From: Ignavibacteria bacterium UBA6906
GTDB lineage: Bacteria > Bacteroidota > Ignavibacteria > UBA10030 > UBA6906
Length of the DNA: 58,458 nucleotides
Assembly (NCBI GenBank): GCA_002451155.1
Contig: DKBG01000127.1
Span: forward strand, 14,924-73,381
Direction of reading: 5' to 3'
The notes below the pieces were generated by a model, which worked only from the letters and a program-made list of their open reading frames with translations, had not been told where the DNA came from and searched no databases. The translations under genes and the position numbers were made by a program. Positions 1 to 58,458 of the stretch are shown piece by piece. Positions within the stretch are counted from its first letter, which is position 1, and every line of letters begins with the position of its first letter.

Positions 1-47
1 CCCCCTGAACCCCATTCAGGTGCGCTACCGGGCTGCGCCACGCTCCG
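1..47 (-). tRNA. tRNA-Pro (anticodon GGG), 5' 47 nt only; the 3' part lies beyond the window start
   Basis: The reverse complement of 1-47 reads CGGAGCG-TG-GCGC-AGCCCGGTA-GCGC-A-CCTGA-ATGGGGT-TCAGG-GGG. This gives a 7-nt acceptor arm, U8, a 4-bp D stem, a 5-bp anticodon stem, and a 7-nt loop with U33, GGG, G37. Folded by eye, not with tRNAscan-SE. Confidence 0.75.
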
Positions 48-156
48 AGACTCGGTCCGGGCCGGACTCCATCATGTATTGTACACGGACTCAGAGTCCG
101 CTGACGGCCGACATTCGTCGCTTCAAGATAGGAAATTCCCGCGGGCTTCGCAAGGA

Positions 157-185
157 TTGGCAATTCGCCCCCCTTTTGGTATCTT
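157..185 (+). promoter_or_regulatory. Candidate sigma70-type promoter for the cco cluster
   Basis: TTGGCA (157-162), a 17-nt spacer ending in TGG (extended -10), then TATCTT (180-185). It lies about 55 nt upstream of the ccoI ATG at 246. Pattern match by eye only. Confidence 0.4.
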
Positions 186-245
186 TCATCGATTTCCCGC
201 ACCTACCCGTGCGCAGCGACTGACCTCTTCACCCAGTTTCCCGAA

Positions 246-2672
246 ATGATTCCTCTCGAGAATACAGACAACGTCACGGAGACGACCTGTTTCCATTGCG
301 GGGACGCCGTCAGAGAGAGCGGCGTACAGCACGATGGAAAGTCATTCTGCTGCGCAGGCTGCAAGGTCGTCTATGCTCTGCTCCAGGAAAACAACCTTGG
401 CCAGTACTATACGCTGTATTCCGCTCCTGGGCGGACCTCGACGTTCGAACATGGTGATCGGTTCTCCTATCTTAGTGACCCTGTGGTGGAACAGAAGCTC
501 CTTGATTTTACTGACGGTGCCACCAGCGCCGTGACATTCACGATCCCGCAGATACACTGTAGCTCCTGCGTCTGGCTGCTTGAGCGCCTATACATCGTCG
601 ATTCCGGAATCGTTCACGCGCGCGTCGACTTTCTCAAGAAACAGCTCAGGATACGTTTCGCCCGGTCGAAAACCTCTCTCCGCCGAGTTGTGGAGATACT
701 TGCCTCCCTGGGATACGAACCGGAGATCACTCTGGCCTCGGCCGCGCATCCTCCAACAGCGCATGTACAACGCACACTCTATTACAGGATTGGCATCGCG
801 GGATTCTGCTTCGGGAACATCATGCTCTTGAGTTTCCCCGAATATCTCTCGACGGCCGATATAGACCAGTCGCTCCGATACCTCTTTACGACATTGAGTC
901 TTTTTCTCTCTCTCCCGGTCATTCTGTATTCGGCCTCGGACTACTTTCGCTCGGCGTTCGCGGGACTCCGGAGGCGGGTCATCACAATCGACGTACCTCT
1001 CGCGATCGGCATCCTTATCCTGTTCCTGCGGAGTCTGTATGAAATTCTGCTCCTTGGCGAACCCGGTTATCTCGACTCCATGTCGGGCCTTGTCCTCCTC
1101 CTGCTGCTCGGCAGACTGTTCCAGGCGAAGACGTATGACCGGCTGAGCTTTGACCGGGACTACACCTCGTATTTTCCACTCGCCGTCACAACGCTCACAA
1201 ACGGCACTGAAACCGTTGTTCCTGTTTCCGGTATCCGGGCGGGGGACAGGATCCTTCTCCGCAATAATGAGATTGCCCCGGCCGACGGAATTCTCCTCAG
1301 AGGAAATGCCTCCCTTGATTACAGTTTTGTCACGGGGGAATCGCATCCTGTCGGCGTAGGAGCGGGGTCCATGATCTATGCCGGGGGCCGTCAGGTGGGA
1401 AGCACAATCGAAGTGGAGGTCCTCAGGGAGGTGTCGCGCAGTTACCTGACGCAACTCTGGAACGATGTTCCGGGGAACGACCGCGCCATCCGGTCCGTCA
1501 GCAGGATTGCCGATGCCACAGGAAAGTACTTCACCTTCGGTGTGGTTGCCTTTGCAGGTCTTGCCGCGTTGCTCTGGTTCCCGATCGATCCCTCAAAGGC
1601 CTGGAACGCAGTCACGGCTGTACTCATCGTTGCCTGTCCGTGCGCCATCGCTCTTTCCATCCCATTCACGTTTGGCATGACGCTTCGCATCTTCGGCCGT
1701 AACGGGCTGTATCTGAAGAATACGTCCGTGGTGGAACGACTGTCCCATGTTGACAGCATTGTATTCGACAAAACCGGGACCCTCACTCACGCACGCAGGT
1801 CCTCTGTGGAGTTTCAGGGGAGCGCGCTGACGTCCGCCGAGGAGTCGAAGATACTCTCTCTCGTACGTCACTCGCACCATCCGCTGAGCAGGGTTCTCAC
1901 ATGCAACCTTTCGGGTTTGCCGCGACGCGATGTGGTCAATTTCGTCGAGCAGGCAGGCCTGGGTCTTCAGGGATATGTCGACGGAGAGGAAATCAGGTTA
2001 GGCACGCGGGAATTTGCCCACGCGGAGAATGCAGCCGGACCCGCGAGCCAGGACGACCCTGAGCATTCCCGCGTCTGGGTTTCCATTGGTGGCACCTGTC
2101 GCGGGGCGTTTCTCTTCCACAACGTATACAGGGAGGGTCTGGATGAGCTGGTCACCGCGCTCGGGCATCGATACCGCCTTCATCTGGTTTCGGGCGACGC
2201 GCCATCTGAGCGCAAGGCCCTTGGCTCGCGGTTCGGCCAGATCGTCGATCTACACTTCCGGCACTCCCCGGCCGAGAAGCGCCAGTTTATTCAATCATTA
2301 CAGGAACGGGGACGGCGAGTACTGATGCTGGGAGACGGCCTGAACGACGCAGGGGCGCTGCGTCAGAGCGATGTCGGGGTCGCATTTACAGAAGACATCG
2401 CATCATTCTCTCCTGCCTGCGACGCGATTCTGGAGTCGGACGCCTTCCGTTCCCTTGACGATTTTCTCCGGCTGGCGAGGGAGAGTGTGTCGATCGTGCT
2501 TGCAAGTTTCGCAATTTCTCTCGTTTATAACGCCGCGGGGCTCTCGTTCGCGTTCAGGGGAGAGCTCTCTCCGCTTATTGCGGCAATCCTCATGCCCCTC
2601 AGTTCCATCACTGTTGTCGCATTCACAACTTTCAGCGTGCGCGCCCTGGCCCGGAAACGAGGTTTTCGCTGA
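246..2672 (+). CDS. ccoI: Cu(I)-translocating P1B-type ATPase, CcoI/FixI type (cbb3 oxidase maturation)
   Basis: 808 aa. N-terminal Cys-rich cation-ATPase metal-binding region (CFHCGD...CCAGCK). TM CPC motif (ACPCAIALS), DKTGTLT phosphorylation site, GDGLNDAGAL hinge. YN and MPLSS (MxxSS) TM motifs typical of Cu(I) pumps. First gene of the ccoS-ccoNO-ccoP-ccoG cluster. Confidence 0.9.
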   Translation: MIPLENTDNVTETTCFHCGDAVRESGVQHDGKSFCCAGCKVVYALLQENNLGQYYTLYSAPGRTSTFEHGDRFSYLSDPVVEQKLLDFTDGATSAVTFTIPQIHCSSCVWLLERLYIVDSGIVHARVDFLKKQLRIRFARSKTSLRRVVEILASLGYEPEITLASAAHPPTAHVQRTLYYRIGIAGFCFGNIMLLSFPEYLSTADIDQSLRYLFTTLSLFLSLPVILYSASDYFRSAFAGLRRRVITIDVPLAIGILILFLRSLYEILLLGEPGYLDSMSGLVLLLLLGRLFQAKTYDRLSFDRDYTSYFPLAVTTLTNGTETVVPVSGIRAGDRILLRNNEIAPADGILLRGNASLDYSFVTGESHPVGVGAGSMIYAGGRQVGSTIEVEVLREVSRSYLTQLWNDVPGNDRAIRSVSRIADATGKYFTFGVVAFAGLAALLWFPIDPSKAWNAVTAVLIVACPCAIALSIPFTFGMTLRIFGRNGLYLKNTSVVERLSHVDSIVFDKTGTLTHARRSSVEFQGSALTSAEESKILSLVRHSHHPLSRVLTCNLSGLPRRDVVNFVEQAGLGLQGYVDGEEIRLGTREFAHAENAAGPASQDDPEHSRVWVSIGGTCRGAFLFHNVYREGLDELVTALGHRYRLHLVSGDAPSERKALGSRFGQIVDLHFRHSPAEKRQFIQSLQERGRRVLMLGDGLNDAGALRQSDVGVAFTEDIASFSPACDAILESDAFRSLDDFLRLARESVSIVLASFAISLVYNAAGLSFAFRGELSPLIAAILMPLSSITVVAFTTFSVRALARKRGFR

Positions 2673-2851
2673 TGTCTGTCATCTTTGTTCTTATTGGATT
2701 TAGCCTTATTGTCGCCGGCGGGTTTCTGGTCGCGTTTCTCTGGGCGGTCCGGTCGGGACAATATGAGGACCGGCACACACCATCGATTCGTATTCTTTTT
2801 GAAGATCATCCCCCCGCATCGAAGCCAACAACCGTAGATCATCAACCATGA
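2672..2851 (+). CDS. ccoS: cbb3 oxidase maturation protein CcoS/FixS (59 aa; not in the supplied ORF track)
   Basis: Hand translation: MSVIFVLIGFSLIVAGGFLVAFLWAVRSGQYEDRHTPSIRILFEDHPPASKPTTVDHQP. It has a single TM helix plus the WAxxSGQ(Y/F)(E/D)D...P..IL.(E/D)D signature of FixS/CcoS. ATGA overlaps on both sides: the ccoI stop at 2670-2672 and the ccoNO start at 2848-2850. Confidence 0.85.
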   Translation: MSVIFVLIGFSLIVAGGFLVAFLWAVRSGQYEDRHTPSIRILFEDHPPASKPTTVDHQP

Positions 2852-4977
2852 CGAGCAGCATGCAACCTGACCGGTTTAGTTACGACAACAGGATCGTGAA
2901 ATACTTCGCGATCGCCACCATCGCCTGGGGTATTGTGGGGATGACCGTCGGGCTCCTGATCGCCTCACAGCTCTTTCATCCCCAGCTCAACTTCTCCACT
3001 GCATTTACCTCCTTCGGCCGGCTGCGACCACTGCACACGAACGCGGTGATATTCGCCTTCGTTGGGAATGCGATTTTTATGGGGGTGTATTACTCCCTGC
3101 AACGACTGTGCAAGGCAAGGATGTTCAATGATCTCCTGAGCCGTTTGCATTTCTGGGGCTGGCAGCTGATCATCGTCTTGGCAGCCGTGACCCTTCCCCT
3201 CGGGGCAACCACAAGCAAGGAGTATGCGGAGCTCGAGTGGCCGATTGACATCCTGATCGCGGTGGTCTGGGTGGTGTTCGCGATCAACATGTTCGGGACG
3301 ATATTCCGACGGCGTGAACGTCACCTGTACGTTGCAATCTGGTTTTATATCGCAACAGTTGTCACCGTTGCGGTCCTGCATATTGTGAACTCCTTCGAAA
3401 TTCCTGTCACCCTCCTCAAAAGCTATCCTCTCTACGCGGGTGTTCAGGACGCGCTGGTCCAGTGGTGGTACGGTCATAATGCGGTAGCGTTCTTTCTGAC
3501 CACTCCGTATCTGGGCCTGATGTATTATTTCCTTCCGAAGGCCGCAAACCGCCCTATTTACTCATACAGACTCTCAATAATTCATTTCTGGACGCTGATA
3601 TTCCTATACATCTGGGCCGGGCCTCACCATCTTCTCTACACTGCCCTCCCTGACTGGGCGCAATCTCTCGGCACAGTATTCTCGATCATGCTTCTCGCTC
3701 CATCCTGGGGTGGAATGATCAACGGCCTGCTAACCTTGCGGGGAGCGTGGGACAGAGTCCGGGAGGACCCGATTCTGAAATTCATGGTTGTTGCCGTGAC
3801 CGCCTACGGGATGTCCACGTTCGAAGGCCCGATGCTCTCGCTGAAGAACGTGAATGCCATCACCCACTTCACGGACTGGACCATATCGCACGCGCATGTT
3901 GGTGCGCTGGGCTGGAACGGTCTGCTCACCTTCGGCATTCTGTACTGGTTGATTCCCCGGATCTGGTCGACGCAACTCTATTCTCGCAAGATGGCAAATG
4001 CTCATTTCTGGGTTTCCCTGCTCGGAATTGTATTCTACACTTCGGGATTGTACTGGGCAGGCCTGACCCAGTCCCTGATGTGGAAACAGTTCACACCGCT
4101 CGGCACGTTGATGTACCCCAACTTCCTTGAAACAGTCCTTCAGATCCAGCCGATGTACATGATCCGCGCAGTCGGCGGACTCCTTTACCTCGCCGGCACG
4201 GTGCTGATGGTTGTCAATCTCGTCAAAACAACGCGACGCGGCACATTCCTCGCGGAGGAACATGCAGAGGCCCTTCCGCTCGACCGCCATGCCGCGGGTT
4301 GGACCGACTTTCGTCACCGCTGGCTGGAGAAACGGCCGATCCAATTCACCATTCTCGCGCTTGTCGCGGTTCTGATCGGGGGCATCGTGGAAATCGTTCC
4401 GACCTACGTGGTCAAGACCAACATCCCGACGATCGCCAGCGTCCAGCCATATACGCCGCTCGAATTGCACGGGCGCGACATCTACATTCGCGAGGGCTGC
4501 AATACCTGCCATTCACAAATGATACGCCCGTTCCGTTCTGAAACTGAACGGTACGGGGAATATTCCAAGGCCGGCGAGTTTGTCTACGACCACCCATTCC
4601 TCTGGGGCTCAAAGCGTACCGGACCCGACCTCCACAGGGTGGGAGGAAAATATCCTCACCTCTGGCACTATCTTCACATGAACGATCCGACCTCGATGTC
4701 GCCCGGATCCATCATGCCACCCTATCCGTGGTTGCTGACCAACGACCTTGACATCTCGACCACCTCAGCAAAGATTGACGCGCTCAGAAAGCTCGGAGTG
4801 CCGTACCCCCTCGGCTATGATGCGCGCGCGAATGAAGATCTCCGCGCCCAGGCGGAGGCCATCGCAACCGATCTCCATAATAACAATGTACCCGCCGACC
4901 CCGGGAAAGAGATCATCGCACTGATCGCGTACCTCCAGCGGCTCGGCACAGACATCAATGTACAACGTCCTCAGTGA
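2848..4977 (+). CDS. ccoNO: cbb3-type cytochrome c oxidase, fused subunits I and II (CcoN-CcoO)
   Basis: 709 aa. Polytopic N-terminal part with heme-copper oxidase motifs (GHNAVAFFLTTPYLG, WAGPHH, HAHVGALGW). The C-terminal part has one TM helix and the CcoO heme-c site CNTCHSQMIRPF followed by GPDL. Confidence 0.93.
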   Translation: MTSSMQPDRFSYDNRIVKYFAIATIAWGIVGMTVGLLIASQLFHPQLNFSTAFTSFGRLRPLHTNAVIFAFVGNAIFMGVYYSLQRLCKARMFNDLLSRLHFWGWQLIIVLAAVTLPLGATTSKEYAELEWPIDILIAVVWVVFAINMFGTIFRRRERHLYVAIWFYIATVVTVAVLHIVNSFEIPVTLLKSYPLYAGVQDALVQWWYGHNAVAFFLTTPYLGLMYYFLPKAANRPIYSYRLSIIHFWTLIFLYIWAGPHHLLYTALPDWAQSLGTVFSIMLLAPSWGGMINGLLTLRGAWDRVREDPILKFMVVAVTAYGMSTFEGPMLSLKNVNAITHFTDWTISHAHVGALGWNGLLTFGILYWLIPRIWSTQLYSRKMANAHFWVSLLGIVFYTSGLYWAGLTQSLMWKQFTPLGTLMYPNFLETVLQIQPMYMIRAVGGLLYLAGTVLMVVNLVKTTRRGTFLAEEHAEALPLDRHAAGWTDFRHRWLEKRPIQFTILALVAVLIGGIVEIVPTYVVKTNIPTIASVQPYTPLELHGRDIYIREGCNTCHSQMIRPFRSETERYGEYSKAGEFVYDHPFLWGSKRTGPDLHRVGGKYPHLWHYLHMNDPTSMSPGSIMPPYPWLLTNDLDISTTSAKIDALRKLGVPYPLGYDARANEDLRAQAEAIATDLHNNNVPADPGKEIIALIAYLQRLGTDINVQRPQ

Positions 4978-4987
4978 GCCCTAGCCG

Positions 4988-5179
4988 ATGATTGGAGAAT
5001 ATTTCAGATCGTTCCCCGGAATTGACCTCATCGGCATTGCCGGGCTTTTACTCTCTGTCGCCATCTTTTTCCTTGTTGTCATCCGGACCATTCGCGCAGA
5101 GCCATCGTTCCTTCTGCACATGTCACGACTCCCCTTGGACCCGGACGAGGAAATCACACGTCACACGACGGGAAGGTAG
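4988..5179 (+). CDS. ccoQ: Small single-TM protein in the CcoQ/FixQ position
   Basis: 63 aa with one hydrophobic helix (IGIAGLLLSVAIFFLVVI) followed by ...RLPLDPDEE. It sits between ccoNO and ccoP, where CcoQ-type subunits are found. Confidence 0.65.
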   Translation: MIGEYFRSFPGIDLIGIAGLLLSVAIFFLVVIRTIRAEPSFLLHMSRLPLDPDEEITRHTTGR

Positions 5180-5182
5180 GAT

Positions 5183-6010
5183 ATGTATCGTCACTCAGCG
5201 TTCGTACGACTCTTCCTGGCCGCAATGAGCGCAGCCGCAATTTTGTGCACACCCTCATCTTCCTTCGCTGCCTCCGCGGGGGATGGCGGCACCGAGTCCG
5301 CCCTCCTGATTACAGGCATCCTCACAATTGTTCTGGTAGCTATCGCTCTCCTGGCGCTCATGTTGCCAGAGGCGGATCTGACGCGGATCGGTGAGACCGT
5401 CGCGCGATCCCGACGCTATTTCATTTCGGGAACAACTGAAACCGTGGATACATTTGACCACGACTTCGACGGAATCACAGAGCTCGACAACCGTATACCT
5501 CCCTGGTTTTCCACTCTTTTCCTGGCAACAATTGTGTTCGCGGGAGGGTACATGATTGACTACCACGTTGTGCATTCCTCTCCACTCTCCGCCGAAGAAT
5601 ACCGGCAGGAGATGGCGGAGGCAGATCTCCAGCGACGCATCGCAACGGCCGGTCAGGGGTCCATCGACGAGGCACAGCTCGTTCCCCTGACCGATGCCAC
5701 TTCGCTGGAGCATGGAAGCCAGGAGTTTGCAAAATACTGCGTGTCCTGTCACGGAATTAATGCGCAGGGACTTGTCGGCCCCAATCTTACGGACGGCTAC
5801 TGGATCCACGGCGGGAGCATCCGGGATATCTACACAACGATCAAGCAGGGTGTTCCTGCAAAGGGAATGATCAGCTGGCAGCTTGTCTTCTCGCCGAAGG
5901 AGATTCAGGAGATTGCCAGTTATCTCCTTTCACTTCAGGGCACCAATCCCCCGGGGGCAAAGAAACCGGAGGGAGTGCTGGTCGTCAGTCAGGAACCGGC
6001 AACACCATGA
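5183..6010 (+). CDS. ccoP: cbb3-type cytochrome c oxidase subunit III (CcoP), single heme-c motif
   Basis: 275 aa. FDGITELDNRIPPWF matches the CcoP N-terminal motif. There is one CVSCHG site followed by GPNLTDGYWIHGG. An extra N-terminal signal-like and TM segment is present. Confidence 0.85.
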   Translation: MYRHSAFVRLFLAAMSAAAILCTPSSSFAASAGDGGTESALLITGILTIVLVAIALLALMLPEADLTRIGETVARSRRYFISGTTETVDTFDHDFDGITELDNRIPPWFSTLFLATIVFAGGYMIDYHVVHSSPLSAEEYRQEMAEADLQRRIATAGQGSIDEAQLVPLTDATSLEHGSQEFAKYCVSCHGINAQGLVGPNLTDGYWIHGGSIRDIYTTIKQGVPAKGMISWQLVFSPKEIQEIASYLLSLQGTNPPGAKKPEGVLVVSQEPATP

Positions 6011-7404
6011 GGGACGGTCACCCCGACTCATATCGCGACCGGCTCGGAATTGTCGACACGGAGGGCGGACGCCGGTGGATCTATCCGCGGAAACCTTCGG
6101 GGCGGTACTACCAGATGCGGACCGCACTCAGTTGCGTTCTGCTCGCACTTCTCTTCGGAATTCCATTTCTCACCGTGGATGGCCACCCTTTCATGCTCCT
6201 CAACGTGCTTGAACGGAATTTTATTCTGTTCGGCATTGCGTTCGGACCACACGATTTTTACCTCTTCGTTCTTACGTTTATCACGCTGATCGTTTTCCTC
6301 ATCCTGTTTACCGTTGTGTTCGGCCGACTCTTCTGCGGGTGGGTTTGCCCACAGACTGTGTTTATGGAGATGGTCTTTCGGAGGATCGACTACTGGATTG
6401 AGGGTGATCACCGGAGCCAGCGCCGGCTTCGTGAATCGCCCTGGACCCCGCAGAAGGCGGTTCGAAAAGGCGCGCGCTACCTTCTCTATTTCTTCATCTC
6501 CTTTCTGATCGGGAATACAGCTCTGGCATGGGTCATCGGGATCGATCAGCTCCGCACGATTGTGACTGATCCCCTTGTGAGCCATCCTGGCGGCCTGGCC
6601 GCAATGCTCGCGTTTTCCGCGCTCTTCTACTGGATTTTCATCTGGTTTCGAGAACAGGCCTGTATCCTTGTCTGTCCGTACGGGCGACTCCAAGGAGTTC
6701 TTCTCGACCGGAATTCCATTGTGATCGCCTACGATTACCTGCGGGGAGAACCTCGCGGCAAGTTGCGCCGGAAGGAGACGCGCAGCCATGGCGACTGTAT
6801 TGACTGCGAACTCTGTGTGGATGTATGCCCGACGGGAATCGATATTCGGAACGGGACCCAGCTGGAGTGCGTCAACTGCACGGCCTGTATCGATGCCTGT
6901 GACACCGTAATGGAAAAGGTGTCAAAGCCCAGGGGCCTCATACGCTATGCGTCCGCAGAGGGTATCGCGCGGGGAAGCGGATTTCGATGGACAGCTCGTG
7001 TTGTTTCGTATACCGTCGTGCTGGTTCTGCTGCTGGTCATCCTGACCCTCCTGCTCCTCAACCGGACGGAAATCGATGTCACCGTCCTACGCACCCCCGG
7101 CATGTTCTTTCAGGAACAGTCAGACGGGAGGGTAAGCAATGTATACGACGTGAAGATTCTCAACAAGACGTTCTCTCCCGCCGCGGTGACCCTCGATCTC
7201 GTCGGGGCAGAAGGGGAAATCAAGGTCATCGGCGCGCCGCTTACAATCCCTTCCCAGGGCGTACGGGAGGAAAAGATTCTCATCCTTGTTCCTCGTGCTG
7301 CCCTGACCGGCATCAGCACGCCGTTGACCATCAGAGTGTCACGCGGCGATCATGAAATTGAGACAATCCGGACCACGTTTCTCGGGCCCGGGAGGCAGGA
7401 ATGA
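6007..7404 (+). CDS. ccoG: CcoG/FixG 4Fe-4S membrane protein (cbb3 assembly, cupric reductase family)
   Basis: 465 aa. N-terminal TM helices and two ferredoxin-type clusters (CIDCELCVDVCP, CVNCTACIDACD). ATGA overlap with the ccoP stop. Confidence 0.9.
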   Translation: MRDGHPDSYRDRLGIVDTEGGRRWIYPRKPSGRYYQMRTALSCVLLALLFGIPFLTVDGHPFMLLNVLERNFILFGIAFGPHDFYLFVLTFITLIVFLILFTVVFGRLFCGWVCPQTVFMEMVFRRIDYWIEGDHRSQRRLRESPWTPQKAVRKGARYLLYFFISFLIGNTALAWVIGIDQLRTIVTDPLVSHPGGLAAMLAFSALFYWIFIWFREQACILVCPYGRLQGVLLDRNSIVIAYDYLRGEPRGKLRRKETRSHGDCIDCELCVDVCPTGIDIRNGTQLECVNCTACIDACDTVMEKVSKPRGLIRYASAEGIARGSGFRWTARVVSYTVVLVLLLVILTLLLLNRTEIDVTVLRTPGMFFQEQSDGRVSNVYDVKILNKTFSPAAVTLDLVGAEGEIKVIGAPLTIPSQGVREEKILILVPRAALTGISTPLTIRVSRGDHEIETIRTTFLGPGRQE

Positions 7405-7841
7405 AGATACATTGGGGCAAGAGCCTTGCTACCGCCTTCGGGCTCTTTGTGCTGGGGATCCTGGCCCTCGTGGTGTTTGCGGTCAGCCAGGATGTCGATC
7501 TTGTCACGGAGCATGCGTATGAGCGGGGGCTGGGGTATCAGAAGCAGATCGGCATCCTCCAGCGCACGGCCGCGCTTCAGCACAGGCTCGAACTCCGCAT
7601 CAGCGAGACCGATCTCGTCGTCACGTTTCCTCTCGACTCCGGGGGACGTCCCGCCGGAACAATCAGGCTGTATCGCCCTGCCGACCGGAGTCGCGATCTC
7701 GTCATCCCGGCAGATCCCGATTCTTCGGGTATCCAGGTCGTTCCTACCGGTGCTCTTGACCGCGGCCTCTGGCGTATCAAGGTCGCGTGGGAGCAGAACG
7801 GAAACGCGTACTATTCGGAACAACCAATCATGCTCTACTGA
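7401..7841 (+). CDS. FixH/CcoH-like protein
   Basis: 146 aa. N-terminal TM anchor (MKIHWGKSLATAFGLFVLGILALVVF) and a beta-rich periplasmic part. ATGA overlap with the ccoG stop, in the usual position downstream of ccoG. Confidence 0.72.
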   Translation: MKIHWGKSLATAFGLFVLGILALVVFAVSQDVDLVTEHAYERGLGYQKQIGILQRTAALQHRLELRISETDLVVTFPLDSGGRPAGTIRLYRPADRSRDLVIPADPDSSGIQVVPTGALDRGLWRIKVAWEQNGNAYYSEQPIMLY

Positions 7842-7850
7842 GCAGCGCGA

Positions 7851-8561
7851 ATGATGGACGCACTCACTGGTGCTCTCCTGGGGCTTGCAGGCAGCCTTCA
7901 CTGCGCTGCCATGTGCGGACCAATTGCTCTTGCCCTGCCAGTGGGGGGGGATTCGCGCGGGCGATTTCTGGCCGGAAGGCTTCTGTACAACGGAGGCCGC
8001 ATCGTAACGTACGTCATCCTCGGCGGCGTCCTCGGGTCCATCGGGGGCCTTTTCGCACTTGCCGGTTTGCAGCAGACACTCTCGATCGCTATCGGGGTGC
8101 TCATGCTCGCGGCGTTGCTGCTTCCTGGTTTTGTCCGTCGTCTCTCGTCGCTCTGGTCACCCGTCGCGGTCATCCATTCTCTGCTCCATCAACGGTTTGG
8201 ACGGTTTCTCCGCCACCGTTCACATCCTGCGTTGTTCGGTTTCGGGATGTTGAACGGATTTCTTCCCTGCGGGCTTCTGTACGCCGCGCTGGCCGCTGCC
8301 GCGGCCCTCGGAGACCCGTTCAGGGGAATGATCTTTCTCTGCACTTTCGGGGCCGGGACCCTCCCGGTCATGCTGAGCATCGGACTGGCCGGGAAATCGA
8401 TACGAATCGAGATTCGAAAGAGGATTGCTGCGGTCCTCCCGGTGTTTACATTAGCTCTTGCAATCCTGTTGATTCTACGCGGTTTGAATCTGGGAATCCC
8501 CTACGTCAGTCCTGCCCCACACCGATCAGGTGAGGCGGCAGCAGAACCAGGCTGCCACTGA
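7851..8561 (+). CDS. TauE/SafE- or DsbD_2-like polytopic membrane protein with N-terminal HCAAMCGP motif
   Basis: 236 aa, about 6 TM helices. Motifs GSLHCAAMCGP and LNGFLPCGLLY, with a C-terminal ...EPGCH. Last gene of the cco cluster, as seen in FCB-type cco loci. Confidence 0.7.
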   Translation: MMDALTGALLGLAGSLHCAAMCGPIALALPVGGDSRGRFLAGRLLYNGGRIVTYVILGGVLGSIGGLFALAGLQQTLSIAIGVLMLAALLLPGFVRRLSSLWSPVAVIHSLLHQRFGRFLRHRSHPALFGFGMLNGFLPCGLLYAALAAAAALGDPFRGMIFLCTFGAGTLPVMLSIGLAGKSIRIEIRKRIAAVLPVFTLALAILLILRGLNLGIPYVSPAPHRSGEAAAEPGCH

Positions 8562-8599
8562 CGTCACAGCCCCCCCCCGCGCGGTGGCCGGGAATGTCA

Positions 8600-8630
8600 A
8601 AGGGCACACGGATTGATTTCGTGTGCCCTT
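8600..8630. terminator. Bidirectional intrinsic terminator between convergent cco cluster and merR
   Basis: Perfect 11-bp stem AAGGGCACACG / CGTGTGCCCTT with a 9-nt loop. Followed by GTTCTTC on the + strand and TTGACATT on the - strand. Confidence 0.6.
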
Positions 8631-8664
8631 GTTCTTCAGACGCTGTAGCCCGGTTTCGGAGAGA

Positions 8665-9048
8665 TCAGCCGAGTTTCTTCAGAAGATCTTCCAGGAAGGT
8701 CTTTACCTCCACCATATCTGAGCGGAGTGTTTCATCCTTGATTTTGGCGCCCGTCTTCGGCGCGTCGATCAATTCAAGCTGTTCTCCCGAATCCACGTCG
8801 GGAGTGTAGTTCTTGAGGACCTGTTTTGCACCCTCAATCGTGTACCGTTCATCGCGCAATAGTTTCTTGATATACAGAATGAGCTTAATATCCCGGTTTG
8901 TATAGATCCGGTTTCCAGCCCGGTTTTTCGCCGGCTTCAGCTCATCAAATTCAGATTCCCAGTACCGAAGGACATACTGTTCCAGGTCGGTGATCTTGCT
9001 CACCTCGCTGATCGAGTAGTACAGTTTCTTGATTCCGAGCGATTTCAT
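8665..9048 (-). CDS. MerR-family transcriptional regulator
   Basis: HTH region KKLYYSISEVSKITDLEQYVLRYWESEFDELKPAKNRAGNRIYTNRDI. The start is set at ATG 9046-9048 (MKSLGIKK...). The longer track ORF (to 9171) would contain the promoter at 9087-9115 and would overlap the upstream gene. Confidence 0.82.
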   Translation of the reverse strand: MKSLGIKKLYYSISEVSKITDLEQYVLRYWESEFDELKPAKNRAGNRIYTNRDIKLILYIKKLLRDERYTIEGAKQVLKNYTPDVDSGEQLELIDAPKTGAKIKDETLRSDMVEVKTFLEDLLKKLG

Positions 9049-9086
9049 TGGACGCTGCGCTTGTAGGACTTCGGCCGGACAGTACG

Positions 9087-9115
9087 ATTGTACAGATTCC
9101 CCCAGAGAGATGCAA
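9087..9115 (-). promoter_or_regulatory. Candidate sigma70 promoter of merR
   Basis: The minus strand reads TTGCAT-N17-TACAAT, about 38 nt upstream of the merR ATG. Confidence 0.5.
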
Positions 9116-9133
9116 CCACATCTGATGAGCTTT

Positions 9134-9700
9134 TCAGGGCACTCTCCGTTTCCGTGACGTCCGTACGTCAATTTCCTTCAGTTTTTTCAGTTCTTCCGAC
9201 GTCTTTCGAAGCTGTGTGTTGAGCTCATCATTCTCCCGCGCGCGGGATGCAAGCATTGAGGTCAGCCTCCGCACGGTTTCAGAGAGGCTGTCAATCACGC
9301 CCTCCTGCCGCCTTCCTTCCGCGGACAGTGCGCGGTTCCAGTTAAGCGCTGAGAGAACTTCCTGGAGCAGGTCTTTTTCTCCCGGATCGGTTGTGAGAAC
9401 GTCGTAGACATTGAGCCACCGAAGCGCGATACTATCGTTTCTCGCCGGATTCTGAGGTCGGGCGTAGAGCACACCTGTCTTGCGTACGGCGAGGGGCCAG
9501 ACGTCGGACATCGGATACCCTTCTGCAACCATCAGGTATTCATGAGCCGCCTCCCGCAAGTTGCCGGCACTTTCAAGGCTTTGTGCAACACCGATCTGCT
9601 GCCGTGCCTTCGTCGTTGCTGGCGTCTCACTCTCGAATGCCCCCGAACACCCCAGGAACCACGTACATGTACACACCACCAGACTTATGATGCGACTCAT
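9134..9700 (-). CDS. Lipoprotein of unknown function (helical/TPR-like plus C-terminal coiled coil)
   Basis: 188 aa. Signal peptide with lipobox FLGC. C-terminal heptad-like NDELNTQLRKTSEELKKLKEID. ATGA overlap with the histidine kinase stop. No family recognised. Confidence 0.6.
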   Translation of the reverse strand: MSRIISLVVCTCTWFLGCSGAFESETPATTKARQQIGVAQSLESAGNLREAAHEYLMVAEGYPMSDVWPLAVRKTGVLYARPQNPARNDSIALRWLNVYDVLTTDPGEKDLLQEVLSALNWNRALSAEGRRQEGVIDSLSETVRRLTSMLASRARENDELNTQLRKTSEELKKLKEIDVRTSRKRRVP

Positions 9701-11178
9701 GTCTTCCCCTCCCCGTTAACTCCGCCCGGCGTCCGATGTACGCCGGATATTCCATCAACTCCTGTCGGCAGTTCAACAGTAAACGTCGATCCCTGTCCGG
9801 GAATGCTCTCTGCCGAGACCGCTCCGCCATGCCCTTCAACGATTCCCTTGACGAGGGCCAGTCCGATACCGGTCCCTTTCACGTTCACCGCTGCAGCACT
9901 TTTTGCCTGAAAGAACTTCGTAAAGAGGTGGGGGAGATCATCCGCTTCAATTCCAACGCCCGTATCGTTCACAGCAATCTTCACCTTGTCACCTGTCGCA
10001 TGAAGATCCATCTGAACGGTTCCACCCCTCCCTGTAAATTTGATGGCGTTGCTCAGCAGGTTGCTGAGAACCTGCAGGATCTTTTCCCGATCCGCCATAA
10101 CCGTCGGCACCTGATGATCATTCAATACAATTCGGATTTCTTTACGCTCGGCCACCGGCTGGATCGCCGCGATTGCCTGGGCTGCAATGGAAGACAGGTC
10201 TGTTGGCTCGAGCCGAAATTCCATCTTTCCCGCTTCCATGCGTGCAAGATCAAGAAACTGGTTCGTGAACGCCGAGATCCGGTCGACGTTCTCCTCGATG
10301 ATCTGGAGCACTCTGGCGAGTCCGTCTGGAGTGGGTGTTGGAGCCTGCTTTCGGAGCACATAGTGTGCCGAGTACAGAGACTGAAGCGGCACGCGCATTT
10401 CATGGGCAATATGGTACATCATCTCCGCCTTGTAGTCGTTGAGCTGGCGGAGTTTTGCACTCATGGAATTGAAGGACGCGGCGAGCGAGGCCATTTCATC
10501 ATGTGAGGATACCGCAATGGTTTCGAACCTGCCGGCAGCGACGCGTTCGGTCGCCCGCTGCAGGGTCTGGATCGGTCGCGTGATCGTTCGAGCAATCATG
10601 AACGCGAGGATGAGTGTCAGAAGGATGGCTGCAAGGGTCAGCAGGAATGCTCGATCGTAGGCTTCGATAACGGAGTCCTGCAGGGCACTGATCGATTGCT
10701 CAATAGCCGCCTGGTTCGCCTGCACGATGTCATCCAGCCGGGCGCGGATCGCCTGGGCACTGTCGGAGAGTGCATCAAGCGGAACCCCGGTGTACCGTGA
10801 GTTCGGATGAACCGCAAGATCAAGCATTGCAGTGTGCGATATGGCGATCCGGCGCACCGTTCCGGGGACCGTCTGGAGGGAGGCGACCGCTTTCAGCGAA
10901 TCGAGTCGATCGGAAAACCGCTCCGACACCTCGGACAACAGAGACGCATACGCGGTATCCCGGGAAACGAGCAACTTTTGTCCGATCTGCTCTTCATCGT
11001 CCACGAGTGTGCCGAGGGATTTGGCAAGATCGATAGAGCGGCTGTTAACTGACAGGGTGGTTTCGGCTGACGCCATCACTGACCGGAGGGTAATCAGCGT
11101 GGAGACATTCAGAGCGACCATCGCAGCAATGATCAGGCCGAAGCCGAGCATCATCTTGCTGTAGATTGTCAGTCTCAC
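9697..11178 (-). CDS. Sensor histidine kinase (TM, helical extracytoplasmic domain, TM, HAMP, HisKA, HATPase_c)
   Basis: HisKA box HIAHEMRVPLQSL. ATPase boxes NLLSNAIKFT, DTGVGI, GTGIGLALV. The start is placed at GTG 11176-11178 (VRLTIYSKMMLGFG...), giving a GTGA overlap with the acpS stop. The longer track ORF would overlap acpS by about 180 nt. Confidence 0.85.
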   Translation of the reverse strand: MRLTIYSKMMLGFGLIIAAMVALNVSTLITLRSVMASAETTLSVNSRSIDLAKSLGTLVDDEEQIGQKLLVSRDTAYASLLSEVSERFSDRLDSLKAVASLQTVPGTVRRIAISHTAMLDLAVHPNSRYTGVPLDALSDSAQAIRARLDDIVQANQAAIEQSISALQDSVIEAYDRAFLLTLAAILLTLILAFMIARTITRPIQTLQRATERVAAGRFETIAVSSHDEMASLAASFNSMSAKLRQLNDYKAEMMYHIAHEMRVPLQSLYSAHYVLRKQAPTPTPDGLARVLQIIEENVDRISAFTNQFLDLARMEAGKMEFRLEPTDLSSIAAQAIAAIQPVAERKEIRIVLNDHQVPTVMADREKILQVLSNLLSNAIKFTGRGGTVQMDLHATGDKVKIAVNDTGVGIEADDLPHLFTKFFQAKSAAAVNVKGTGIGLALVKGIVEGHGGAVSAESIPGQGSTFTVELPTGVDGISGVHRTPGGVNGEGKT

Positions 11179-11549
11179 GGATGCTCCTCGATGACCACCA
11201 TGGCAACGACATGGGAGTCGGAATGGGATATACTGACAAAAATTCTGGCCGGCGCGAGAGTCTCTTTCAGCTTCCCATGCAGAGTGATCAGAGGCTGACC
11301 GGATGGGGCATTCATCACTTCGACGTCTTTCCAGCGGAATTCCCCTGCCCATCCCGTTGAGAGGGCTTTGCTCACCGCTTCTTTTGCGGCAAAGCGGGCA
11401 GCAAAGTGCTGGAACCGATTTTGTTTTGCCGAACAGTACTTAATTTCACGGGAAGTGTAGACTTTATGCAGAAACCGGTCTCCGAGACCTTCTACGCTTT
11501 CGCGAATGCGATCGATCTCGATGATGTCTACCCCTATTCCCCTGACCAT
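11175..11549 (-). CDS. acpS: Holo-[acyl-carrier-protein] synthase
   Basis: 124 aa. GIGVDIIEIDRI..., FAARFAAKEAVSKAL, ISISHSD-type C-terminus (VSISHSDSHVVAMV). Confidence 0.9.
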   Translation of the reverse strand: MVRGIGVDIIEIDRIRESVEGLGDRFLHKVYTSREIKYCSAKQNRFQHFAARFAAKEAVSKALSTGWAGEFRWKDVEVMNAPSGQPLITLHGKLKETLAPARIFVSISHSDSHVVAMVVIEEHP

Positions 11550-11555
11550 GGGTGC

Positions 11556-12251
11556 TTACTCCTCCCGGGTACCGGCGTTTTCCTGATTGATGATATCCAG
11601 CAGAAGCGAAACATCGGAGATGTCGTAGTCCGCGTTCGATTCAACGGTTCCGAACGTGTCGCCGTACCGTGCAAAGACCGTCTTGATGCCCACCTGTGCG
11701 GCCCCCACCATGTCACGCTCCGGCCAGTCTCCGACCATCAGCGCTTCGTGCGGCCGGACCTTCAGGAGGCCAAGTGCCCGCCGGAAGGGAGCGGGACTTG
11801 GTTTCCGCTCACCGGTATCTTCGAACGTCACCACGTGATCGAACAGATGGTGAAAATTCAGGTACGAGAGTCTGAGCCATGCTTCGCGGCTCGGTGCATC
11901 CGACACCACGGCCAGCCGGATCCCGCGCTTGGCGAGCTCAATGAGAGTCATGGTCACATGCGGGTAGGGGACAAGCGCGGCCTCCCGGGCCCGCCGATAC
12001 GCTATGATTCCTGCCGAAAGGATCTTATAATCCACTTTCTGAAAGATATCATAGAGGAGCTGGTCAAAGACATTCTGGAACTCGATTCCCCGTTCTTTGT
12101 AGATTGCATCGATTCGCTCCTGCACTTCACCGGCCGGCAACTTTAGTCCGGCATCGATCATTGAATGGACGGCGGCGGTAATCGCTTGTTTCTTCATCCC
12201 CATGAAGTCCACGAGGGTGTTATCCAGATCGAAAATTACTGCCCTGATCAT
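11556..12251 (-). CDS. HAD-superfamily hydrolase (phosphatase subfamily IA-like)
   Basis: 231 aa. Motif I FDLDNTLVDF, motif II VVSDA, motif III KPSP, motif IV VGDWPERD. Confidence 0.85.
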   Translation of the reverse strand: MIRAVIFDLDNTLVDFMGMKKQAITAAVHSMIDAGLKLPAGEVQERIDAIYKERGIEFQNVFDQLLYDIFQKVDYKILSAGIIAYRRAREAALVPYPHVTMTLIELAKRGIRLAVVSDAPSREAWLRLSYLNFHHLFDHVVTFEDTGERKPSPAPFRRALGLLKVRPHEALMVGDWPERDMVGAAQVGIKTVFARYGDTFGTVESNADYDISDVSLLLDIINQENAGTREE

Positions 12252-12520
12252 GCTTTCCTCCGCCGCGCCTTTGCGGCTTCATCGTCGATGTAGGCTCGAA
12301 GCGCAGGCTTCAGAAAAACGTTTTCCAGCCCGATCTCACGCATTGCAGCCGCCAGCACAGCCGCTTTCCGCGTGGGCAGGAGGCGCCGGTTCACAAGGAG
12401 TAGTTTCTGCGCCTTGAGAATGCAGTACCCCCCCTCAAAATCGCCCCGTTCAAACCGGACGGTGACCCCGAGCTGCCGTGCGACATCCTGCAGTTCAACG
12501 ACGATTTCTTCGTGCTTCAT
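12248..12520 (-). CDS. Hypothetical 90-aa protein
   Basis: ATGA overlaps at both ends, with the upstream membrane protein and the downstream HAD gene. Basic C-terminal tail (AAKARRRKA). No family recognised. Confidence 0.55.
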   Translation of the reverse strand: MKHEEIVVELQDVARQLGVTVRFERGDFEGGYCILKAQKLLLVNRRLLPTRKAAVLAAAMREIGLENVFLKPALRAYIDDEAAKARRRKA

Positions 12521-13068
12521 CTCACCTCGTCACTCTTCTTCCGAAACGGCTGGAACACCGCCAATCCCACAACCGTGAAATAGCAGAACGTCGCCACCAG
12601 CGGTGCACCGGCAAGGGCCCCGAGTCGTGCAAGGAAAAGCTCTCGCAGCACCGCAGTATCAGCTGTGGTGAAGAATTCCTGATAGACCAGGCGAACATCG
12701 AGGACAATGGTGAACACCTCCACAGGGACAAACACATACAGCAGGATTGCGGCCATCAACATCCATGGATGTTCCCTGATCCTGAACGGGCTCGTCGAAA
12801 GGAAGACAATGCTGCCAGCCAGCGTCAGACAGTATGCTCCAATGATCACCAGCGAACTGAGTGCGACCAGCCTGTAGATCTCTCGCTCGGCGTCGGCGGA
12901 CAAGTACTGATCTATTTCAATAGAGCCTGGCAGCAGGAGATCATATCCGATCAGGGCGCGGACAACCGAACCTCCAAGCCAGATGATCGCGGAACAGACC
13001 ATGACGAAGAGCGCAATGCGCCAGAGAGCCTCTGCGCGGAGTGATCGTTCCTTCACGGCGTTTCCCAC
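12517..13068 (-). CDS. Hypothetical polytopic membrane protein (about 5 TM)
   Basis: 183-aa ORF opening at GTG 13068. An alternative GTG at 13054-13056 would give a GTGA overlap with the upstream gene's stop. Hydrophobic helices throughout. No family recognised. Confidence 0.55.
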   Translation of the reverse strand: MGNAVKERSLRAEALWRIALFVMVCSAIIWLGGSVVRALIGYDLLLPGSIEIDQYLSADAEREIYRLVALSSLVIIGAYCLTLAGSIVFLSTSPFRIREHPWMLMAAILLYVFVPVEVFTIVLDVRLVYQEFFTTADTAVLRELFLARLGALAGAPLVATFCYFTVVGLAVFQPFRKKSDEVR

Positions 13069-13541
13069 GGCAGGGCTCCCGGGTTGTCAATTCGCCAGTT
13101 CTTGTACCAGCTGAGATCCCGCAGTAGCCCGAGAAAATTGTCCAGTCCAGCCGGAGTCATTGCGAGATACTTGATGTCATGTCGCTGCTTTTCGTTCTCC
13201 GGAGAGTCCTGGAGAAGCGTTGTGAGAAGCGATCGTGCTTCCGCAAGCTGCACGGTGAATTCCTTCGAGAGGCCGTCGTACCCTTCGGCATCTTTTCCGA
13301 TGCGCTGCATGATGCCGAAGGAGCGGACAAGAAACTTTCCCAGGAAGCTGAGCCGGTCGAGGTCTGCATCCCGGTCCCGCACACAGGCGATCTGGAGCAG
13401 ATCTCCCACCAGGTCTCTGTGGATGAATGTTCTCCCGGCGTGGCCTTCCAGCACTGTCAGGAAGGCCGAAATGGATGGACTGAGATACATGGCTGTGGAC
13501 GGAATTCCCCGAAATATAGGCAAACCTGTCTGGAGATTCAA
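13053..13541 (-). CDS. Hypothetical all-helical protein (162 aa from TTG; 145 aa from the first ATG at 13490)
   Basis: Co-directional ORF in the chain downstream of the Zn/Cd ATPase. Start uncertain (TTG 13541 or ATG 13490). No family recognised. Confidence 0.5.
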   Translation of the reverse strand: MNLQTGLPIFRGIPSTAMYLSPSISAFLTVLEGHAGRTFIHRDLVGDLLQIACVRDRDADLDRLSFLGKFLVRSFGIMQRIGKDAEGYDGLSKEFTVQLAEARSLLTTLLQDSPENEKQRHDIKYLAMTPAGLDNFLGLLRDLSWYKNWRIDNPGALPWETP

Positions 13542-13560
13542 TTATGCGGGGAACATCCGG

Positions 13561-13899
13561 TCAATTCGCGTGATTGCCCGGTTCCTCTAGGAAGGAGCGA
13601 ACGAGATCCTGACACTCGGCATTCCCTACCACGCGGAGGAGGAAATACGCCTCAACCTGAACATAGTCTAGTCCGAGCAGGCACTCTCCCCGTCGCTCAA
13701 GGTCGACCAGTGTGCGAAGCGCTGCACGGATTTCATCTCCAGGCCCCGAGAGCATAAAGTCGAGACCGTTGGCGACGTCGCGAATGTGCACCAGATGGCG
13801 GCGAATGACACTGAGGGCATCAAGCAATCGCTGGCCGTCCTGCGGGTCGGACAGGGCCGCCAGAAGCATATCCGTATGATTTCTCAGCGGGGAGCTCAC
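13561..13899 (-). CDS. Hypothetical helical protein (112 aa)
   Basis: The GTG start at 13897-13899 forms a GTGA overlap with the ATPase stop (13896-13898). An alternative ATG lies at 13869. No family recognised. Confidence 0.5.
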   Translation of the reverse strand: MSSPLRNHTDMLLAALSDPQDGQRLLDALSVIRRHLVHIRDVANGLDFMLSGPGDEIRAALRTLVDLERRGECLLGLDYVQVEAYFLLRVVGNAECQDLVRSFLEEPGNHAN

Positions 13900-16010
13900 A
13901 GATTTTCCTTGTGCGAAAGGAGTCGAAGTCCGTTCGCAATCACCGCCAGTGCAGCTCCGTCATCCGCGAGCACGGCCATCCAGAGCGTGCTGACGCCGAG
14001 CAGGCTCAGCATAAGGAACACGAGTTTGATCCCGAGAGCCAGGGCGACATTCTGCCGGACCGCGCGCAGCGCAGTCCGGGATAGCGCAAAGAGATGCGGC
14101 AGTTTCGCGAGATTGTCCGACATCAAGATCACGTCGGCCGTCTCCAGGGTTGCATCTACACCAGACACTCCCATACCTATGCCAGTGTCGGCTGCCGCAA
14201 GTGCGGGGGCGTCATTGATACCGTCTCCCACCATTGCAACCGGTCCATTGCTCCGCCGAAGCTCCCGTATAGCCTCCGCCTTTTGTGCCGGGAGCAGACC
14301 GGACGCAATTCTGTCTATTCCGAGATCCTCTGCCACCCGGGCGGTCACCGATTCCTGATCGCCGGAGAGCATCACCAGCGTCCTGACTCCTGTTTCTCTT
14401 AGCGCGAAAAGGGATTCCTTGCTCTGGCCCCGGGCTGTATCCTGAAAGCCAAGAATGGCCACTGGTTCCTTTTCACGTCCAAGAATGATCGTGGTCTTGC
14501 CCTCCTGCGCAAGCCGGCGCACTGCGGATTCGACCTCTGAGGTGCTGCCGACGCGCTCCCGACAGAGTCTCTCGTTGCCAAGGAAGTAGCGCTCGCCGCT
14601 GATCGTGGCGCTGACACCAAGGCCGGGGAGCGCTTCGAAATGCTCAACGGTGAGGTGTCTATAGTCAATCCCGCGATGCACGGCCGCTGTCAGGACTGCC
14701 GCTGCGAGATGATGTTCTGAGTAATGTTCCAGTGCTGCGACAACTTTCAGCACCTGATCACTGGAAAGAGAATTCAGGGGGAGCAGGTCGGTTACCCGCA
14801 GCATTCCTTCGGTCAGTGTTCCGGTCTTGTCGAACACCACTGTGCGTGTTTTACTCAGCACCTCCAGGTATCTCCCACCCTTCACGAGGATTCCATGACG
14901 TGCGGCGTTGGTAAGTGCACTAACAAGAGTGACGGGAGTGGAGAGAACCAGCGCGCACGGGCAGGCGATCACCAGGAGAACGAGCGATCGGTAGAACCAT
15001 ACAGAAAACGAGCCGAGGGAAACAAGCGGAGGGACAATCGCAACAAGGAGCGCCATGATGAGCACAACCGGCGTATAGATGCGGGCGAACCGGTCAACGA
15101 AGCTTTGAATCGGCGCCCGCTGCCGCTGAGATTCCTCGATGAGATGCACAATGCCCGCGAGCATAGTATCCTGGTATCGTTTCGTCACCCGCACTCTCAG
15201 CAGTCCGACCCCATTTAACGATCCCGCGTAGACGGTAGCTCCAGCACGTTTTTCCACAGGCTCCGATTCACCCGTGATCGGTGCCTGATTTACGGTTGAT
15301 GTGCCCTCACTGACGAGACCATCAAGGGGAATACGCTCTCCAGGCCTGATCACCATGGTCTCATCCGGCGAGACATCCGCTGCCGGAACTGAGTATTCTT
15401 TCCCATCCCGCATCACCGTACATTCTTGTGGCGAGAGCGCAAGGAGCGATCGAACCGCTCTGCGGGTCCTTGAGGTACTGTGGGTTTCAAGCATGAGTGC
15501 AACGGAGAAGAGGACGATTACCGCGGCTCCTTCCCCCCACCTGCCTATCGAGAGCGCGCCGACTACTGCAATAGTCATTAGCACGTTCATATCCAGCGCG
15601 CGGGTTCGCACTGCACCCAACGCCTTGGTGAATATGCGCCATCCTCCGATCAGGATTGCGGCAAAGAGAAGGCCGTGCGCAGCTGCCGTGTTCGTGCCGG
15701 CCGATTCGACAACCAGCCCCGCAACAGCCAGCAGGGCTGCGGTGCCAGTACTCACTTTGTCACTGTGTCGTGTCCAGAGCGCTTCCTCAGGCAGGACATT
15801 TCTGACCGCCCGGGCCCTGAAGCCCGCACGGTGAACCTCCGAAAGGACGCGTTCTTCAGCGACCTCCCCACTCACCCGCAGCTCTGACGTCAGGGAGTTA
15901 TAGCTGAAGTGATCCGTCCCGAGAGAGGAGTTCAGGCACTTGCGCAGCACCCCCTCCTCTGTACTGCAGCACACCCCGCTAATATAGTATCGTGCTTCCG
16001 CATCACTCAT
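13896..16010 (-). CDS. cadA: Zn(II)/Cd(II)/Pb(II)-type P1B-2 heavy-metal ATPase
   Basis: 704 aa. N-terminal HMA-like domain with GVCCSTEE. TM CPC (IACPCALVLSTP), DKTGTLT, GDGINDAPAL. TM Lys (ALGIK) and ADDG (DxG) motifs typical of divalent-metal P1B-2 pumps. GAGG lies 8 nt upstream of the ATG. Confidence 0.9.
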   Translation of the reverse strand: MSDAEARYYISGVCCSTEEGVLRKCLNSSLGTDHFSYNSLTSELRVSGEVAEERVLSEVHRAGFRARAVRNVLPEEALWTRHSDKVSTGTAALLAVAGLVVESAGTNTAAAHGLLFAAILIGGWRIFTKALGAVRTRALDMNVLMTIAVVGALSIGRWGEGAAVIVLFSVALMLETHSTSRTRRAVRSLLALSPQECTVMRDGKEYSVPAADVSPDETMVIRPGERIPLDGLVSEGTSTVNQAPITGESEPVEKRAGATVYAGSLNGVGLLRVRVTKRYQDTMLAGIVHLIEESQRQRAPIQSFVDRFARIYTPVVLIMALLVAIVPPLVSLGSFSVWFYRSLVLLVIACPCALVLSTPVTLVSALTNAARHGILVKGGRYLEVLSKTRTVVFDKTGTLTEGMLRVTDLLPLNSLSSDQVLKVVAALEHYSEHHLAAAVLTAAVHRGIDYRHLTVEHFEALPGLGVSATISGERYFLGNERLCRERVGSTSEVESAVRRLAQEGKTTIILGREKEPVAILGFQDTARGQSKESLFALRETGVRTLVMLSGDQESVTARVAEDLGIDRIASGLLPAQKAEAIRELRRSNGPVAMVGDGINDAPALAAADTGIGMGVSGVDATLETADVILMSDNLAKLPHLFALSRTALRAVRQNVALALGIKLVFLMLSLLGVSTLWMAVLADDGAALAVIANGLRLLSHKENL

Positions 16011-16025
16011 GAACGCCTCAATCTC

Positions 16026-16391
16026 TTAGCGCTCGGACACATGCCGAATGCCGATTCGAATCAGATCATCGATATGCACATCATCCAACATATAGTAGGT
16101 CATCTTCCCTTCCCGTCGGTATTTCACAAGTCTCATCGTCTTCATTGTTCTCAGCTGGTGTGAAACGGCTGACTCAGAAATCCCCACGACTCCCGCAATA
16201 TCCCCCACACACAGCTCATGACGCGCAAGCGCGAAGCAGATTTTGAGCCGGGTGACATCCCCCAGCACTTTGAACGTCTCACCGAGCCCCCGGAGCGTGT
16301 CGCTGTCCGGTATTGCTTTCCCTGCCGCTTCGGCCCGCTCACGCCGGAGGACTGTGGTCATCGTAGACTGCTCCATCCCGGTCTCCTTCAT
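16026..16391 (-). CDS. ArsR/SmtB-family metalloregulator
   Basis: Winged-helix core LGDVTRLKICFALARHELCVGDIAGVVGISESAVSHQLRTMKTMRLVKYRREGKMTYY. The start is set at ATG 16389-16391 (MKETGMEQ...), which has GAGG 6 nt upstream. The TTG-initiated track ORF (to 16457) would include the promoter. Confidence 0.85.
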   Translation of the reverse strand: MKETGMEQSTMTTVLRRERAEAAGKAIPDSDTLRGLGETFKVLGDVTRLKICFALARHELCVGDIAGVVGISESAVSHQLRTMKTMRLVKYRREGKMTYYMLDDVHIDDLIRIGIRHVSER

Positions 16392-16403
16392 GTTCGCCTC
16401 AAC

Positions 16404-16427
16404 ACCTGAACAGGTCTTCAGATGAAG
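16404..16427 (-). promoter_or_regulatory. Candidate ArsR/SmtB operator (two abutting 5-2-5 palindromes)
   Basis: The + strand reads ACCTG-AA-CAGGT then CTTCA-GA-TGAAG. It contains the TGAACA / TTCAGA half-site words that I recall from SmtB/CzrA-type 12-2-12 operators. It lies between the -10 box and the arsR start codon. Confidence 0.45.
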
Positions 16428-16428
16428 T

Positions 16429-16457
16429 AACCTACCACCGCGCGACGAAAAAGTCAA
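16429..16457 (-). promoter_or_regulatory. Candidate sigma70 promoter of the arsR-cadA unit
   Basis: The minus strand reads TTGACT, a 17-nt spacer ending in TGG, then TAGGTT. The predicted start site falls inside the palindromic element at 16404-16427. Confidence 0.5.
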
Positions 16458-16578
16458 GCGGGGGCCAGCACTTCAACGCCTGCGCGGGGTGCCTGTTTCA
16501 ATAAGCAGAAGCTGGTGACAACGAGGAGCACGCGAACATTAGGCGGGAATACCTGAACGGTATTTCCGGGACTCGACG

Positions 16579-17535
16579 TTAGCCGGCGGGAAGACGGCTT
16601 TCCATTGTTTTGAAGCGGGCTTTGATGGCCGTGTACAGCGTGGGTGCGGTCGTCACACAGAAGATCATGAAGGTTGCGCCGGCGATGAGATCAACAACAT
16701 AATGGTACCGCTGGTACACGGTAGCAAGGATCAGAAGAATCCCGATGCCAAGGATGACCTTCCGAATTCGCAGCGAGTAGCGGAAGGAAAAATAGATGAG
16801 GACGAGCATCATCATCGTGTGCCCGCTTGGGAAGACGTCCCGCTGAGTTCCGGCAATCGCCACAGCATTGGGAACTCCCATTGGGATTGATTCCCCTGCG
16901 TTGACGAACCATCGCAGATAGGGTGTAAGCCAGAGACCCGGGAGATCAGCGTCGAGTGCCGAAAAATCGTGAAGGGTGAACCGGGGGCCTATGGCCGGAA
17001 TGAGAAAGTAGCCGAGATAGGAGAGAAAGAATCCGTAGACACAGGTAAACACAAAGTAATGGAAGAGATTTCTGTTTCCCCGTCTGTAGACCTCGGCTCC
17101 CACGAGGAGAAAGAGAAAATAGAAGGATGTGTAGGCTATCTGCAAGATTTCGGTCAGCACGGGGGTGGAGAATTGCGTCAGCCATTGTGTGGGATCGACA
17201 CCGAAAACCCATCGGTCGATGGCGATAAGCAGATGGTCGTAGTCATGCCCGAGGTGGATCGGGCCGATCATGTAGTAGAGCTCTTTGAAGGAGATGAAGA
17301 CCGCCGGGGGAATGTACCAGTCATGGATTGCCCTGAGGATCGTCGACCCGGTGGTGTGTCTGCTATAGGCCAACAGCAGGATCAGGATCGTCCCGCCACA
17401 GTTGATGAGAACCAGAGTGCCCCAGAGAGGAATCCGCGCCGAAAAAAGCAGATTGATGACAGTCAACAGCGAGAGGAATGCTATGAGGAGGAGATCCGCT
17501 GCGTGGAGATATCGTGTCACCCGGGTGATGTCCAT
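16579..17535 (-). CDS. PAP2_C-type membrane phosphotransferase (Aur1 / sphingomyelin-synthase-like PAP2 superfamily)
   Basis: 318 aa, polytopic. Motifs RDVFPSGHTMMM and RYHYVVDLIAG correspond to the SGHT and HYxxD catalytic motifs of the lipid phosphate phosphatase/phosphotransferase superfamily. Confidence 0.72.
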   Translation of the reverse strand: MDITRVTRYLHAADLLLIAFLSLLTVINLLFSARIPLWGTLVLINCGGTILILLLAYSRHTTGSTILRAIHDWYIPPAVFISFKELYYMIGPIHLGHDYDHLLIAIDRWVFGVDPTQWLTQFSTPVLTEILQIAYTSFYFLFLLVGAEVYRRGNRNLFHYFVFTCVYGFFLSYLGYFLIPAIGPRFTLHDFSALDADLPGLWLTPYLRWFVNAGESIPMGVPNAVAIAGTQRDVFPSGHTMMMLVLIYFSFRYSLRIRKVILGIGILLILATVYQRYHYVVDLIAGATFMIFCVTTAPTLYTAIKARFKTMESRLPAG

Positions 17536-17553
17536 ACGGACGGCTCTGCTTCC

Positions 17554-18429
17554 TCAGCGGGAATCTGTAAAGCGCACACAATGATTGGCCAGCCTGGCCA
17601 GGGTTGCCAGGTCAAGAGCTTCCGGCCTGTTCCGCAAATCGAGATCGTCGGGCGGCGTCCAGGTCACGTCGCCCATAAAGGCGCGAAGCGAATTGCGAAG
17701 CGTTTTTCGCCGTTGTCCAAACACAAACCGAACCATTGCTCTGAAAAATTCGAAGTTGTCGACCTGACACCGGAGAGCGCTGAGTGGAGTGAGGCGGACC
17801 ATTGTGGACATTACCTGTGGCTTCGGGAAAAACGCATTAGGGGAAACGTCAAACAAAAGGCGGACATCCGCCTGCAGTCCGCAGAGGACCGCAAGAATAC
17901 CGTATTCCCGGGTTCCCGGTCTTGCCACAAGACGCCGTGCAACCTCCCGTTGCATCATGAGGGTTGCATCCTGGAACGCCTCCCTGGCCTCAAGGAGACG
18001 AAACAGAATCGGGGAAGTGATGTTGTAGGGGATGTTTCCAACAATCCGGAGCGCTTCCCCCGGGAGACACTCCCCGGCCACGCGGTGAAGATCCAGATCA
18101 AGGACATCTTGATGGAGCAGCCGAATGTCCCCCGGGTGGAAGCGGCGCTTCAGATACTCCACTGCCCTCCCGTCAATCTCCACGGCGATCAGTTCCCGCA
18201 CTTTCCCGACAAGCCGCTCGGTTAGCACTCCCGTGCCCGGTCCAATCTCAAGGACTCTGTCTTCAGGGTAAACATCCATCGAATCGATGATTTTCCGAGC
18301 GATGTTTGGATCCTGAAGAAAGTTCTGCCCAAGCGATTTCTTCGGACGCATGGCATGCCGGTTTGGTCCTTTCCGGCCTTTTGAGCCACGCAAGGATTTC
18401 TGGCCCCCTCGATTTCTGGTCTGCGCCAT
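17554..18429 (-). CDS. rsmA: 16S rRNA (adenine1518/1519-N6)-dimethyltransferase
   Basis: KKSLGQNFLQDPNIARKII and VLEIGPGTGVLTERL. The start is set at ATG 18427-18429 (MAQTRNRGG...), the first in-frame ATG downstream of the TTGACA-N17-TATATT promoter. ATG 18351 (MRPKKSLGQNFL) is an alternative. Confidence 0.88.
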   Translation of the reverse strand: MAQTRNRGGQKSLRGSKGRKGPNRHAMRPKKSLGQNFLQDPNIARKIIDSMDVYPEDRVLEIGPGTGVLTERLVGKVRELIAVEIDGRAVEYLKRRFHPGDIRLLHQDVLDLDLHRVAGECLPGEALRIVGNIPYNITSPILFRLLEAREAFQDATLMMQREVARRLVARPGTREYGILAVLCGLQADVRLLFDVSPNAFFPKPQVMSTMVRLTPLSALRCQVDNFEFFRAMVRFVFGQRRKTLRNSLRAFMGDVTWTPPDDLDLRNRPEALDLATLARLANHCVRFTDSR

Positions 18430-18465
18430 CCGGCGCTTCTCGCTCTTCAACCATAAAGAACATAA

Positions 18466-18494
18466 AATATAGACAAGCATCGGTCGATTGTCAA
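18466..18494 (-). promoter_or_regulatory. Candidate sigma70 promoter of rsmA and the PAP2_C gene
   Basis: The minus strand reads TTGACA-N17-TATATT in an AT-rich gap. Confidence 0.55.
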
Positions 18495-18498
18495 CGCG

Positions 18499-18527
18499 TT
18501 GCATTTCAGACACGAATTGGTTAGAAT
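18499..18527 (+). promoter_or_regulatory. Candidate sigma70 promoter of the glycosylation island
   Basis: TTGCAT-N17-TAGAAT. Its -35 box lies 4 nt from the divergent rsmA -35 box. It is about 28 nt upstream of ATG 18555. Confidence 0.5.
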
Positions 18528-18554
18528 CATGATATTCTTCTCAAAGACGACATT

Positions 18555-19637
18555 ATGGCCGACCAACATCCCGACGCCACCACGGCGTCCCAGCAGACAC
18601 CCCCGCCGCCTCGTCCTCAGGAGCAAAAACGCACCCAGCCCCCGGGACGCGGGCAGCACCCGCAGGGCCGCGGGGCCCCGCAACGCCAAGGCCCGCAGCA
18701 GGGCCCTCCGGTGGACATCAGCGTGGTAATCCCATTGTACAACGAAGAAGACTCTCTCCGGGATCTGCATCAACAGCTCCGCGGCGTGCTTGGACGCATG
18801 AACGCCCGGTACGAGGTTCTCTATATAGACGACGGCAGCACCGACCGCTCGTTCCACATTCTACGCGATCTCAAGCGAAATGACCGACGTGTGAAGGTCA
18901 TCAGATTTCGAAGGAATTATGGGAAGTCTGCTGCCCTTTCGGTTGGATTTGAGAAGGCTCAGGGCAATATCGTTTACACGATGGATGCCGACCTGCAGGA
19001 TGACCCGGCGGAGCTTCCGGGGCTTCGTAAGCGTCTGGAGGAGGGCTTTGACCTGGTATCAGGGTGGAAGAAACGTCGCCGGGATCCAATTACAAAGACG
19101 ATTCCGTCCAGGTTTTTCAACTTTATCACCCGCCTGATGACCGGCATCCGAATCCATGACTTCAACTGTGGCTTGAAAGTGTACCGCAGGGAGGTTGTGA
19201 AAACTGTCAAGATATACGGTGAACTCCACCGATACGTTCCGGTCCTTGCGCACTGGGAGGGCTTCCGCATCGGAGAGCAGGTGGTACAGCATCGCCCGCG
19301 ACGGTATGGAAAGAGCAAATTCGGAATCGGCCGTTTCTGGAAGGGGTTTCTTGACCTTCTCACAGCACTTTTCACTACACGGTATCTTCGCAGGCCGCTT
19401 CATCTGTTTGGGTTCTGGGGGATGTGCAGCGCCCTGGCCGGTCTAGGGATTGTTGTATGGCTCTCCGTTGAGAAGATCATGGTGGGAACTGCCCTCAGTA
19501 ATCGGCCTCTCTTCCTGGGCGGGATTCTGCTTCTGATCGTCGGCATCCAATTCATTTCGATCGGACTCCTTGGGGAGATGATCAGCCGCACCCGTACATC
19601 AGACGTAGAATACTCGATCCGGGATTATCTCAAATAA
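18555..19637 (+). CDS. GT2 polyprenyl-phosphate glycosyltransferase (DPM1/GtrB/CsbB-like) with P/Q/G-rich N-terminal extension
   Basis: 360 aa. ISVVIPLYNEEDSL, YIDDGSTD, MDADLQDDP. Two C-terminal TM helices ending in IGLLGEMI. Residues 1-52 are low-complexity (QQTPPPPRPQEQKRTQPPGRGQHPQGRG...). An alternative GTG start lies at 18711. Confidence 0.85.
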   Translation: MADQHPDATTASQQTPPPPRPQEQKRTQPPGRGQHPQGRGAPQRQGPQQGPPVDISVVIPLYNEEDSLRDLHQQLRGVLGRMNARYEVLYIDDGSTDRSFHILRDLKRNDRRVKVIRFRRNYGKSAALSVGFEKAQGNIVYTMDADLQDDPAELPGLRKRLEEGFDLVSGWKKRRRDPITKTIPSRFFNFITRLMTGIRIHDFNCGLKVYRREVVKTVKIYGELHRYVPVLAHWEGFRIGEQVVQHRPRRYGKSKFGIGRFWKGFLDLLTALFTTRYLRRPLHLFGFWGMCSALAGLGIVVWLSVEKIMVGTALSNRPLFLGGILLLIVGIQFISIGLLGEMISRTRTSDVEYSIRDYLK

Positions 19638-19645
19638 GCGACAGG

Positions 19646-20779
19646 GTGACGATGCGAGACGCGAAGCCCTGGGCCAGGGTTGACATTCTTCGTACGGACT
19701 GCCGGTGGTTTCGTGGCGATCTTCCCTGTCGGCCTCACAAGGAATCCGCTGTTCACTGCATCGACGATACGGGGAATGTCTGTTCCTGGTACGACCCCCA
19801 GGCAGGCAATGTTCTCATCATCAAACTCGGCGCGATTGGCGACGTCATCAGGACAACACCGATCGTGCGCCGTCTCCGTTCCAGCCAACCACGGCCGCGG
19901 ATCTGGTGGCTGACACTCACACCCGAGATTATCAGTTCCGTCGTCGACGTCGCTCTTCCGTTCTCACCCCAGAGTCTCGCCACGCTCCACGCGGTCTCAT
20001 TTGACGCCCTCTACAACCTCGACAAGGACAGGGAAGCCTGCGCACTTGCCGCAACGCTTACTGCCCGGGTGAAGAAAGGGTTCACCCTCATCGACGGAAA
20101 GCCCGCTCCCATAGATTCCGACGCGGGACACAAATTCATGACCGGTGTGTTCGACGACCTCAGCCGGGACAACACCAGAAGCTATCCTGCAGAAGTGTTT
20201 GAGATTTGCGGCTTTCCATATCACGGCGAGCGGTACCTCCTGGACGCTCCGGGCGGAATGAACCCTCTGTTCAAAGCCGCGGGGCGCAGACCCGTTGTCG
20301 GACTCAACACGGGATGCGGGGGAAGGTGGGTCACACGCCTTTGGCCGGAGAAGTACTGGATCAGCCTGGCAAAGCGGTTGAAGAGAGCGGGATACGCCGT
20401 GCTCCTGCTCGGCGGAGAACAGGAGCATGCAAAGAATCGGCGCATCGCCAGGCAATCAGGCGCCCGGTATCCCGGTCATTTTCCGCTCAGTCAGTTCATG
20501 AACCTCGTGAACCAGTGCGATCTCGTCGTAACGGCCGTAACGATGGCACTCCATATTGCGATCGGGCTGGAAAAAAGGGTGGTCCTGTTCAATAACATTT
20601 TCAACAGGAATGAATTTGAGCTGTACGGTCTCGGGGAGGTTCTTGAGCCCGAGGGCGAGTGCTCCTGCTACTATGCACCCGTTTGCACGGACCCGCGTCA
20701 TGCACCGAGTGGTTGCATGCATGCCCTGAGCGTGGAAACGGTATTTCGCAGTATCACCCGCCTGCTTCCGAAGTCCTGA
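19646..20779 (+). CDS. GT9-family glycosyltransferase (heptosyltransferase-like) with two 4-Cys clusters
   Basis: 377 aa. VLIIKLGAIGDVIRTTPIVRRL is a typical GT9 N-terminal motif. Cys clusters C-x8-C-x9-C-x7-C (aa 19-46) and C-x-C-x5-C-x9-C (aa 339-357). The track start is GTG 19646; ATG 19652 is an alternative. Confidence 0.8.
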   Translation: MTMRDAKPWARVDILRTDCRWFRGDLPCRPHKESAVHCIDDTGNVCSWYDPQAGNVLIIKLGAIGDVIRTTPIVRRLRSSQPRPRIWWLTLTPEIISSVVDVALPFSPQSLATLHAVSFDALYNLDKDREACALAATLTARVKKGFTLIDGKPAPIDSDAGHKFMTGVFDDLSRDNTRSYPAEVFEICGFPYHGERYLLDAPGGMNPLFKAAGRRPVVGLNTGCGGRWVTRLWPEKYWISLAKRLKRAGYAVLLLGGEQEHAKNRRIARQSGARYPGHFPLSQFMNLVNQCDLVVTAVTMALHIAIGLEKRVVLFNNIFNRNEFELYGLGEVLEPEGECSCYYAPVCTDPRHAPSGCMHALSVETVFRSITRLLPKS

Positions 20780-20791
20780 CTGCTCCCGCGT

Positions 20792-23143
20792 ATGGGCAAG
20801 TCATCCTCTAAAATTCCACCCTCTCACCGACCATCGTCACTGCGGGGCGACGCACCTGCCCACCGTCCTCTTGCGCTCAAGGACTGGCACGTACTCATCT
20901 TCCTCGGCGTTCTGCTGGCAATACTCTTCAGAACGATTCTCGCGGGCACCGCCTTCTTCTGGGAAGATTTCCTGTATCAGAACTATCCATTCAGGAATTT
21001 TGCCGCCACGTCGCTCGCCGCAGGAGATCTTCCCCTCTGGAATCCTTATACGTTTGACGGCATGCCGTTCCTGGCCGATATCCAGACCACGGTGTTCTAC
21101 CTTCCCAGCCTGCTGCTCACCCTGTTTGTCAGCGGCGGGAGGCTGAATTTCTACTGGCTCGAACTGGTCATTATTCTTCATTTCTTTCTGGCCGGAGTGT
21201 CAATGTACTACCTGGCCAGATCCTTTGCCCTGGAACGGATCCCGTCTCTCTTTGCCGGCGCGGCATACATGCTGTCCGGATTCATGGTGGCGCATGCGAT
21301 CCATCAACAAATGGTCGGCGTGGTTGCGTGGGCTCCCCTAATCCTGTTGCTCTTCCGAAAGACGCTTGCTGATCCCCGGGGTATCTGGGTTTTCCTTGGC
21401 GGACTCGTTCTCGGTCACTCTATTCTTGCCGGATTTCCGCAGCTTTCTCTCTACTTCTACACGTTTTTCGCCGCCTTTGTGGTTTTCGAGCTTGTTACAA
21501 CTTATCCGGGGAGGAAGATCATCTCCCCCCGTGCCCTCAGCGCCGCAGGAAGGGTTGCGGCAATCTTTCTGCTCTCTCTAGGCGTCGCAGCACTCCAGCT
21601 CCTGCCCACCATGGAACTGTCCCCGCTCTCGCAGCGCGCCGAGATCACCTACCAGAAAGCGACGGAGGGCTCCCTCGCATGGGAGCAAATCCTGACATTT
21701 CTCTATCCGAAGTTCTTCGGGACATCCACTTCACAGGAATACCGGTACTGGGGGCCGGGGCCGTACTGGCATTACTGGGAGACCTGTGTATATCTCGGGG
21801 CGCTTCCGTTGCTGCTCGGCATCCTTGCGTCCACTTCCTTCCGGCGGAGCAAGTATGTTGTCTTCTTTCTGGGAGCCGCGGTGTTCGCCCTCCTGTTCGC
21901 CCTCGGGGGCAACATGTTCGTTCACCGTCTGTTCTTCTCTTTCGTCCCCGGCTTTTCACTCTTCCGGAACCCGGCCCGGATAGGAATACTTGTGGCGTTC
22001 GCGTTCGCCCTGCTCTCCGCTTTCTCCCTGGACCGTATCCTGTACCGCGAGCAGACTGCCCGGTCCAGAAAGACCCAGCGAACGATCGTCCTCACGATAT
22101 CTGGTGCCGCGCTTCTCGTCTGGTTGTTCGCCACGACCGGCGCTCTAACGAGCATTTTCCCGTTTCTCCGGGATCCCAGAATTCTCGAGACGGTCAGATC
22201 AACGACAGCGGTGGAGATCCTGGTCATCATTCTGTCGGCGGGCCTTGTCACCGCGCTCGTGCTCAACAGGTGGAAGATCACGCTGGCCGGTCCTCTGCTT
22301 CTCATTGTTCTTCTGGCTGACATCACCCAGTTCGGCGGCGGTCAATTTGCTTCGCCTCTCAGTCCTGATGCATACTTCTCCAGGGCAGTGCCCCTCACCT
22401 CATTCCTTCGGCAGGAAGGAAAATCAGAGATTTTTCGCGTCAATACCCGTGCTCCCCGGGGGATGATTCTCGACCGCAACCAGGGGATGGTCGACCGCAT
22501 ATTCATGATGGAGGGATACACGCCTCTGGCGCTCCAGCGAGTGTATCCTCCGATGCGATCAGGGGACCAGATGCTCGACCTTCTCAACATCAAGTACAAG
22601 ACGGTGGTCGACGACGCCGGGTCCGCCCGGCTCGTTCCTCATCCCACGTACCTCCCGCGGGCATTTTTTGTATACGACATATGCGTTGTGCAATCCGAGG
22701 CCGAGCTCCGCGACACCCTGCAAAGCCCTACGTTCAACCACCGGACGACAGCAGTTCTCGAACAGATTCCTCTGTTCCGACCAGCGGTTCCAGCGGATCC
22801 CCCAAAATGGTCCGCTACAATCACGGGCTATTCAAACACCCTGATCACACTTGATGTCACGACCAGTGTGCCAGGGCTCCTCATGCTGAGCGAGACATAT
22901 TATCCTGGATGGCGTGCCTATGTCGACGGTGATCAAACGGATATCTACCGAACGGATTACAGCCTGCGAAGTCTGTGTGTCCCGGCAGGATCTCATCGGA
23001 TCGAGGTACGCTTCCAACCGGAATCCTTTTTTCACGGGGTTCTCATAAGCATCACCACGTGTCTTCTCTGCGCAGCAGGTATTGGTCTTTCACTCTTTCG
23101 TTCACTTCGACTCCACAACAGCGGGCAGGAGAAACTTTCCTGA
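20792..23143 (+). CDS. YfhO-family polytopic membrane protein (GT-C-type glycosyltransferase candidate), copy 1
   Basis: 783 aa, more than 12 TM helices. N-terminal FWEDFLYQNYPFRNF...LPLWNPYTFDGMPFLAD. C-terminal soluble domain with YYPGWRAYVDGDQTDIYRTDYSLRSLCVPAGSHRIEVRF. Confidence 0.78.
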   Translation: MGKSSSKIPPSHRPSSLRGDAPAHRPLALKDWHVLIFLGVLLAILFRTILAGTAFFWEDFLYQNYPFRNFAATSLAAGDLPLWNPYTFDGMPFLADIQTTVFYLPSLLLTLFVSGGRLNFYWLELVIILHFFLAGVSMYYLARSFALERIPSLFAGAAYMLSGFMVAHAIHQQMVGVVAWAPLILLLFRKTLADPRGIWVFLGGLVLGHSILAGFPQLSLYFYTFFAAFVVFELVTTYPGRKIISPRALSAAGRVAAIFLLSLGVAALQLLPTMELSPLSQRAEITYQKATEGSLAWEQILTFLYPKFFGTSTSQEYRYWGPGPYWHYWETCVYLGALPLLLGILASTSFRRSKYVVFFLGAAVFALLFALGGNMFVHRLFFSFVPGFSLFRNPARIGILVAFAFALLSAFSLDRILYREQTARSRKTQRTIVLTISGAALLVWLFATTGALTSIFPFLRDPRILETVRSTTAVEILVIILSAGLVTALVLNRWKITLAGPLLLIVLLADITQFGGGQFASPLSPDAYFSRAVPLTSFLRQEGKSEIFRVNTRAPRGMILDRNQGMVDRIFMMEGYTPLALQRVYPPMRSGDQMLDLLNIKYKTVVDDAGSARLVPHPTYLPRAFFVYDICVVQSEAELRDTLQSPTFNHRTTAVLEQIPLFRPAVPADPPKWSATITGYSNTLITLDVTTSVPGLLMLSETYYPGWRAYVDGDQTDIYRTDYSLRSLCVPAGSHRIEVRFQPESFFHGVLISITTCLLCAAGIGLSLFRSLRLHNSGQEKLS

Positions 23144-23148
23144 ACACC

Positions 23149-24123
23149 ATGTATTCAATCGTCATCCCCATTTTCAATGAGGAGCGGATTCTCAGGGAGC
23201 TCCGGCGTCGCGTGCAGGAAGCGATTGCCTCCCTTGATGCCCCTGTCGAAATCATCCTGGTGGACGATGGGAGCACTGATGATTCGTTTCCTATCATGAA
23301 GGAGATTCACCGGCTGGACAGGCGTTTCAAGGCATTGCGTCTTTCCAGGAATTTCGGCCACCAGGTGGCACTATCCGCCGGCCTCGACGTGACCCGCGGG
23401 GACGCGGTTTTCCTTATGGATGGGGATCTTCAGGACCCGCCGGAGCTTATGGCGACGATGCTCCGCCACTGGAAGGACGGATACCAGGTCGTGTACACCG
23501 TCAAGCGGAGCAGGAAGGAAAACCCTGTCAAACGCCTCGCGTTTCGCGCATTCTATCGGGTTCTCCATGCCCTGTCGACAGTCCGGATTCCCATGGAGGC
23601 CGGCAATTTTTCACTGCTGGATCGAACGGTCGTTGACGTCCTGAAGTCAATGCCGGAACGAAACCGCTTCATCAGCGGGATGCGAGCATGGGCGGGCTTC
23701 CGTCAGATCGGGGTTGAATATGATCGTGACGCACGGTTCGCCGGCAAGGCACAAATGTCACTCAGCCGCCTTGTGGATCTGGCACTGGATGGCATCTTCT
23801 CTTTCTCAAAGGCCCCGTTGCGCATGGCGGTCTACATCGGACTCGCATCCGCTCTCGTTTCATTTCTCGGTGGCACCTATGTGCTGTACGAGAAGCTTTT
23901 TACTGACCGGGCCATCCTGGGTTGGGCCTCAACGATTATTTCCATCACGTTTCTCGGCGGCCTGATTCTCATGACACTGGGGATTGTCGGAGAGTACATC
24001 GGGCGCATCTACGACGAGGTCAAACGTCGTCCGCTCTACATTATCCAGGAAATCGTCGGGCTACCGGCCACCTCGCCCGTCCGGAAGGTGCGGAGACGAT
24101 CTTCCAGATCAGTCCCACGATGA
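23149..24123 (+). CDS. GT2 polyprenyl-phosphate glycosyltransferase (GtrB/ArnC/CsbB-like), copy 2
   Basis: The start is set at ATG 23149 (MYSIVIPIFNEE...). VDDGSTDDS, MDGDLQDPP. Two C-terminal TM helices and the GEYIGRIYDEVKRRPLYII tail typical of GtrB/ArnC. The track ORF from 22975 overlaps the upstream gene. Confidence 0.88.
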   Translation: MYSIVIPIFNEERILRELRRRVQEAIASLDAPVEIILVDDGSTDDSFPIMKEIHRLDRRFKALRLSRNFGHQVALSAGLDVTRGDAVFLMDGDLQDPPELMATMLRHWKDGYQVVYTVKRSRKENPVKRLAFRAFYRVLHALSTVRIPMEAGNFSLLDRTVVDVLKSMPERNRFISGMRAWAGFRQIGVEYDRDARFAGKAQMSLSRLVDLALDGIFSFSKAPLRMAVYIGLASALVSFLGGTYVLYEKLFTDRAILGWASTIISITFLGGLILMTLGIVGEYIGRIYDEVKRRPLYIIQEIVGLPATSPVRKVRRRSSRSVPR

Positions 24124-25244
24124 AAATCATACTGCTTGGTACGGCATATCCACTTCGCGGGGGGATTGCCCATTACAACGCACTCCTTGCAGAAGCGCTG
24201 AGGAAGCGGCATCACGTCGAGACGATCACGTTCAAGCGTCAGTATCCCCGCATCTTCTTTCCGGGCAGCACACAGCAAGAAACTGGCGATCAGTTGCACG
24301 GAGAAGCTGCACCGCAGCTCGTTGATTCCGTCAATCCGCTGAACTGGGCGCATGTCGGCGCGGAGATCAGGCGCCGACAGCCGGACCTGTTGATCATGAA
24401 ATACTGGATCCCGTTTTTTGGCCCCTGTTTTGGCACGATCGCCCGCTTTGCCAGACGTGGAACACGGACGAAGGTGCTGGTCATTTGTGACAACGTTCTG
24501 CCTCATGAGCGCCGGCCGTTCGACAGGTTGTTCACCCGCTACGCATTCTCCGCCGCCGACTTCTTTGTCGTTCAATCTGCTGCCGTAGAGAGGGATCTCC
24601 GCTCATTCTGGCCGCAGGCTGTCTATCGCAATGTTCCTCATCCCCTCTATACCTTCTTCGGCGACCCGGTACCGAAAGATGCCGCCCGGCGGGCGCTTCG
24701 CATTCCCGCGGAACGCGTCATTCTCTTCTTTGGCTATGTCAGGCGCTACAAGGGTCTCCACATCCTGCTCGACGCCATGAAGGAGCTGGATCCCACCCTC
24801 GGCGTCCACTGCGTCGTTGCCGGAGAGTTCTACGACGACGAGGGTGCATACCAGGATCAGATTGACGCGCTCGGCCTGCGTGCCCGCGTGACAATCCGGG
24901 CAGGCTACCTGCCGAACGAACAGGTTGGGGCGTATGTCTCGGCCGCCGACGCCGTCGTGCTCCCCTACCTTTCCGCAACACAGAGTGGGATTGCGCAGAT
25001 CGCGTACAATTTTGACACCCCCGTTATTGCCGCCGACGTCGGGGGCCTGGCAGAGGTTGTGCGGAACGATCTCACCGGTCTTGTCGTTCCTCCCGGCAGT
25101 CCGTCACTCCTTGCCAGGGCCATCGAACGGTTTTACCGAGAGGGTCTCGCGACACGCTTCATCCCCGCCATACACGAGGAGAAGAAACGATACACATGGG
25201 ATTCGCTCACGGCGGCAATAGAAGACCTGGCAGGGGGAACATGA
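24120..25244 (+). CDS. GT4-family glycosyltransferase
   Basis: The start is set at ATG 24120 (MKIILLGTAYPLRGGIAHYN), giving an ATGA overlap with the upstream stop. The C-terminal half has the GT4 E-x7-E region (YLSATQSGIAQIAYNFDTPVIA). Confidence 0.85.
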   Translation: MKIILLGTAYPLRGGIAHYNALLAEALRKRHHVETITFKRQYPRIFFPGSTQQETGDQLHGEAAPQLVDSVNPLNWAHVGAEIRRRQPDLLIMKYWIPFFGPCFGTIARFARRGTRTKVLVICDNVLPHERRPFDRLFTRYAFSAADFFVVQSAAVERDLRSFWPQAVYRNVPHPLYTFFGDPVPKDAARRALRIPAERVILFFGYVRRYKGLHILLDAMKELDPTLGVHCVVAGEFYDDEGAYQDQIDALGLRARVTIRAGYLPNEQVGAYVSAADAVVLPYLSATQSGIAQIAYNFDTPVIAADVGGLAEVVRNDLTGLVVPPGSPSLLARAIERFYREGLATRFIPAIHEEKKRYTWDSLTAAIEDLAGGT

Positions 25245-25432
25245 ATCTCTCACACGCCGATGCACGCGTACGAATCCAGACTTCCCGCCTGAAGAACGAT
25301 CTGACAGTGGTCCTCCGGGATCTGGCTCTTCCGGATGTCCGCCAGCGCCCGCGTGCGGACATGACGAACCCGGAGTGGAGCACGCTCATGCCCGCACTCT
25401 CTTGTTCTCACATCAGGAAGGTGCATCCGTGA
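25241..25432 (+). CDS. Possible 63-aa coupled small ORF (hypothetical)
   Basis: Its ATG at 25241 makes an ATGA overlap with the GT4 stop. Its TGA at 25430-25432 makes a GTGA overlap with a possible GTG start (25429) of the methyltransferase. Third-position GC looks gene-like by eye. No homology recognised. Confidence 0.3.
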   Translation: MNLSHADARVRIQTSRLKNDLTVVLRDLALPDVRQRPRADMTNPEWSTLMPALSCSHIRKVHP

Positions 25433-26205
25433 GCGATCCTGCGGTCATAACTGACCATGCCAGACGATACTGGCGCTATGAATATGACGTCTCCTGGCGC
25501 TATATGATTCCTCTTCTCCGCCGATGGAGCACTCTGCTTGAAGGTCGTCGTCTTCTCGACGCAGGCTGTGGAGAAGGCGGCGGGGTCTGTGCCATGCACG
25601 ACGCCGGGGCTATGTGCGCCGGATTCGACATCGACGCAGGACGCATTCAGATTGCCGACACGTTGAAGGGTACGCGGGCGATCCCGTTCGCTGTCGGCAG
25701 TCTGTACGATGACCGATTCCCGTTCGATGACACCCGATACAATCTCATTGTCCTTCACGATGTGTTTGAGCATCTTGATCACAAAGAGATCGTTCTGCGG
25801 CGGCTCGCAGGGTTGCTCGCACCGGATGGAGTTCTCCTCCTGACATTCCCCCCATACTTTTCCGCGTTCGGAGCACACCAGCAACAACTTTCCGCTCCTT
25901 TCGCGAGGATTCCGTTTGTGCATCTTCTCCCGTTCGCTCTCACACAAGTTCTCCCGCGGATGCGGGGGGAATCTCCTCCGGTCGTTGCCGAGATCCAGAA
26001 GCTCGGACGACTGAAAATGGGGATGGGGAAATTTGAGGCACTTGTGCAACGAAGCGGGCTGCGCATTGCTCAACGACAGGAGTACCTGGTTAGTCCAAAC
26101 CACATCCGATTCGGACTCACCCCTTTGCAGGCCGGCATCCTTGGCGCCGTACCTCTCCTCAGGGAAATCCTCTGTTCCGGAGTCGTCTACCTGGTTGGCA
26201 GGTAA
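25375..26205 (+). CDS. Class I SAM-dependent methyltransferase
   Basis: SAM motif LLDAGCGEGGG with an acidic residue after beta-2 (GFDID). 276 aa from ATG 25375, or 258 aa from GTG 25429. Confidence 0.8.
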   Translation: MEHAHARTLLFSHQEGASVSDPAVITDHARRYWRYEYDVSWRYMIPLLRRWSTLLEGRRLLDAGCGEGGGVCAMHDAGAMCAGFDIDAGRIQIADTLKGTRAIPFAVGSLYDDRFPFDDTRYNLIVLHDVFEHLDHKEIVLRRLAGLLAPDGVLLLTFPPYFSAFGAHQQQLSAPFARIPFVHLLPFALTQVLPRMRGESPPVVAEIQKLGRLKMGMGKFEALVQRSGLRIAQRQEYLVSPNHIRFGLTPLQAGILGAVPLLREILCSGVVYLVGR

Positions 26206-26246
26206 AGCCCTTGTCCCCCGCCGGAAATCCACCTATCTTGCTCTCC

Positions 26247-27086
26247 ATGGCCGAAACGCCTCTTGTCGCCGTGATCCTCGTAAACTGGAACGGGAAGGAT
26301 CTCACCGCAGAGTGTCTCTCATCACTGCGCGGGGTTACCTATGCCAATTTCCGGATTCTGGTTGTCGACAACGCATCCAGTGACGGTTCGGTGGCCGCGC
26401 TGCAGCGCTTGCATCCAGAGGTCGACGTTCTTTCCCTTCCTACAAATCGTCGTTTTGCCGGCGGAAACAACGCCGGAATCGCGCGAGCCCTGGCGGGGGA
26501 CGCGGAACTTATTGTGCTTCTGAACAACGATACGATTGTCGACCCGGAATTTCTTACGATGCTTGTCGGCGCATTTCAGTCTGAGCCCCGCGCTGGAATG
26601 ATCGCGCCCAAGATTCTGTACCACGATCATCCTGAGACACTCTGGTACGCGGGTGCAGAGATATCGTTCTGGACGGGGGCGATGCATCATGTCGGCATCC
26701 GGGAGACGGATCGTGGCCAGCATGACGTCCGCCGGGAGACGGGATACGCCACGGGATGCTGTCTTCTCACGAGCCGCACGGTCATACGCCAGATCGGCCT
26801 GCTGGACGAATCCTACTTCATGTATGGGGAGGACGCAGACTGGAGCATGCGGGCAAGAAAAGCGGGTTACAGGATTCTCTACGAGCCGCGGGCGCGGGTG
26901 TGGCACAAGATCTCGGTCAGCGCCGGCGGTCATCTCTCCTGGTACAAGCTCCGCAACAAATTCCTCAGCAATGGACGGTTCTTCGCCCGGCATGCCGCCT
27001 GGTACCACTGGTTCACCTTCCCCTGGGCGACGATTCTGGTTAACGCCGGGTCGGCTCTTCGCTATCTTCTCACAGCCCGGCGCTGA
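26247..27086 (+). CDS. GT2-family glycosyltransferase (WcaA / rhamnosyltransferase-like), paralog A
   Basis: The start is set at ATG 26247 (MAETPLVAVILVNWNG); the track opens at TTG 26211. VVDNASSDGS, LLNNDT, YGEDADWSMRARKAGYRILYEP. Confidence 0.85.
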   Translation: MAETPLVAVILVNWNGKDLTAECLSSLRGVTYANFRILVVDNASSDGSVAALQRLHPEVDVLSLPTNRRFAGGNNAGIARALAGDAELIVLLNNDTIVDPEFLTMLVGAFQSEPRAGMIAPKILYHDHPETLWYAGAEISFWTGAMHHVGIRETDRGQHDVRRETGYATGCCLLTSRTVIRQIGLLDESYFMYGEDADWSMRARKAGYRILYEPRARVWHKISVSAGGHLSWYKLRNKFLSNGRFFARHAAWYHWFTFPWATILVNAGSALRYLLTARR

Positions 27087-27088
27087 CA

Positions 27089-28399
27089 GTGGAACTCGGA
27101 AAACACCTGGAAAAAGGGATCTGGGGCCTGGCGGACAAGTTCCTTCCTGTCCTATACGGCTTCGGTTATATCTTCCTCGTCATCCGGGTCCTTCCAATGG
27201 AAGAGTTCGGAAACTTCGTTTTGCTTCAAGAGGTATTCCTTATCATCTCGGGCCTGGCAGCAGCATTCGCGCTCCAGCCGATGTTGAAATATGCCTCCGA
27301 GGCAGAGGCCGATGTTCCCGGCATTCTGGGCGTGGCCTTCTGGTTCAACACAGCGTTCGTCACGTTCTCCGCCTCTCTCGTCGTTGTCGCCCGCATTCCC
27401 ATGTCCGATATCCTTAACGCTCACTCGTTTGCGCCACTCGTGATGTATCTCCCGGCGTTGCTTGCGGCGTCATTTATCAGGAACTTCACTCTCGTTCTCC
27501 TCCAGACGCGTTTTTTCATCCGTGAAGTTTTCTGGGTTGATGCGACCCATTTCCTGGGGGCCCCTCTGCTGATCTGGATCATCTCCCGGATGCACCTCTT
27601 CGACACCGCGGTGGATCTCATCCTGGTCAATATTGTCTCCCTGTCCGCTTCCTCTGTTGTCGGCTTTGTGCTTGCCCGGCCATTGTTCACGATCCGCATC
27701 CGCCCGAGACGATGTGACTGGGCGAGGATGTGGGGGTACGGTTCGTACTCCCTCGGGGCAATTGCCAGCTACCTCACGTATACAAAGGCGGACACGTTCA
27801 TTCTTTCGGCCTTCACCGGTCCTGTTCAGGTAGCTGTCTTCAATTCCGCAAAGGTGTTCACTCGTGTCTATGAAATGGTTACACAGGTCGTTCAGATGCT
27901 TGTGCTTCCGGCTGTGTCCCGTCTCTCGTCCAGAGGAGAACGATCCCGCCTCGTTGCGCTTGTTGAAAAAGCGATTCTCTTTCTTACCATCCTCATGCTC
28001 CCGGTGTTCCTCCTCTTCTTGCTGGGACCGTCTCTCCTCGTAGACCTCCTCTACAGCGGACGGTACCGGGACGCCATTCCTATTCTGCAGGTCTTTGCGG
28101 TTTTGGCGCTCGTCGTTCCTCTGCTTTCCGTCAGCAGTAATACCCTGCTCGGGCTCGGCCATGCCAGGCTCAGTTTCGGACTTGGGCTTTTCATGCTCGT
28201 TCTCTCGCTTATCGCCTATTTCACGCTTATTCCCTGGCTTGGCGGTATTGGAGCAGCCATCGGGATTACCGTGGCGTCGGTTTTCACTGCCTGGATCACC
28301 ACTGCACGGCTGCAGCGGGAGTTGCCGTTCACGGTCCGGAGTGTCCTTTTGAAATGGAACGATATCAGGATGTTTGTGCACAACAGGTTTGGTGTATGA
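27089..28399 (+). CDS. MOP-superfamily polysaccharide/oligosaccharide flippase (Wzx-like), copy 1
   Basis: 436 aa from GTG 27089, about 12-14 TM helices. The N-terminus (ADKFLPVLYGFGYIFLVIRVLPMEEFGNF) is typical of polysaccharide-biosynthesis (Wzx) proteins. Confidence 0.78.
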   Translation: MELGKHLEKGIWGLADKFLPVLYGFGYIFLVIRVLPMEEFGNFVLLQEVFLIISGLAAAFALQPMLKYASEAEADVPGILGVAFWFNTAFVTFSASLVVVARIPMSDILNAHSFAPLVMYLPALLAASFIRNFTLVLLQTRFFIREVFWVDATHFLGAPLLIWIISRMHLFDTAVDLILVNIVSLSASSVVGFVLARPLFTIRIRPRRCDWARMWGYGSYSLGAIASYLTYTKADTFILSAFTGPVQVAVFNSAKVFTRVYEMVTQVVQMLVLPAVSRLSSRGERSRLVALVEKAILFLTILMLPVFLLFLLGPSLLVDLLYSGRYRDAIPILQVFAVLALVVPLLSVSSNTLLGLGHARLSFGLGLFMLVLSLIAYFTLIPWLGGIGAAIGITVASVFTAWITTARLQRELPFTVRSVLLKWNDIRMFVHNRFGV

Positions 28400-29793
28400 T
28401 GAAACGTGAACCGGAAGATGATCGCCGCGGCTGGGATCCCGTGGCATCGGCGCGCCGATTCTTCAAGACCGGCGAGACCAGGACTGTCAAGGCCAAGCGG
28501 AACATCCTCGGCCTGTTCGCCCTCCGCGGGCTTGCAATCGCGACGAATTTTCTTCTTGTCCCGCTGACCCTTCATTACCTTCAGCCAACCCAGTACGGAT
28601 TGTGGCTGACCCTGAGTTCAATCCTGACCTGGGTCGGGTTTCTCGACATCGGGCTCGGAAACGGAATGCGGAACAAGATTGCCGAAGCGATTGCGCGAAG
28701 CGATACACATCTTGCGCAGGAGTATGTGAGTACCACCTATGTCTCAGTCGGTCTCATCGCAACGCTGTCTCTGGTGCTGTTCTGGAGTGTGAATCCGTTT
28801 CTCCCGTGGGCGGCAATCCTCAACGCTTCAAGCGATCTTGAGCCAGAGCTGAGGAGGCTTGCGCTTGCCGTGGGAACATTTTTCTGTTTGCGGTTGGTCT
28901 TTCAGCTCATCGGATCAGTCCTCATCGCCAATCAGCGTCCTGCTGTGAGCAGCGCGCTTGATGTCCTTGTCGGCGTCCTGTCGCTCCTTGCTGTGTTCCT
29001 CCTCTCGTTGAATGTGCCCGGCTCTCTGTATTTGCTCGGGCTGAGCGTGAGCGCGCTTTCCGCTCTTGTGCCGTTGGCAGCCAGCTTCTGGTTCTTCGGA
29101 GGCAAATACAGGCGGTACCGGCCCACAATTCGTGCCGTCGCGTTTGGCCGGTCTCGCGAATTGATGCGCCTGGGCGGTCAGTTTTTTGTCCTTCAGATGG
29201 TGGGACTCGTCCTCTTTGCGTCACCGAACCTGGTAATCACACAGCTCTTCGGCCCCGCGGAGGTGACACCATACAACATTGCGTTGAAGTATTTTGGGTT
29301 TGCCACCATGGGGTTTATGGTCATCCTCGCCCCGTTCTGGTCTGCCTATACCGATGCGTATGTCCGCGGCGATCTTTCATGGATTCGGCGAACGATCGCT
29401 TTGCTGCGGCGACTGTGGCTGCTGCTCGCTGCGGCGGTTGTGCTCATGCTTCTCGCCGCTGATTGGGCGTACCGGATATGGGTCGGCACCATCGTCCAGA
29501 TCCCGTTTTCTCTCTCGCTGGTCATGGGAGTATATGTCCTCGTGTACACCTGGAGCAGCATCTACGTGAATCTCATCAACGGCACAGGGAAGATCCGCCT
29601 TCAGCTCTGGAACGGCGTTATCCTCGCCCTGTGTGTCATTCCTCTCTCGTATCTGCTTGCCAAGCCGTTCGGACTCGGAAACACGGGAGTCATTCTCGCC
29701 ACCTGTCTCTGTCTGTTCCCCGGGTGTATCCTGTGGCCGATTCAGACCCGACGATTGCTGGCAGGAACCGCCCGCGGCATCTGGAACCAGTAG
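28396..29793 (+). CDS. MOP-superfamily flippase (Wzx-like), copy 2
   Basis: The start is set at ATG 28396, giving an ATGA overlap with the upstream stop. QYGLWLTLSSILTWVGFLDIGLGNGMRNKIAEA is typical of Wzx. About 12-14 TM helices. Confidence 0.78.
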   Translation: MMKREPEDDRRGWDPVASARRFFKTGETRTVKAKRNILGLFALRGLAIATNFLLVPLTLHYLQPTQYGLWLTLSSILTWVGFLDIGLGNGMRNKIAEAIARSDTHLAQEYVSTTYVSVGLIATLSLVLFWSVNPFLPWAAILNASSDLEPELRRLALAVGTFFCLRLVFQLIGSVLIANQRPAVSSALDVLVGVLSLLAVFLLSLNVPGSLYLLGLSVSALSALVPLAASFWFFGGKYRRYRPTIRAVAFGRSRELMRLGGQFFVLQMVGLVLFASPNLVITQLFGPAEVTPYNIALKYFGFATMGFMVILAPFWSAYTDAYVRGDLSWIRRTIALLRRLWLLLAAAVVLMLLAADWAYRIWVGTIVQIPFSLSLVMGVYVLVYTWSSIYVNLINGTGKIRLQLWNGVILALCVIPLSYLLAKPFGLGNTGVILATCLCLFPGCILWPIQTRRLLAGTARGIWNQ

Positions 29794-29916
29794 GGATCTG
29801 GTTTCGTGACATGACATTCCGAGTCTCGTTCTTCTCTCCCCGGCAACGAGCGCACAGTGATCATTGACGCCCAGTTGTGTCTCTCCGGCGCAGCACATCT
29901 GTCACTCGTGTGAATC

Positions 29917-29945
29917 TTGCGCACAAGAGTGTTTTTTTGTAGTTT
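29917..29945 (+). promoter_or_regulatory. Candidate internal promoter splitting the glycosylation island
   Basis: TTGCGC-N17-TAGTTT in the only sizeable gap of the island (165 nt). The -10 box lies within a tandem TTTGTAG-TTTGTAG repeat. It would give a very short leader to ATG 29959. Confidence 0.33.
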
Positions 29946-29958
29946 GTAGTTTACTCCA

Positions 29959-30885
29959 ATGATCATCCGGAAAATACAACGACGTTTGGCCCAACTGACG
30001 GAAATCGTGCGCAGGGTTCATGATCTTCAGCTCGCGGTGGGCCGGATAGAACTGCGGCAGATTGCGGAGCACCGGGATCGACCCCGGCCATTACAGGAAT
30101 ACGAATTCAGGGTTTTTTCCCAGTGGGGTGAAGACGGTATCATTCAATTCTTGATACGGAATATTCCAATCCAGAATACCGTATTCGTTGAATTCGGGGT
30201 TCAGGACTACAAGGAATCCAACACACGCTTCCTCCTCCAGCACAATAACTGGACCGGCCTTGTTATCGAGGCAAACCGCGAGGACATTGAAGTGATCCGG
30301 AAGGATCCCATCTATTTCCGTCACTCGCTTGTCGCGGTGCATGCGTTCGTCGACACGGAAAACATCAACACAATTCTCTCCCGGAACGGTGTCACCGGCG
30401 ATATCGGATTGCTCTCGATCGACATCGACGGAAACGATTACTGGGTATGGCAGGCAATCACGTGCGTGCAGCCGCGAATTGTCATCTGCGAATATGACAA
30501 TCTGCTTGGATGTACTCGAGCGGTCGTTAGTCCGTACGACAAGGCATTCGAGAAGACCAGGGCGCATTATTCTTTTCTGTACGGCGGGGCTTCGTTGCCG
30601 GCCCTCTGTCTCCTTGCAGAGAAGAAGGCATATTCACTTGTCGGATCGAACAGCGCGGGGAACAACGCTTTCTTTGTACGCAATGACCTTCTCGGGAACC
30701 TTCGTCCCGTAGCCCCGTCCGACGCCTACGTACGCGCCCGGTACCGGAGCTCCCGCGACCGGAGTGGCAATCTCACATTTCTCGACCATGACCGGGGGCT
30801 GGAGCTCATCGCGGACATGCCGCTCATTGACCTCGAGACCGGTTCCACCATACGGGTGCGCGATATTGCTCCTGTTCACTCTTAG
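29959..30885 (+). CDS. Putative FkbM-like SAM-dependent methyltransferase-fold protein
   Basis: 308 aa. FSQWGEDGIIQFL...FVEFGVQDYKESNTRFLLQHNNWTGLVIE resembles the SQxG(E/Q)D...(F/L)xEiGa...SNT..LE...W.G..iE pattern of FkbM-type methyltransferases. The N-terminal 40 aa look like coiled coil. Confidence 0.55.
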   Translation: MIIRKIQRRLAQLTEIVRRVHDLQLAVGRIELRQIAEHRDRPRPLQEYEFRVFSQWGEDGIIQFLIRNIPIQNTVFVEFGVQDYKESNTRFLLQHNNWTGLVIEANREDIEVIRKDPIYFRHSLVAVHAFVDTENINTILSRNGVTGDIGLLSIDIDGNDYWVWQAITCVQPRIVICEYDNLLGCTRAVVSPYDKAFEKTRAHYSFLYGGASLPALCLLAEKKAYSLVGSNSAGNNAFFVRNDLLGNLRPVAPSDAYVRARYRSSRDRSGNLTFLDHDRGLELIADMPLIDLETGSTIRVRDIAPVHS

Positions 30886-30908
30886 CACCGACACGTCGGA
30901 TTCCCATT

Positions 30909-31349
30909 ATGGCTGAAACGCTCGGCTCCCTCTGCGACAAGCTCACCATTGTGAAGCTGAAGCAATGGCACGCCGAGGATCCCATTGTGCAGGACAGTCT
31001 TGCCCGCCAGCAGCAGCAGCTTCAGGAGGAGATCGAAGAGTTTGTCCACGGCGCACTGTCGGGACGGATACCGCCGGAACGGCTCACATTTGCTGCCAAC
31101 AAAGTATACGCTAGGGCGGGAAATGAGGTTCCTGCCGTCACGGGGGGAATCGGTGAGGTCTTTGCCCGCCTTGCTGACACAAACTGCAAACTCTGGCACG
31201 AGCAGGAGCGAGTGTACGAGTTTGAGAAAGTCCCTCCGGAAGAGAAAGACACTACCGTTAAACGGCTGGCTGTCCTCAACCTGGAGCGGACGCGATGCGT
31301 TGATCAGCTGGACAGCGTATTCAGGAAGCTCGTCGAGTCTGCGCTGTGA
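30909..31349 (+). CDS. Hypothetical helical protein, possibly DUF4254-like
   Basis: 146 aa. Motifs CKLWHEQERVY and NLERTRCVDQLD resemble my recollection of DUF4254, a family often found next to GT9 genes in Bacteroidota. Not verifiable here. Confidence 0.45.
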   Translation: MAETLGSLCDKLTIVKLKQWHAEDPIVQDSLARQQQQLQEEIEEFVHGALSGRIPPERLTFAANKVYARAGNEVPAVTGGIGEVFARLADTNCKLWHEQERVYEFEKVPPEEKDTTVKRLAVLNLERTRCVDQLDSVFRKLVESAL

Positions 31350-31391
31350 GTGTTCGTCCCACGTCATTCAACACCACCGGCAAGGACACAT

Positions 31392-32651
31392 ATGCACCTC
31401 ATTCACCGCACAAGCTGCAGAATATGCGGCTCGACTGCCCTCACCAAGGTCATTGACCTCGGAGAACAGCACCTTCAGGGATCGTTTGTGAAGCCTGGCA
31501 AGGAGGTCCCACCGCTTCGCAGGATTCCAACCGTCCTCGTCCGCTGTAACCCGATGCTGGATGAACGGGCCTGCGGCCTTCTCCAGATGGAGAGCACCGT
31601 CCCGCCGGAAGTTTTGTACTCAGCGTACTGGTACCGCTCTGGCACGAATCAGACAATGCGGTCTCACCTTGCAGGTATTGCCGATGAGGCCATAGCAATG
31701 CGCAATTCCACGTCAGGGCGTATCCTGGACATCGGCTGCAACGACGGCACTCTCCTGCAGTGCTATCCCTCGTCCTGCGTCAGAATCGGCATCGATCCAT
31801 CGGACATCGCCCAGGGGGGTACCGACGGTGTCATGATTGTCCAGGATATCTTTCCGTCCCGCGAGCTCACCACATTTCTTGGCGGGGAAACCTGTGACAT
31901 CATTACTTCAATCGCAATGTTCTATGATCTCGAAGACCCCGTGGCCTTCACGGCGGGGGTGAAGCAAATCCTCTCTCCGGATGGATTGTGGATCTTCGAG
32001 ATGTCCTACATGCCGTCAATGCTCGAGATGAATTCGTACGACACAATCTGTCACGAACATCTTGAGTACTACAGTCTTGCCGTCATCGAGAACGTCCTCC
32101 GACGTGCCGACATGAAGCTGGTCAACGCAACTCTCAACAGCATCAACGGAGGCAGCATCAGATGTTTTGCTACGCATACGTCCAATTTTTCGTTCAAGCG
32201 TGAGGAATACCAGGCGAATCTTCGGGCACTCCGGCAGCGTGAATTCGACCTCGAGCTCGACACGGATCGACCGTATAAGAATTTTCAGGACCATATCAAT
32301 GTTCACCGGGATGAGCTGAGCACCCTGCTGCGCAGACTCAAGAGGGAGGGAAAGCGAATCCACGTTTACGGGGCGTCAACGAAAGGCAACACCATTCTTC
32401 AGTGGTGCGGAATTGATAGCAGGATTATTGATGTTGCCGCGGACAGAAATCCCGACAAGGACGGAGCTCGCACACTGGGAACCGATATTCCCATAGTGAG
32501 CGAGGAGAAATCGCGCGCCATGAACCCTGACTACTATCTCGTACTCCCCTGGCACTTCCGGAAGGAGTTTCTCGAGCGGGAAACGGAGACGCTACGCCGC
32601 GGGATCAAAATGATCTTTCCCCTGCCCACCGTTGATATTGTCGGTTCATAG
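31392..32651 (+). CDS. NDP-hexose C-methyltransferase family protein (TylCIII-like; Zn-ribbon, class I MT, C-terminal MT_14 domain)
   Basis: The start is set at ATG 31392 (MHLIHRTSCRICGS...). Four-Cys ribbon (CRIC...RCNP...CGLLQ), YWYRSGTNQTMRSH, SAM motif ILDIGCNDGTLL, C-terminal VYGASTKGNTILQ. Confidence 0.82.
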   Translation: MHLIHRTSCRICGSTALTKVIDLGEQHLQGSFVKPGKEVPPLRRIPTVLVRCNPMLDERACGLLQMESTVPPEVLYSAYWYRSGTNQTMRSHLAGIADEAIAMRNSTSGRILDIGCNDGTLLQCYPSSCVRIGIDPSDIAQGGTDGVMIVQDIFPSRELTTFLGGETCDIITSIAMFYDLEDPVAFTAGVKQILSPDGLWIFEMSYMPSMLEMNSYDTICHEHLEYYSLAVIENVLRRADMKLVNATLNSINGGSIRCFATHTSNFSFKREEYQANLRALRQREFDLELDTDRPYKNFQDHINVHRDELSTLLRRLKREGKRIHVYGASTKGNTILQWCGIDSRIIDVAADRNPDKDGARTLGTDIPIVSEEKSRAMNPDYYLVLPWHFRKEFLERETETLRRGIKMIFPLPTVDIVGS

Positions 32652-32774
32652 CGGCGGCGCACGTTGGCCACGGTCTGCACATCTCGATTCCAATGATTGG
32701 TCTTCCGTTATTCCGGCACCACCATCCGTCTCGTTCCCCGGGCTCACCCCATTCCGGCTGATGAAACTGGCTCC

Positions 32775-33908
32775 ATGAATACAACCCGGCGCATTCTTCT
32801 TGGTCAGCTTTCAAGTAACGGCGACTGCCTATACGCCACCGCAATTGCCCGGCAGATCAAATCGGACTTCCCGGGCTGTCACCTTACCTGGGCTATCGGC
32901 TCGGCCTACCGTCAGGTCATCGACGAGAACCCTTTCGTCGACGATGTCTGGGAAATACTCATCCCTTCCCGCCATGAAGCGGAGCACGCCTGGCGCATAT
33001 TCGCACGGGAGGCCCGGGAGAAAAAGCGCAACGGAGAGTTTGACGAGATCTTCCTGACCCAGATCAATCCTGACAATTACGGCAACTTTGACGGGACTGT
33101 TCGGGCGTCAATCTTTCGCGGATATCCTCGTCCGGTGACGGTGCCGGTTACTCCCGTTGTGCGCCTCACGCCGGCTGAAACAGCACATGTCCGGCATGTT
33201 GTAACATCAGTCGGGTTCGACCGTTATCCACACCGTGTCCTTTTTGAGTGCGCATCGGCAAGCAGCCAGTCGTTTGTTACGCCTGAGTTCGCCCAGCAGA
33301 CCGCACAGCTCGTCGTGAACCGACTTGGCAACGCGGCGTTCATTCTCTCATCCAACCTGCCAATTGGTTCGTCCGACCCCAGGATTGTCGATGGCAGCAC
33401 GCTCTCGTTTCGAGAGAATGCCGAACTGACGAAGTACTGCACCCTGTTTATCGGCTGCTCAAGCGGAATCACCTGGATCGCGACATCGGACTGGGCCATG
33501 CGCCTTCCCATGATCCAACTCCTGAAGCGAGAGACTTTTGTGTTCGCATCGGTGCTCCATGATGCAGAACATTTCGGACTTCCCACCGAACACATCCTGG
33601 AGATGACCGACTGTACGCCGGCCCATCTTGCTGATTGCATAGTGGCAGTGTTGAACGAATCATTCGCTTCCGCCCGCGCACGCTTTCACGAACAGATCCC
33701 CGTGCGGCTCGATTTCTATTTCAAACGTTTCATCCGGAGCCAACTGATCGCACGACACTTCAGGGCCGTCCTCGGGTCCTTCCGGTGCGTGGTTCAGCGG
33801 TATGGTCTCCGTCCCTTTTGGCTCTTTTTGCTCACCATTCTCTCATTCGGCGCTCTTCCACGTCCTGTTGGCCGAGCGGGGCCATCCGGATCCGGCAATA
33901 AACGATGA
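32775..33908 (+). CDS. GT9-like (GT-B fold) protein, divergent
   Basis: The start is set at ATG 32775 (MNTTRRILLGQLSSNGDCLYATAIARQIKSDFPGCHLTW). The N-terminal Rossmann motif and length resemble heptosyltransferase-like proteins. Assignment is weak. Confidence 0.5.
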   Translation: MNTTRRILLGQLSSNGDCLYATAIARQIKSDFPGCHLTWAIGSAYRQVIDENPFVDDVWEILIPSRHEAEHAWRIFAREAREKKRNGEFDEIFLTQINPDNYGNFDGTVRASIFRGYPRPVTVPVTPVVRLTPAETAHVRHVVTSVGFDRYPHRVLFECASASSQSFVTPEFAQQTAQLVVNRLGNAAFILSSNLPIGSSDPRIVDGSTLSFRENAELTKYCTLFIGCSSGITWIATSDWAMRLPMIQLLKRETFVFASVLHDAEHFGLPTEHILEMTDCTPAHLADCIVAVLNESFASARARFHEQIPVRLDFYFKRFIRSQLIARHFRAVLGSFRCVVQRYGLRPFWLFLLTILSFGALPRPVGRAGPSGSGNKR

Positions 33909-34897
33909 ACGCTCAAGGTCAACCCACATCCGAGTCGGCAGCGCCAGCAATTCCACGGCTTGCGGTCATCCTCGTCAACTTTGGCCGGGTTCGCGACACC
34001 GTCGATTGCGTCAGGTCACTTGAGGCAAGCTCCTACAGAGACTTCGAGGTTATTGTGGTGGACAACGCGTCGACTACACCCTCGTTCGCCGCGCTGCAGG
34101 CAGAATGTCCGAGAGCACGGATTGTACCCTCATCCATCAATGCTGGATTTGCGGAGGGGAACAATATTGCCCTCCGGTTGGCGCTCGAGAAGGGTTGTCA
34201 GTACCTTCTCCTGCTGAATAATGATACCCTGGTGGATTCCAGGGCGCTGTCTGCGCTCATAGACACACTGGAGAGGGATCGCACCATTGGTGTGACGGGG
34301 GGAAAAATCGTTTACGCTGCAACGCCGGCAGTGCTCTGGTACGCAGGGGGAATTCTCTCACCCGGGCGCGGCTTGGCGCGTCACCGCGGGATGGGCGAAC
34401 CGGACAGGGGCCAGTATGACCATCCAGGCGAAACGCCGTATGTCACGGGATGCTGCATGATGTTGCGGCGGGAAGTCTGCGAGACGATCGGCTTGCTCGA
34501 CCGTGGCTTCTTTGCATATTTTGAAGACGCGGATTATTGCCTCCGCGCGCACAATGCCGGCTTTCGCGTTTGGTATGAACCCCGCGCGCTGATTTATCAC
34601 AGCATCTCCGCCACGGCGGGATGGGACAGTCCGGTGTATCTCTACCTGAATCTCCGGAACAAGCTGCTTTTCATTCGGAAGCACACATCGGTCTTTTCCG
34701 CCCTGCTCCACGCTCCGCTTCTGGGCTGGTTTTACATCCGGCAATTTCTCCGCCTTTTTCTCAAATGGCGTGACATTGCCGGTTTGCGCGCGGCCTGGTG
34801 GGGAATGCAGGACGGGCTCAGAGGCAACTCAGGAGAGGATGGGTCGGGTAGGCTTTCTTCGCTCGACGTACATACGCGATCACGCCGCCGAACGTGA
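33905..34897 (+). CDS. GT2-family glycosyltransferase (WcaA / rhamnosyltransferase-like), paralog B
   Basis: LAVILVNFGRVRDTVDCVRSL...VVDNAS, LLNNDT, YFEDADYCLRAHNAGFRVWYEP. Clearly paralogous to 26247-27086. ATGA overlap with the upstream stop. Confidence 0.85.
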   Translation: MNAQGQPTSESAAPAIPRLAVILVNFGRVRDTVDCVRSLEASSYRDFEVIVVDNASTTPSFAALQAECPRARIVPSSINAGFAEGNNIALRLALEKGCQYLLLLNNDTLVDSRALSALIDTLERDRTIGVTGGKIVYAATPAVLWYAGGILSPGRGLARHRGMGEPDRGQYDHPGETPYVTGCCMMLRREVCETIGLLDRGFFAYFEDADYCLRAHNAGFRVWYEPRALIYHSISATAGWDSPVYLYLNLRNKLLFIRKHTSVFSALLHAPLLGWFYIRQFLRLFLKWRDIAGLRAAWWGMQDGLRGNSGEDGSGRLSSLDVHTRSRRRT

Positions 34898-34907
34898 GAG
34901 ATCACAC

Positions 34908-36044
34908 GTGAAGATCACCTTTTACAATGCTGCTTGGGCCACGATGGGCGGGGGAGAAAAATATCTCGCCGCGATGGCGGATGTGGCCGCGCAATCCGGA
35001 AATCACACGGTTACACTTCTTGTCGACAGCCCATCCCTCACCCTGGACCTTCTGCGCACTCGGTTCGGGCTCGGCTTGAGAGGAGTGGGTTTTCAGCGGA
35101 TCGATCGGCGTCATGTCCGCAATGCTCTCCGGAAAGCCGACCTTGCATGCATTGTCTCCAATGTTCTTCCTTTCGGCCATCCGGCTCCCGCCACGGTATA
35201 TGTGATGCAGGTTCCTCATCGACACGTCGCTCCTGCCTCAATTCTTGCGATGGTTCCTCGGATGGAGATCCACGAGGCAGCAAAGAGTCTAAGTCGTTTT
35301 GTTCTGCTGAGGGATGCACGCCGATCCAACGCCGTGCTCGTGTATTCCCAGTTTGCCGCCAATGTCCTTGAGCGCGAGCACAGCATCCGGGCGACGGTCC
35401 TGTACCCTCCTATCGACGATTTCGCCCCGGCGCCACCACTGCAGAAGCAGAAGATTATTCTCAGTGTTGGACGGATCTTCCGGGGACTGTACAACGACAA
35501 GCGTTACGACATCCTTCTCGACGGGTTCCGCCAGCTGTTTGCGCTGCCGGGTATGGGGGAATGGGAATACTGGATTGCCGGTGCCTGTGCGACGGATCAT
35601 GAGTCACAAAGCTACCTGCACGAACTCCGGAGACAGGCCGCAGGTCTCCCGGTTCGCTTTCTGGTAAACGTATCCCACCAGGAGCTTCGCGATTGCTATG
35701 CGCGGGCGTCTCTCTTCTGGCACGGCGCGGGGTACGGGGTGGATGAAACTCAGCACCCCGACCGGACCGAGCACTTCGGCATGTCGACCGTCGAGTCGAT
35801 GTCTGCCTTTTGCATCCCGCTTGTTGTCGCAAAGGGAGGGCAGAAAGAGATTGTATCTGATGGAGAATCCGGATACCTTTGGAACACGCTCGATGAACTG
35901 GTGCATCGCACTGTTGCACTAGCCAGCGATCCGTCCCGTCTTGTCGGTCTCCGCGAGGGTGCGCGCGTTCGTTACACAGCGTTTTCGCGTTCCGTATTTG
36001 AGGAATCTGTCCGCACCTTTCTCGACTCCATACGCAGATTCTGA
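34908..36044 (+). CDS. GT4-family glycosyltransferase
   Basis: The start is set at GTG 34908 (VKITFYNAAWATMGGGEKY), 10 nt after the upstream stop. The C-terminal half has EHFGMSTVESMSAFCIPLV, the GT4 E-x7-E region. Confidence 0.83.
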   Translation: MKITFYNAAWATMGGGEKYLAAMADVAAQSGNHTVTLLVDSPSLTLDLLRTRFGLGLRGVGFQRIDRRHVRNALRKADLACIVSNVLPFGHPAPATVYVMQVPHRHVAPASILAMVPRMEIHEAAKSLSRFVLLRDARRSNAVLVYSQFAANVLEREHSIRATVLYPPIDDFAPAPPLQKQKIILSVGRIFRGLYNDKRYDILLDGFRQLFALPGMGEWEYWIAGACATDHESQSYLHELRRQAAGLPVRFLVNVSHQELRDCYARASLFWHGAGYGVDETQHPDRTEHFGMSTVESMSAFCIPLVVAKGGQKEIVSDGESGYLWNTLDELVHRTVALASDPSRLVGLREGARVRYTAFSRSVFEESVRTFLDSIRRF

Positions 36045-36112
36045 GACCGGGGGACAGTCCATCACCAGACTATAAACATACTCCGTCTTCCTTCACCGCC
36101 ACTTCCGCCACG

Positions 36113-38638
36113 ATGACAAAAACCAGCAAGCAGCAACGCAGGTCGGCTTCGGCTCCCGCGACAGTTCTCGATTCTTTCTCACCCACGGTCCGCGACCTGC
36201 TTTCCATCGCACTTCTCTATCTTCTCGCATTCGTCGTCTTCCGGGAGGTTATTCTCAACGACATGGCTTTTTCCTCTCAGGGAGACACCATCGCAGCCAT
36301 CACCTACGGGCATGCGGGCACGGTGCTCCAGGAGAAAGAAGGACGGGATGTCTTGTGGATGCCGTTTTTCTTCAGCGGGATGCCGACATTCGGAAATCTG
36401 GCTTTCCTCCCGCACGACGTGAACTACATCCAACGCATCCTCACCAAGATTCTCATGCTGATTTTCCTCAATGGGACATGGACGTGGTTTGTTGGCTACT
36501 ATTTCATCGGGGGGGTGTTCATGTTTCTTCTGCTGCGCCACCTCGAGTTCTTGAGACCGATTGCCCTCTTTGGCGCGATTACCTTTATGCTGAGCCCGTA
36601 TGCTGTCGGACTTGCGGGCGAGGGTCACGGATCAAAACTCATGGCCCTCGTGTATCTTCCTCTACTCTTTCTCCTGGCGCATACCCTCTTTCGCCGGCGA
36701 GATGCCTTGAGCACGGGCCTTGTTGCCGCAGCGCTGGGCACGCTTCTTCTGACCAACCATCTCCAAATCGTCTATTACGAACTCGGGCTTCTCACACTCT
36801 ATTTGATCTACTATGTCATCACGGAAGCGCGGCAGGGTCTCAGGGCTGTCTCCGGAGGAACGCTCCTCTTTCTCGCAGCTCTTATCCTGGGATTCTGCAT
36901 CTCTTCCTACGTCTATCTCTCCGTCCAGGAGTATGCTCAGTATTCCATTCGAGGCGGAGGAACCCAGGGATCGACCGGGGGCCTCACCTGGGATTACGCA
37001 ACGAACTGGTCCTGGCATCCCGGAGAGCTCATTACTCTTCTACTCCCGGGGTTCTACGGCATGCAGGCATCCTTATACTGGGGCCCGGTGCTTCCATGGA
37101 CCAATTCTTCGGTCTACATCGGGCTCCTGCCTCTCTTCTTTTCCATTCTCGCGCTGTTGTACCGCCGGAACTCAATGACGATCTTCCTTGCCGTTGTGAG
37201 CGTCATTGTCCTTCTTGTTTCGCTGGGAAGGAACTTCGCGCCACTCTACGAATTGCTCTTTGTGACGCTCCCGTTTTTTAACAAATTCCGAGCGCCTTCA
37301 ATGATCCTGCATCTGCTCCCTTTCCTCCTTGGAATCCTGGGAGCGTACGGCCTCGCCTTTCTCCTGAACGCCCAGGAGCAGCTGAAAGAGGAGCAACGAC
37401 AGAAGCTACTGAAGATATTCCTGATGGCGACCTGGGGCATGCTCGCGTTGCTTGGATGTGCCATTATTCTGAAAGGATGGCTTTTTGATTCACTTTCGGG
37501 GACCATGTTTCTCAGGGAGGGTGAGGCGGCACAGTATCGGCAGCAGTTCGGGCAGCAGGCGGCACGCGCAATTTCGCAGGTCAAGCAGATGCGCTTCGAC
37601 GTGTTCTGGAAGGACCTGACACGGTTTGCCGCCCTTGGCTCGATCGCGATGGGCGGGACATGGATGTTCCTCCGCCGATCGTTGCGTGTCAACCTCTACG
37701 CTGCAGGCGTCGTCATCTTTGTGATTGTCGATCTCTGGAGCGTGTCCGCGAAATACATCACGCCCGTTCCCGACAAGGATATCGAGGGATCCCTTCGCCC
37801 GAGTGCGACCATACTCTATCTGAAGGAACAGAAGGGGCTCTTCCGGATCTTTCCCGTCGGTCAGACCTTTATGGACAACAGCTACGCCTACCACGGGCTT
37901 CAATCCATCGGAGGATACAGTCCGGCAAAACTCAAAATCTATCAGACGATGCTCGATTCCTGCCTGGAACGAGGGGGAACGGGAATTCTCCCATGGAATC
38001 TCAACGTCCTCAATATGCTCAACGTTGAGTATCTTGTGGTACCGGGACTTCTTCCTGAGACTTCTCCATTCAAGCAGGTCAACGTCGATCAGACGCAACG
38101 GCTTATTACGTACATGAACCCTGCTGCGCTCCCTCGTGCCTGGTACGTTGGAGACATTACCGTGGCGGGTTCTGACCACGAGGTGTTTCAGAAATTGAAC
38201 GCGCCCGATTTCGATCCCGCCAGGACCGCCATCTGCGCCATCCGCCCCGCAGCGCCGGTGGAGACACCTGACAGTGGGTCGTTACCCGTCATCACCCAGT
38301 ACGAATCAGGCCGCATCGCCCTTCATTCCGACACGAAGGTCCCGACGCTTCTTGTCCTGAGTGAAATTTACTATCCCGCAGGATGGAAGGCTTTTGTTGA
38401 TGGCGAGGAGACGGAAATTCTTCGTACCAACTATGTCCTCCGTTCTATTCCTGTTCCGGCCGGCAATCATGAAATCGAGTTCAGGTTCGAACCCGAAACG
38501 TACCGGATCGGATGGATCCTGAGCAACGCAGCGTGGGGAGTGACTGCCCTGCTGGTTCTCTTTGGTGCATGGAGGCTTCCGTCCGTCCGCAGCCGATTCT
38601 CCCGGTCAGGATCGTCGTCTTCCCCCACGGAGAGTTGA
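36113..38638 (+). CDS. YfhO-family polytopic membrane protein (GT-C-type glycosyltransferase candidate), copy 2
   Basis: 841 aa, many TM helices. C-terminal domain with YYPAGWKAFVDGEETEILRTNYVLRSIPVPAGNHEIEFRF, paralleling copy 1. Confidence 0.78.
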   Translation: MTKTSKQQRRSASAPATVLDSFSPTVRDLLSIALLYLLAFVVFREVILNDMAFSSQGDTIAAITYGHAGTVLQEKEGRDVLWMPFFFSGMPTFGNLAFLPHDVNYIQRILTKILMLIFLNGTWTWFVGYYFIGGVFMFLLLRHLEFLRPIALFGAITFMLSPYAVGLAGEGHGSKLMALVYLPLLFLLAHTLFRRRDALSTGLVAAALGTLLLTNHLQIVYYELGLLTLYLIYYVITEARQGLRAVSGGTLLFLAALILGFCISSYVYLSVQEYAQYSIRGGGTQGSTGGLTWDYATNWSWHPGELITLLLPGFYGMQASLYWGPVLPWTNSSVYIGLLPLFFSILALLYRRNSMTIFLAVVSVIVLLVSLGRNFAPLYELLFVTLPFFNKFRAPSMILHLLPFLLGILGAYGLAFLLNAQEQLKEEQRQKLLKIFLMATWGMLALLGCAIILKGWLFDSLSGTMFLREGEAAQYRQQFGQQAARAISQVKQMRFDVFWKDLTRFAALGSIAMGGTWMFLRRSLRVNLYAAGVVIFVIVDLWSVSAKYITPVPDKDIEGSLRPSATILYLKEQKGLFRIFPVGQTFMDNSYAYHGLQSIGGYSPAKLKIYQTMLDSCLERGGTGILPWNLNVLNMLNVEYLVVPGLLPETSPFKQVNVDQTQRLITYMNPAALPRAWYVGDITVAGSDHEVFQKLNAPDFDPARTAICAIRPAAPVETPDSGSLPVITQYESGRIALHSDTKVPTLLVLSEIYYPAGWKAFVDGEETEILRTNYVLRSIPVPAGNHEIEFRFEPETYRIGWILSNAAWGVTALLVLFGAWRLPSVRSRFSRSGSSSSPTES

Positions 38639-38663
38639 GAATGGCTCGCTCGGTTTCTATATT
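38635..38663 (+). promoter_or_regulatory. Candidate sigma70 promoter of the ybbR-like gene
   Basis: TTGAGA-N17-TATATT, overlapping the YfhO-2 stop codon. It is about 95 nt upstream of ATG 38760. Confidence 0.4.
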
Positions 38664-38759
38664 TGCTGAGCACGGCGGCCAGAGATTGCGGGCCTGTGCT
38701 TCGGCCGACTCCATCTCCATGTCCCGCTGGAGTCTTTTCTGTCTTCAGGGATTGGGATC

Positions 38760-39740
38760 ATGAAGGAACGGCACTATCGCATCATGTTTGCCGCGGCGGT
38801 ATTCGGCGCGATTGTCTGGCTTTCCGTCAGCCTGCGAGAACAATACCAAGTCACCGTTCAGGCACCTTTGGCCATAGAGGAGATCCCGTCCGGATGGGCC
38901 ATTCGCACCCCCCTCCCTCCTGCGGTGCAGTTGAAGTACCGTGGAGACGGCTGGCGACTTCTCTTCCTTGTTCTCGGCTCGGAGATCAAACTGTCTTCTC
39001 CATACGCGTCGCTGGCCGGCTCCGTTTCAGGACAGACAGCTGACGCATCGCTCCTGCCGTCGCCTGCAACTGCACGCCAGGCCCGATCGATATCTCTGTT
39101 CGATCTTGCCGACCGGATGGTTTCCCGGCCCGGAATTGAGTTGGTAAGTGTTACCCCGGATTCGTTTCTCATCGGACTCGACCGCTACGAAGAGAAACGC
39201 GTCCCGGTCGCGCCCGATCTTACACTCAGTTTTCGCGAAGGGTATGGACAGGTAGGAGGCGCAACGGTTGTCCCTGACAGCATCACGCTCGGTGGGGCCG
39301 CATCCGTCCTGACGGCCATTACGACGTGGCCCACGATCAGCGAGAGGTGGGATGATCTGCGCCTGCCTGTGGAGCAGGATGTCCCATTGTCTCCGAGCGT
39401 CGGGTATCAGCTGACTTTCTCCACTCCTCAGGTTCATATCAGCCTCAATGTTCAACCCTTTGCCGAAAAGACGTTCCCGGGAATTGTTGTTGCGGTCCCA
39501 GGCGCACCCTCTGATCGAGAAGTGATCCTTATCCCTCCGAAGATCGAGATTGTTGCGCGGGCTGGAATACGAAAACTAGCGGCGCTTGAACCGGGAGAGT
39601 TCAGGGTTTTCATCGACTATCAGACCATCCTGGCAGATTCAACAGGGATGATCGAGCCGACCGTGATCGGACCGCCGGAAGTCCAGGTGGTTAGCCGGCG
39701 TCCCGACCGCTGTCAATACATCGTGCGAAGAAAGCTGTAG
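38760..39740 (+). CDS. YbbR-like domain protein (CdaR-like)
   Basis: 326 aa. N-terminal TM anchor followed by repeated beta-rich segments with the YbbR-type pattern (...QYQVTVQAPLAIEEIPSGW...). No cdaA nearby. Confidence 0.6.
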   Translation: MKERHYRIMFAAAVFGAIVWLSVSLREQYQVTVQAPLAIEEIPSGWAIRTPLPPAVQLKYRGDGWRLLFLVLGSEIKLSSPYASLAGSVSGQTADASLLPSPATARQARSISLFDLADRMVSRPGIELVSVTPDSFLIGLDRYEEKRVPVAPDLTLSFREGYGQVGGATVVPDSITLGGAASVLTAITTWPTISERWDDLRLPVEQDVPLSPSVGYQLTFSTPQVHISLNVQPFAEKTFPGIVVAVPGAPSDREVILIPPKIEIVARAGIRKLAALEPGEFRVFIDYQTILADSTGMIEPTVIGPPEVQVVSRRPDRCQYIVRRKL

Positions 39741-39938
39741 CCAATGTTCCCGGGTCCGTTCTCCCGTTCAGCCTCGTTGTGGGACGGCTTCTTCCGGTAA
39801 GCAACAGCCGTTCCACCCCCGCACGCCGGGCTCTACGCGGCCGGGTGGGCGTCATCTCTGGCACGGGAACAGCGCTTCTACTTCCCACGGCACGGCGGGA
39901 CGACACCCCGAATTGAACAACAAGGCATCGAGGTTTGT

Positions 39939-40649
39939 ATGCGGCTGTGCATCAACATTGACCATATTGCGAGCCTTCGCGAAGCACGTGGCGGAATAGA
40001 GCCGGATCCCGTAACTGCCGCCCATCTTTGCGAGCTTGCGGGTGCCGACGGTATTGTCTGTCATCTGCGCGAAGACCGTCGTCACATCAACGATCGCGAC
40101 CTTCGTCTCCTCCGTGAGACCGTAAAGACCAAACTCGATATGGAAATGGCCGCCACGGACGAGATCATACGCATCGCCGTTGAGACTCTTCCCGATCTCG
40201 CCACACTTGTGCCGGAGCGCCGGCAAGAGCTTACTACTGAAGGGGGTCTGGACGTGGCCGGGCACCGACATCACCTGCGTGACGTCGTCAAGGAGTTGCA
40301 CCGCCACGACATCGATGTCAGCCTGTTTATTGATCCGGTTCCGGATCAAGTCACTGCCGCCCACGATATCGAGGCCGATTTCATTGAGATCCACACAGGA
40401 GAGTACGCCAATGCCCGGACGGAGGAGGAGGCGCACACCCAGTTAGCCACAATTCGGGAAGCCGCGGTGATGGCAAGGCAGCTCGGCTTGCGAGTGAATG
40501 CCGGACACGGATTGAATTACCTGAACATTGCTCTGTTTCGAACCATCGCCGAAATTGAAGAGGTGAGCATTGGTCACGCAATTCTCTCGCGCGCCATTCT
40601 GGTTGGCCTGGAGCGTGCAGTCCGCGATATGCTTGCCCTTGTGCGCTGA
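39939..40649 (+). CDS. pdxJ: Pyridoxine 5'-phosphate synthase
   Basis: 236 aa. LCINIDHIASLREARGGIEPDP, VCHLREDRRHINDRD, EIHTGEYA, NAGHGLNY. Confidence 0.93.
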   Translation: MRLCINIDHIASLREARGGIEPDPVTAAHLCELAGADGIVCHLREDRRHINDRDLRLLRETVKTKLDMEMAATDEIIRIAVETLPDLATLVPERRQELTTEGGLDVAGHRHHLRDVVKELHRHDIDVSLFIDPVPDQVTAAHDIEADFIEIHTGEYANARTEEEAHTQLATIREAAVMARQLGLRVNAGHGLNYLNIALFRTIAEIEEVSIGHAILSRAILVGLERAVRDMLALVR

Positions 40650-40668
40650 CGGAGCGCGCATGTTCCAC

Positions 40669-40718
40669 GGCGAAAATAGCACCGCCGGGCCCCTGGGCCC
40701 GGCGGTGCTATTTTCGCC
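40669..40718. terminator. Bidirectional intrinsic terminator (perfect 23-bp inverted repeat)
   Basis: GGCGAAAATAGCACCGCCGGGCC-cctg-GGCCCGGCGGTGCTATTTTCGCC. The inner 13-bp GC stem is followed by TATTTTCGCC on either strand. It lies between convergent pdxJ and the nuclease gene. Confidence 0.72.
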
Positions 40719-40733
40719 GAAATCGGATCCTTC

Positions 40734-41339
40734 TCAGTCCCGCATTTCCAGCTTCCTGATTTCATCCCGGATCATTGCTGCACGCTCATAGTTCTCTTTC
40801 TCGATTGCTTCCTTGAGTTGCTGGTGGAGCTGCTCGAGTTTCGCCTGTTTTGTCATGGGTTGCGACGGCGACTTCTGCTTCGTCTGTTGCTTTGCTGGAG
40901 GAGTCTGCTGAGGCTGCTCCTCCTCTTCTTCTTCCGGCACAAAGGCCGCCTCGTCCATAACTGACGATGCAACGTAGATCTGGACGCCGTATCTTACCGC
41001 GAGTGCTATCGCATCACTCGGACGGGAATCAACCTGCTGTGTCTCCAGATTCAGTTTTGCGTAAAAGGTCCCGTCGCGCAGGTCATCGATGATGACGTCA
41101 TTGAGTTCTGATCCCAGGGCGGCAATGATGTTCTTCATCAAATCATGGGTCAGGGGGCGCGGAGGTTTTATTCCTTCCATTTCCAGTGCGATTGACTGAG
41201 CTTCTGCCTGCCCGATGATAATGGGCAGGCGGCGGTTGCCGTCAATTTCCCTGAGTATAAGCGCATATGCCCCGCCGCTTGCAGGGTTCGTCGATAATCC
41301 CAGGATATCTACAAGCACTCGTTCCACGCCACCCTCCAT
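40734..41339 (-). CDS. Bifunctional nuclease (DNase/RNase, DUF151-type) with C-terminal UVR motif
   Basis: 201 aa. YALILREIDGNRRLPIIIGQAEAQSIALEMEGIKPPRPLTHDL. An acidic/Q-rich linker, then a UvrB/C-like KLEQLHQQLKEAIEKENYERAAMIRDEIRKLE. Confidence 0.8.
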   Translation of the reverse strand: MEGGVERVLVDILGLSTNPASGGAYALILREIDGNRRLPIIIGQAEAQSIALEMEGIKPPRPLTHDLMKNIIAALGSELNDVIIDDLRDGTFYAKLNLETQQVDSRPSDAIALAVRYGVQIYVASSVMDEAAFVPEEEEEEQPQQTPPAKQQTKQKSPSQPMTKQAKLEQLHQQLKEAIEKENYERAAMIRDEIRKLEMRD

Positions 41340-41383
41340 TCTCCCATCTCACCGGTACGCAAAAAACCATTCACAAGCAAGCA

Positions 41384-42355
41384 TTACCTCCCAAGTGCTT
41401 GCTTCAGCTGCGCGGTAAGTTCTGGAAGCACCTCAAACACATCACCGACAATTCCATAATCAGCCATCTGGAAGATCGGCGCATCCTTATCCTTGTTGAT
41501 TGCCACGATAAACCGGGACGATGACATCCCTGCGAGATGCTGGACCGCTCCAGAGATTCCACACGCGATGTACAACATCGGTGACACCGTTTTACCGGTC
41601 TGGCCCACCTGTTCACTATGTGGTCGCCACCCTGCATCCACCACTGCTCGCGACGCACCGACAGCTGCACCCAGAACATCTGCGAGCTGCTCAACCAGGG
41701 CAAAGTGTTCCGGTCCCTTCATCCCGCGTCCTCCGGAGACGATCATGTCGGCCTCTGTAACGTCCGGCCTGCCCGTGGCAACTTTTGCATCGATCACGAC
41801 AGAGCCAAAATCCTCCGCGCCCAAGGCAACGGAGATTTTCTCTACGGCCGCGACACCCGACCCTGGAGTAGCTGTGAAGACATTAGGCCGTAGCGTGTAG
41901 ACCTTGACGGGCGTCGTTATGGAGACATCGAGCAGGGCTTTCCCCGCGAAGACCGGCCTGGTGGCCACCAGGACCTGGTCCTCCATGGTCAGGGCAACAC
42001 AGTCGGCGGCGAGGCCGGCCTTCAACTTCTCCGCCACCCGGGGAGCCACATCTTTTCCCATCTGACTTGCAGAAAGGACTACGATCTCTGCTCCTTGCTG
42101 TTCTGCCACCGTTGCGATCACCTTCGCGCAGGCAGTGCTCGAGTACCGGGCCAAGTCCGGTTGATCAACCGCAATGACCTGGTTGGCACCATACGGGCCC
42201 AGCTCAGCCGCAATGACCTCCACGCCACTTCCTGCAACAAGGGCAACAACGGTCCCTCCGAGCGAATCGGCCAATCTGCGTGCAGCCTGGACTGCCTCCA
42301 GTGAAGATTTCTTGAACTTGTTTTCACGTTGCTCTGCAAATGCCAGCACTTTCAT
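41384..42355 (-). CDS. etfA: Electron transfer flavoprotein, alpha subunit
   Basis: 323 aa. C-terminal FAD-binding region PMLYIACGISGAVQHLAGMSSSRFIVAINKDKDAPIF. Confidence 0.92.
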   Translation of the reverse strand: MKVLAFAEQRENKFKKSSLEAVQAARRLADSLGGTVVALVAGSGVEVIAAELGPYGANQVIAVDQPDLARYSSTACAKVIATVAEQQGAEIVVLSASQMGKDVAPRVAEKLKAGLAADCVALTMEDQVLVATRPVFAGKALLDVSITTPVKVYTLRPNVFTATPGSGVAAVEKISVALGAEDFGSVVIDAKVATGRPDVTEADMIVSGGRGMKGPEHFALVEQLADVLGAAVGASRAVVDAGWRPHSEQVGQTGKTVSPMLYIACGISGAVQHLAGMSSSRFIVAINKDKDAPIFQMADYGIVGDVFEVLPELTAQLKQALGR

Positions 42356-42373
42356 TGTTTACGCTCCCGCTAT

Positions 42374-43120
42374 TCAAATAACCTTTGCTTCTTCATGTAG
42401 AAGGCGGACCAGCTCGGCCACCGCGGATTTGTCTGTGCCGATAATCCGGCCAGGATTTTTCGCTGCCGGCTTCCGCATACGGATGGCCGCAACGCGGACG
42501 GCGGCGGGCAGGGCAGCCTTTTCTTCAATCGGCTTCGTTTTGGCGGCCATAATCCCTTTCAGCGAGGGATAGCGTGGATCGTTGAGCCCCTTTTGCGCGG
42601 TAAACACTGCCGGCAATTTCGTTTCCACTGTTTCGTGCCCCCCTTCGATTTCTCGGTCGCAGACGACCTTCCCGTCCTGAATATCCATTTTCACGACCAC
42701 AGAGACCGACGGCAGACCAAGCATCTCGGCTACCAGCGTTCCTACCTGGCCGTCATCGTAGTCAATCGACTGCTTTCCGAAGAGAATGACATCAGGTGCC
42801 AGGCTTTTCAGTTCATCGGCAAGTCCGGCTGCAACCCCGCATGAGTCCCTCACTCCCTCATCCTTGAGGAGAACAGCCCGGTCCGCGCCCATTGCGAGGG
42901 CCTTCCGCAGTGTCTCCTTGTGAGATTCCGGTCCAAGGCTGATGGCTACAACTTCACCTCTGAATTTTTCTCGGATACGAAGCCCCTCTTCGACCGCAAA
43001 TTCGTCATACGGGCTCAGCATAAAGTTCACTCCCGTTTTGTCGATCGCCAGACCATCCGGTCCGACCTTCACCTTTGTTTCCGTATCCGGAACATGATTG
43101 ATACACACCGCAACCTTCAT
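42374..43120 (-). CDS. etfB: Electron transfer flavoprotein, beta subunit
   Basis: 248 aa. MKVAVCINHVPDTETKVKV..., NPYDEFAVEE-like SPYDEFAVEEGLRI, DVILFGKQSIDYDDGQVG. Confidence 0.92.
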   Translation of the reverse strand: MKVAVCINHVPDTETKVKVGPDGLAIDKTGVNFMLSPYDEFAVEEGLRIREKFRGEVVAISLGPESHKETLRKALAMGADRAVLLKDEGVRDSCGVAAGLADELKSLAPDVILFGKQSIDYDDGQVGTLVAEMLGLPSVSVVVKMDIQDGKVVCDREIEGGHETVETKLPAVFTAQKGLNDPRYPSLKGIMAAKTKPIEEKAALPAAVRVAAIRMRKPAAKNPGRIIGTDKSAVAELVRLLHEEAKVI

Positions 43121-43198
43121 CGGGATGCCTCTCTTCTGATCTGAAACATGGTACGGTTTGGGCAGGGCGCTCGCTTCACGCTGGAAGGCCAGGGCATA

Positions 43199-43227
43199 AA
43201 TATAGCCACGACCTCGGAAAAAGGCAA
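43199..43227 (-). promoter_or_regulatory. Candidate sigma70 promoter of etfBA
   Basis: The minus strand reads TTGCCT-N17-TATATT, about 78 nt upstream of the etfB ATG. Confidence 0.45.
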
Positions 43228-43232
43228 CCGCG

Positions 43233-43261
43233 TTGACTTTCTGAGCGTTTTTTGGTAGCTT
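43233..43261 (+). promoter_or_regulatory. Candidate sigma70 promoter of rpsT
   Basis: TTGACT, a 17-nt spacer ending in TGG, then TAGCTT. Its -35 box lies 5 nt from the divergent etfB -35 box. Confidence 0.45.
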
Positions 43262-43307
43262 AAGGGTTCAATACACTGTCCGACGTTTGCACCAGAGGGG
43301 AACCCGT

Positions 43308-43562
43308 ATGGCTCAGCACCAATCCGCAGAAAAGCGCGCGCGCACAACGAAGCGGCGTGCGGCACAGAACGCGCAGTGGAAGTCGCGTCTGCGGAGTGCT
43401 ATCAAGAGAGTTCGCGCGGCAAAAGAGAAGAAGGTGGCTGTGGCCGAGCTCCAGAAGACCGTCAAGCTCTTAGATCAGCTTGCCGCGAAGGGCGTCATCC
43501 ACCGCAACAAAGCCGCCAACCAGAAATCGGCACTTACAAAGTTCGTCAATTCCATCACGTGA
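43308..43562 (+). CDS. rpsT: 30S ribosomal protein S20
   Basis: The start is set at ATG 43308. MAQHQSAEKRARTTKRRAAQNAQWKSRLRSAIKRV...AAKGVIHRNKAANQKSAL. Confidence 0.92.
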   Translation: MAQHQSAEKRARTTKRRAAQNAQWKSRLRSAIKRVRAAKEKKVAVAELQKTVKLLDQLAAKGVIHRNKAANQKSALTKFVNSIT

Positions 43563-43568
43563 CGCTGT

Positions 43569-43597
43569 AGCCTCTTTACTCCTGGAGAGGCTTTTCT
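43569..43597 (+). terminator. Candidate intrinsic terminator of rpsT
   Basis: 7-bp stem AGCCTCT / AGAGGCT with a 10-nt loop, followed by TTTCT. It overlaps the stop codon of the convergent TPR gene. Confidence 0.45.
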
Positions 43598-44250
43598 GTG
43601 TCAGACGCCGCCGCCAGGCTTTCGAGCACCGCTATTCGCTTCCGGAACCGATCAGCATCATCCGGTCGGCGATCGAGAAGTTTCCTGTACGCGTTCACTG
43701 CCTCCTCATACTGCCCCTGGGCTGCATAAATTTCCGCTAGCGTCACCGTCACAATCTCCGCGGACGATCCGGGTTCGCCCGGTATCTCCCCTGTGGTCTC
43801 GTCGTCACCCGAGTCATCGCGCGGAGCCCGAGACGCTATCCGGTTCTGCAACGCGCGCGCGGAACCCGCTCCCGCTTCTCCGGTGAACTCCTCAAACGTT
43901 CTTCGCGCCGGACCGATGGAGAGAATCTGCGCCTGTTGTTCCGCGAACCTGTCGAACTCCTCACGCTCCCGCTGTTCTACCCGCGCAACAGCTTCCTGTA
44001 GGACCCGGGAATCCGGCAGCCCGGCCAATGCCCAGCGGTACTCCAGCAGCGCTTCCGCGGTCCGCCCCAGCTCCTCGTGACATCTGCCCAGCACCAGCGC
44101 CGCCGTTGCATACCAGGGATACCGCTCTCTCCCCTTGTAGCAGAGTCTCAGGGCCTCCGTAATCTCCCCACGCTGCAAACACTCGGCGGCCTCCCGCGCA
44201 AACGCCGGAGAAACCCGGTGCTCAGAATCCGGTACGAACTGGGGATTCAT
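43576..44250 (-). CDS. TPR-repeat protein
   Basis: 224 aa. TPR-like helices at both ends (EALRLCYKGRERYPWYATAALVLGRCHEELG...; AEIYAAQGQYEEAVNAYRKLL) with an acidic linker between them. Confidence 0.7.
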   Translation of the reverse strand: MNPQFVPDSEHRVSPAFAREAAECLQRGEITEALRLCYKGRERYPWYATAALVLGRCHEELGRTAEALLEYRWALAGLPDSRVLQEAVARVEQREREEFDRFAEQQAQILSIGPARRTFEEFTGEAGAGSARALQNRIASRAPRDDSGDDETTGEIPGEPGSSAEIVTVTLAEIYAAQGQYEEAVNAYRKLLDRRPDDADRFRKRIAVLESLAAASDTEKPLQE

Positions 44251-44268
44251 AAAGTGGACGATGCCCTG

Positions 44269-45741
44269 TTACTTTCCATCTGCAAGATGACGGGCCAGGA
44301 ACGCGTGTTTAATCGACAGTACTGACACTAACGTGAAGCCCGAGAAGAAGAGGAGTTGAAACGGTACTGCCGCAAGTTCAAGAAAATAGAGCGAAGAGAC
44401 AACCCCGAAAAAGCAATATACTGCAAGCGCGATTTCCACGATGACGGTCCCGCTCAGCTTCACGGGCGCATAGCGTTTATCCTGCCAGGAATCCTGTTTC
44501 GTCTGAATACGGTATTTCGGGGTTCGGACGAACTCCGTGTTTCTTTTGATGAGACCTTCCAATACCGCACGGCTGTTATTCACCGCAAATCCCATACTTC
44601 CCGCCATAAAGACCGGAAAGAGAAAAATGCGGCGGCGCCAATCCTGGTATACATCTCGTTGTGAAAACAGGTAAAAGAGAAAGGATCCGATGAACGCAAA
44701 GACGAAAACGGACATGAACGCAAAATAGTTGTCGTATAACCCCGAATGCTTGATGAACACAAGGGGAACGTTCAACACACCGGCCAGAATGATGAACGGA
44801 AACACAAGGTTGTTTGTAAGGTGAAACGTCGCATGAATCTTGATTTTCAGGGGAAGTCTGGATTTCCACACCTCGGGGAGAATCTTTCGAGCCGTCTCAA
44901 TAGCTCCTTTGGTCCAGCGGAATTGCTGCGACTTCAGCGCGTTGATCTCCGAGGGAAGTTCCGCAGGCGACGTCACATCATTGAGATACATGAACTTCCA
45001 TCCCCGCAACTGAGCGCGATAGCTCAAATCAAGATCCTCCGTCAGCGTATCTGCCTGCCAGTTACCGGCATCGACGATACACTCTTTTCGCCAGACACCG
45101 GCGGTCCCATTGAAGTTTATGAAAAAGCCGACCTTGTTACGAACGGCCTGCTCAATCACAAAATGCCCGTCCAGCGCCATCGCCTGCGTTCGGGTCAGCA
45201 TCGAATAATCAGCGTTCAGATGTTCCCAGCGCGTTTGCACCATGCCGATCCGGGTATCTGCAACAAAGTACGGAATTGTTTTCAGAAGGAAGTCGGGCCG
45301 GGGAACGAAATCGGCGTCAAAAATCGCGACATATTCGCCCCGCGCGGTGCTCAACCCTGTCTTGAGCGCTCCCGCTTTGTAGCCCGCCCTGTTGTCACGG
45401 CGGATGTGCTTGATATCGAATCCCTGTTTCCGATACCGCTCCACGTATTCCGTCACAATACTGACGGTCCCATCCGTAGAGTCGTCGAGTACTTGAATCT
45501 CGAGCTTTTCCTTTGGATACACTATCCCGCACGAGGCATCAATCAATCGGCCAACGACGTACAGTTCATTGTACACCGGAAGCTGGACTGTAACCAAGGG
45601 GTATGAGGCAATCGGTCCGGGAGGGGCGTGTTTTCTGGCCCGGAATTTCAGGTAGTAGTAAATCATGATAAACCCGTGAGAGCCGAACACGAAAAGAATG
45701 CTCAGCGAGAAGATATACGCAAGGAGAACGACCTGTTCCAT
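44269..45741 (-). CDS. Membrane-embedded processive-type GT2 (cellulose synthase / NodC / MGlcDG synthase-like)
   Basis: 490 aa. N-terminal TM helices, DDSTDGT, FDADF, TEDLDLS, QQFRWTKGA (QxxRW), and four C-terminal TM helices. Confidence 0.85.
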   Translation of the reverse strand: MEQVVLLAYIFSLSILFVFGSHGFIMIYYYLKFRARKHAPPGPIASYPLVTVQLPVYNELYVVGRLIDASCGIVYPKEKLEIQVLDDSTDGTVSIVTEYVERYRKQGFDIKHIRRDNRAGYKAGALKTGLSTARGEYVAIFDADFVPRPDFLLKTIPYFVADTRIGMVQTRWEHLNADYSMLTRTQAMALDGHFVIEQAVRNKVGFFINFNGTAGVWRKECIVDAGNWQADTLTEDLDLSYRAQLRGWKFMYLNDVTSPAELPSEINALKSQQFRWTKGAIETARKILPEVWKSRLPLKIKIHATFHLTNNLVFPFIILAGVLNVPLVFIKHSGLYDNYFAFMSVFVFAFIGSFLFYLFSQRDVYQDWRRRIFLFPVFMAGSMGFAVNNSRAVLEGLIKRNTEFVRTPKYRIQTKQDSWQDKRYAPVKLSGTVIVEIALAVYCFFGVVSSLYFLELAAVPFQLLFFSGFTLVSVLSIKHAFLARHLADGK

Positions 45742-45776
45742 GGCACTCTGTCTGTCTGTGATACCGAAGACATGAA

Positions 45777-45792
45777 TTCAATTACACCGCCA
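45777..45792 (-). promoter_or_regulatory. Weak sigma54-like -24/-12 motif upstream of the membrane GT2
   Basis: The minus strand reads TGGCGGTGTAATTGAA, compared with the consensus TGGCACGnnnnTTGCW. The GG and TTG are correctly spaced, but the -12 C is replaced by A. It lies in the 62-nt lptE-GT2 gap, and the -12 element is about 36 nt upstream of the ATG. Confidence 0.22.
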
Positions 45793-45803
45793 CCGGGGCC
45801 CTG

Positions 45804-46307
45804 TCACCAGCCCGAGACGGTCTCCAGCAATACATCCGAGGTCAGTTTTCGGACCGCTTCTTGCAGTCCTGTCTGCCGCTGAGAGAGACCCTGACCTGAG
45901 TCGTAATCCCCCCAGTTCGAAAACGTCTTTTCCCACACCACTTTCCGAAGCTTCATATCACGGTACACGAACCGACCGTATACCGTGATTCTCCGCTGCC
46001 GGACCTGTTCTCCCTGCCCGACAGAGGAGGGCGCGTCCGTCACTCGTGTAATGACACCTTCGAGAATCGAGTCGGAGGTGGTTCGGTCTGTCACCTGCAG
46101 ACTGTTATCCGCAATAAACTGAGTCGTGAGTTCTGTAGTGCACAGCTCTCTCAGGCCCGGTTCCCCAAATCCTGATTGATCATCGACGAGCGGGATCGCT
46201 ATTGTCGAAAGGTGTGCCGGAACCGAGGACCCGGTGAAGGAATAGCATCCAGCACCGGTAACTGCGATGACGGCCATGACGGCAACCGGAAGAATTCTGC
46301 TGTTCAT
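45804..46307 (-). CDS. lptE: LptE-like LPS-assembly lipoprotein
   Basis: 167 aa. Lipobox TGAGC, with size and beta-rich pattern typical of FCB LptE. ATGA overlap with the upstream sigma54 activator stop. Confidence 0.62.
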   Translation of the reverse strand: MNSRILPVAVMAVIAVTGAGCYSFTGSSVPAHLSTIAIPLVDDQSGFGEPGLRELCTTELTTQFIADNSLQVTDRTTSDSILEGVITRVTDAPSSVGQGEQVRQRRITVYGRFVYRDMKLRKVVWEKTFSNWGDYDSGQGLSQRQTGLQEAVRKLTSDVLLETVSGW

Positions 46308-47458
46308 CCGAGTCCGTATTCCTTGATTTTCCGGTAGAGAGTTCGCTCACTGATATTCAGCACCCGGGCCGCGATCCGCCGATTGCCCTTATACCGTTCC
46401 AGGGCCTCCTCGATCATCATGCGCTCCATCGCCTGCAGAGATAGCCCATTCTCGAGGGAGGCTGTCCGTGCCGACACTGAGACCGGAGATGCGGCCCGGG
46501 AAGACTCCAGGTCTTGCAGCCGGTCACTCAGCATGTTCCTCAGGTCCAGGATATTCCCTTTGATATCCAACAATGCCCGCAGAATCAGTTCCCGCTCCGC
46601 CTGTTCAACGCTTTTTCCAAGCGGGACCGGAAGGGCTCGTTCCTCCCTCCCGATACTGTGTCCCCTCAGAAACTTCTCCAGGTCTCCGACATCAATGCGC
46701 GCCCCCTTGGTGAGGACCAGCATGCTTTCCACCACATTCCGCAGCTCCCGAACGTTTCCCGGCCAGCCATAGTCTTTCAGCACTTCCATGGCGTCGGGGG
46801 TTATTCCTCCGAATTTGATGTTATCCCTTTTCGAGATCTCATCAACAAAATGGGTGAAGAGGAGCGGGATGTCCTCCGGTCGCTGCCGAAGCGGAGGCAC
46901 GAAGATATTCACAGAGCGGAGTCTGTAGAACAAATCGGGGCGGAAGTGTTTTTGTCGGACCTCATGTTCCAGATCCTTGTTGGTCGCCGCAATGACCCGA
47001 ACATCCACCTTGCGGGTGGTGGCGGACCCGACCCGCTGGTATTCACCGTTTTCCAGGATTCGCAGGAACTTCACCTGCGCCGACAGGGGAAGCTCGCCGA
47101 TCTCATCAAGGAAGATCGTTCCCCCATCTGCCATTTCAAAATACCCTTTTCGTTGCTCCGACGCCCCGGTGAACGATCCGCGTTCATGGCCGAAGAGCTC
47201 GCTCTCAAGAATTCCCTCGGGAATCGCCCCCGCATTCACCGCAACCAGCGGATGCTTGCGTCGCTCACTGCCGGCGTGAAGCGCCCTGGCAACTACTTCC
47301 TTCCCTGTTCCACTTTCTCCGGTAATCAGCACAGTGATATCGGTGGGGGCCACCTGTCGAATGACCTCCACAATCTCCTTCATCGCCACCGAGTTGCCGA
47401 TGATGCCGTACTCGGGTGTATGAGGAGCCGGAATAGCTTTCGCAGCTGATGTTCGCAT
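46304..47458 (-). CDS. Sigma54-dependent transcriptional activator without an N-terminal sensory domain (AAA+ plus Fis-type HTH)
   Basis: 384 aa. Walker A GESGTGKEV, sigma54-contact loop GSFTGA (GAFTGA variant), Walker B FLDEIGEL, WPGNVRELRNVVE. C-terminal HTH RIAARVLNISERTLYRKIKEYG. The AAA+ domain starts about residue 17. Confidence 0.9.
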   Translation of the reverse strand: MRTSAAKAIPAPHTPEYGIIGNSVAMKEIVEVIRQVAPTDITVLITGESGTGKEVVARALHAGSERRKHPLVAVNAGAIPEGILESELFGHERGSFTGASEQRKGYFEMADGGTIFLDEIGELPLSAQVKFLRILENGEYQRVGSATTRKVDVRVIAATNKDLEHEVRQKHFRPDLFYRLRSVNIFVPPLRQRPEDIPLLFTHFVDEISKRDNIKFGGITPDAMEVLKDYGWPGNVRELRNVVESMLVLTKGARIDVGDLEKFLRGHSIGREERALPVPLGKSVEQAERELILRALLDIKGNILDLRNMLSDRLQDLESSRAASPVSVSARTASLENGLSLQAMERMMIEEALERYKGNRRIAARVLNISERTLYRKIKEYGLG

Positions 47459-47459
47459 G

Positions 47460-48215
47460 CTATCGTGACACTACCATACAATCCACATTCTGTTCTTTCT
47501 TAATCTGTCCGGCTTTCGCCTTCGCCTCCTCATAGGTCGCAAACGATCCCACGAGGACGACATACAGGGTCCTGGTATCCCGGACTTTGGTGATCAACTC
47601 CACGGAATAGCCGAGCCGTTCGAACGTCTGCTTCTGCCTTTCCGCATTGGCCGGTGTACTGAATGCACCCACCTGCAATGTGAAACCGGTGGGTACATTT
47701 CCCCTTGTTGCGGGCGGTTCATCAGCGTTTACGGTGTCCTTCTCCACAGCGACCTCGATTCCGCCCTGGTCTTGCTTGGGGGTCGCCGGTTCTGCTTCTT
47801 CCGGCAGAGTCTTGGACTCCGTGCGGCCTGAACTTGCGAGGTATGGAGATGCCGGGTAGTCGGTTTCCAACTGCTTCAGTTTCAGCTCCGCAGTTCTGTA
47901 GAGACCCAGGGCGTAATAGAACTGGTACAACTTGTACAGCGCGGCATCCGCGTATTTCGATTTGGGGAAATTATCCACAATACTCTGATAAATGCGTGCG
48001 CTTTCAGCGCCATCTTTCGTTACCAGCGCCTGCACGTACAGAACCCCGGGATCGTTTGGATGATTCGCGAGGAGCGTGGGAATCTCCTTGCGAACCTCAT
48101 CCACCTCACCGTTTTTCACCATTGACAGATATTTCTGAACATCCGTCTCCTGCCCACGGCAAGCAATATGCATCACCGCCACAACGATCATGAGCGCGAC
48201 ACCCCGTCTCATCAT
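47460..48215 (-). CDS. TPR plus SPOR domain protein (peptidoglycan-binding)
   Basis: 251 aa. Signal peptide, YbgF-like TPR segment, and a C-terminal SPOR domain (FTLQVGAFSTPANAERQKQTFERLGYSVELI...YVVLVGSFATYEEAKA). Confidence 0.75.
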   Translation of the reverse strand: MMRRGVALMIVVAVMHIACRGQETDVQKYLSMVKNGEVDEVRKEIPTLLANHPNDPGVLYVQALVTKDGAESARIYQSIVDNFPKSKYADAALYKLYQFYYALGLYRTAELKLKQLETDYPASPYLASSGRTESKTLPEEAEPATPKQDQGGIEVAVEKDTVNADEPPATRGNVPTGFTLQVGAFSTPANAERQKQTFERLGYSVELITKVRDTRTLYVVLVGSFATYEEAKAKAGQIKKEQNVDCMVVSR

Positions 48216-49531
48216 GGCCGAGCCTCCCCGATCCGTCGTCCAAACAGGGTAGCAGAATTCGCCCGTTCGATCCTGATGTCAACATAGTCACCCCGCCCTT
48301 CGTGGGTCCGGGGAAAAACCACGGTCCGGTTTCTGTCGGTACGTCCGGTATAGTCAGTCTCCGTTTTCTTGCTCGGCCCTTCCACGAGAACTCGTTCTAC
48401 CGTCCCGATGAGATTTCTGTTTTGCTTCAGGGTTGTGGCATGCTGCAATTCAGCGATTTGCATAACCCGCATACCTTTTTCCTCTTCGGGAACATCGTCG
48501 ACCATCGCCCATGCTTTGGTGTTCTCCCTGGGGGAGTACTTGAACGTATAGGCCCCGTCAAATTCAATCTCCCGGAGGAGATCCATTGTCATCTCATGGT
48601 CGACCGGCGCCTCGCTCGGGAAACCTGAAATGATATCCGTGGTGAGGCTGACCTCCGGCATCGCGGAGCGGATCCGACGAACAAGACGGCGATACTGGTC
48701 TACAGAATAGGTCCGATTCATACGACCCAGAATCCGGTCGGATCCGGATTGGACTGGAAGGTGAACATGCTTACAGATATTCTCCGTTGTGGCGATGACT
48801 TCAATCAGCTTCACCGACATATCTTCGGGGTGCGACGTTGTAAACCTCACGCGCAGCGAGCGGTCAACCGCCGCCACATCCCGCATGAGATCGGCGAAGT
48901 CCTCATCCCCATCGCGGTACGAGTTCACGTTCTGGCCGAGAAGGGTAACCTCTTTGTATCCCCGGTCAGCAAGGCGCGCCACCTCGTCCACCAGACTCCT
49001 GCGCGGACGGCTCCGTTCCCGCCCGCGCGTGAACGGCACAACGCAGAATGTGCAAAATTTGTCGCAGCCCCGCATGACTGAGACCCATGCCAGGATTCCC
49101 TCGGTCCGGAGCGGCTCAATGTCGTCATAGTGCTCAACGCGGGAGAGGCGGACGGCGACGCCCTTTTCCCCTTCCAGGGCCCGGCTGAGAAGTGCAGGAA
49201 GCTTCCGGTACTCGTCCGGTCCAACGACAAGGTCAACGAGCTTTTCCCGGTCAACAAGGTTGGTCCTGAGCCGTTCCGCCATACACCCGAGGACGCCGAT
49301 GACAAGGGCTGGATTCTTCTTCTTTTGCCTGTTGAAAAGCCCGAGCCGTCCATACACCCGCTGCTCGGCGTTTTCCCTGATCGCACAGGTATTCACCAGC
49401 ACAATGTCTGCATCACCGAGATTCCCTGTGAAGCCATAGCCGTGGTCGCGCAGAATGCCTCCGACAAGCTCGGAGTCTGCCACGTTCATCTGGCATCCAT
49501 AGGTTTCAACGTAAACTTGCTTAAATGACAT
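48212..49531 (-). CDS. miaB: tRNA-i6A37 methylthiotransferase
   Basis: The start is set at ATG 49529-49531 (MSFKQVYVETYGCQMNVADSE). Radical-SAM CDKFCTFCVVP and a TRAM C-terminus. The TTG-initiated track ORF (to 49585) would include the promoter. Confidence 0.92.
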   Translation of the reverse strand: MSFKQVYVETYGCQMNVADSELVGGILRDHGYGFTGNLGDADIVLVNTCAIRENAEQRVYGRLGLFNRQKKKNPALVIGVLGCMAERLRTNLVDREKLVDLVVGPDEYRKLPALLSRALEGEKGVAVRLSRVEHYDDIEPLRTEGILAWVSVMRGCDKFCTFCVVPFTRGRERSRPRRSLVDEVARLADRGYKEVTLLGQNVNSYRDGDEDFADLMRDVAAVDRSLRVRFTTSHPEDMSVKLIEVIATTENICKHVHLPVQSGSDRILGRMNRTYSVDQYRRLVRRIRSAMPEVSLTTDIISGFPSEAPVDHEMTMDLLREIEFDGAYTFKYSPRENTKAWAMVDDVPEEEKGMRVMQIAELQHATTLKQNRNLIGTVERVLVEGPSKKTETDYTGRTDRNRTVVFPRTHEGRGDYVDIRIERANSATLFGRRIGEARP

Positions 49532-49556
49532 AATCTGGGAGGTTGTTGGCGAGAAG

Positions 49557-49585
49557 AATCTATCCAAGGTATGACAATTAATCAA
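49557..49585 (-). promoter_or_regulatory. Candidate sigma70 promoter of the miaB operon
   Basis: The minus strand reads TTGATT-N17-TAGATT, about 25 nt upstream of the miaB ATG, in an AT-rich gap. Confidence 0.4.
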
Positions 49586-49699
49586 ATTGCTGAGATTAGA
49601 AATTGATTAATTCTTTTTAATTTTGCCGGTTTTTTTGTCCAAAACGAGCTTAGAATGACAAATCGGCAGAAAGCTTTTTTAACCTAAGTTGAACGCGCG

Positions 49700-49728
49700 T
49701 TGGATGTGCAATCGCGCTTCCGTATTTT
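49700..49728 (+). promoter_or_regulatory. Candidate sigma70 promoter of pta
   Basis: TTGGAT-N17-TATTTT, about 35 nt upstream of ATG 49764. Confidence 0.33.
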
Positions 49729-49763
49729 TCGCCTGCGGCTGGACTCTTCTGCCGAGACATTGA

Positions 49764-50795
49764 ATGAATCCCACTGAACCACATCCTGACGATATGGACC
49801 TCACGCACATGAAACCATCGGATTTTCTCTTGCACACGCTCGAAAGAGCACGCCAGCTTCACAAGACCATAGTGTTCCCGGACGCCACGGACCATCGGGC
49901 AATACAGGCCTCACGCATCCTACAGGACCGGCAGATTCTCACGCCGATCCTTGTGGGAGACAGAGGGGCTATTGTCACAGAATCGGAGAAGCGGGGAATC
50001 TCCCTTGACGGAATCAGGATTGTCGATCCTGCCGGTTCGGATACGCTGACCAATTTTGCTCATTCGTTTGTCGAGCTGCGGAAGGCGAAGGGGATCAGCC
50101 TCGCGGAGGCCCTCACAACAATGAAACAGCCCCTCTATTACGCTGCCATGATGGTACGGCAGGGGATGGCTGACGGAAGTGTCGCGGGTTCACGTTCGAC
50201 CACTGGGGATGTCCTGCGGGCCGCGATCCAGACGCTCGGGCTTGCCGATGGAATCGGTATTGTCTCAAGCTTCTTTCTGATGGTGTTTCCGGATCGTCTG
50301 TACTCGTTCGCAGACTGTGCCGTCGTCCCCGATCCTACTCCCGAGCAGCTCGCGGACATCGCCATCTCGACAGCCGACAATCATCGGCGTCTGGTGGGGG
50401 AGGAACCACGCGTCGCTCTGCTCTCCTTTTCCACTAAAGGAAGCGCACGCCACCCTCTTGTCGAAAAAGTCCAGCTTGCCACAGCGCTTCTTCAGCAGAA
50501 GCGACCGGGTCTCTGTGCAGACGGCGAAGTACAGCTCGATACGGCAATTGTGCCGGCTGTTGGCGCTTCAAAGGCGCCGGGGAGTCCCCTGGAGGGGAGG
50601 GCCAACGTACTGATCTTCCCCGACCTGAACGCCGGAAACATCGGATACAAGCTTGCCCAGCGGCTGGCCGGGGCGGAGGCTATCGGGCCGATCGTGCAGG
50701 GGCTGCGCAAACCAGCGTTTGATCTCTCCCGCGGTTGCAGTGTCGAGGACATTGTTCACGTCGCAGCCATCAACGCCGTCGTTGGGGTGGACTAG
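49764..50795 (+). CDS. pta: Phosphate acetyltransferase (short form)
   Basis: 343 aa. PTA_PTB motifs: [67 protein letters not shown]. Confidence 0.88.
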
Positions 50796-50825
50796 CAACA
50801 AGGATGTGAAGTGGGAGACGCCATG

Positions 50826-50849
50826 AGGGCTCTGTTTCGGCAGAGCCTT
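50826..50849. terminator. Candidate terminator between convergent pta and the metal ABC operon
   Basis: 7-bp stem GGCTCTG / CAGAGCC (extendable by A-T and G-T pairs) with loop TTTCGG, followed by CATAGTTTTCC on the + strand. Confidence 0.38.
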
Positions 50850-50897
50850 CATAGTTTTCCCGGCAGGAGGTCGTCGTGCTGATCCGCTGACAGCCTT

Positions 50898-51719
50898 CTA
50901 TCTGGTTCGCACAAGATTGGCCACCCAGGCGAATGCGAGGATGAGAAACGAAACGGCCACTATCGCCGGTGAGGAGGGAACATCAAAATGGAACGCCAGA
51001 ATCAGCCCAATCACCGGACTTACCACTCCGATAATCACAGAAAGAAGGAAGATCATTTTTACGCTCCGCATAAGCAGCATCGCCGCGACAGGTGGCAGCA
51101 CCAGGAACCCAAAGACCAGGAGGTCCCCCACCATGTGAGTAGCAACGGCAATTGCCCCACCTGCAAGGAGATAGAAGGCCAGATCCCATGCCCTGGAATG
51201 GAACCCCTGGGTCGCGGCGGTTTCGGAGTCAAAGGCAACATAGGCGAACTCCTTAAAGAAGAGGAGGTTAGCGCCCAGGACGATGACGAACGCTCCTACC
51301 ATCACATAGAAGAGATCCGGCGTAACGAAAAGGATATCCCCCCGGAGAAGATTTTCTACCTCCGCGACATCCACCCTGGCAGCCTTCTGCATAAACAGGA
51401 TCCGGAACGCCACGGATGACGCAAACACCACGCCCAGCACAGCGTCACGGGGTATCTTCTTTCCCGTCAGCAATTGTGAAAGGATCATCACCGTCACAAG
51501 CGTGACCAGGAGAGACCCGATTGTATGGGGAAGCGGAAAGAACGGAAGGAACGTCAGCGTCAGACCGAGAACGGACACCTGTGTCAAAACTGCGCCGAGA
51601 AACACCACCCTCTTCGCCACAATGGTGACTCCGACAAACGCACACAACATACCCACCATCATACTGCCAAAGAATGCGAAGGGAAATTCCCGGACGAGAA
51701 GAACGACGATCTCAATCAT
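50898..51719 (-). CDS. Metal (Zn/Mn) ABC transporter permease, ZnuB/TroD-like
   Basis: 273 aa, about 8 TM helices. Typical ABC-3 family features: FAFFGSMMVG, DAVLGVVFASSVA. 8-nt overlap with the upstream ATPase gene. Confidence 0.88.
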   Translation of the reverse strand: MIEIVVLLVREFPFAFFGSMMVGMLCAFVGVTIVAKRVVFLGAVLTQVSVLGLTLTFLPFFPLPHTIGSLLVTLVTVMILSQLLTGKKIPRDAVLGVVFASSVAFRILFMQKAARVDVAEVENLLRGDILFVTPDLFYVMVGAFVIVLGANLLFFKEFAYVAFDSETAATQGFHSRAWDLAFYLLAGGAIAVATHMVGDLLVFGFLVLPPVAAMLLMRSVKMIFLLSVIIGVVSPVIGLILAFHFDVPSSPAIVAVSFLILAFAWVANLVRTR

Positions 51720-52485
51720 GTTCTTTCCCTCCTCCGGAAAGGATTACCGTTCTTCCCCGGACCTTCGTCACCTCTACGGGCATGCCGTACATGGAGGAGA
51801 GGTTTGCGTCCGTCAGAATTTCTTCGACGTTCCCGATCTGAAACAATCCGGGTTCGACCACGGCGAGCCGCTTCACATGGTTTGCCACGTCATCGAGCAA
51901 GTGACTGACCATAATGACGGTCAACGACGTCTCCCGGTGCAGCCGGCTGATGAGATCGAGGATGGCCAGTCGGGAGGAGAGATCCATGCCGTTTGTCGGC
52001 TCATCCAATACGAGCAGGTCGGGGTGCATTGCCAGGGCGCGAGCGATGAGCACCCGTTGTTTCTGTCCGCCCGACAGATCCTTGAATGGAAATCCGCGCA
52101 GGTTCAGCGCGTCCACATGATCAAGACTTTTCCCGACGATCGCTTGATCCCCCGATCCCGGACGCCTGATCAAGCCAAGACTTCGGTACCTGCCCATCAT
52201 AACAACTTCCTCGGCCGAGTAGGGAAGGACGGCATCAAGCGTTTCTCGCTGCGGGACATACCCGAATCGAGGAAGAGATCCCCGAAGGCTGCCCAACCGT
52301 ATTTGTCCTTGGAGGGGGGAAATCGTTCCCAGGATGGCGCGAAGGATGGTGGTCTTACCAGCGCCGTTCGGACCGACAAGGCCGAGATACTCTCCCTGGC
52401 AAATCGTAAATGTTATACCCTGCTGGATCACTCTCTTTCCGTAACCGAGAGCGACGTTATCGAATTCTATGAGAGGCTGTTGCAT
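51712..52485 (-). CDS. Metal ABC transporter ATP-binding protein, ZnuC-like
   Basis: 257 aa. Walker A GPNGAGKTT, signature LSGGQKQRV, Walker B LLVLDEPT. Confidence 0.9.
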   Translation of the reverse strand: MQQPLIEFDNVALGYGKRVIQQGITFTICQGEYLGLVGPNGAGKTTILRAILGTISPLQGQIRLGSLRGSLPRFGYVPQRETLDAVLPYSAEEVVMMGRYRSLGLIRRPGSGDQAIVGKSLDHVDALNLRGFPFKDLSGGQKQRVLIARALAMHPDLLVLDEPTNGMDLSSRLAILDLISRLHRETSLTVIMVSHLLDDVANHVKRLAVVEPGLFQIGNVEEILTDANLSSMYGMPVEVTKVRGRTVILSGGGKEHD

Positions 52486-52498
52486 ACCCCTTTCCCGG

Positions 52499-53386
52499 TT
52501 AACCGTGCAACGCTGTGAAGAGCATTCGAACGTTGTAGCTGATCATCGAAATATAGTCTTTCGCCTCGGGAACACCGCCGACCGACACCGGCAGCCGGAC
52601 CACCGTGGCGCCGGTAGACCTCGCGATCTGGTCTGCCGCACCTGTGTCATAGTATGGTTCCACGATGATCACTTTGATGCCGGTTCGCCGCACGAGAGAG
52701 ATAAGATCGGCGGTATGACTCGGACTTGGAGGAATACCGGGCTTGGGTTCGATCTGGTCCGCCACCACGATTCCCGTCCACGCTGCAAAGTAACTCCAGC
52801 TTCTGTGAAACGTAAGGATCTTCTGTCCTGCCATAGGATGTATCTGCTCCTCCCATTCCTGGATCTTCTGGTCAAGCAGTCGTTCATAGGCCGCTGCATT
52901 TGCCCGGAAGAATTCTTCGTCGGAGGGTGAGATCCGGGCAAGGGCAACGACGATCTCCTCCAGCATCGTGCGTATGTTCCTCGGATCCAGCCAGTAGTGC
53001 GGATTTCCATACCGGTGCACGTCGCCCTCACGGGCGTCCACTGTTCCCACAGGAACCTCAAGCTTCTTGATTTCACGCGAGAGGTCAACAACCAGCAAAG
53101 AGGTGTTGCGCGAGCCGTCTATGAGTTGCTGGGACCAGAGCTCAAGGTCCATTCCCACTATGAAGAACACATCAGCAGACTTCAGTTTCATCATATAGCT
53201 CGGCTTGACTTCGACGTAGTGCGGATTCTGATCACCCCGGACAATATACTCCACATCCACCCGATCCTTGCCTACCTGCCGCACAAGATCTGCCAGGTCG
53301 GGGATGGAGGTCACAACTCTGGTGGACGCAGACAGTGGCGTTGTCACCGCCAGGAGAAGAACCAGGATCCCTGGAAGACGCTTCAT
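52499..53386 (-). CDS. Metal ABC transporter substrate-binding protein (cluster A-I, ZnuA/TroA-like)
   Basis: 295 aa. Signal peptide, then NPHYVEVKPS, GNPHYWLDP and TFHRSWSYF, which hold the His/Asp metal ligand positions. No long His-rich loop, so Zn versus Mn is not assignable. Confidence 0.88.
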   Translation of the reverse strand: MKRLPGILVLLLAVTTPLSASTRVVTSIPDLADLVRQVGKDRVDVEYIVRGDQNPHYVEVKPSYMMKLKSADVFFIVGMDLELWSQQLIDGSRNTSLLVVDLSREIKKLEVPVGTVDAREGDVHRYGNPHYWLDPRNIRTMLEEIVVALARISPSDEEFFRANAAAYERLLDQKIQEWEEQIHPMAGQKILTFHRSWSYFAAWTGIVVADQIEPKPGIPPSPSHTADLISLVRRTGIKVIIVEPYYDTGAADQIARSTGATVVRLPVSVGGVPEAKDYISMISYNVRMLFTALHG

Positions 53387-53415
53387 ACGAGTAGCTCCGC
53401 TATGGTCATAGTCAG

Positions 53416-54549
53416 TTAGAACGGATGGGCCTTATGCGGCCCGAGCGAAAAGAGGAACTGCAACCCGATGCTGTTTACCGACCGGGACTGGGTCGGGGTA
53501 CTCGTCTGCGTGTACTGATACTGGAGGCGCACACAGATCGTCTCTTCCACCGGATAGAATCCGAAGAACGCTGAGAGCGCCCACGCCCGGTTTTCCACGC
53601 TATATGGATCCTCTGACCAGTCGTACCGGGACCCAATACTGAATATCTTCACGAACTGGTAATCCGCATACACATACAGCCCCGACGTTGTAAGGTCCTG
53701 TGGATCCGGTCTCCCCGACGCATCCAGAAACGGGCTCAGATCCCGGTCTTGCATCGCCTGTCTCACATTGAGCAGCGCTTCACCCTGCAGCACCAGGGAT
53801 GTATAGGCGCTTGGCCGGTATTTGTACTTGAAATCGATATTCCAGTACCAGAACCGGTCACGGTGATACGGATCGTGGATGCCCGTATACCAGCTGAGGC
53901 CTGTTTCAAGATCGCTGAAGTCTCCAAGAGAGAAGAAGCTGGAGAGTCGACCGGACACCGCGTACAGGGGCTTCGCACCGGACGTATCCTCGATGCCTGC
54001 GGCCTCGACAACACTACGACCGCGGAGGAGGTCCGCCGTGAATCTGGTATACACATCACCCGTCGGAAGAAGTAGGCTGGCAGATATTCCTAGATCGTTC
54101 AGACCTTCCGTTCCGATGAATCGTTCCTGCACAAGAGGCTGCGTCACGAACGGCTGTGCGTGAGGGTGGACCATATTCAATTTCCCAAACTCAACCCGAT
54201 ATTTCCCTGCACGGAGATTCAGGTCAAGTGGAAGTCCACGCAGGACGGTCACAAAGGCCTCTTCCAGTCCGAGGCTCGCTGCTTCAATGTCGGGACCCTT
54301 GAGTGACAGGAATACGTCCGCCCGCGCATAGGGATTGAGGTAGGCCTGAACGCCGAATTCCAGTTCCTGGAGCTGGAAATCAGGCTGGCTGAATTCTCGT
54401 TTTCCTTCGGCGAGTCTTCCCCCATCATCCGTTACAATCAAGAACCGGGGAATGACGCTGATATCCGGGTTGAGAGTAGTTTGTGCTGCGGTGGTTGCCC
54501 CAGCCAGGACAAGAATCCAGAGGCACGCACTGCTCGGTACATGCCGCAT
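53416..54549 (-). CDS. Outer-membrane beta-barrel protein (porin-like), first gene of the metal ABC operon
   Basis: 377 aa. Signal peptide, alternating beta-strand pattern, aromatic-rich, and a C-terminal ...GPHKAHPF ending in Phe. AAGGAG lies 6 nt upstream of the ATG. 29-nt gap to the SBP gene. Confidence 0.65.
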   Translation of the reverse strand: MRHVPSSACLWILVLAGATTAAQTTLNPDISVIPRFLIVTDDGGRLAEGKREFSQPDFQLQELEFGVQAYLNPYARADVFLSLKGPDIEAASLGLEEAFVTVLRGLPLDLNLRAGKYRVEFGKLNMVHPHAQPFVTQPLVQERFIGTEGLNDLGISASLLLPTGDVYTRFTADLLRGRSVVEAAGIEDTSGAKPLYAVSGRLSSFFSLGDFSDLETGLSWYTGIHDPYHRDRFWYWNIDFKYKYRPSAYTSLVLQGEALLNVRQAMQDRDLSPFLDASGRPDPQDLTTSGLYVYADYQFVKIFSIGSRYDWSEDPYSVENRAWALSAFFGFYPVEETICVRLQYQYTQTSTPTQSRSVNSIGLQFLFSLGPHKAHPF

Positions 54550-54937
54550 ATTGGCTCCTTACCAGATCGAGGTTACCGAGACGGATTCAGCACGGATCAC
54601 TGCATCGCCGACTCGGGGGAGCGGAGCCCGCCGGAGGCGGAGCGACGGTGGCAGAAAGGACAGCAGAGACAGAGGCAGGAGACCTGATGTTCTGCCACGG
54701 GCGGTTTCCGACCCTGCATCCCCGGCCCGGCAGGCGCGGGACGACTCCGTTCGAGAGGGCTCGCAACTGAGGGCGAAGCGGTTCGTTCGACGTTTCATCG
54801 ACGACACAGATCGGCACACACAGCCGATACCCTGACAGAGAAGCCGGTTTATGATGACCAGGCTTCCCCCTCTCCATGGCCGCAGAGAGGCTTGGGTTCC
54901 ATTCTCAGATGTCTCTTCTCCCCCTGTATGCTCCGAT

Positions 54938-56095
54938 TCATGCGTGGCACACCTTTCCGAGAACGACCCGTTTTGTCGCCCCCGTCACCGTCGGCAGATT
55001 GGATGAATTCCCAGCCATGGTTTCATTGGCAAGAACAGCGAAACAGACTGCTTCCTTCGCATCCGAGGAGATCCCGAACTCATCGATTTCACTGATCCGC
55101 ACGCCAGGAAAATACCGGCGCAGCTCATCAATGAAGAATCGGTTCTTCGCCCCTCCACCACTGATAATGATCTCCTCCGGGCGCATGCGGTGGCGGACGA
55201 ACCGGCGATACCCATCATACACCGCGAAGGCTGTAAACTGGGAAGCAGTCGCGACGATATCCTCACGGTCATACCCCTTCGCCGAGTGAAGCAGATCTCT
55301 GACGAACTCTTCGCCGAATTCTTCCCTTCCCGTTGATTTCGGCGGCTGACGCCGCAGGTACGGATGTCGCGACATGCGGCCGAACAGCTCGAGTGAGACA
55401 ATGCCCCGTGCAGCTGTCCGACCGCCTGAATCGAATTCTCTGCCGTAGAATTCATGCATCAGAGAGTCGACGACCATGTTTCCCGGCCCCGTGTCAAATG
55501 CAATAACATCATCCCGACCGCAGTTCTTCGGGAGGACGGTTATGTTCGTGATGCCGCCAATGTTCAGGAGAAGCCTGTTGACGTTTGTTGAACGAAACAT
55601 GAGCCAGTCAAAATAGGGCACAAGAGGAGCGCCCTGGCCGCCAACAGCCATATCCGCAACGCGAAAGTCTCCGATGGTGGTAACGCCCGTAAGGGCTGCC
55701 AGAGCGGAGGGATCGCCGATCTGGAGTGTCGCTCGAATCCGTCTGCCAAAAAGGGAGTGTGGGCGGGGGAGATGGTGGATCGTCTGGCCGTGTGATCCGA
55801 TCAACGCAATTCTGGAAAGGGGAACGCGCGCACGACGGGCGAGTCGTTTGACGGCCTCGGCGTAGAGTGCGGCGAGCAGCATGTTAAGGCGTGCAATTTC
55901 GTCTACCCGGCTTGTCTCGGGAACCGAGTTCTTCAGGATCAGCCGTTTTAGGCCGCGGGGGAAGGGATATGCCGCATATGCGAGCTGCTGGACCCTGGTC
56001 CGGAGCCCGCTTCCCCGCACACGCACCAGGGCTGCATCGATGCTGTCCAGGGAGGTCCCTGACATCAATCCCACTACCAGCTGTCCACGGGTCAT
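54938..56095 (-). CDS. anmK: Anhydro-N-acetylmuramic acid kinase
   Basis: The start is set at ATG 56093-56095 (MTRGQLVVGLMSGTSLDSIDAALV). NIGGITNIT and DTGPGNMVVD motifs. The upstream 77 codons of the track ORF have no family-like sequence. Confidence 0.9.
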   Translation of the reverse strand: MTRGQLVVGLMSGTSLDSIDAALVRVRGSGLRTRVQQLAYAAYPFPRGLKRLILKNSVPETSRVDEIARLNMLLAALYAEAVKRLARRARVPLSRIALIGSHGQTIHHLPRPHSLFGRRIRATLQIGDPSALAALTGVTTIGDFRVADMAVGGQGAPLVPYFDWLMFRSTNVNRLLLNIGGITNITVLPKNCGRDDVIAFDTGPGNMVVDSLMHEFYGREFDSGGRTAARGIVSLELFGRMSRHPYLRRQPPKSTGREEFGEEFVRDLLHSAKGYDREDIVATASQFTAFAVYDGYRRFVRHRMRPEEIIISGGGAKNRFFIDELRRYFPGVRISEIDEFGISSDAKEAVCFAVLANETMAGNSSNLPTVTGATKRVVLGKVCHA

Positions 56096-56131
56096 AGGGT
56101 ATGTCCCGCAAGGCTGTTGCATCGCAGCCCA

Positions 56132-56160
56132 TTGTCTGCGATAGCCCGCTTTTGTATCTT
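56132..56160 (+). promoter_or_regulatory. Candidate sigma70 promoter of nfo (possibly leaderless transcript)
   Basis: TTGTCT-N17-TATCTT, with the -10 box ending 7 nt before ATG 56168. Confidence 0.35.
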
Positions 56161-56167
56161 GATCGGC

Positions 56168-57025
56168 ATGAAACGCAGAGCACTTCTCGGAACGCATGTT
56201 TCCGTCAGCGGCGGTTTGTCCCTGGCATGCGAACGGGCGGCCCAGATAGGCTGCACCACCATGCAGATCTTCACCAGAAACAGGAGCCGATGGGAAGAAA
56301 GACCGATTGCCGACGAGGACATTCAAAGCTACAAAACCGCTAAAGGGAAATCAAGCATTGGACCGGTCTTTTCCCATGCATCGTACCTGATCAACCTTTG
56401 CGCAGCCGATCATACGACGCTCAAAAGATCCATTCGAGCCTTTTCTGATGAGTTGCGTCGGGCCGACCTGCTGAGTCTTCGGGGCGTGATCGTTCATCCC
56501 GGCTCTCACGTTGGCCGCGGGGAAGATGCGGGAATCAGGCGCGTAGCTGACTCACTGAATGCGGCTCACTCGGCAACGCCCGGTGTTCGGGCGCTGACGA
56601 TACTTGAATCCACCGCAGGCCAGGGAACCTCCATTGGTTACCGATTCGAGCATCTTCGAGCCGTTCTAGACCGCGTCGACCAGCCAGCCCGGGTGGCGTT
56701 CTGTCTTGACACCTGCCATCTATTCGCCGCCGGTTACCCTGTCCATACCACAGACGGGTGGACATCAACCATGGCTGCTCTTGAGACGGTGATCGGTTTC
56801 TCCAGGATCGTGGTAGTCCATGTCAATGACTCTGCCTCTCCATTTGGGTCTCGCCGCGACCGTCACGAACAGATTGGCGACGGGTATATCGGGCTCGAGG
56901 GATTCCGGAGGCTGATGACAGACCCGCGATTCACGGCGATTCCAAAGATACTTGAAACAGACAAGAGTGAAGATATGCACGAGGATATTGAAAACATGTC
57001 ACGCCTTCTCTCACTGATTCCCTGA
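56168..57025 (+). CDS. nfo: Deoxyribonuclease IV (endonuclease IV)
   Basis: The start is set at ATG 56168 (MKRRALLGTHVSVSGGL). Motifs IVHPGSH, ILESTAGQGTSIG, CLDTCHLFAAGY, HVNDS. Confidence 0.9.
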   Translation: MKRRALLGTHVSVSGGLSLACERAAQIGCTTMQIFTRNRSRWEERPIADEDIQSYKTAKGKSSIGPVFSHASYLINLCAADHTTLKRSIRAFSDELRRADLLSLRGVIVHPGSHVGRGEDAGIRRVADSLNAAHSATPGVRALTILESTAGQGTSIGYRFEHLRAVLDRVDQPARVAFCLDTCHLFAAGYPVHTTDGWTSTMAALETVIGFSRIVVVHVNDSASPFGSRRDRHEQIGDGYIGLEGFRRLMTDPRFTAIPKILETDKSEDMHEDIENMSRLLSLIP

Positions 57026-57208
57026 CTGTCGATTCATGAGAGCATCGCGTTGGATAAGCGAATGCCGGCCGGCTGAAGCCCCTGCACGGCGTCCCCGCAT
57101 CCAGGCCGGACCCCTGTCCCGCGTCCTTGCTCTCTTCTCTGCCAGACGCACAGGTTCCTCATCTGCCGGCACGTATCCGCCGGGTCACCATCATGGAATG
57201 AGCGTTCT

Positions 57209-58458
57209 ATGCATACGATTCGATATTGTCTGATCGCTTTCTGCCTCACCACAACTGCAACCGCCCAAGCGGTGTTTCCTGTCCGCGACGAGGGAGAGGC
57301 CCCGAGCAAGGCATACGACGTCCAGCATTACAGGATTGAAGTTTCTTTTGACGAAGCGAACCGCGAGGTCTCCGGCAGGGTCGCAATCACCTTTGTTCCA
57401 TACGGTCCGGATCTGACGTTGCTCACATTGGATGCGGAAGAGATGCAGATCCGACGGGTGCTGTTCGGGGGAAAGGATCTTCCGTTTACACTGACGGCAA
57501 AGCAACTTCTCGTCCCACTCGGCAAATCGTACTCATTCACTGATACGCTTACCGTCACCGTCGAGTATACCTGCAGGCCGAACCGGGGACTCTACTTTGT
57601 ACAGCCGGACTCGGGGTACCCGGCTACGCCTTGGCAGATCTGGACACAGGGGGAGGATATGGATAGTCACTTCTGGTTTCCCTGTTATGATTTTCCGAAC
57701 GACAAAGCGACAACTGAGGTTCTTGCGACAGTGCGAAGACCGTACGTAGCGCTTTCAAATGGATTGCTCGAGAGCGTGACCGACGATGAGAATGCCGGAA
57801 CACGGACGTTTCACTGGAGACAGAACACACCACACGTGAGCTATCTCGTCATGCTCGCCGCCGGGGACTACGTCGTTCTCAGAGACAGCGTGGGTCGGCT
57901 GCCACTTGAGTACTACGTGTATCCCGGTACCGTTGCAGATGCAAAGGTCTGTTTTGCACAGACTCCCGACATGATACGATTCTTCAACACCAGAATCGGC
58001 TTTGCCTATCCATGGGACAAATACGCACAGGTGCTCATACGGGATTTCGTCGTCGGCGGAATGGAGAACACCTCCGCCACTGCATTGCTTGACAATATTA
58101 CCATCTTTGACTCCCGGGCACGCCTCGACCAGTCCCCGGTGAGCCTTATTGCACATGAGCTCGCCCACCAGTGGTGGGGCGACGTCGTCACCTGCAAAGA
58201 CTGGAGGCACCTCTGGCTCAACGAGGGCTTCGCCACTTATTTCGACCCTCTCTACCATGAACACCTGCTGGGCCGGGAGGAGTTTGACTACCAGATGTTC
58301 GAGCGGCAGCAGCGGGGCATTGAGACAGACAGGCGGCTTGGCAGAAAGCCGATTGTCAGCGTTGGGTCGTTCGGCGACAACGTGTATTCGCGAGGGGCTG
58401 CAGTCCTTCACATGCTCCGCTTTTGCCTGGGTGATCTCCAGTTCTGGCGCACCCTGAA
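57209..58458 (+). CDS. M1-family aminopeptidase (aminopeptidase N-like), N-terminal 416 codons; continues past the window end
   Basis: An open frame from ATG 57209 to the window edge. It is absent from the track because it has no stop codon. Signal peptide MHTIRYCLIAFCLTTTATAQA, exopeptidase motif GGMEN, zinc site HELAHQWWGD...WLNEGFA. Confidence 0.9.
   Translation, partial: MHTIRYCLIAFCLTTTATAQAVFPVRDEGEAPSKAYDVQHYRIEVSFDEANREVSGRVAITFVPYGPDLTLLTLDAEEMQIRRVLFGGKDLPFTLTAKQLLVPLGKSYSFTDTLTVTVEYTCRPNRGLYFVQPDSGYPATPWQIWTQGEDMDSHFWFPCYDFPNDKATTEVLATVRRPYVALSNGLLESVTDDENAGTRTFHWRQNTPHVSYLVMLAAGDYVVLRDSVGRLPLEYYVYPGTVADAKVCFAQTPDMIRFFNTRIGFAYPWDKYAQVLIRDFVVGGMENTSATALLDNITIFDSRARLDQSPVSLIAHELAHQWWGDVVTCKDWRHLWLNEGFATYFDPLYHEHLLGREEFDYQMFERQQRGIETDRRLGRKPIVSVGSFGDNVYSRGAAVLHMLRFCLGDLQFWRTL

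What the first reader, a model, noticed from the sequence alone, without database searches (positions are those of the whole stretch)
18555..38638. 20-kb glycosylation island with two YfhO-type GT-C proteins paired with GtrB/CsbB-like GT2s, in a diderm background
Sixteen co-directional genes, with gaps from -4 to 165 nt, look like two parallel enzyme sets.
- GT2s with a C-terminal TM hairpin and a GEYIGRIY-type tail: 18555 and 23149.
- GT9-like proteins: 19646 and 32775.
- 783- and 841-aa polytopic proteins ending in YYP(A)GW(R/K)A(Y/F)VDG: 20792 and 36113.
- Clearly paralogous WcaA-type GT2s: 26247 and 33905.
- GT4s: 24120 and 34908.
- Also two tandem MOP flippases and three methyltransferases.

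I see no Wzy polymerase, Wzz, WaaL-type ligase, ABC exporter or initiating phosphoglycosyltransferase in the island.

GT2 plus YfhO pairs are experimentally linked to extracytoplasmic glycosylation of teichoic acids in Firmicutes. This window otherwise encodes diderm functions (LptE, an OMP barrel). The acceptor here is therefore unknown; it could be LPS, lipoprotein or protein, or glycolipid. This is the best candidate in the window for an undescribed periplasmic glycosylation pathway.
Basis: partly seen in the sequence, partly recalled or inferred. Interest (0 to 1): 0.72.

Follow-up and report, generated by a model that had tools for sequence, protein, structure and literature searches.

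The report
Conserved two-YfhO periplasmic glycosylation locus
This 20-kb stretch is an inherited gene cluster of an uncultured Ignavibacteria-like bacterium that most likely builds sugar chains on a membrane lipid and attaches them outside the cytoplasm, and one of its two large transferases belongs to the same group as the enzyme recently predicted, but not shown, to be the missing protein-glycosylating enzyme of Bacteroidota.

Summary
Both large membrane proteins pass the Pfam YfhO threshold. Both model as GT-C glycosyltransferases; the best structural matches are ArnT, Emb/AftD, STT3/PglB/AglB and PMT, with no Wzy or WaaL. The GT2s at 18555 and 23149 are full-length ArnC/GtrB/PgfS-type polyprenyl-phosphate sugar synthases.

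It is not an island. GC is flat, there is no tRNA, and the ksgA-to-pdxJ gene order recurs in about 50 related MAGs. Only YfhO1 sits beside ArnC-like GT2s (43 of 46 loci). YfhO2 does not.

The two "parallel sets" are mostly not paralogues; only the GT2s at 26247 and 33905 are clearly paralogous.

YfhO2 groups (300 of 300 bootstraps) with the YfhO of classical Bacteroidota. A July 2026 preprint predicts that protein to be the undiscovered O-oligosaccharyltransferase.

My favoured reading is a lipid-phosphate-linked periplasmic glycosylation pathway that resembles the archaeal Agl pathway. Protein is the most likely acceptor (about 0.4), with LPS core close behind (about 0.3). I rate it a new variant of a known kind, of moderate to high interest.

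The parts
18555..19637 (+). GT2a: ArnC/GtrB-type polyprenyl-phosphate sugar synthase. Residues 1-52 are a Pro/Gln/Gly-rich extension, and the true start may be the GTG at 18711.
   Evidence: PF00535 E 3e-33. Full-length match to solved ArnC (9hwj, E 8.5e-51, residues 51-350) and GtrB (5eke, E 7e-44). C-terminal TM segments. It is 71-79% identical in relatives and lies within 3.5 kb upstream of YfhO1 in 43 of 46 loci. Sequence and start codons.
19646..20779 (+). GT9a: GT9-family (heptosyltransferase-like) cytoplasmic glycosyltransferase
   Evidence: PF01075 E 1.2e-13. WaaF 1psw E 1.2e-5. Below all NCBIfam equivalog cut-offs. Present between GT2a and YfhO1 in 37 of 46 loci.
20792..23143 (+). YfhO1: 783-aa YfhO-family GT-C transferase with a periplasmic beta domain and a terminal TM helix
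   Evidence: PF09586 51.4 bits, C-terminal region only. AF2 pLDDT 84, pTM 0.87. The top 27 Foldseek hits are all GT-C, led by ArnT at E 4e-5. D59 in the first periplasmic loop is invariant. Hundreds of homologues exist.
23149..24123 (+). GT2b: PgfS/ArnC-type polyprenyl-phosphate sugar synthase; accessory in the lineage
   Evidence: NCBIfam PgfS 261 bits, E 1.5e-77; ArnC E 1.4e-46. 30% identical to GT2a. Directly downstream of YfhO1 in 26 of 49 loci.
24120..25244 (+). GT4a: GT4 (GT-B) cytoplasmic glycosyltransferase; part of the conserved core
   Evidence: PF13692 and PF00534, E ~1e-22. 52-66% identical in relatives. A 39% homologue lies next to yfhO in a Prevotellaceae genome.
25375..26205 (+). 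MT1: class I SAM-dependent methyltransferase
   Evidence: Methyltransf_23/11, E 1e-15 to 1e-13. Related methyltransferases form the largest class of variable genes in relatives: a cluster of 32 ORFs, two of them Pfam-confirmed.
26247..27086 (+). GT2c: soluble GT2, with a rhamnosyltransferase-subfamily-like match; part of the conserved core
   Evidence: PF00535 E 9e-22. TIGR01556 E 1.8e-18. Paralogue of GT2d (42% identity).
27089..28399 (+). MOP1: Wzx/MOP-family lipid-linked glycan flippase; part of the conserved core
   Evidence: MurJ E 1.5e-5 and MOP flippase E 1.2e-6. hhalign 97.7% against PF01943-positive Wzx ORFs. Nine or more TM segments.
28396..29793 (+). MOP2: second Wzx/MOP-family flippase. 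The ORF opens at 28354; the ATG at 28396 gives a -4 overlap.
   Evidence: No Pfam hit. WZX_like E 1e-5. hhalign 94.3% over 358 columns against Wzx ORFs. About 12 TM segments.
29959..30885 (+). MT2: conserved protein, possibly an FkbM-type methyltransferase
   Evidence: Only a faint PF05050 hit (E 0.0065). 51-70% identical in relatives.
30909..31349 (+). DUF4254 protein
   Evidence: PF14063 E 1.9e-8. Travels with the C-methyltransferase and GT9b in relatives.
31350..32651 (+). NDP-sugar C-methyltransferase
   Evidence: Methyltransf_14 E 2.9e-49 and Methyltransf_13 E 1.9e-15. 68-76% identical in relatives. Often next to a GDP-mannose 4,6-dehydratase there.
32775..33908 (+). GT9b: divergent protein with a GT9-like N-terminus
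   Evidence: No Pfam hit. TIGR02193 N-terminal E 4.5e-8. Not similar to GT9a apart from a 33-aa motif.
33905..34897 (+). GT2d: soluble GT2, paralogue of GT2c
   Evidence: PF00535 E 2.4e-17. TIGR01556 E 1.8e-20. 42% identical to GT2c.
34908..36044 (+). GT4b: GT4 glycosyltransferase; the usual upstream neighbour of YfhO2
   Evidence: PF00534 E 9e-16. Sits directly upstream of YfhO2 in many relatives. No detectable similarity to GT4a.
36113..38638 (+). YfhO2: 841-aa YfhO-family GT-C transferase, in the same clade as the YfhO of classical Bacteroidota
   Evidence: PF09586 35.5 bits. AF2 pLDDT 80. Foldseek: ArnT E 4.8e-7, then AftD, STT3, PglB and AglB. Homologous to YfhO1 over 722 columns. Groups with the YfhO of Sphingobacterium, Gillisia, Alistipes and Prevotellaceae in 300 of 300 bootstraps. 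D58 is invariant.
38760..39740 (+). g17: conserved unknown protein with an N-terminal TM helix and a periplasmic domain; usual downstream neighbour of YfhO2
   Evidence: No family hit. One TM segment. Downstream of YfhO2 in 28 of 35 informative loci.
17554..18513 (-). Left boundary, not part of the pathway: ksgA/rsmA, with a PAP2-family gene (16579-17535) behind it
   Evidence: PF00398 E 8e-58; PAP2_3 E 5.5e-18. Conserved upstream and divergent in relatives.
39939..40649 (+). Right boundary, not part of the pathway: pdxJ
   Evidence: PF03740 E 7e-97. Downstream of YfhO2 in 29 of 35 loci.

Best explanation
This is a vertically inherited envelope-glycosylation locus of an uncultured Ignavibacteria-like member of the Bacteroidota. 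It uses lipid-phosphate-linked sugars and GT-C transferases on the periplasmic face of the inner membrane.

Shown here:
- Two ArnC/GtrB/PgfS-type GT2s, which as a class load a sugar from a nucleotide donor onto undecaprenyl phosphate.
- Two Wzx/MOP-type flippases.
- Two YfhO-family proteins with a GT-C fold and a conserved Asp in the first periplasmic loop.
- Soluble GT9, GT4 and GT2 transferases and methyltransferases.
- No phosphoglycosyl transferase, Wzy, Wzz or WaaL.

Inferred pathway, modelled on the Haloferax Agl pathway (AglJ + AglG/I/E + AglP + flippase + AglB, then AglD + AglR + AglS):
1. GT2a puts the first sugar on Und-P and so acts as the initiating enzyme. This would explain why no phosphoglycosyl transferase is needed.
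2. GT9a, GT4a and GT2c extend the glycan, and the methyltransferases modify it.
3. MOP1 flips the lipid-linked glycan.
4. YfhO2 transfers it to the acceptor.
5. YfhO1, with GT2b (or GT2a) and MOP2, adds a further single sugar or second glycan in the periplasm.

Favoured acceptor: Ser/Thr of periplasmic and outer-membrane proteins, making this the Ignavibacteria-lineage version of the Bacteroidota general O-glycosylation system. The generic lipid-P-sugar/GT-C mechanism is likely (about 0.8). The protein acceptor and the Agl-like order of steps are much less certain. The confidence figure below is for the statement including the protein acceptor.
For: Enzymes:
- GT2a matches solved ArnC (E 8.5e-51), GtrB (E 7e-44) and DPMS. 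GT2b matches PgfS, the partner of the YfhO-type protein glycosyltransferase PgfM1, at 261 bits.
- Both YfhO proteins model confidently as GT-C, and their structural hits are only lipid-P(P)-sugar-dependent enzymes.
- D59/D58 and about 30 other positions are conserved across both subfamilies and the classical Bacteroidota YfhO.
- Both flippases are Wzx-type.

Conservation of the locus:
- The core order GT2a-GT9a-YfhO1-(GT2b)-GT4a-(MT)-GT2c-MOP1...GT4b-YfhO2-g17-pdxJ recurs in about 50 MAGs.
- Genomes lacking YfhO1 keep GT2a, GT4a and YfhO2 in one locus, three of the five also with GT9a (L131, L133, L134, L150, L154).
- GT2a homologues of 51-58% identity lie within 10 kb of YfhO1- or YfhO2-type genes in MAGs labelled KSB1, Cytophagia, Fibrobacteres and Eisenbacteria.

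Link to Bacteroidota protein glycosylation:
- YfhO2 groups with the classical Bacteroidota YfhO in 300 of 300 bootstraps. That protein is predicted, not shown, to be the phylum-wide O-OTase and is reported essential (bioRxiv 10.64898/2026.07.27.740950).
- YfhO enzymes O-glycosylate proteins in streptococci (PMC12041528).
- Bacteroidota O-glycans are often methylated. Their OTase, ligase and core-glycan enzymes are undiscovered, and a two-step model (core plus outer glycan) is proposed (PMC12871550).
- The distal half of the locus is variable in relatives, carrying methyltransferases, Gmd, UDP-GlcNAc 2-epimerase, GT4s and extra Wzx genes. This resembles the species-specific outer-glycan loci.

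Precedents:
- The Agl pathway (PMC3871713).
- MOP/MATE flippases acting on Und-P-sugars (PMC11127046, PMC8035078).
Against: - No acceptor was tested and none can be read from the sequence.
- GT9 is a family whose characterised members act almost exclusively on the LPS inner core. One GT9 gene sits between GT2a and YfhO1.
- The YfhO-as-OTase idea is itself only an in-silico prediction. YfhO is absent from Porphyromonas gingivalis, which does O-glycosylate proteins.
- The locus lacks the metG-wzx organisation of Bacteroides LFG loci. The O-glycosylation-flippase model of NCBIfam matches MOP1 at only 17.8 bits.
- Whether Ignavibacteria have the D(S/T)(A/I/L/V/M/T) glycosylation system at all is unknown.
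- En-bloc transfer from a monophosphate-linked oligosaccharide has no bacterial precedent that I know of. The alternative, YfhO enzymes adding only single sugars, is the demonstrated activity of the family.
- The pairing of each GT2 and flippase with each YfhO is inferred from gene order only.
Confidence: 0.4

Rival explanations
1. LPS/LOS core and lipid A glycosylation locus. GT9a, GT4a and GT2c build the inner and outer core on lipid A-Kdo in the cytoplasm. The YfhO enzymes, fed by GT2a and GT2b through Und-P-sugars, then add sugars to lipid A or core in the periplasm, as ArnC/ArnT, LgmA/LgmB, FlmF/FlmK or RgtE/RgtA-D do. The Wzx genes flip an O-unit or the Und-P-sugar donors.
For: - Two GT9-like genes, one with PF01075 and a WaaF structure match.
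- The best structural match of both YfhO proteins is ArnT, and GT2a's best match is ArnC.
- The locus is a lineage-wide housekeeping-type feature, as LPS core loci usually are.
- A PAP2-family gene with a weak LpxE match lies two genes upstream.
- The variable distal region resembles O-antigen loci.
Against: - No WaaL, Kdo transferase, Lpx or Lpt gene is in or beside the cluster.
- GT9a scores far below every heptosyltransferase equivalog cut-off (51.7 against 185 bits).
- The PAP2 protein matches an inositol-phosphoceramide synthase model slightly better than LpxE, and both matches are weak.
- YfhO1-like proteins occur in Chloroflexota and CPR MAGs, groups not generally known to make LPS (my own knowledge).
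- No YfhO-family enzyme has been linked to LPS.
Confidence: 0.3
2. Classical three-component decoration systems. Each YfhO adds one side-branch sugar from a Und-P-sugar to a polysaccharide, capsule or EPS, or glycolipid whose backbone is initiated and polymerised by genes elsewhere. The cytoplasmic GTs, methyltransferases and Wzx of the locus make that backbone's repeat unit.
For: - This is the only activity demonstrated for YfhO/GT2 pairs on non-protein acceptors: LTA and WTA (PMC5836110, PMC8035078).
- Gtr-type and GT136 systems do this on O-antigens in diderms (PMC11127046).
- A yfhO gene, a Und-P mannosyltransferase and gtrA lie in an EPS cluster of the diderm Pontiella (PMC7356697).
- The Wzx genes and many GTs look like a repeat-unit locus.
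Against: - No Wzy, Wzz, phosphoglycosyl transferase or export (Wza/ABC) genes were found in the window cluster or among the ten representative variable genes of relatives that were scanned.
- No GtrA-type flippase is present.
- The strict lineage-wide conservation of the proximal half, and the reported essentiality of the YfhO2-type gene in Bacteroidales, are unusual for a decorative side branch.
Confidence: 0.2
3. A horizontally acquired glycosylation island, as the title implies, specific to this genome.
For: It is a large block of co-directional sugar-related genes. Such blocks are often mobile in other bacteria.
Against: - GC stays at 0.55-0.59 across the whole window.
- There is no tRNA in the window.
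- The same flanks (PAP2, ksgA on the left; g17, pdxJ on the right) and the same gene order occur in dozens of MAGs at 45-79% protein identity.
Confidence: 0.02

Closest known systems
CsbB/YfhO and GtlA/GtlB multi-component teichoic-acid glycosylation systems of Firmicutes (PMC5836110, PMC8035078)
   Same: A membrane-anchored GT2 Und-P-sugar synthase lies next to a YfhO-family GT-C protein. The C-terminal YYPGW.A.VDG-type region is shared (PF09586 gathering score passed).
   Different: - The host is a diderm without teichoic acids.
- The TM domain is too diverged for the Pfam or PgfM models to align; only the last ~80 residues match.
- There is no GtrA/GtcA flippase; two Wzx/MOP proteins are present instead.
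- The genes are embedded with GT9, GT4, GT2 and methyltransferase genes in a 20-kb conserved locus.
Streptococcal protein O-glycosylation by PgfS/PgfM1 and GtrB/PgtC2 (PMC12041528)
   Same: The GT-C is a YfhO-family protein. GT2b's best family match is PgfS (261 bits). Glycosylation is extracytoplasmic and uses a Und-P-sugar.
   Different: - Both YfhO proteins score far below the PgfM1/PgfM2 equivalog cut-offs (33 and 26 bits against 1400).
- The streptococcal enzymes add single HexNAc or Glc residues to Ser/Thr-rich disordered regions.
- No epimerase or adhesin genes are present here.
Bacteroidota general O-glycosylation (LFG loci; OTase and ligase undiscovered; yfhO predicted as OTase in bioRxiv 10.64898/2026.07.27.740950; review PMC12871550)
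   Same: - YfhO2 is in the same clade as the YfhO of Sphingobacterium, Gillisia, Alistipes, Prevotellaceae and Chitinophagaceae.
- The locus has Wzx, many GTs and methyltransferases, with a conserved part and a variable part. This echoes the core-plus-outer-glycan model.
   Different: - In Bacteroidales, yfhO is not linked to the LFG locus. Here it closes a single cluster that also holds Und-P-sugar synthases and a second YfhO paralogue.
- There is no metG-wzx start.
- The glycosylation system has not been shown in Ignavibacteria.
- The OTase role of YfhO is untested.
ArnC/ArnT (and LgmA/LgmB, FlmF/FlmK, RgtE/RgtA-D) lipid A and core modification in Proteobacteria
   Same: The logic is the same: an ArnC-type GT2 makes a Und-P-sugar and a GT-C enzyme transfers it in the periplasm. 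ArnT is the best structural match and ArnC the best sequence match.
   Different: - There is no Pfam PMT/ArnT-family membership.
- There are no Ara4N (ArnA/B/D) or deacetylase genes and no ArnE/F flippase.
- GT2a scores 197 bits against the ArnC cut-off of 529.
Haloferax volcanii Agl N-glycosylation pathway (PMC3871713)
   Same: The parts lists match closely: two Dol-P/Und-P sugar synthase GT2s (AglJ, AglD), soluble GTs, a methyltransferase (AglP), Wzx-like flippase(s) (AglR/Agl15), two GT-C enzymes (AglB, AglS), and no phosphoglycosyl transferase. All are in one cluster.
   Different: - The domain of life differs.
- AglB is an STT3-type OST and AglS a different GT-C family.
- Agl glycosylation is N-linked; an N-linkage is not suggested here.
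- This is a resemblance of function, not of family.
Gtr (GtrA/GtrB/Gtr*) and GT136 three-component O-antigen side-chain systems (PMC11127046)
   Same: A lipid-P-sugar synthase, a flippase and a GT-C act in a diderm periplasm. A MATE/MOP-type flippase for a Und-P-sugar has precedent.
   Different: Those systems are small accessory modules, often phage-borne, that decorate a Wzy- or ABC-made polymer. This one is a chromosomal, lineage-wide locus without a polymerase.

Membership tests
YfhO family (Pfam PF09586) | Score at or above the Pfam gathering threshold | tested here: met
   51.4 bits (20792) and 35.5 bits (36113) against a cut-off of 28.5. All listed homologues carry precomputed PF09586.
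YfhO family (Pfam PF09586) | Homology over the whole polytopic domain, not only the C-terminus | tested here: inconclusive
   Only HMM positions ~756-835 of 835 align, and the PgfM1/PgfM2 models also match only the C-terminus. An Enterococcus YfhO-type protein aligns to YfhO1 residues 7-759 in summed BLAST pieces (126 bits), but the best piece covers 71 aa.
YfhO family / GT-C superfamily | GT-C fold: 11-13 TM helices, a first periplasmic loop with juxtamembrane helices and a conserved acidic residue | tested here: met
   AF2 models have pLDDT 84 and 80. Foldseek top hits are ArnT, Emb, AftD, STT3, PglB, AglB and PMT. D59/D58 is conserved in 31 of 32 sequences.
YfhO family / GT-C superfamily | Transfer of sugar from a polyprenyl-phosphate donor to an extracytoplasmic acceptor | not testable with these tools
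   Needs biochemistry or genetics.
Three-component transmembrane glycosylation system (GtrB/CsbB + flippase + GT-C) | Membrane-anchored GT2 polyprenyl-phosphate sugar synthase encoded next to the GT-C | tested here: met
   This holds for YfhO1: GT2a lies one gene upstream and GT2b directly downstream, and a GT2 lies within 3.5 kb upstream in 43 of 46 related loci. It does not hold for YfhO2 (2 of 42).
Three-component transmembrane glycosylation system (GtrB/CsbB + flippase + GT-C) | Small GtrA/GtcA-type (or SMR-type) flippase | tested here: not met
   No such domain is present in the 17 genes or the overlapping ORFs. Two Wzx/MOP proteins are present instead, which has precedent (GacK, the GT136 MATE).
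Wzx/Wzy-dependent O-antigen or capsule pathway | Initiating phosphoglycosyl transferase (WbaP/WecA type), Wzy polymerase, Wzz, and WaaL or export machinery | tested here: not met
   Only Wzx-type proteins were found. There are no PF02397, PF00953, Wzy_C or Wzz hits in the cluster, in the overlapping ORFs or in ten representative variable genes of relatives. The rest of the source genome could not be searched.
Bacteroidota general O-glycosylation machinery | YfhO of the type conserved in classical Bacteroidota (the predicted OTase) | tested here: met
   YfhO2 aligns over its full length at 25-29% identity (E 1e-48 to 1e-73) and forms one clade with these proteins in 300 of 300 NJ bootstraps. 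YfhO1 does not.
Bacteroidota general O-glycosylation machinery | LFG-type locus organisation (metG, wzx, variable GTs, two conserved terminal GTs) | tested here: not met
   The flanks are ksgA and pdxJ. The NCBIfam O-glycosylation Wzx model matches MOP1 at 17.8 bits against a cut-off of 720.
Bacteroidota general O-glycosylation machinery | Glycans on the D(S/T)(A/I/L/V/M/T) motif of exported proteins | not testable with these tools
   Requires glycoproteomics of a cultured relative.
ArnC/ArnT lipid A modification | ArnC equivalog, ArnT (PMT-family) transferase and Ara4N synthesis genes | tested here: not met
   GT2a scores 197 bits against the cut-off of 529. The YfhO proteins have no PMT or PMT_2 Pfam hit. 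No ArnA/B/D genes are in the window.
LPS heptosyltransferases (GT9: WaaC/WaaF/WaaQ) | GT9 domain and equivalog-level score | tested here: inconclusive
   19646 passes the PF01075 gathering score (51.5 against 22) but fails the TIGR02193/02195 cut-offs (51.7 against 185; 41.9 against 135). 32775 has no Pfam hit.

The most novel reading that the evidence does not exclude
The locus is a complete, self-contained pathway for Bacteroidota-type protein O-glycosylation that needs no phosphoglycosyl transferase.
- GT2a, GT9a and GT4a build the phylum-conserved reducing-end core (hexose, deoxyhexose, hexuronic acid) directly on undecaprenyl monophosphate, as archaea do on dolichyl phosphate.
- MOP1 flips it.
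- YfhO2 is the long-sought O-oligosaccharyltransferase.
- YfhO1 is the equally unknown 'ligase' or branch transferase that adds the outer, methylated glycan.

If so, this lineage shows in one operon-like cluster the components that are scattered and unidentified in Bacteroides.
Probability: 0.15. Interest if true: 0.85.

Novelty: new variant of a known kind. Interest (0 to 1): 0.58.

Why it matters
The transferase, the ligase and the core-glycan enzymes of the general O-glycosylation system of Bacteroidota have been missing for more than 15 years (PMC12871550). A 2026 preprint proposes YfhO on indirect grounds only. In Bacteroidales that gene stands apart from the glycan-synthesis locus.

In this lineage a YfhO of the same clade is physically linked to the following, in an order kept across dozens of genomes:
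- Und-P-sugar synthases,
- Wzx flippases,
- GT9, GT4 and GT2 transferases,
- methyltransferases,
- a second YfhO paralogue.

This gives independent genomic-context support that diderm YfhO proteins finish a lipid-linked glycan pathway. It also names concrete candidate partners (GT2a, GT9a, GT4a, MOP1) whose orthologues can be tested in culturable Bacteroidota.

If the acceptor turns out to be LPS, the locus would be the first YfhO-type LPS modification system. Either way, no diderm YfhO has been characterised experimentally.

Tried and rejected
- **Island tests.** The composition profile and tRNA scan gave no sign of a mobile island.
- **Promoter and terminator scan.** The sigma-70 promoter and terminator scan of 20500-40400 found nothing above the shuffled expectation. 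Bacteroidota promoters are not covered by it, so it is uninformative about operon structure.
- **Sequence search for a solved YfhO structure.** The search of the PDB with the YfhO1 profile found no solved relative, so fold comparison was needed.
- **Overlooked genes.** Ten long overlapping or antisense ORFs had no Pfam hit. I treat them as high-GC artefacts.
- **MOP2 as a hidden Wzy or ligase.** It has no Pfam hit, but hhalign aligns it over 358 columns to Wzx proteins, so I rejected this idea.
- **sahH/luxS adjacency.** I tried to confirm that the YfhO2-like genes of Bacteroidales are the sahH/luxS-adjacent yfhO of the preprint. The five loci examined had other neighbours (IspD, GT4, polyprenyl synthetase, gyrB, RNase HII). 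The preprint's supplement is not held. Identity with 'the' yfhO therefore rests on clade membership and PF09586.
- **Phylogeny runs.** A first phylogeny script timed out. A first NJ run with a saturated Firmicute outgroup gave unstable support. Only the unrooted analysis without the outgroup is used.
- **Not done.**
  - No search of the source genome outside the window for WaaL, Wzy or an initiating transferase.
  - No test of motif enrichment in exported proteins, because there are too few proteins in one window.

Full report

Yes. With the ninth gene starting at the ATG at 28396, the gaps run from -4 to 165 nt. A 17th co-directional gene (38760-39740) belongs to the same conserved block.

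Family scans give the following assignments:

| Start | Assignment | Key evidence |
|---|---|---|
| 18555 | GT2a, ArnC/GtrB-type GT2 | PF00535; C-terminal TM segments |
| 19646 | GT9a | PF01075, E 1.2e-13 |
| 20792 | YfhO1, 783 aa | PF09586, 51.4 bits (cut-off 28.5) |
| 23149 | GT2b, PgfS/ArnC-type GT2 | PF00535; C-terminal TM segments |
| 24120 | GT4a | GT4 domains |
| 25375 | Methyltransferase | Class I SAM-dependent |
| 26247 | GT2c, soluble GT2 | PF00535 |
| 27089 | Wzx/MOP flippase | Weak MurJ/MOP hits; hhalign 97.7% |
| 28396 | Wzx/MOP flippase | hhalign 94.3% |
| 29959 | Possible FkbM-type methyltransferase | Faint hit, E 0.0065 |
| 30909 | DUF4254 | PF14063 |
| 31350 | NDP-sugar C-methyltransferase | Methyltransf_14, E 2.9e-49 |
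| 32775 | Weakly GT9-like protein | No Pfam hit |
| 33905 | GT2d, soluble GT2 | PF00535 |
| 34908 | GT4b | GT4 domains |
| 36113 | YfhO2, 841 aa | PF09586, 35.5 bits (cut-off 28.5) |

None of the 17 genes hits a phosphoglycosyl transferase, Wzy, Wzz, WaaL or ABC exporter. Ten long overlapping ORFs have no Pfam hit.

Several details are weaker than stated:
- The Pfam YfhO match covers only the last ~80 residues of each protein.
- GT9a and the protein at 32775 share only a 33-residue motif.
- The two GT4s are not detectably similar.
- Only the GT2s at 26247 and 33905 are clear paralogues (42% identity, E 2e-64).
- I could not verify LptE or an OMP barrel in the window.

**2. What are the large membrane proteins?**

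YfhO1 and YfhO2 are homologous over their whole length. BLASTP gives 27% identity and E 2e-50. Profile-profile comparison gives probability 100%, E 4e-77, over 722 columns.

AlphaFold2 models built on 30- and 28-sequence alignments are confident (pLDDT 84 and 80; pTM 0.87 and 0.81). Each shows about 13 TM helices, a periplasmic beta-rich domain and one terminal TM helix.

Foldseek against the PDB returns only GT-C enzymes at the top:
- YfhO1: ArnT (E 4e-5), then EmbB/C, AftD, STT3, AglB and Pmt4.
- YfhO2: ArnT (E 4.8e-7), then AftD, STT3, AftA, PglB and AglB.

No O-antigen ligase or polymerase appears in either list.

An Asp in the first periplasmic loop (D59 in YfhO1, D58 in YfhO2) is conserved in 31 of 32 diverse sequences, along with about 30 other positions. 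This is where GT-C enzymes carry their catalytic acidic residue (established knowledge of the superfamily).

**3. What are the GT2s?**

GT2a aligns over residues 51-350 with solved ArnC (E 8.5e-51) and GtrB (E 7e-44), and over its catalytic domain (residues 53-173) with dolichyl-phosphate mannose synthase. GT2b's best match is PgfS, the streptococcal partner of the YfhO-type protein glycosyltransferase PgfM1 (261 bits). Both are below the equivalog cut-offs, so the sugar cannot be named. The reaction class is clear: a nucleotide sugar plus polyprenyl phosphate gives a polyprenyl-phosphate sugar.

**4. Is it an island?**

No. GC is 0.55-0.59 throughout the window and the window has no tRNA. All close homologues come from Ignavibacteria-like Bacteroidota MAGs. 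tBLASTn of the window's proteins against about 170 fetched loci shows one recurring order:

PAP2 <- ksgA <- | -> GT2a - GT9a - YfhO1 - (GT2b) - GT4a - (MT) - GT2c - MOP1 - variable genes - GT4b - YfhO2 - g17 - pdxJ

Counts for YfhO1 orthologues of at least 40% identity:
- An ArnC-like GT2 lies within 3.5 kb upstream in 43 of 46 informative loci.
- GT9a lies within 3.5 kb upstream in 37 of 46.
- A GT2 lies directly downstream in 26 of 49, and GT4a does so in 17 of 49.

Counts for YfhO2 orthologues:
- An ArnC-like GT2 lies within 3.5 kb upstream in only 2 of 42.
- g17 follows in 28 of 35 and pdxJ in 29 of 35.

The middle of the locus varies between genomes. It carries many methyltransferases, GDP-mannose 4,6-dehydratase, UDP-GlcNAc 2-epimerase, extra GT4s and extra Wzx genes. 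In four of the loci surveyed (L010, L014, L019, L022) it also carries a 634-aa polytopic protein, which has no Pfam hit.

Genomes that lack YfhO1 keep GT2a, GT4a and YfhO2 in one locus (L131, L133, L134, L150, L154). GT9a is also present in L133, L134 and L154, while in L150 GT2a itself was not detected. GT2a homologues of 51-58% identity lie within 10 kb of YfhO1- or YfhO2-type genes in MAGs labelled KSB1, Cytophagia, Fibrobacteres and Eisenbacteria. In Glassbacteria, Gemmatimonadales and one MAG labelled as an archaeon, a more distant GT2 sits directly upstream of the YfhO1-type gene.

The picture of two neat parallel sets does not hold, however.

**5. Two YfhO subfamilies**

A degenerate DNA pattern for G-W-[KR]-A-[FY]-[VIM]-D-G retrieved 120 loci. 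They include cultured or classical Bacteroidota (Sphingobacterium, Gillisia, Tenacibaculum, Alistipes, Prevotellaceae, Chitinophagaceae) and Firmicutes.

The classical Bacteroidota proteins (806-859 aa) align over their full length with YfhO2 at 25-29% identity (E 1e-48 to 1e-73). Against YfhO1 the E-values are only 1e-25 to 1e-35.

In a neighbour-joining analysis of 749 columns, the following split was recovered in 300 of 300 bootstraps:
- YfhO2 family plus classical Bacteroidota YfhO;
- YfhO1 family plus YfhO1-like proteins of CPR, deltaproteobacterial and other MAGs.

Firmicute YfhO proteins match mainly in the C-terminal ~70-120 residues.

**6. What the literature adds**

- YfhO with CsbB glycosylates LTA or WTA in Bacillus, Staphylococcus and Listeria (PMC5836110; PMC8035078).
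- YfhO-family PgtC2 and PgfM1, with GtrB and PgfS, O-glycosylate Ser/Thr-rich regions of membrane-associated proteins in streptococci (PMC12041528).
- GT2 plus flippase plus GT-C systems are well known in diderms, and a MATE/MOP-type flippase for a Und-P-sugar has precedent (PMC11127046).
- A yfhO gene, a Und-P mannosyltransferase and gtrA have been drawn in an EPS cluster of the diderm Pontiella (PMC7356697).
- In the general O-glycosylation system of Bacteroidota, the OTase, the ligase for the outer glycan, and the enzymes and flippase for the conserved core (hexose, deoxyhexose, hexuronic acid) are still undiscovered. The glycans are commonly methylated (PMC12871550; PMC8729774).
- A July 2026 preprint predicts in silico that the yfhO gene (PF09586) of Bacteroidota is that OTase. 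Its arguments are PMT-like HHpred hits, phylum-wide presence, essentiality and many TM segments. It notes the gene's absence from *P. gingivalis*. Its genome set was RefSeq Bacteroidota in seven orders, which does not include this lineage.

**7. Most likely mechanism**

Shown: the enzyme classes and their conserved linkage. Inferred: the order of steps and the acceptor.

The parts list matches the Haloferax Agl pathway closely (PMC3871713). That pathway has a GT2 that puts the first sugar on the lipid monophosphate (AglJ), soluble GTs (AglG/I/E), a methyltransferase (AglP), a flippase and a GT-C transferase (AglB). It then has a second GT2 (AglD), a Wzx-like protein (AglR) and a second GT-C (AglS) that adds a last sugar outside the cell.

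Read this way, GT2a is the initiating enzyme, which explains the missing phosphoglycosyl transferase. The proposed steps are:
1. GT9a, GT4a and GT2c extend the glycan.
2. The methyltransferases modify it.
3. MOP1 flips it.
4. YfhO2 transfers it.
5. YfhO1, with GT2b or GT2a and MOP2, adds a further sugar or glycan.

The more conservative alternative is that both YfhO enzymes add only single sugars, which is the demonstrated activity of the family.

My estimates for the acceptor are:
- proteins, about 0.4;
- LPS/LOS core or lipid A, about 0.3 (GT9 genes, best structural match ArnT, housekeeping-like conservation);
- another polysaccharide or glycolipid, about 0.2.

**8. Novelty and score**

The kind of system is known: lipid-phosphate sugar synthase, flippase and GT-C transferase. 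YfhO proteins are already annotated in these phyla. What is new is the variant:
- two deeply diverged diderm YfhO subfamilies in one lineage-wide locus;
- joined to GT9, GT4, GT2, methyltransferase and Wzx genes;
- without a phosphoglycosyl transferase, polymerase or ligase;
- with one subfamily in the clade of the predicted Bacteroidota OTase.

No diderm YfhO has been characterised. The organisms are uncultured, which limits direct testing, but the candidate partners have orthologues that can be tested elsewhere. I score interest at 0.58.

Noticed in passing
window 18555-18710: GT2a carries a 52-residue Pro/Gln/Gly-rich N-terminal extension before the usual GT2 start (VDISVVIPLYNEE). A GTG at 18711 would give a typical start and a 197-nt divergent intergenic region with ksgA instead of 41 nt. 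tBLASTn matches in relatives begin about 300 nt or more after the ksgA match, compared with 41 nt here.
   Followed up: partly
window 16579-17535 (-): A PAP2_3/PAP2_C membrane protein is conserved two genes upstream of the cluster. Its weak best matches are a phosphoinositol dihydroceramide synthase (E 1.3e-4) and the lipid A 1-phosphatase LpxE (E 3e-3). It could be a sphingolipid head-group enzyme, a lipid A phosphatase or a Und-PP phosphatase.
   Followed up: partly
window 44269-45741 (-): A 490-aa membrane GT2 of the processive synthase type (CelA catalytic domain E 1.8e-33, PgaC E 1.2e-29) lies outside the cluster. It suggests a separate exopolysaccharide synthase.
   Followed up: no
window 2848-4977 (+) and 5183-8561: A fused CcoN-CcoO (COX1 + FixO in one 709-aa protein) is followed by FixP, FixG and DsbD_2-type genes, and preceded at 246-2672 by a metal-transporting P-type ATPase. 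Together these form a cbb3 oxidase cluster.
   Followed up: no
L019:13708-15612 (also L010, L014, L022): Four of the surveyed relatives carry a 634-671-aa protein between GT2b (or YfhO1) and GT4a. In the L019 copy I found about 10 N-terminal TM segments by hydropathy scan, what looks by eye like a soluble TPR-like C-terminal region, and no Pfam hit. It could be a further GT-C, polymerase or ligase-like enzyme. It is absent from the window.
   Followed up: partly
window 38760-39740 (+): A conserved 326-aa protein with one N-terminal TM helix and no family match always sits between YfhO2 and pdxJ (28 of 35 loci). It may be an accessory or acceptor-binding partner of YfhO2.
   Followed up: partly
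L228:2645-3670 and L229:2437-3141, 5573-6745: In classical Bacteroidales the YfhO2-type gene lies next to isoprenoid genes: a polyprenyl synthetase in Alistipes and IspD in a Prevotellaceae genome. In the Prevotellaceae genome it also lies next to a GT4 that is 39% identical to GT4a of this window.
   Followed up: partly
L185:2058-6999 and L273: Some distant MAGs carry two YfhO1-like genes within one 8-kb locus: in tandem in L185, on opposite strands in L273.
   Followed up: no
L013:15493-18750: A 1085-aa FG-GAP/Ig-domain protein with a type IX secretion C-terminal sorting domain lies inside the variable part of a relative's cluster. This shows that the lineage has T9SS cargo.
   Followed up: no
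window 53416-54549 (-): A 377-aa protein with a weak porin-like match (LbtU family, E 4e-4) lies next to a ZnuABC-type transporter. It is the only candidate outer-membrane protein I could find. No LptE was recognised by Pfam or NCBIfam.
   Followed up: partly
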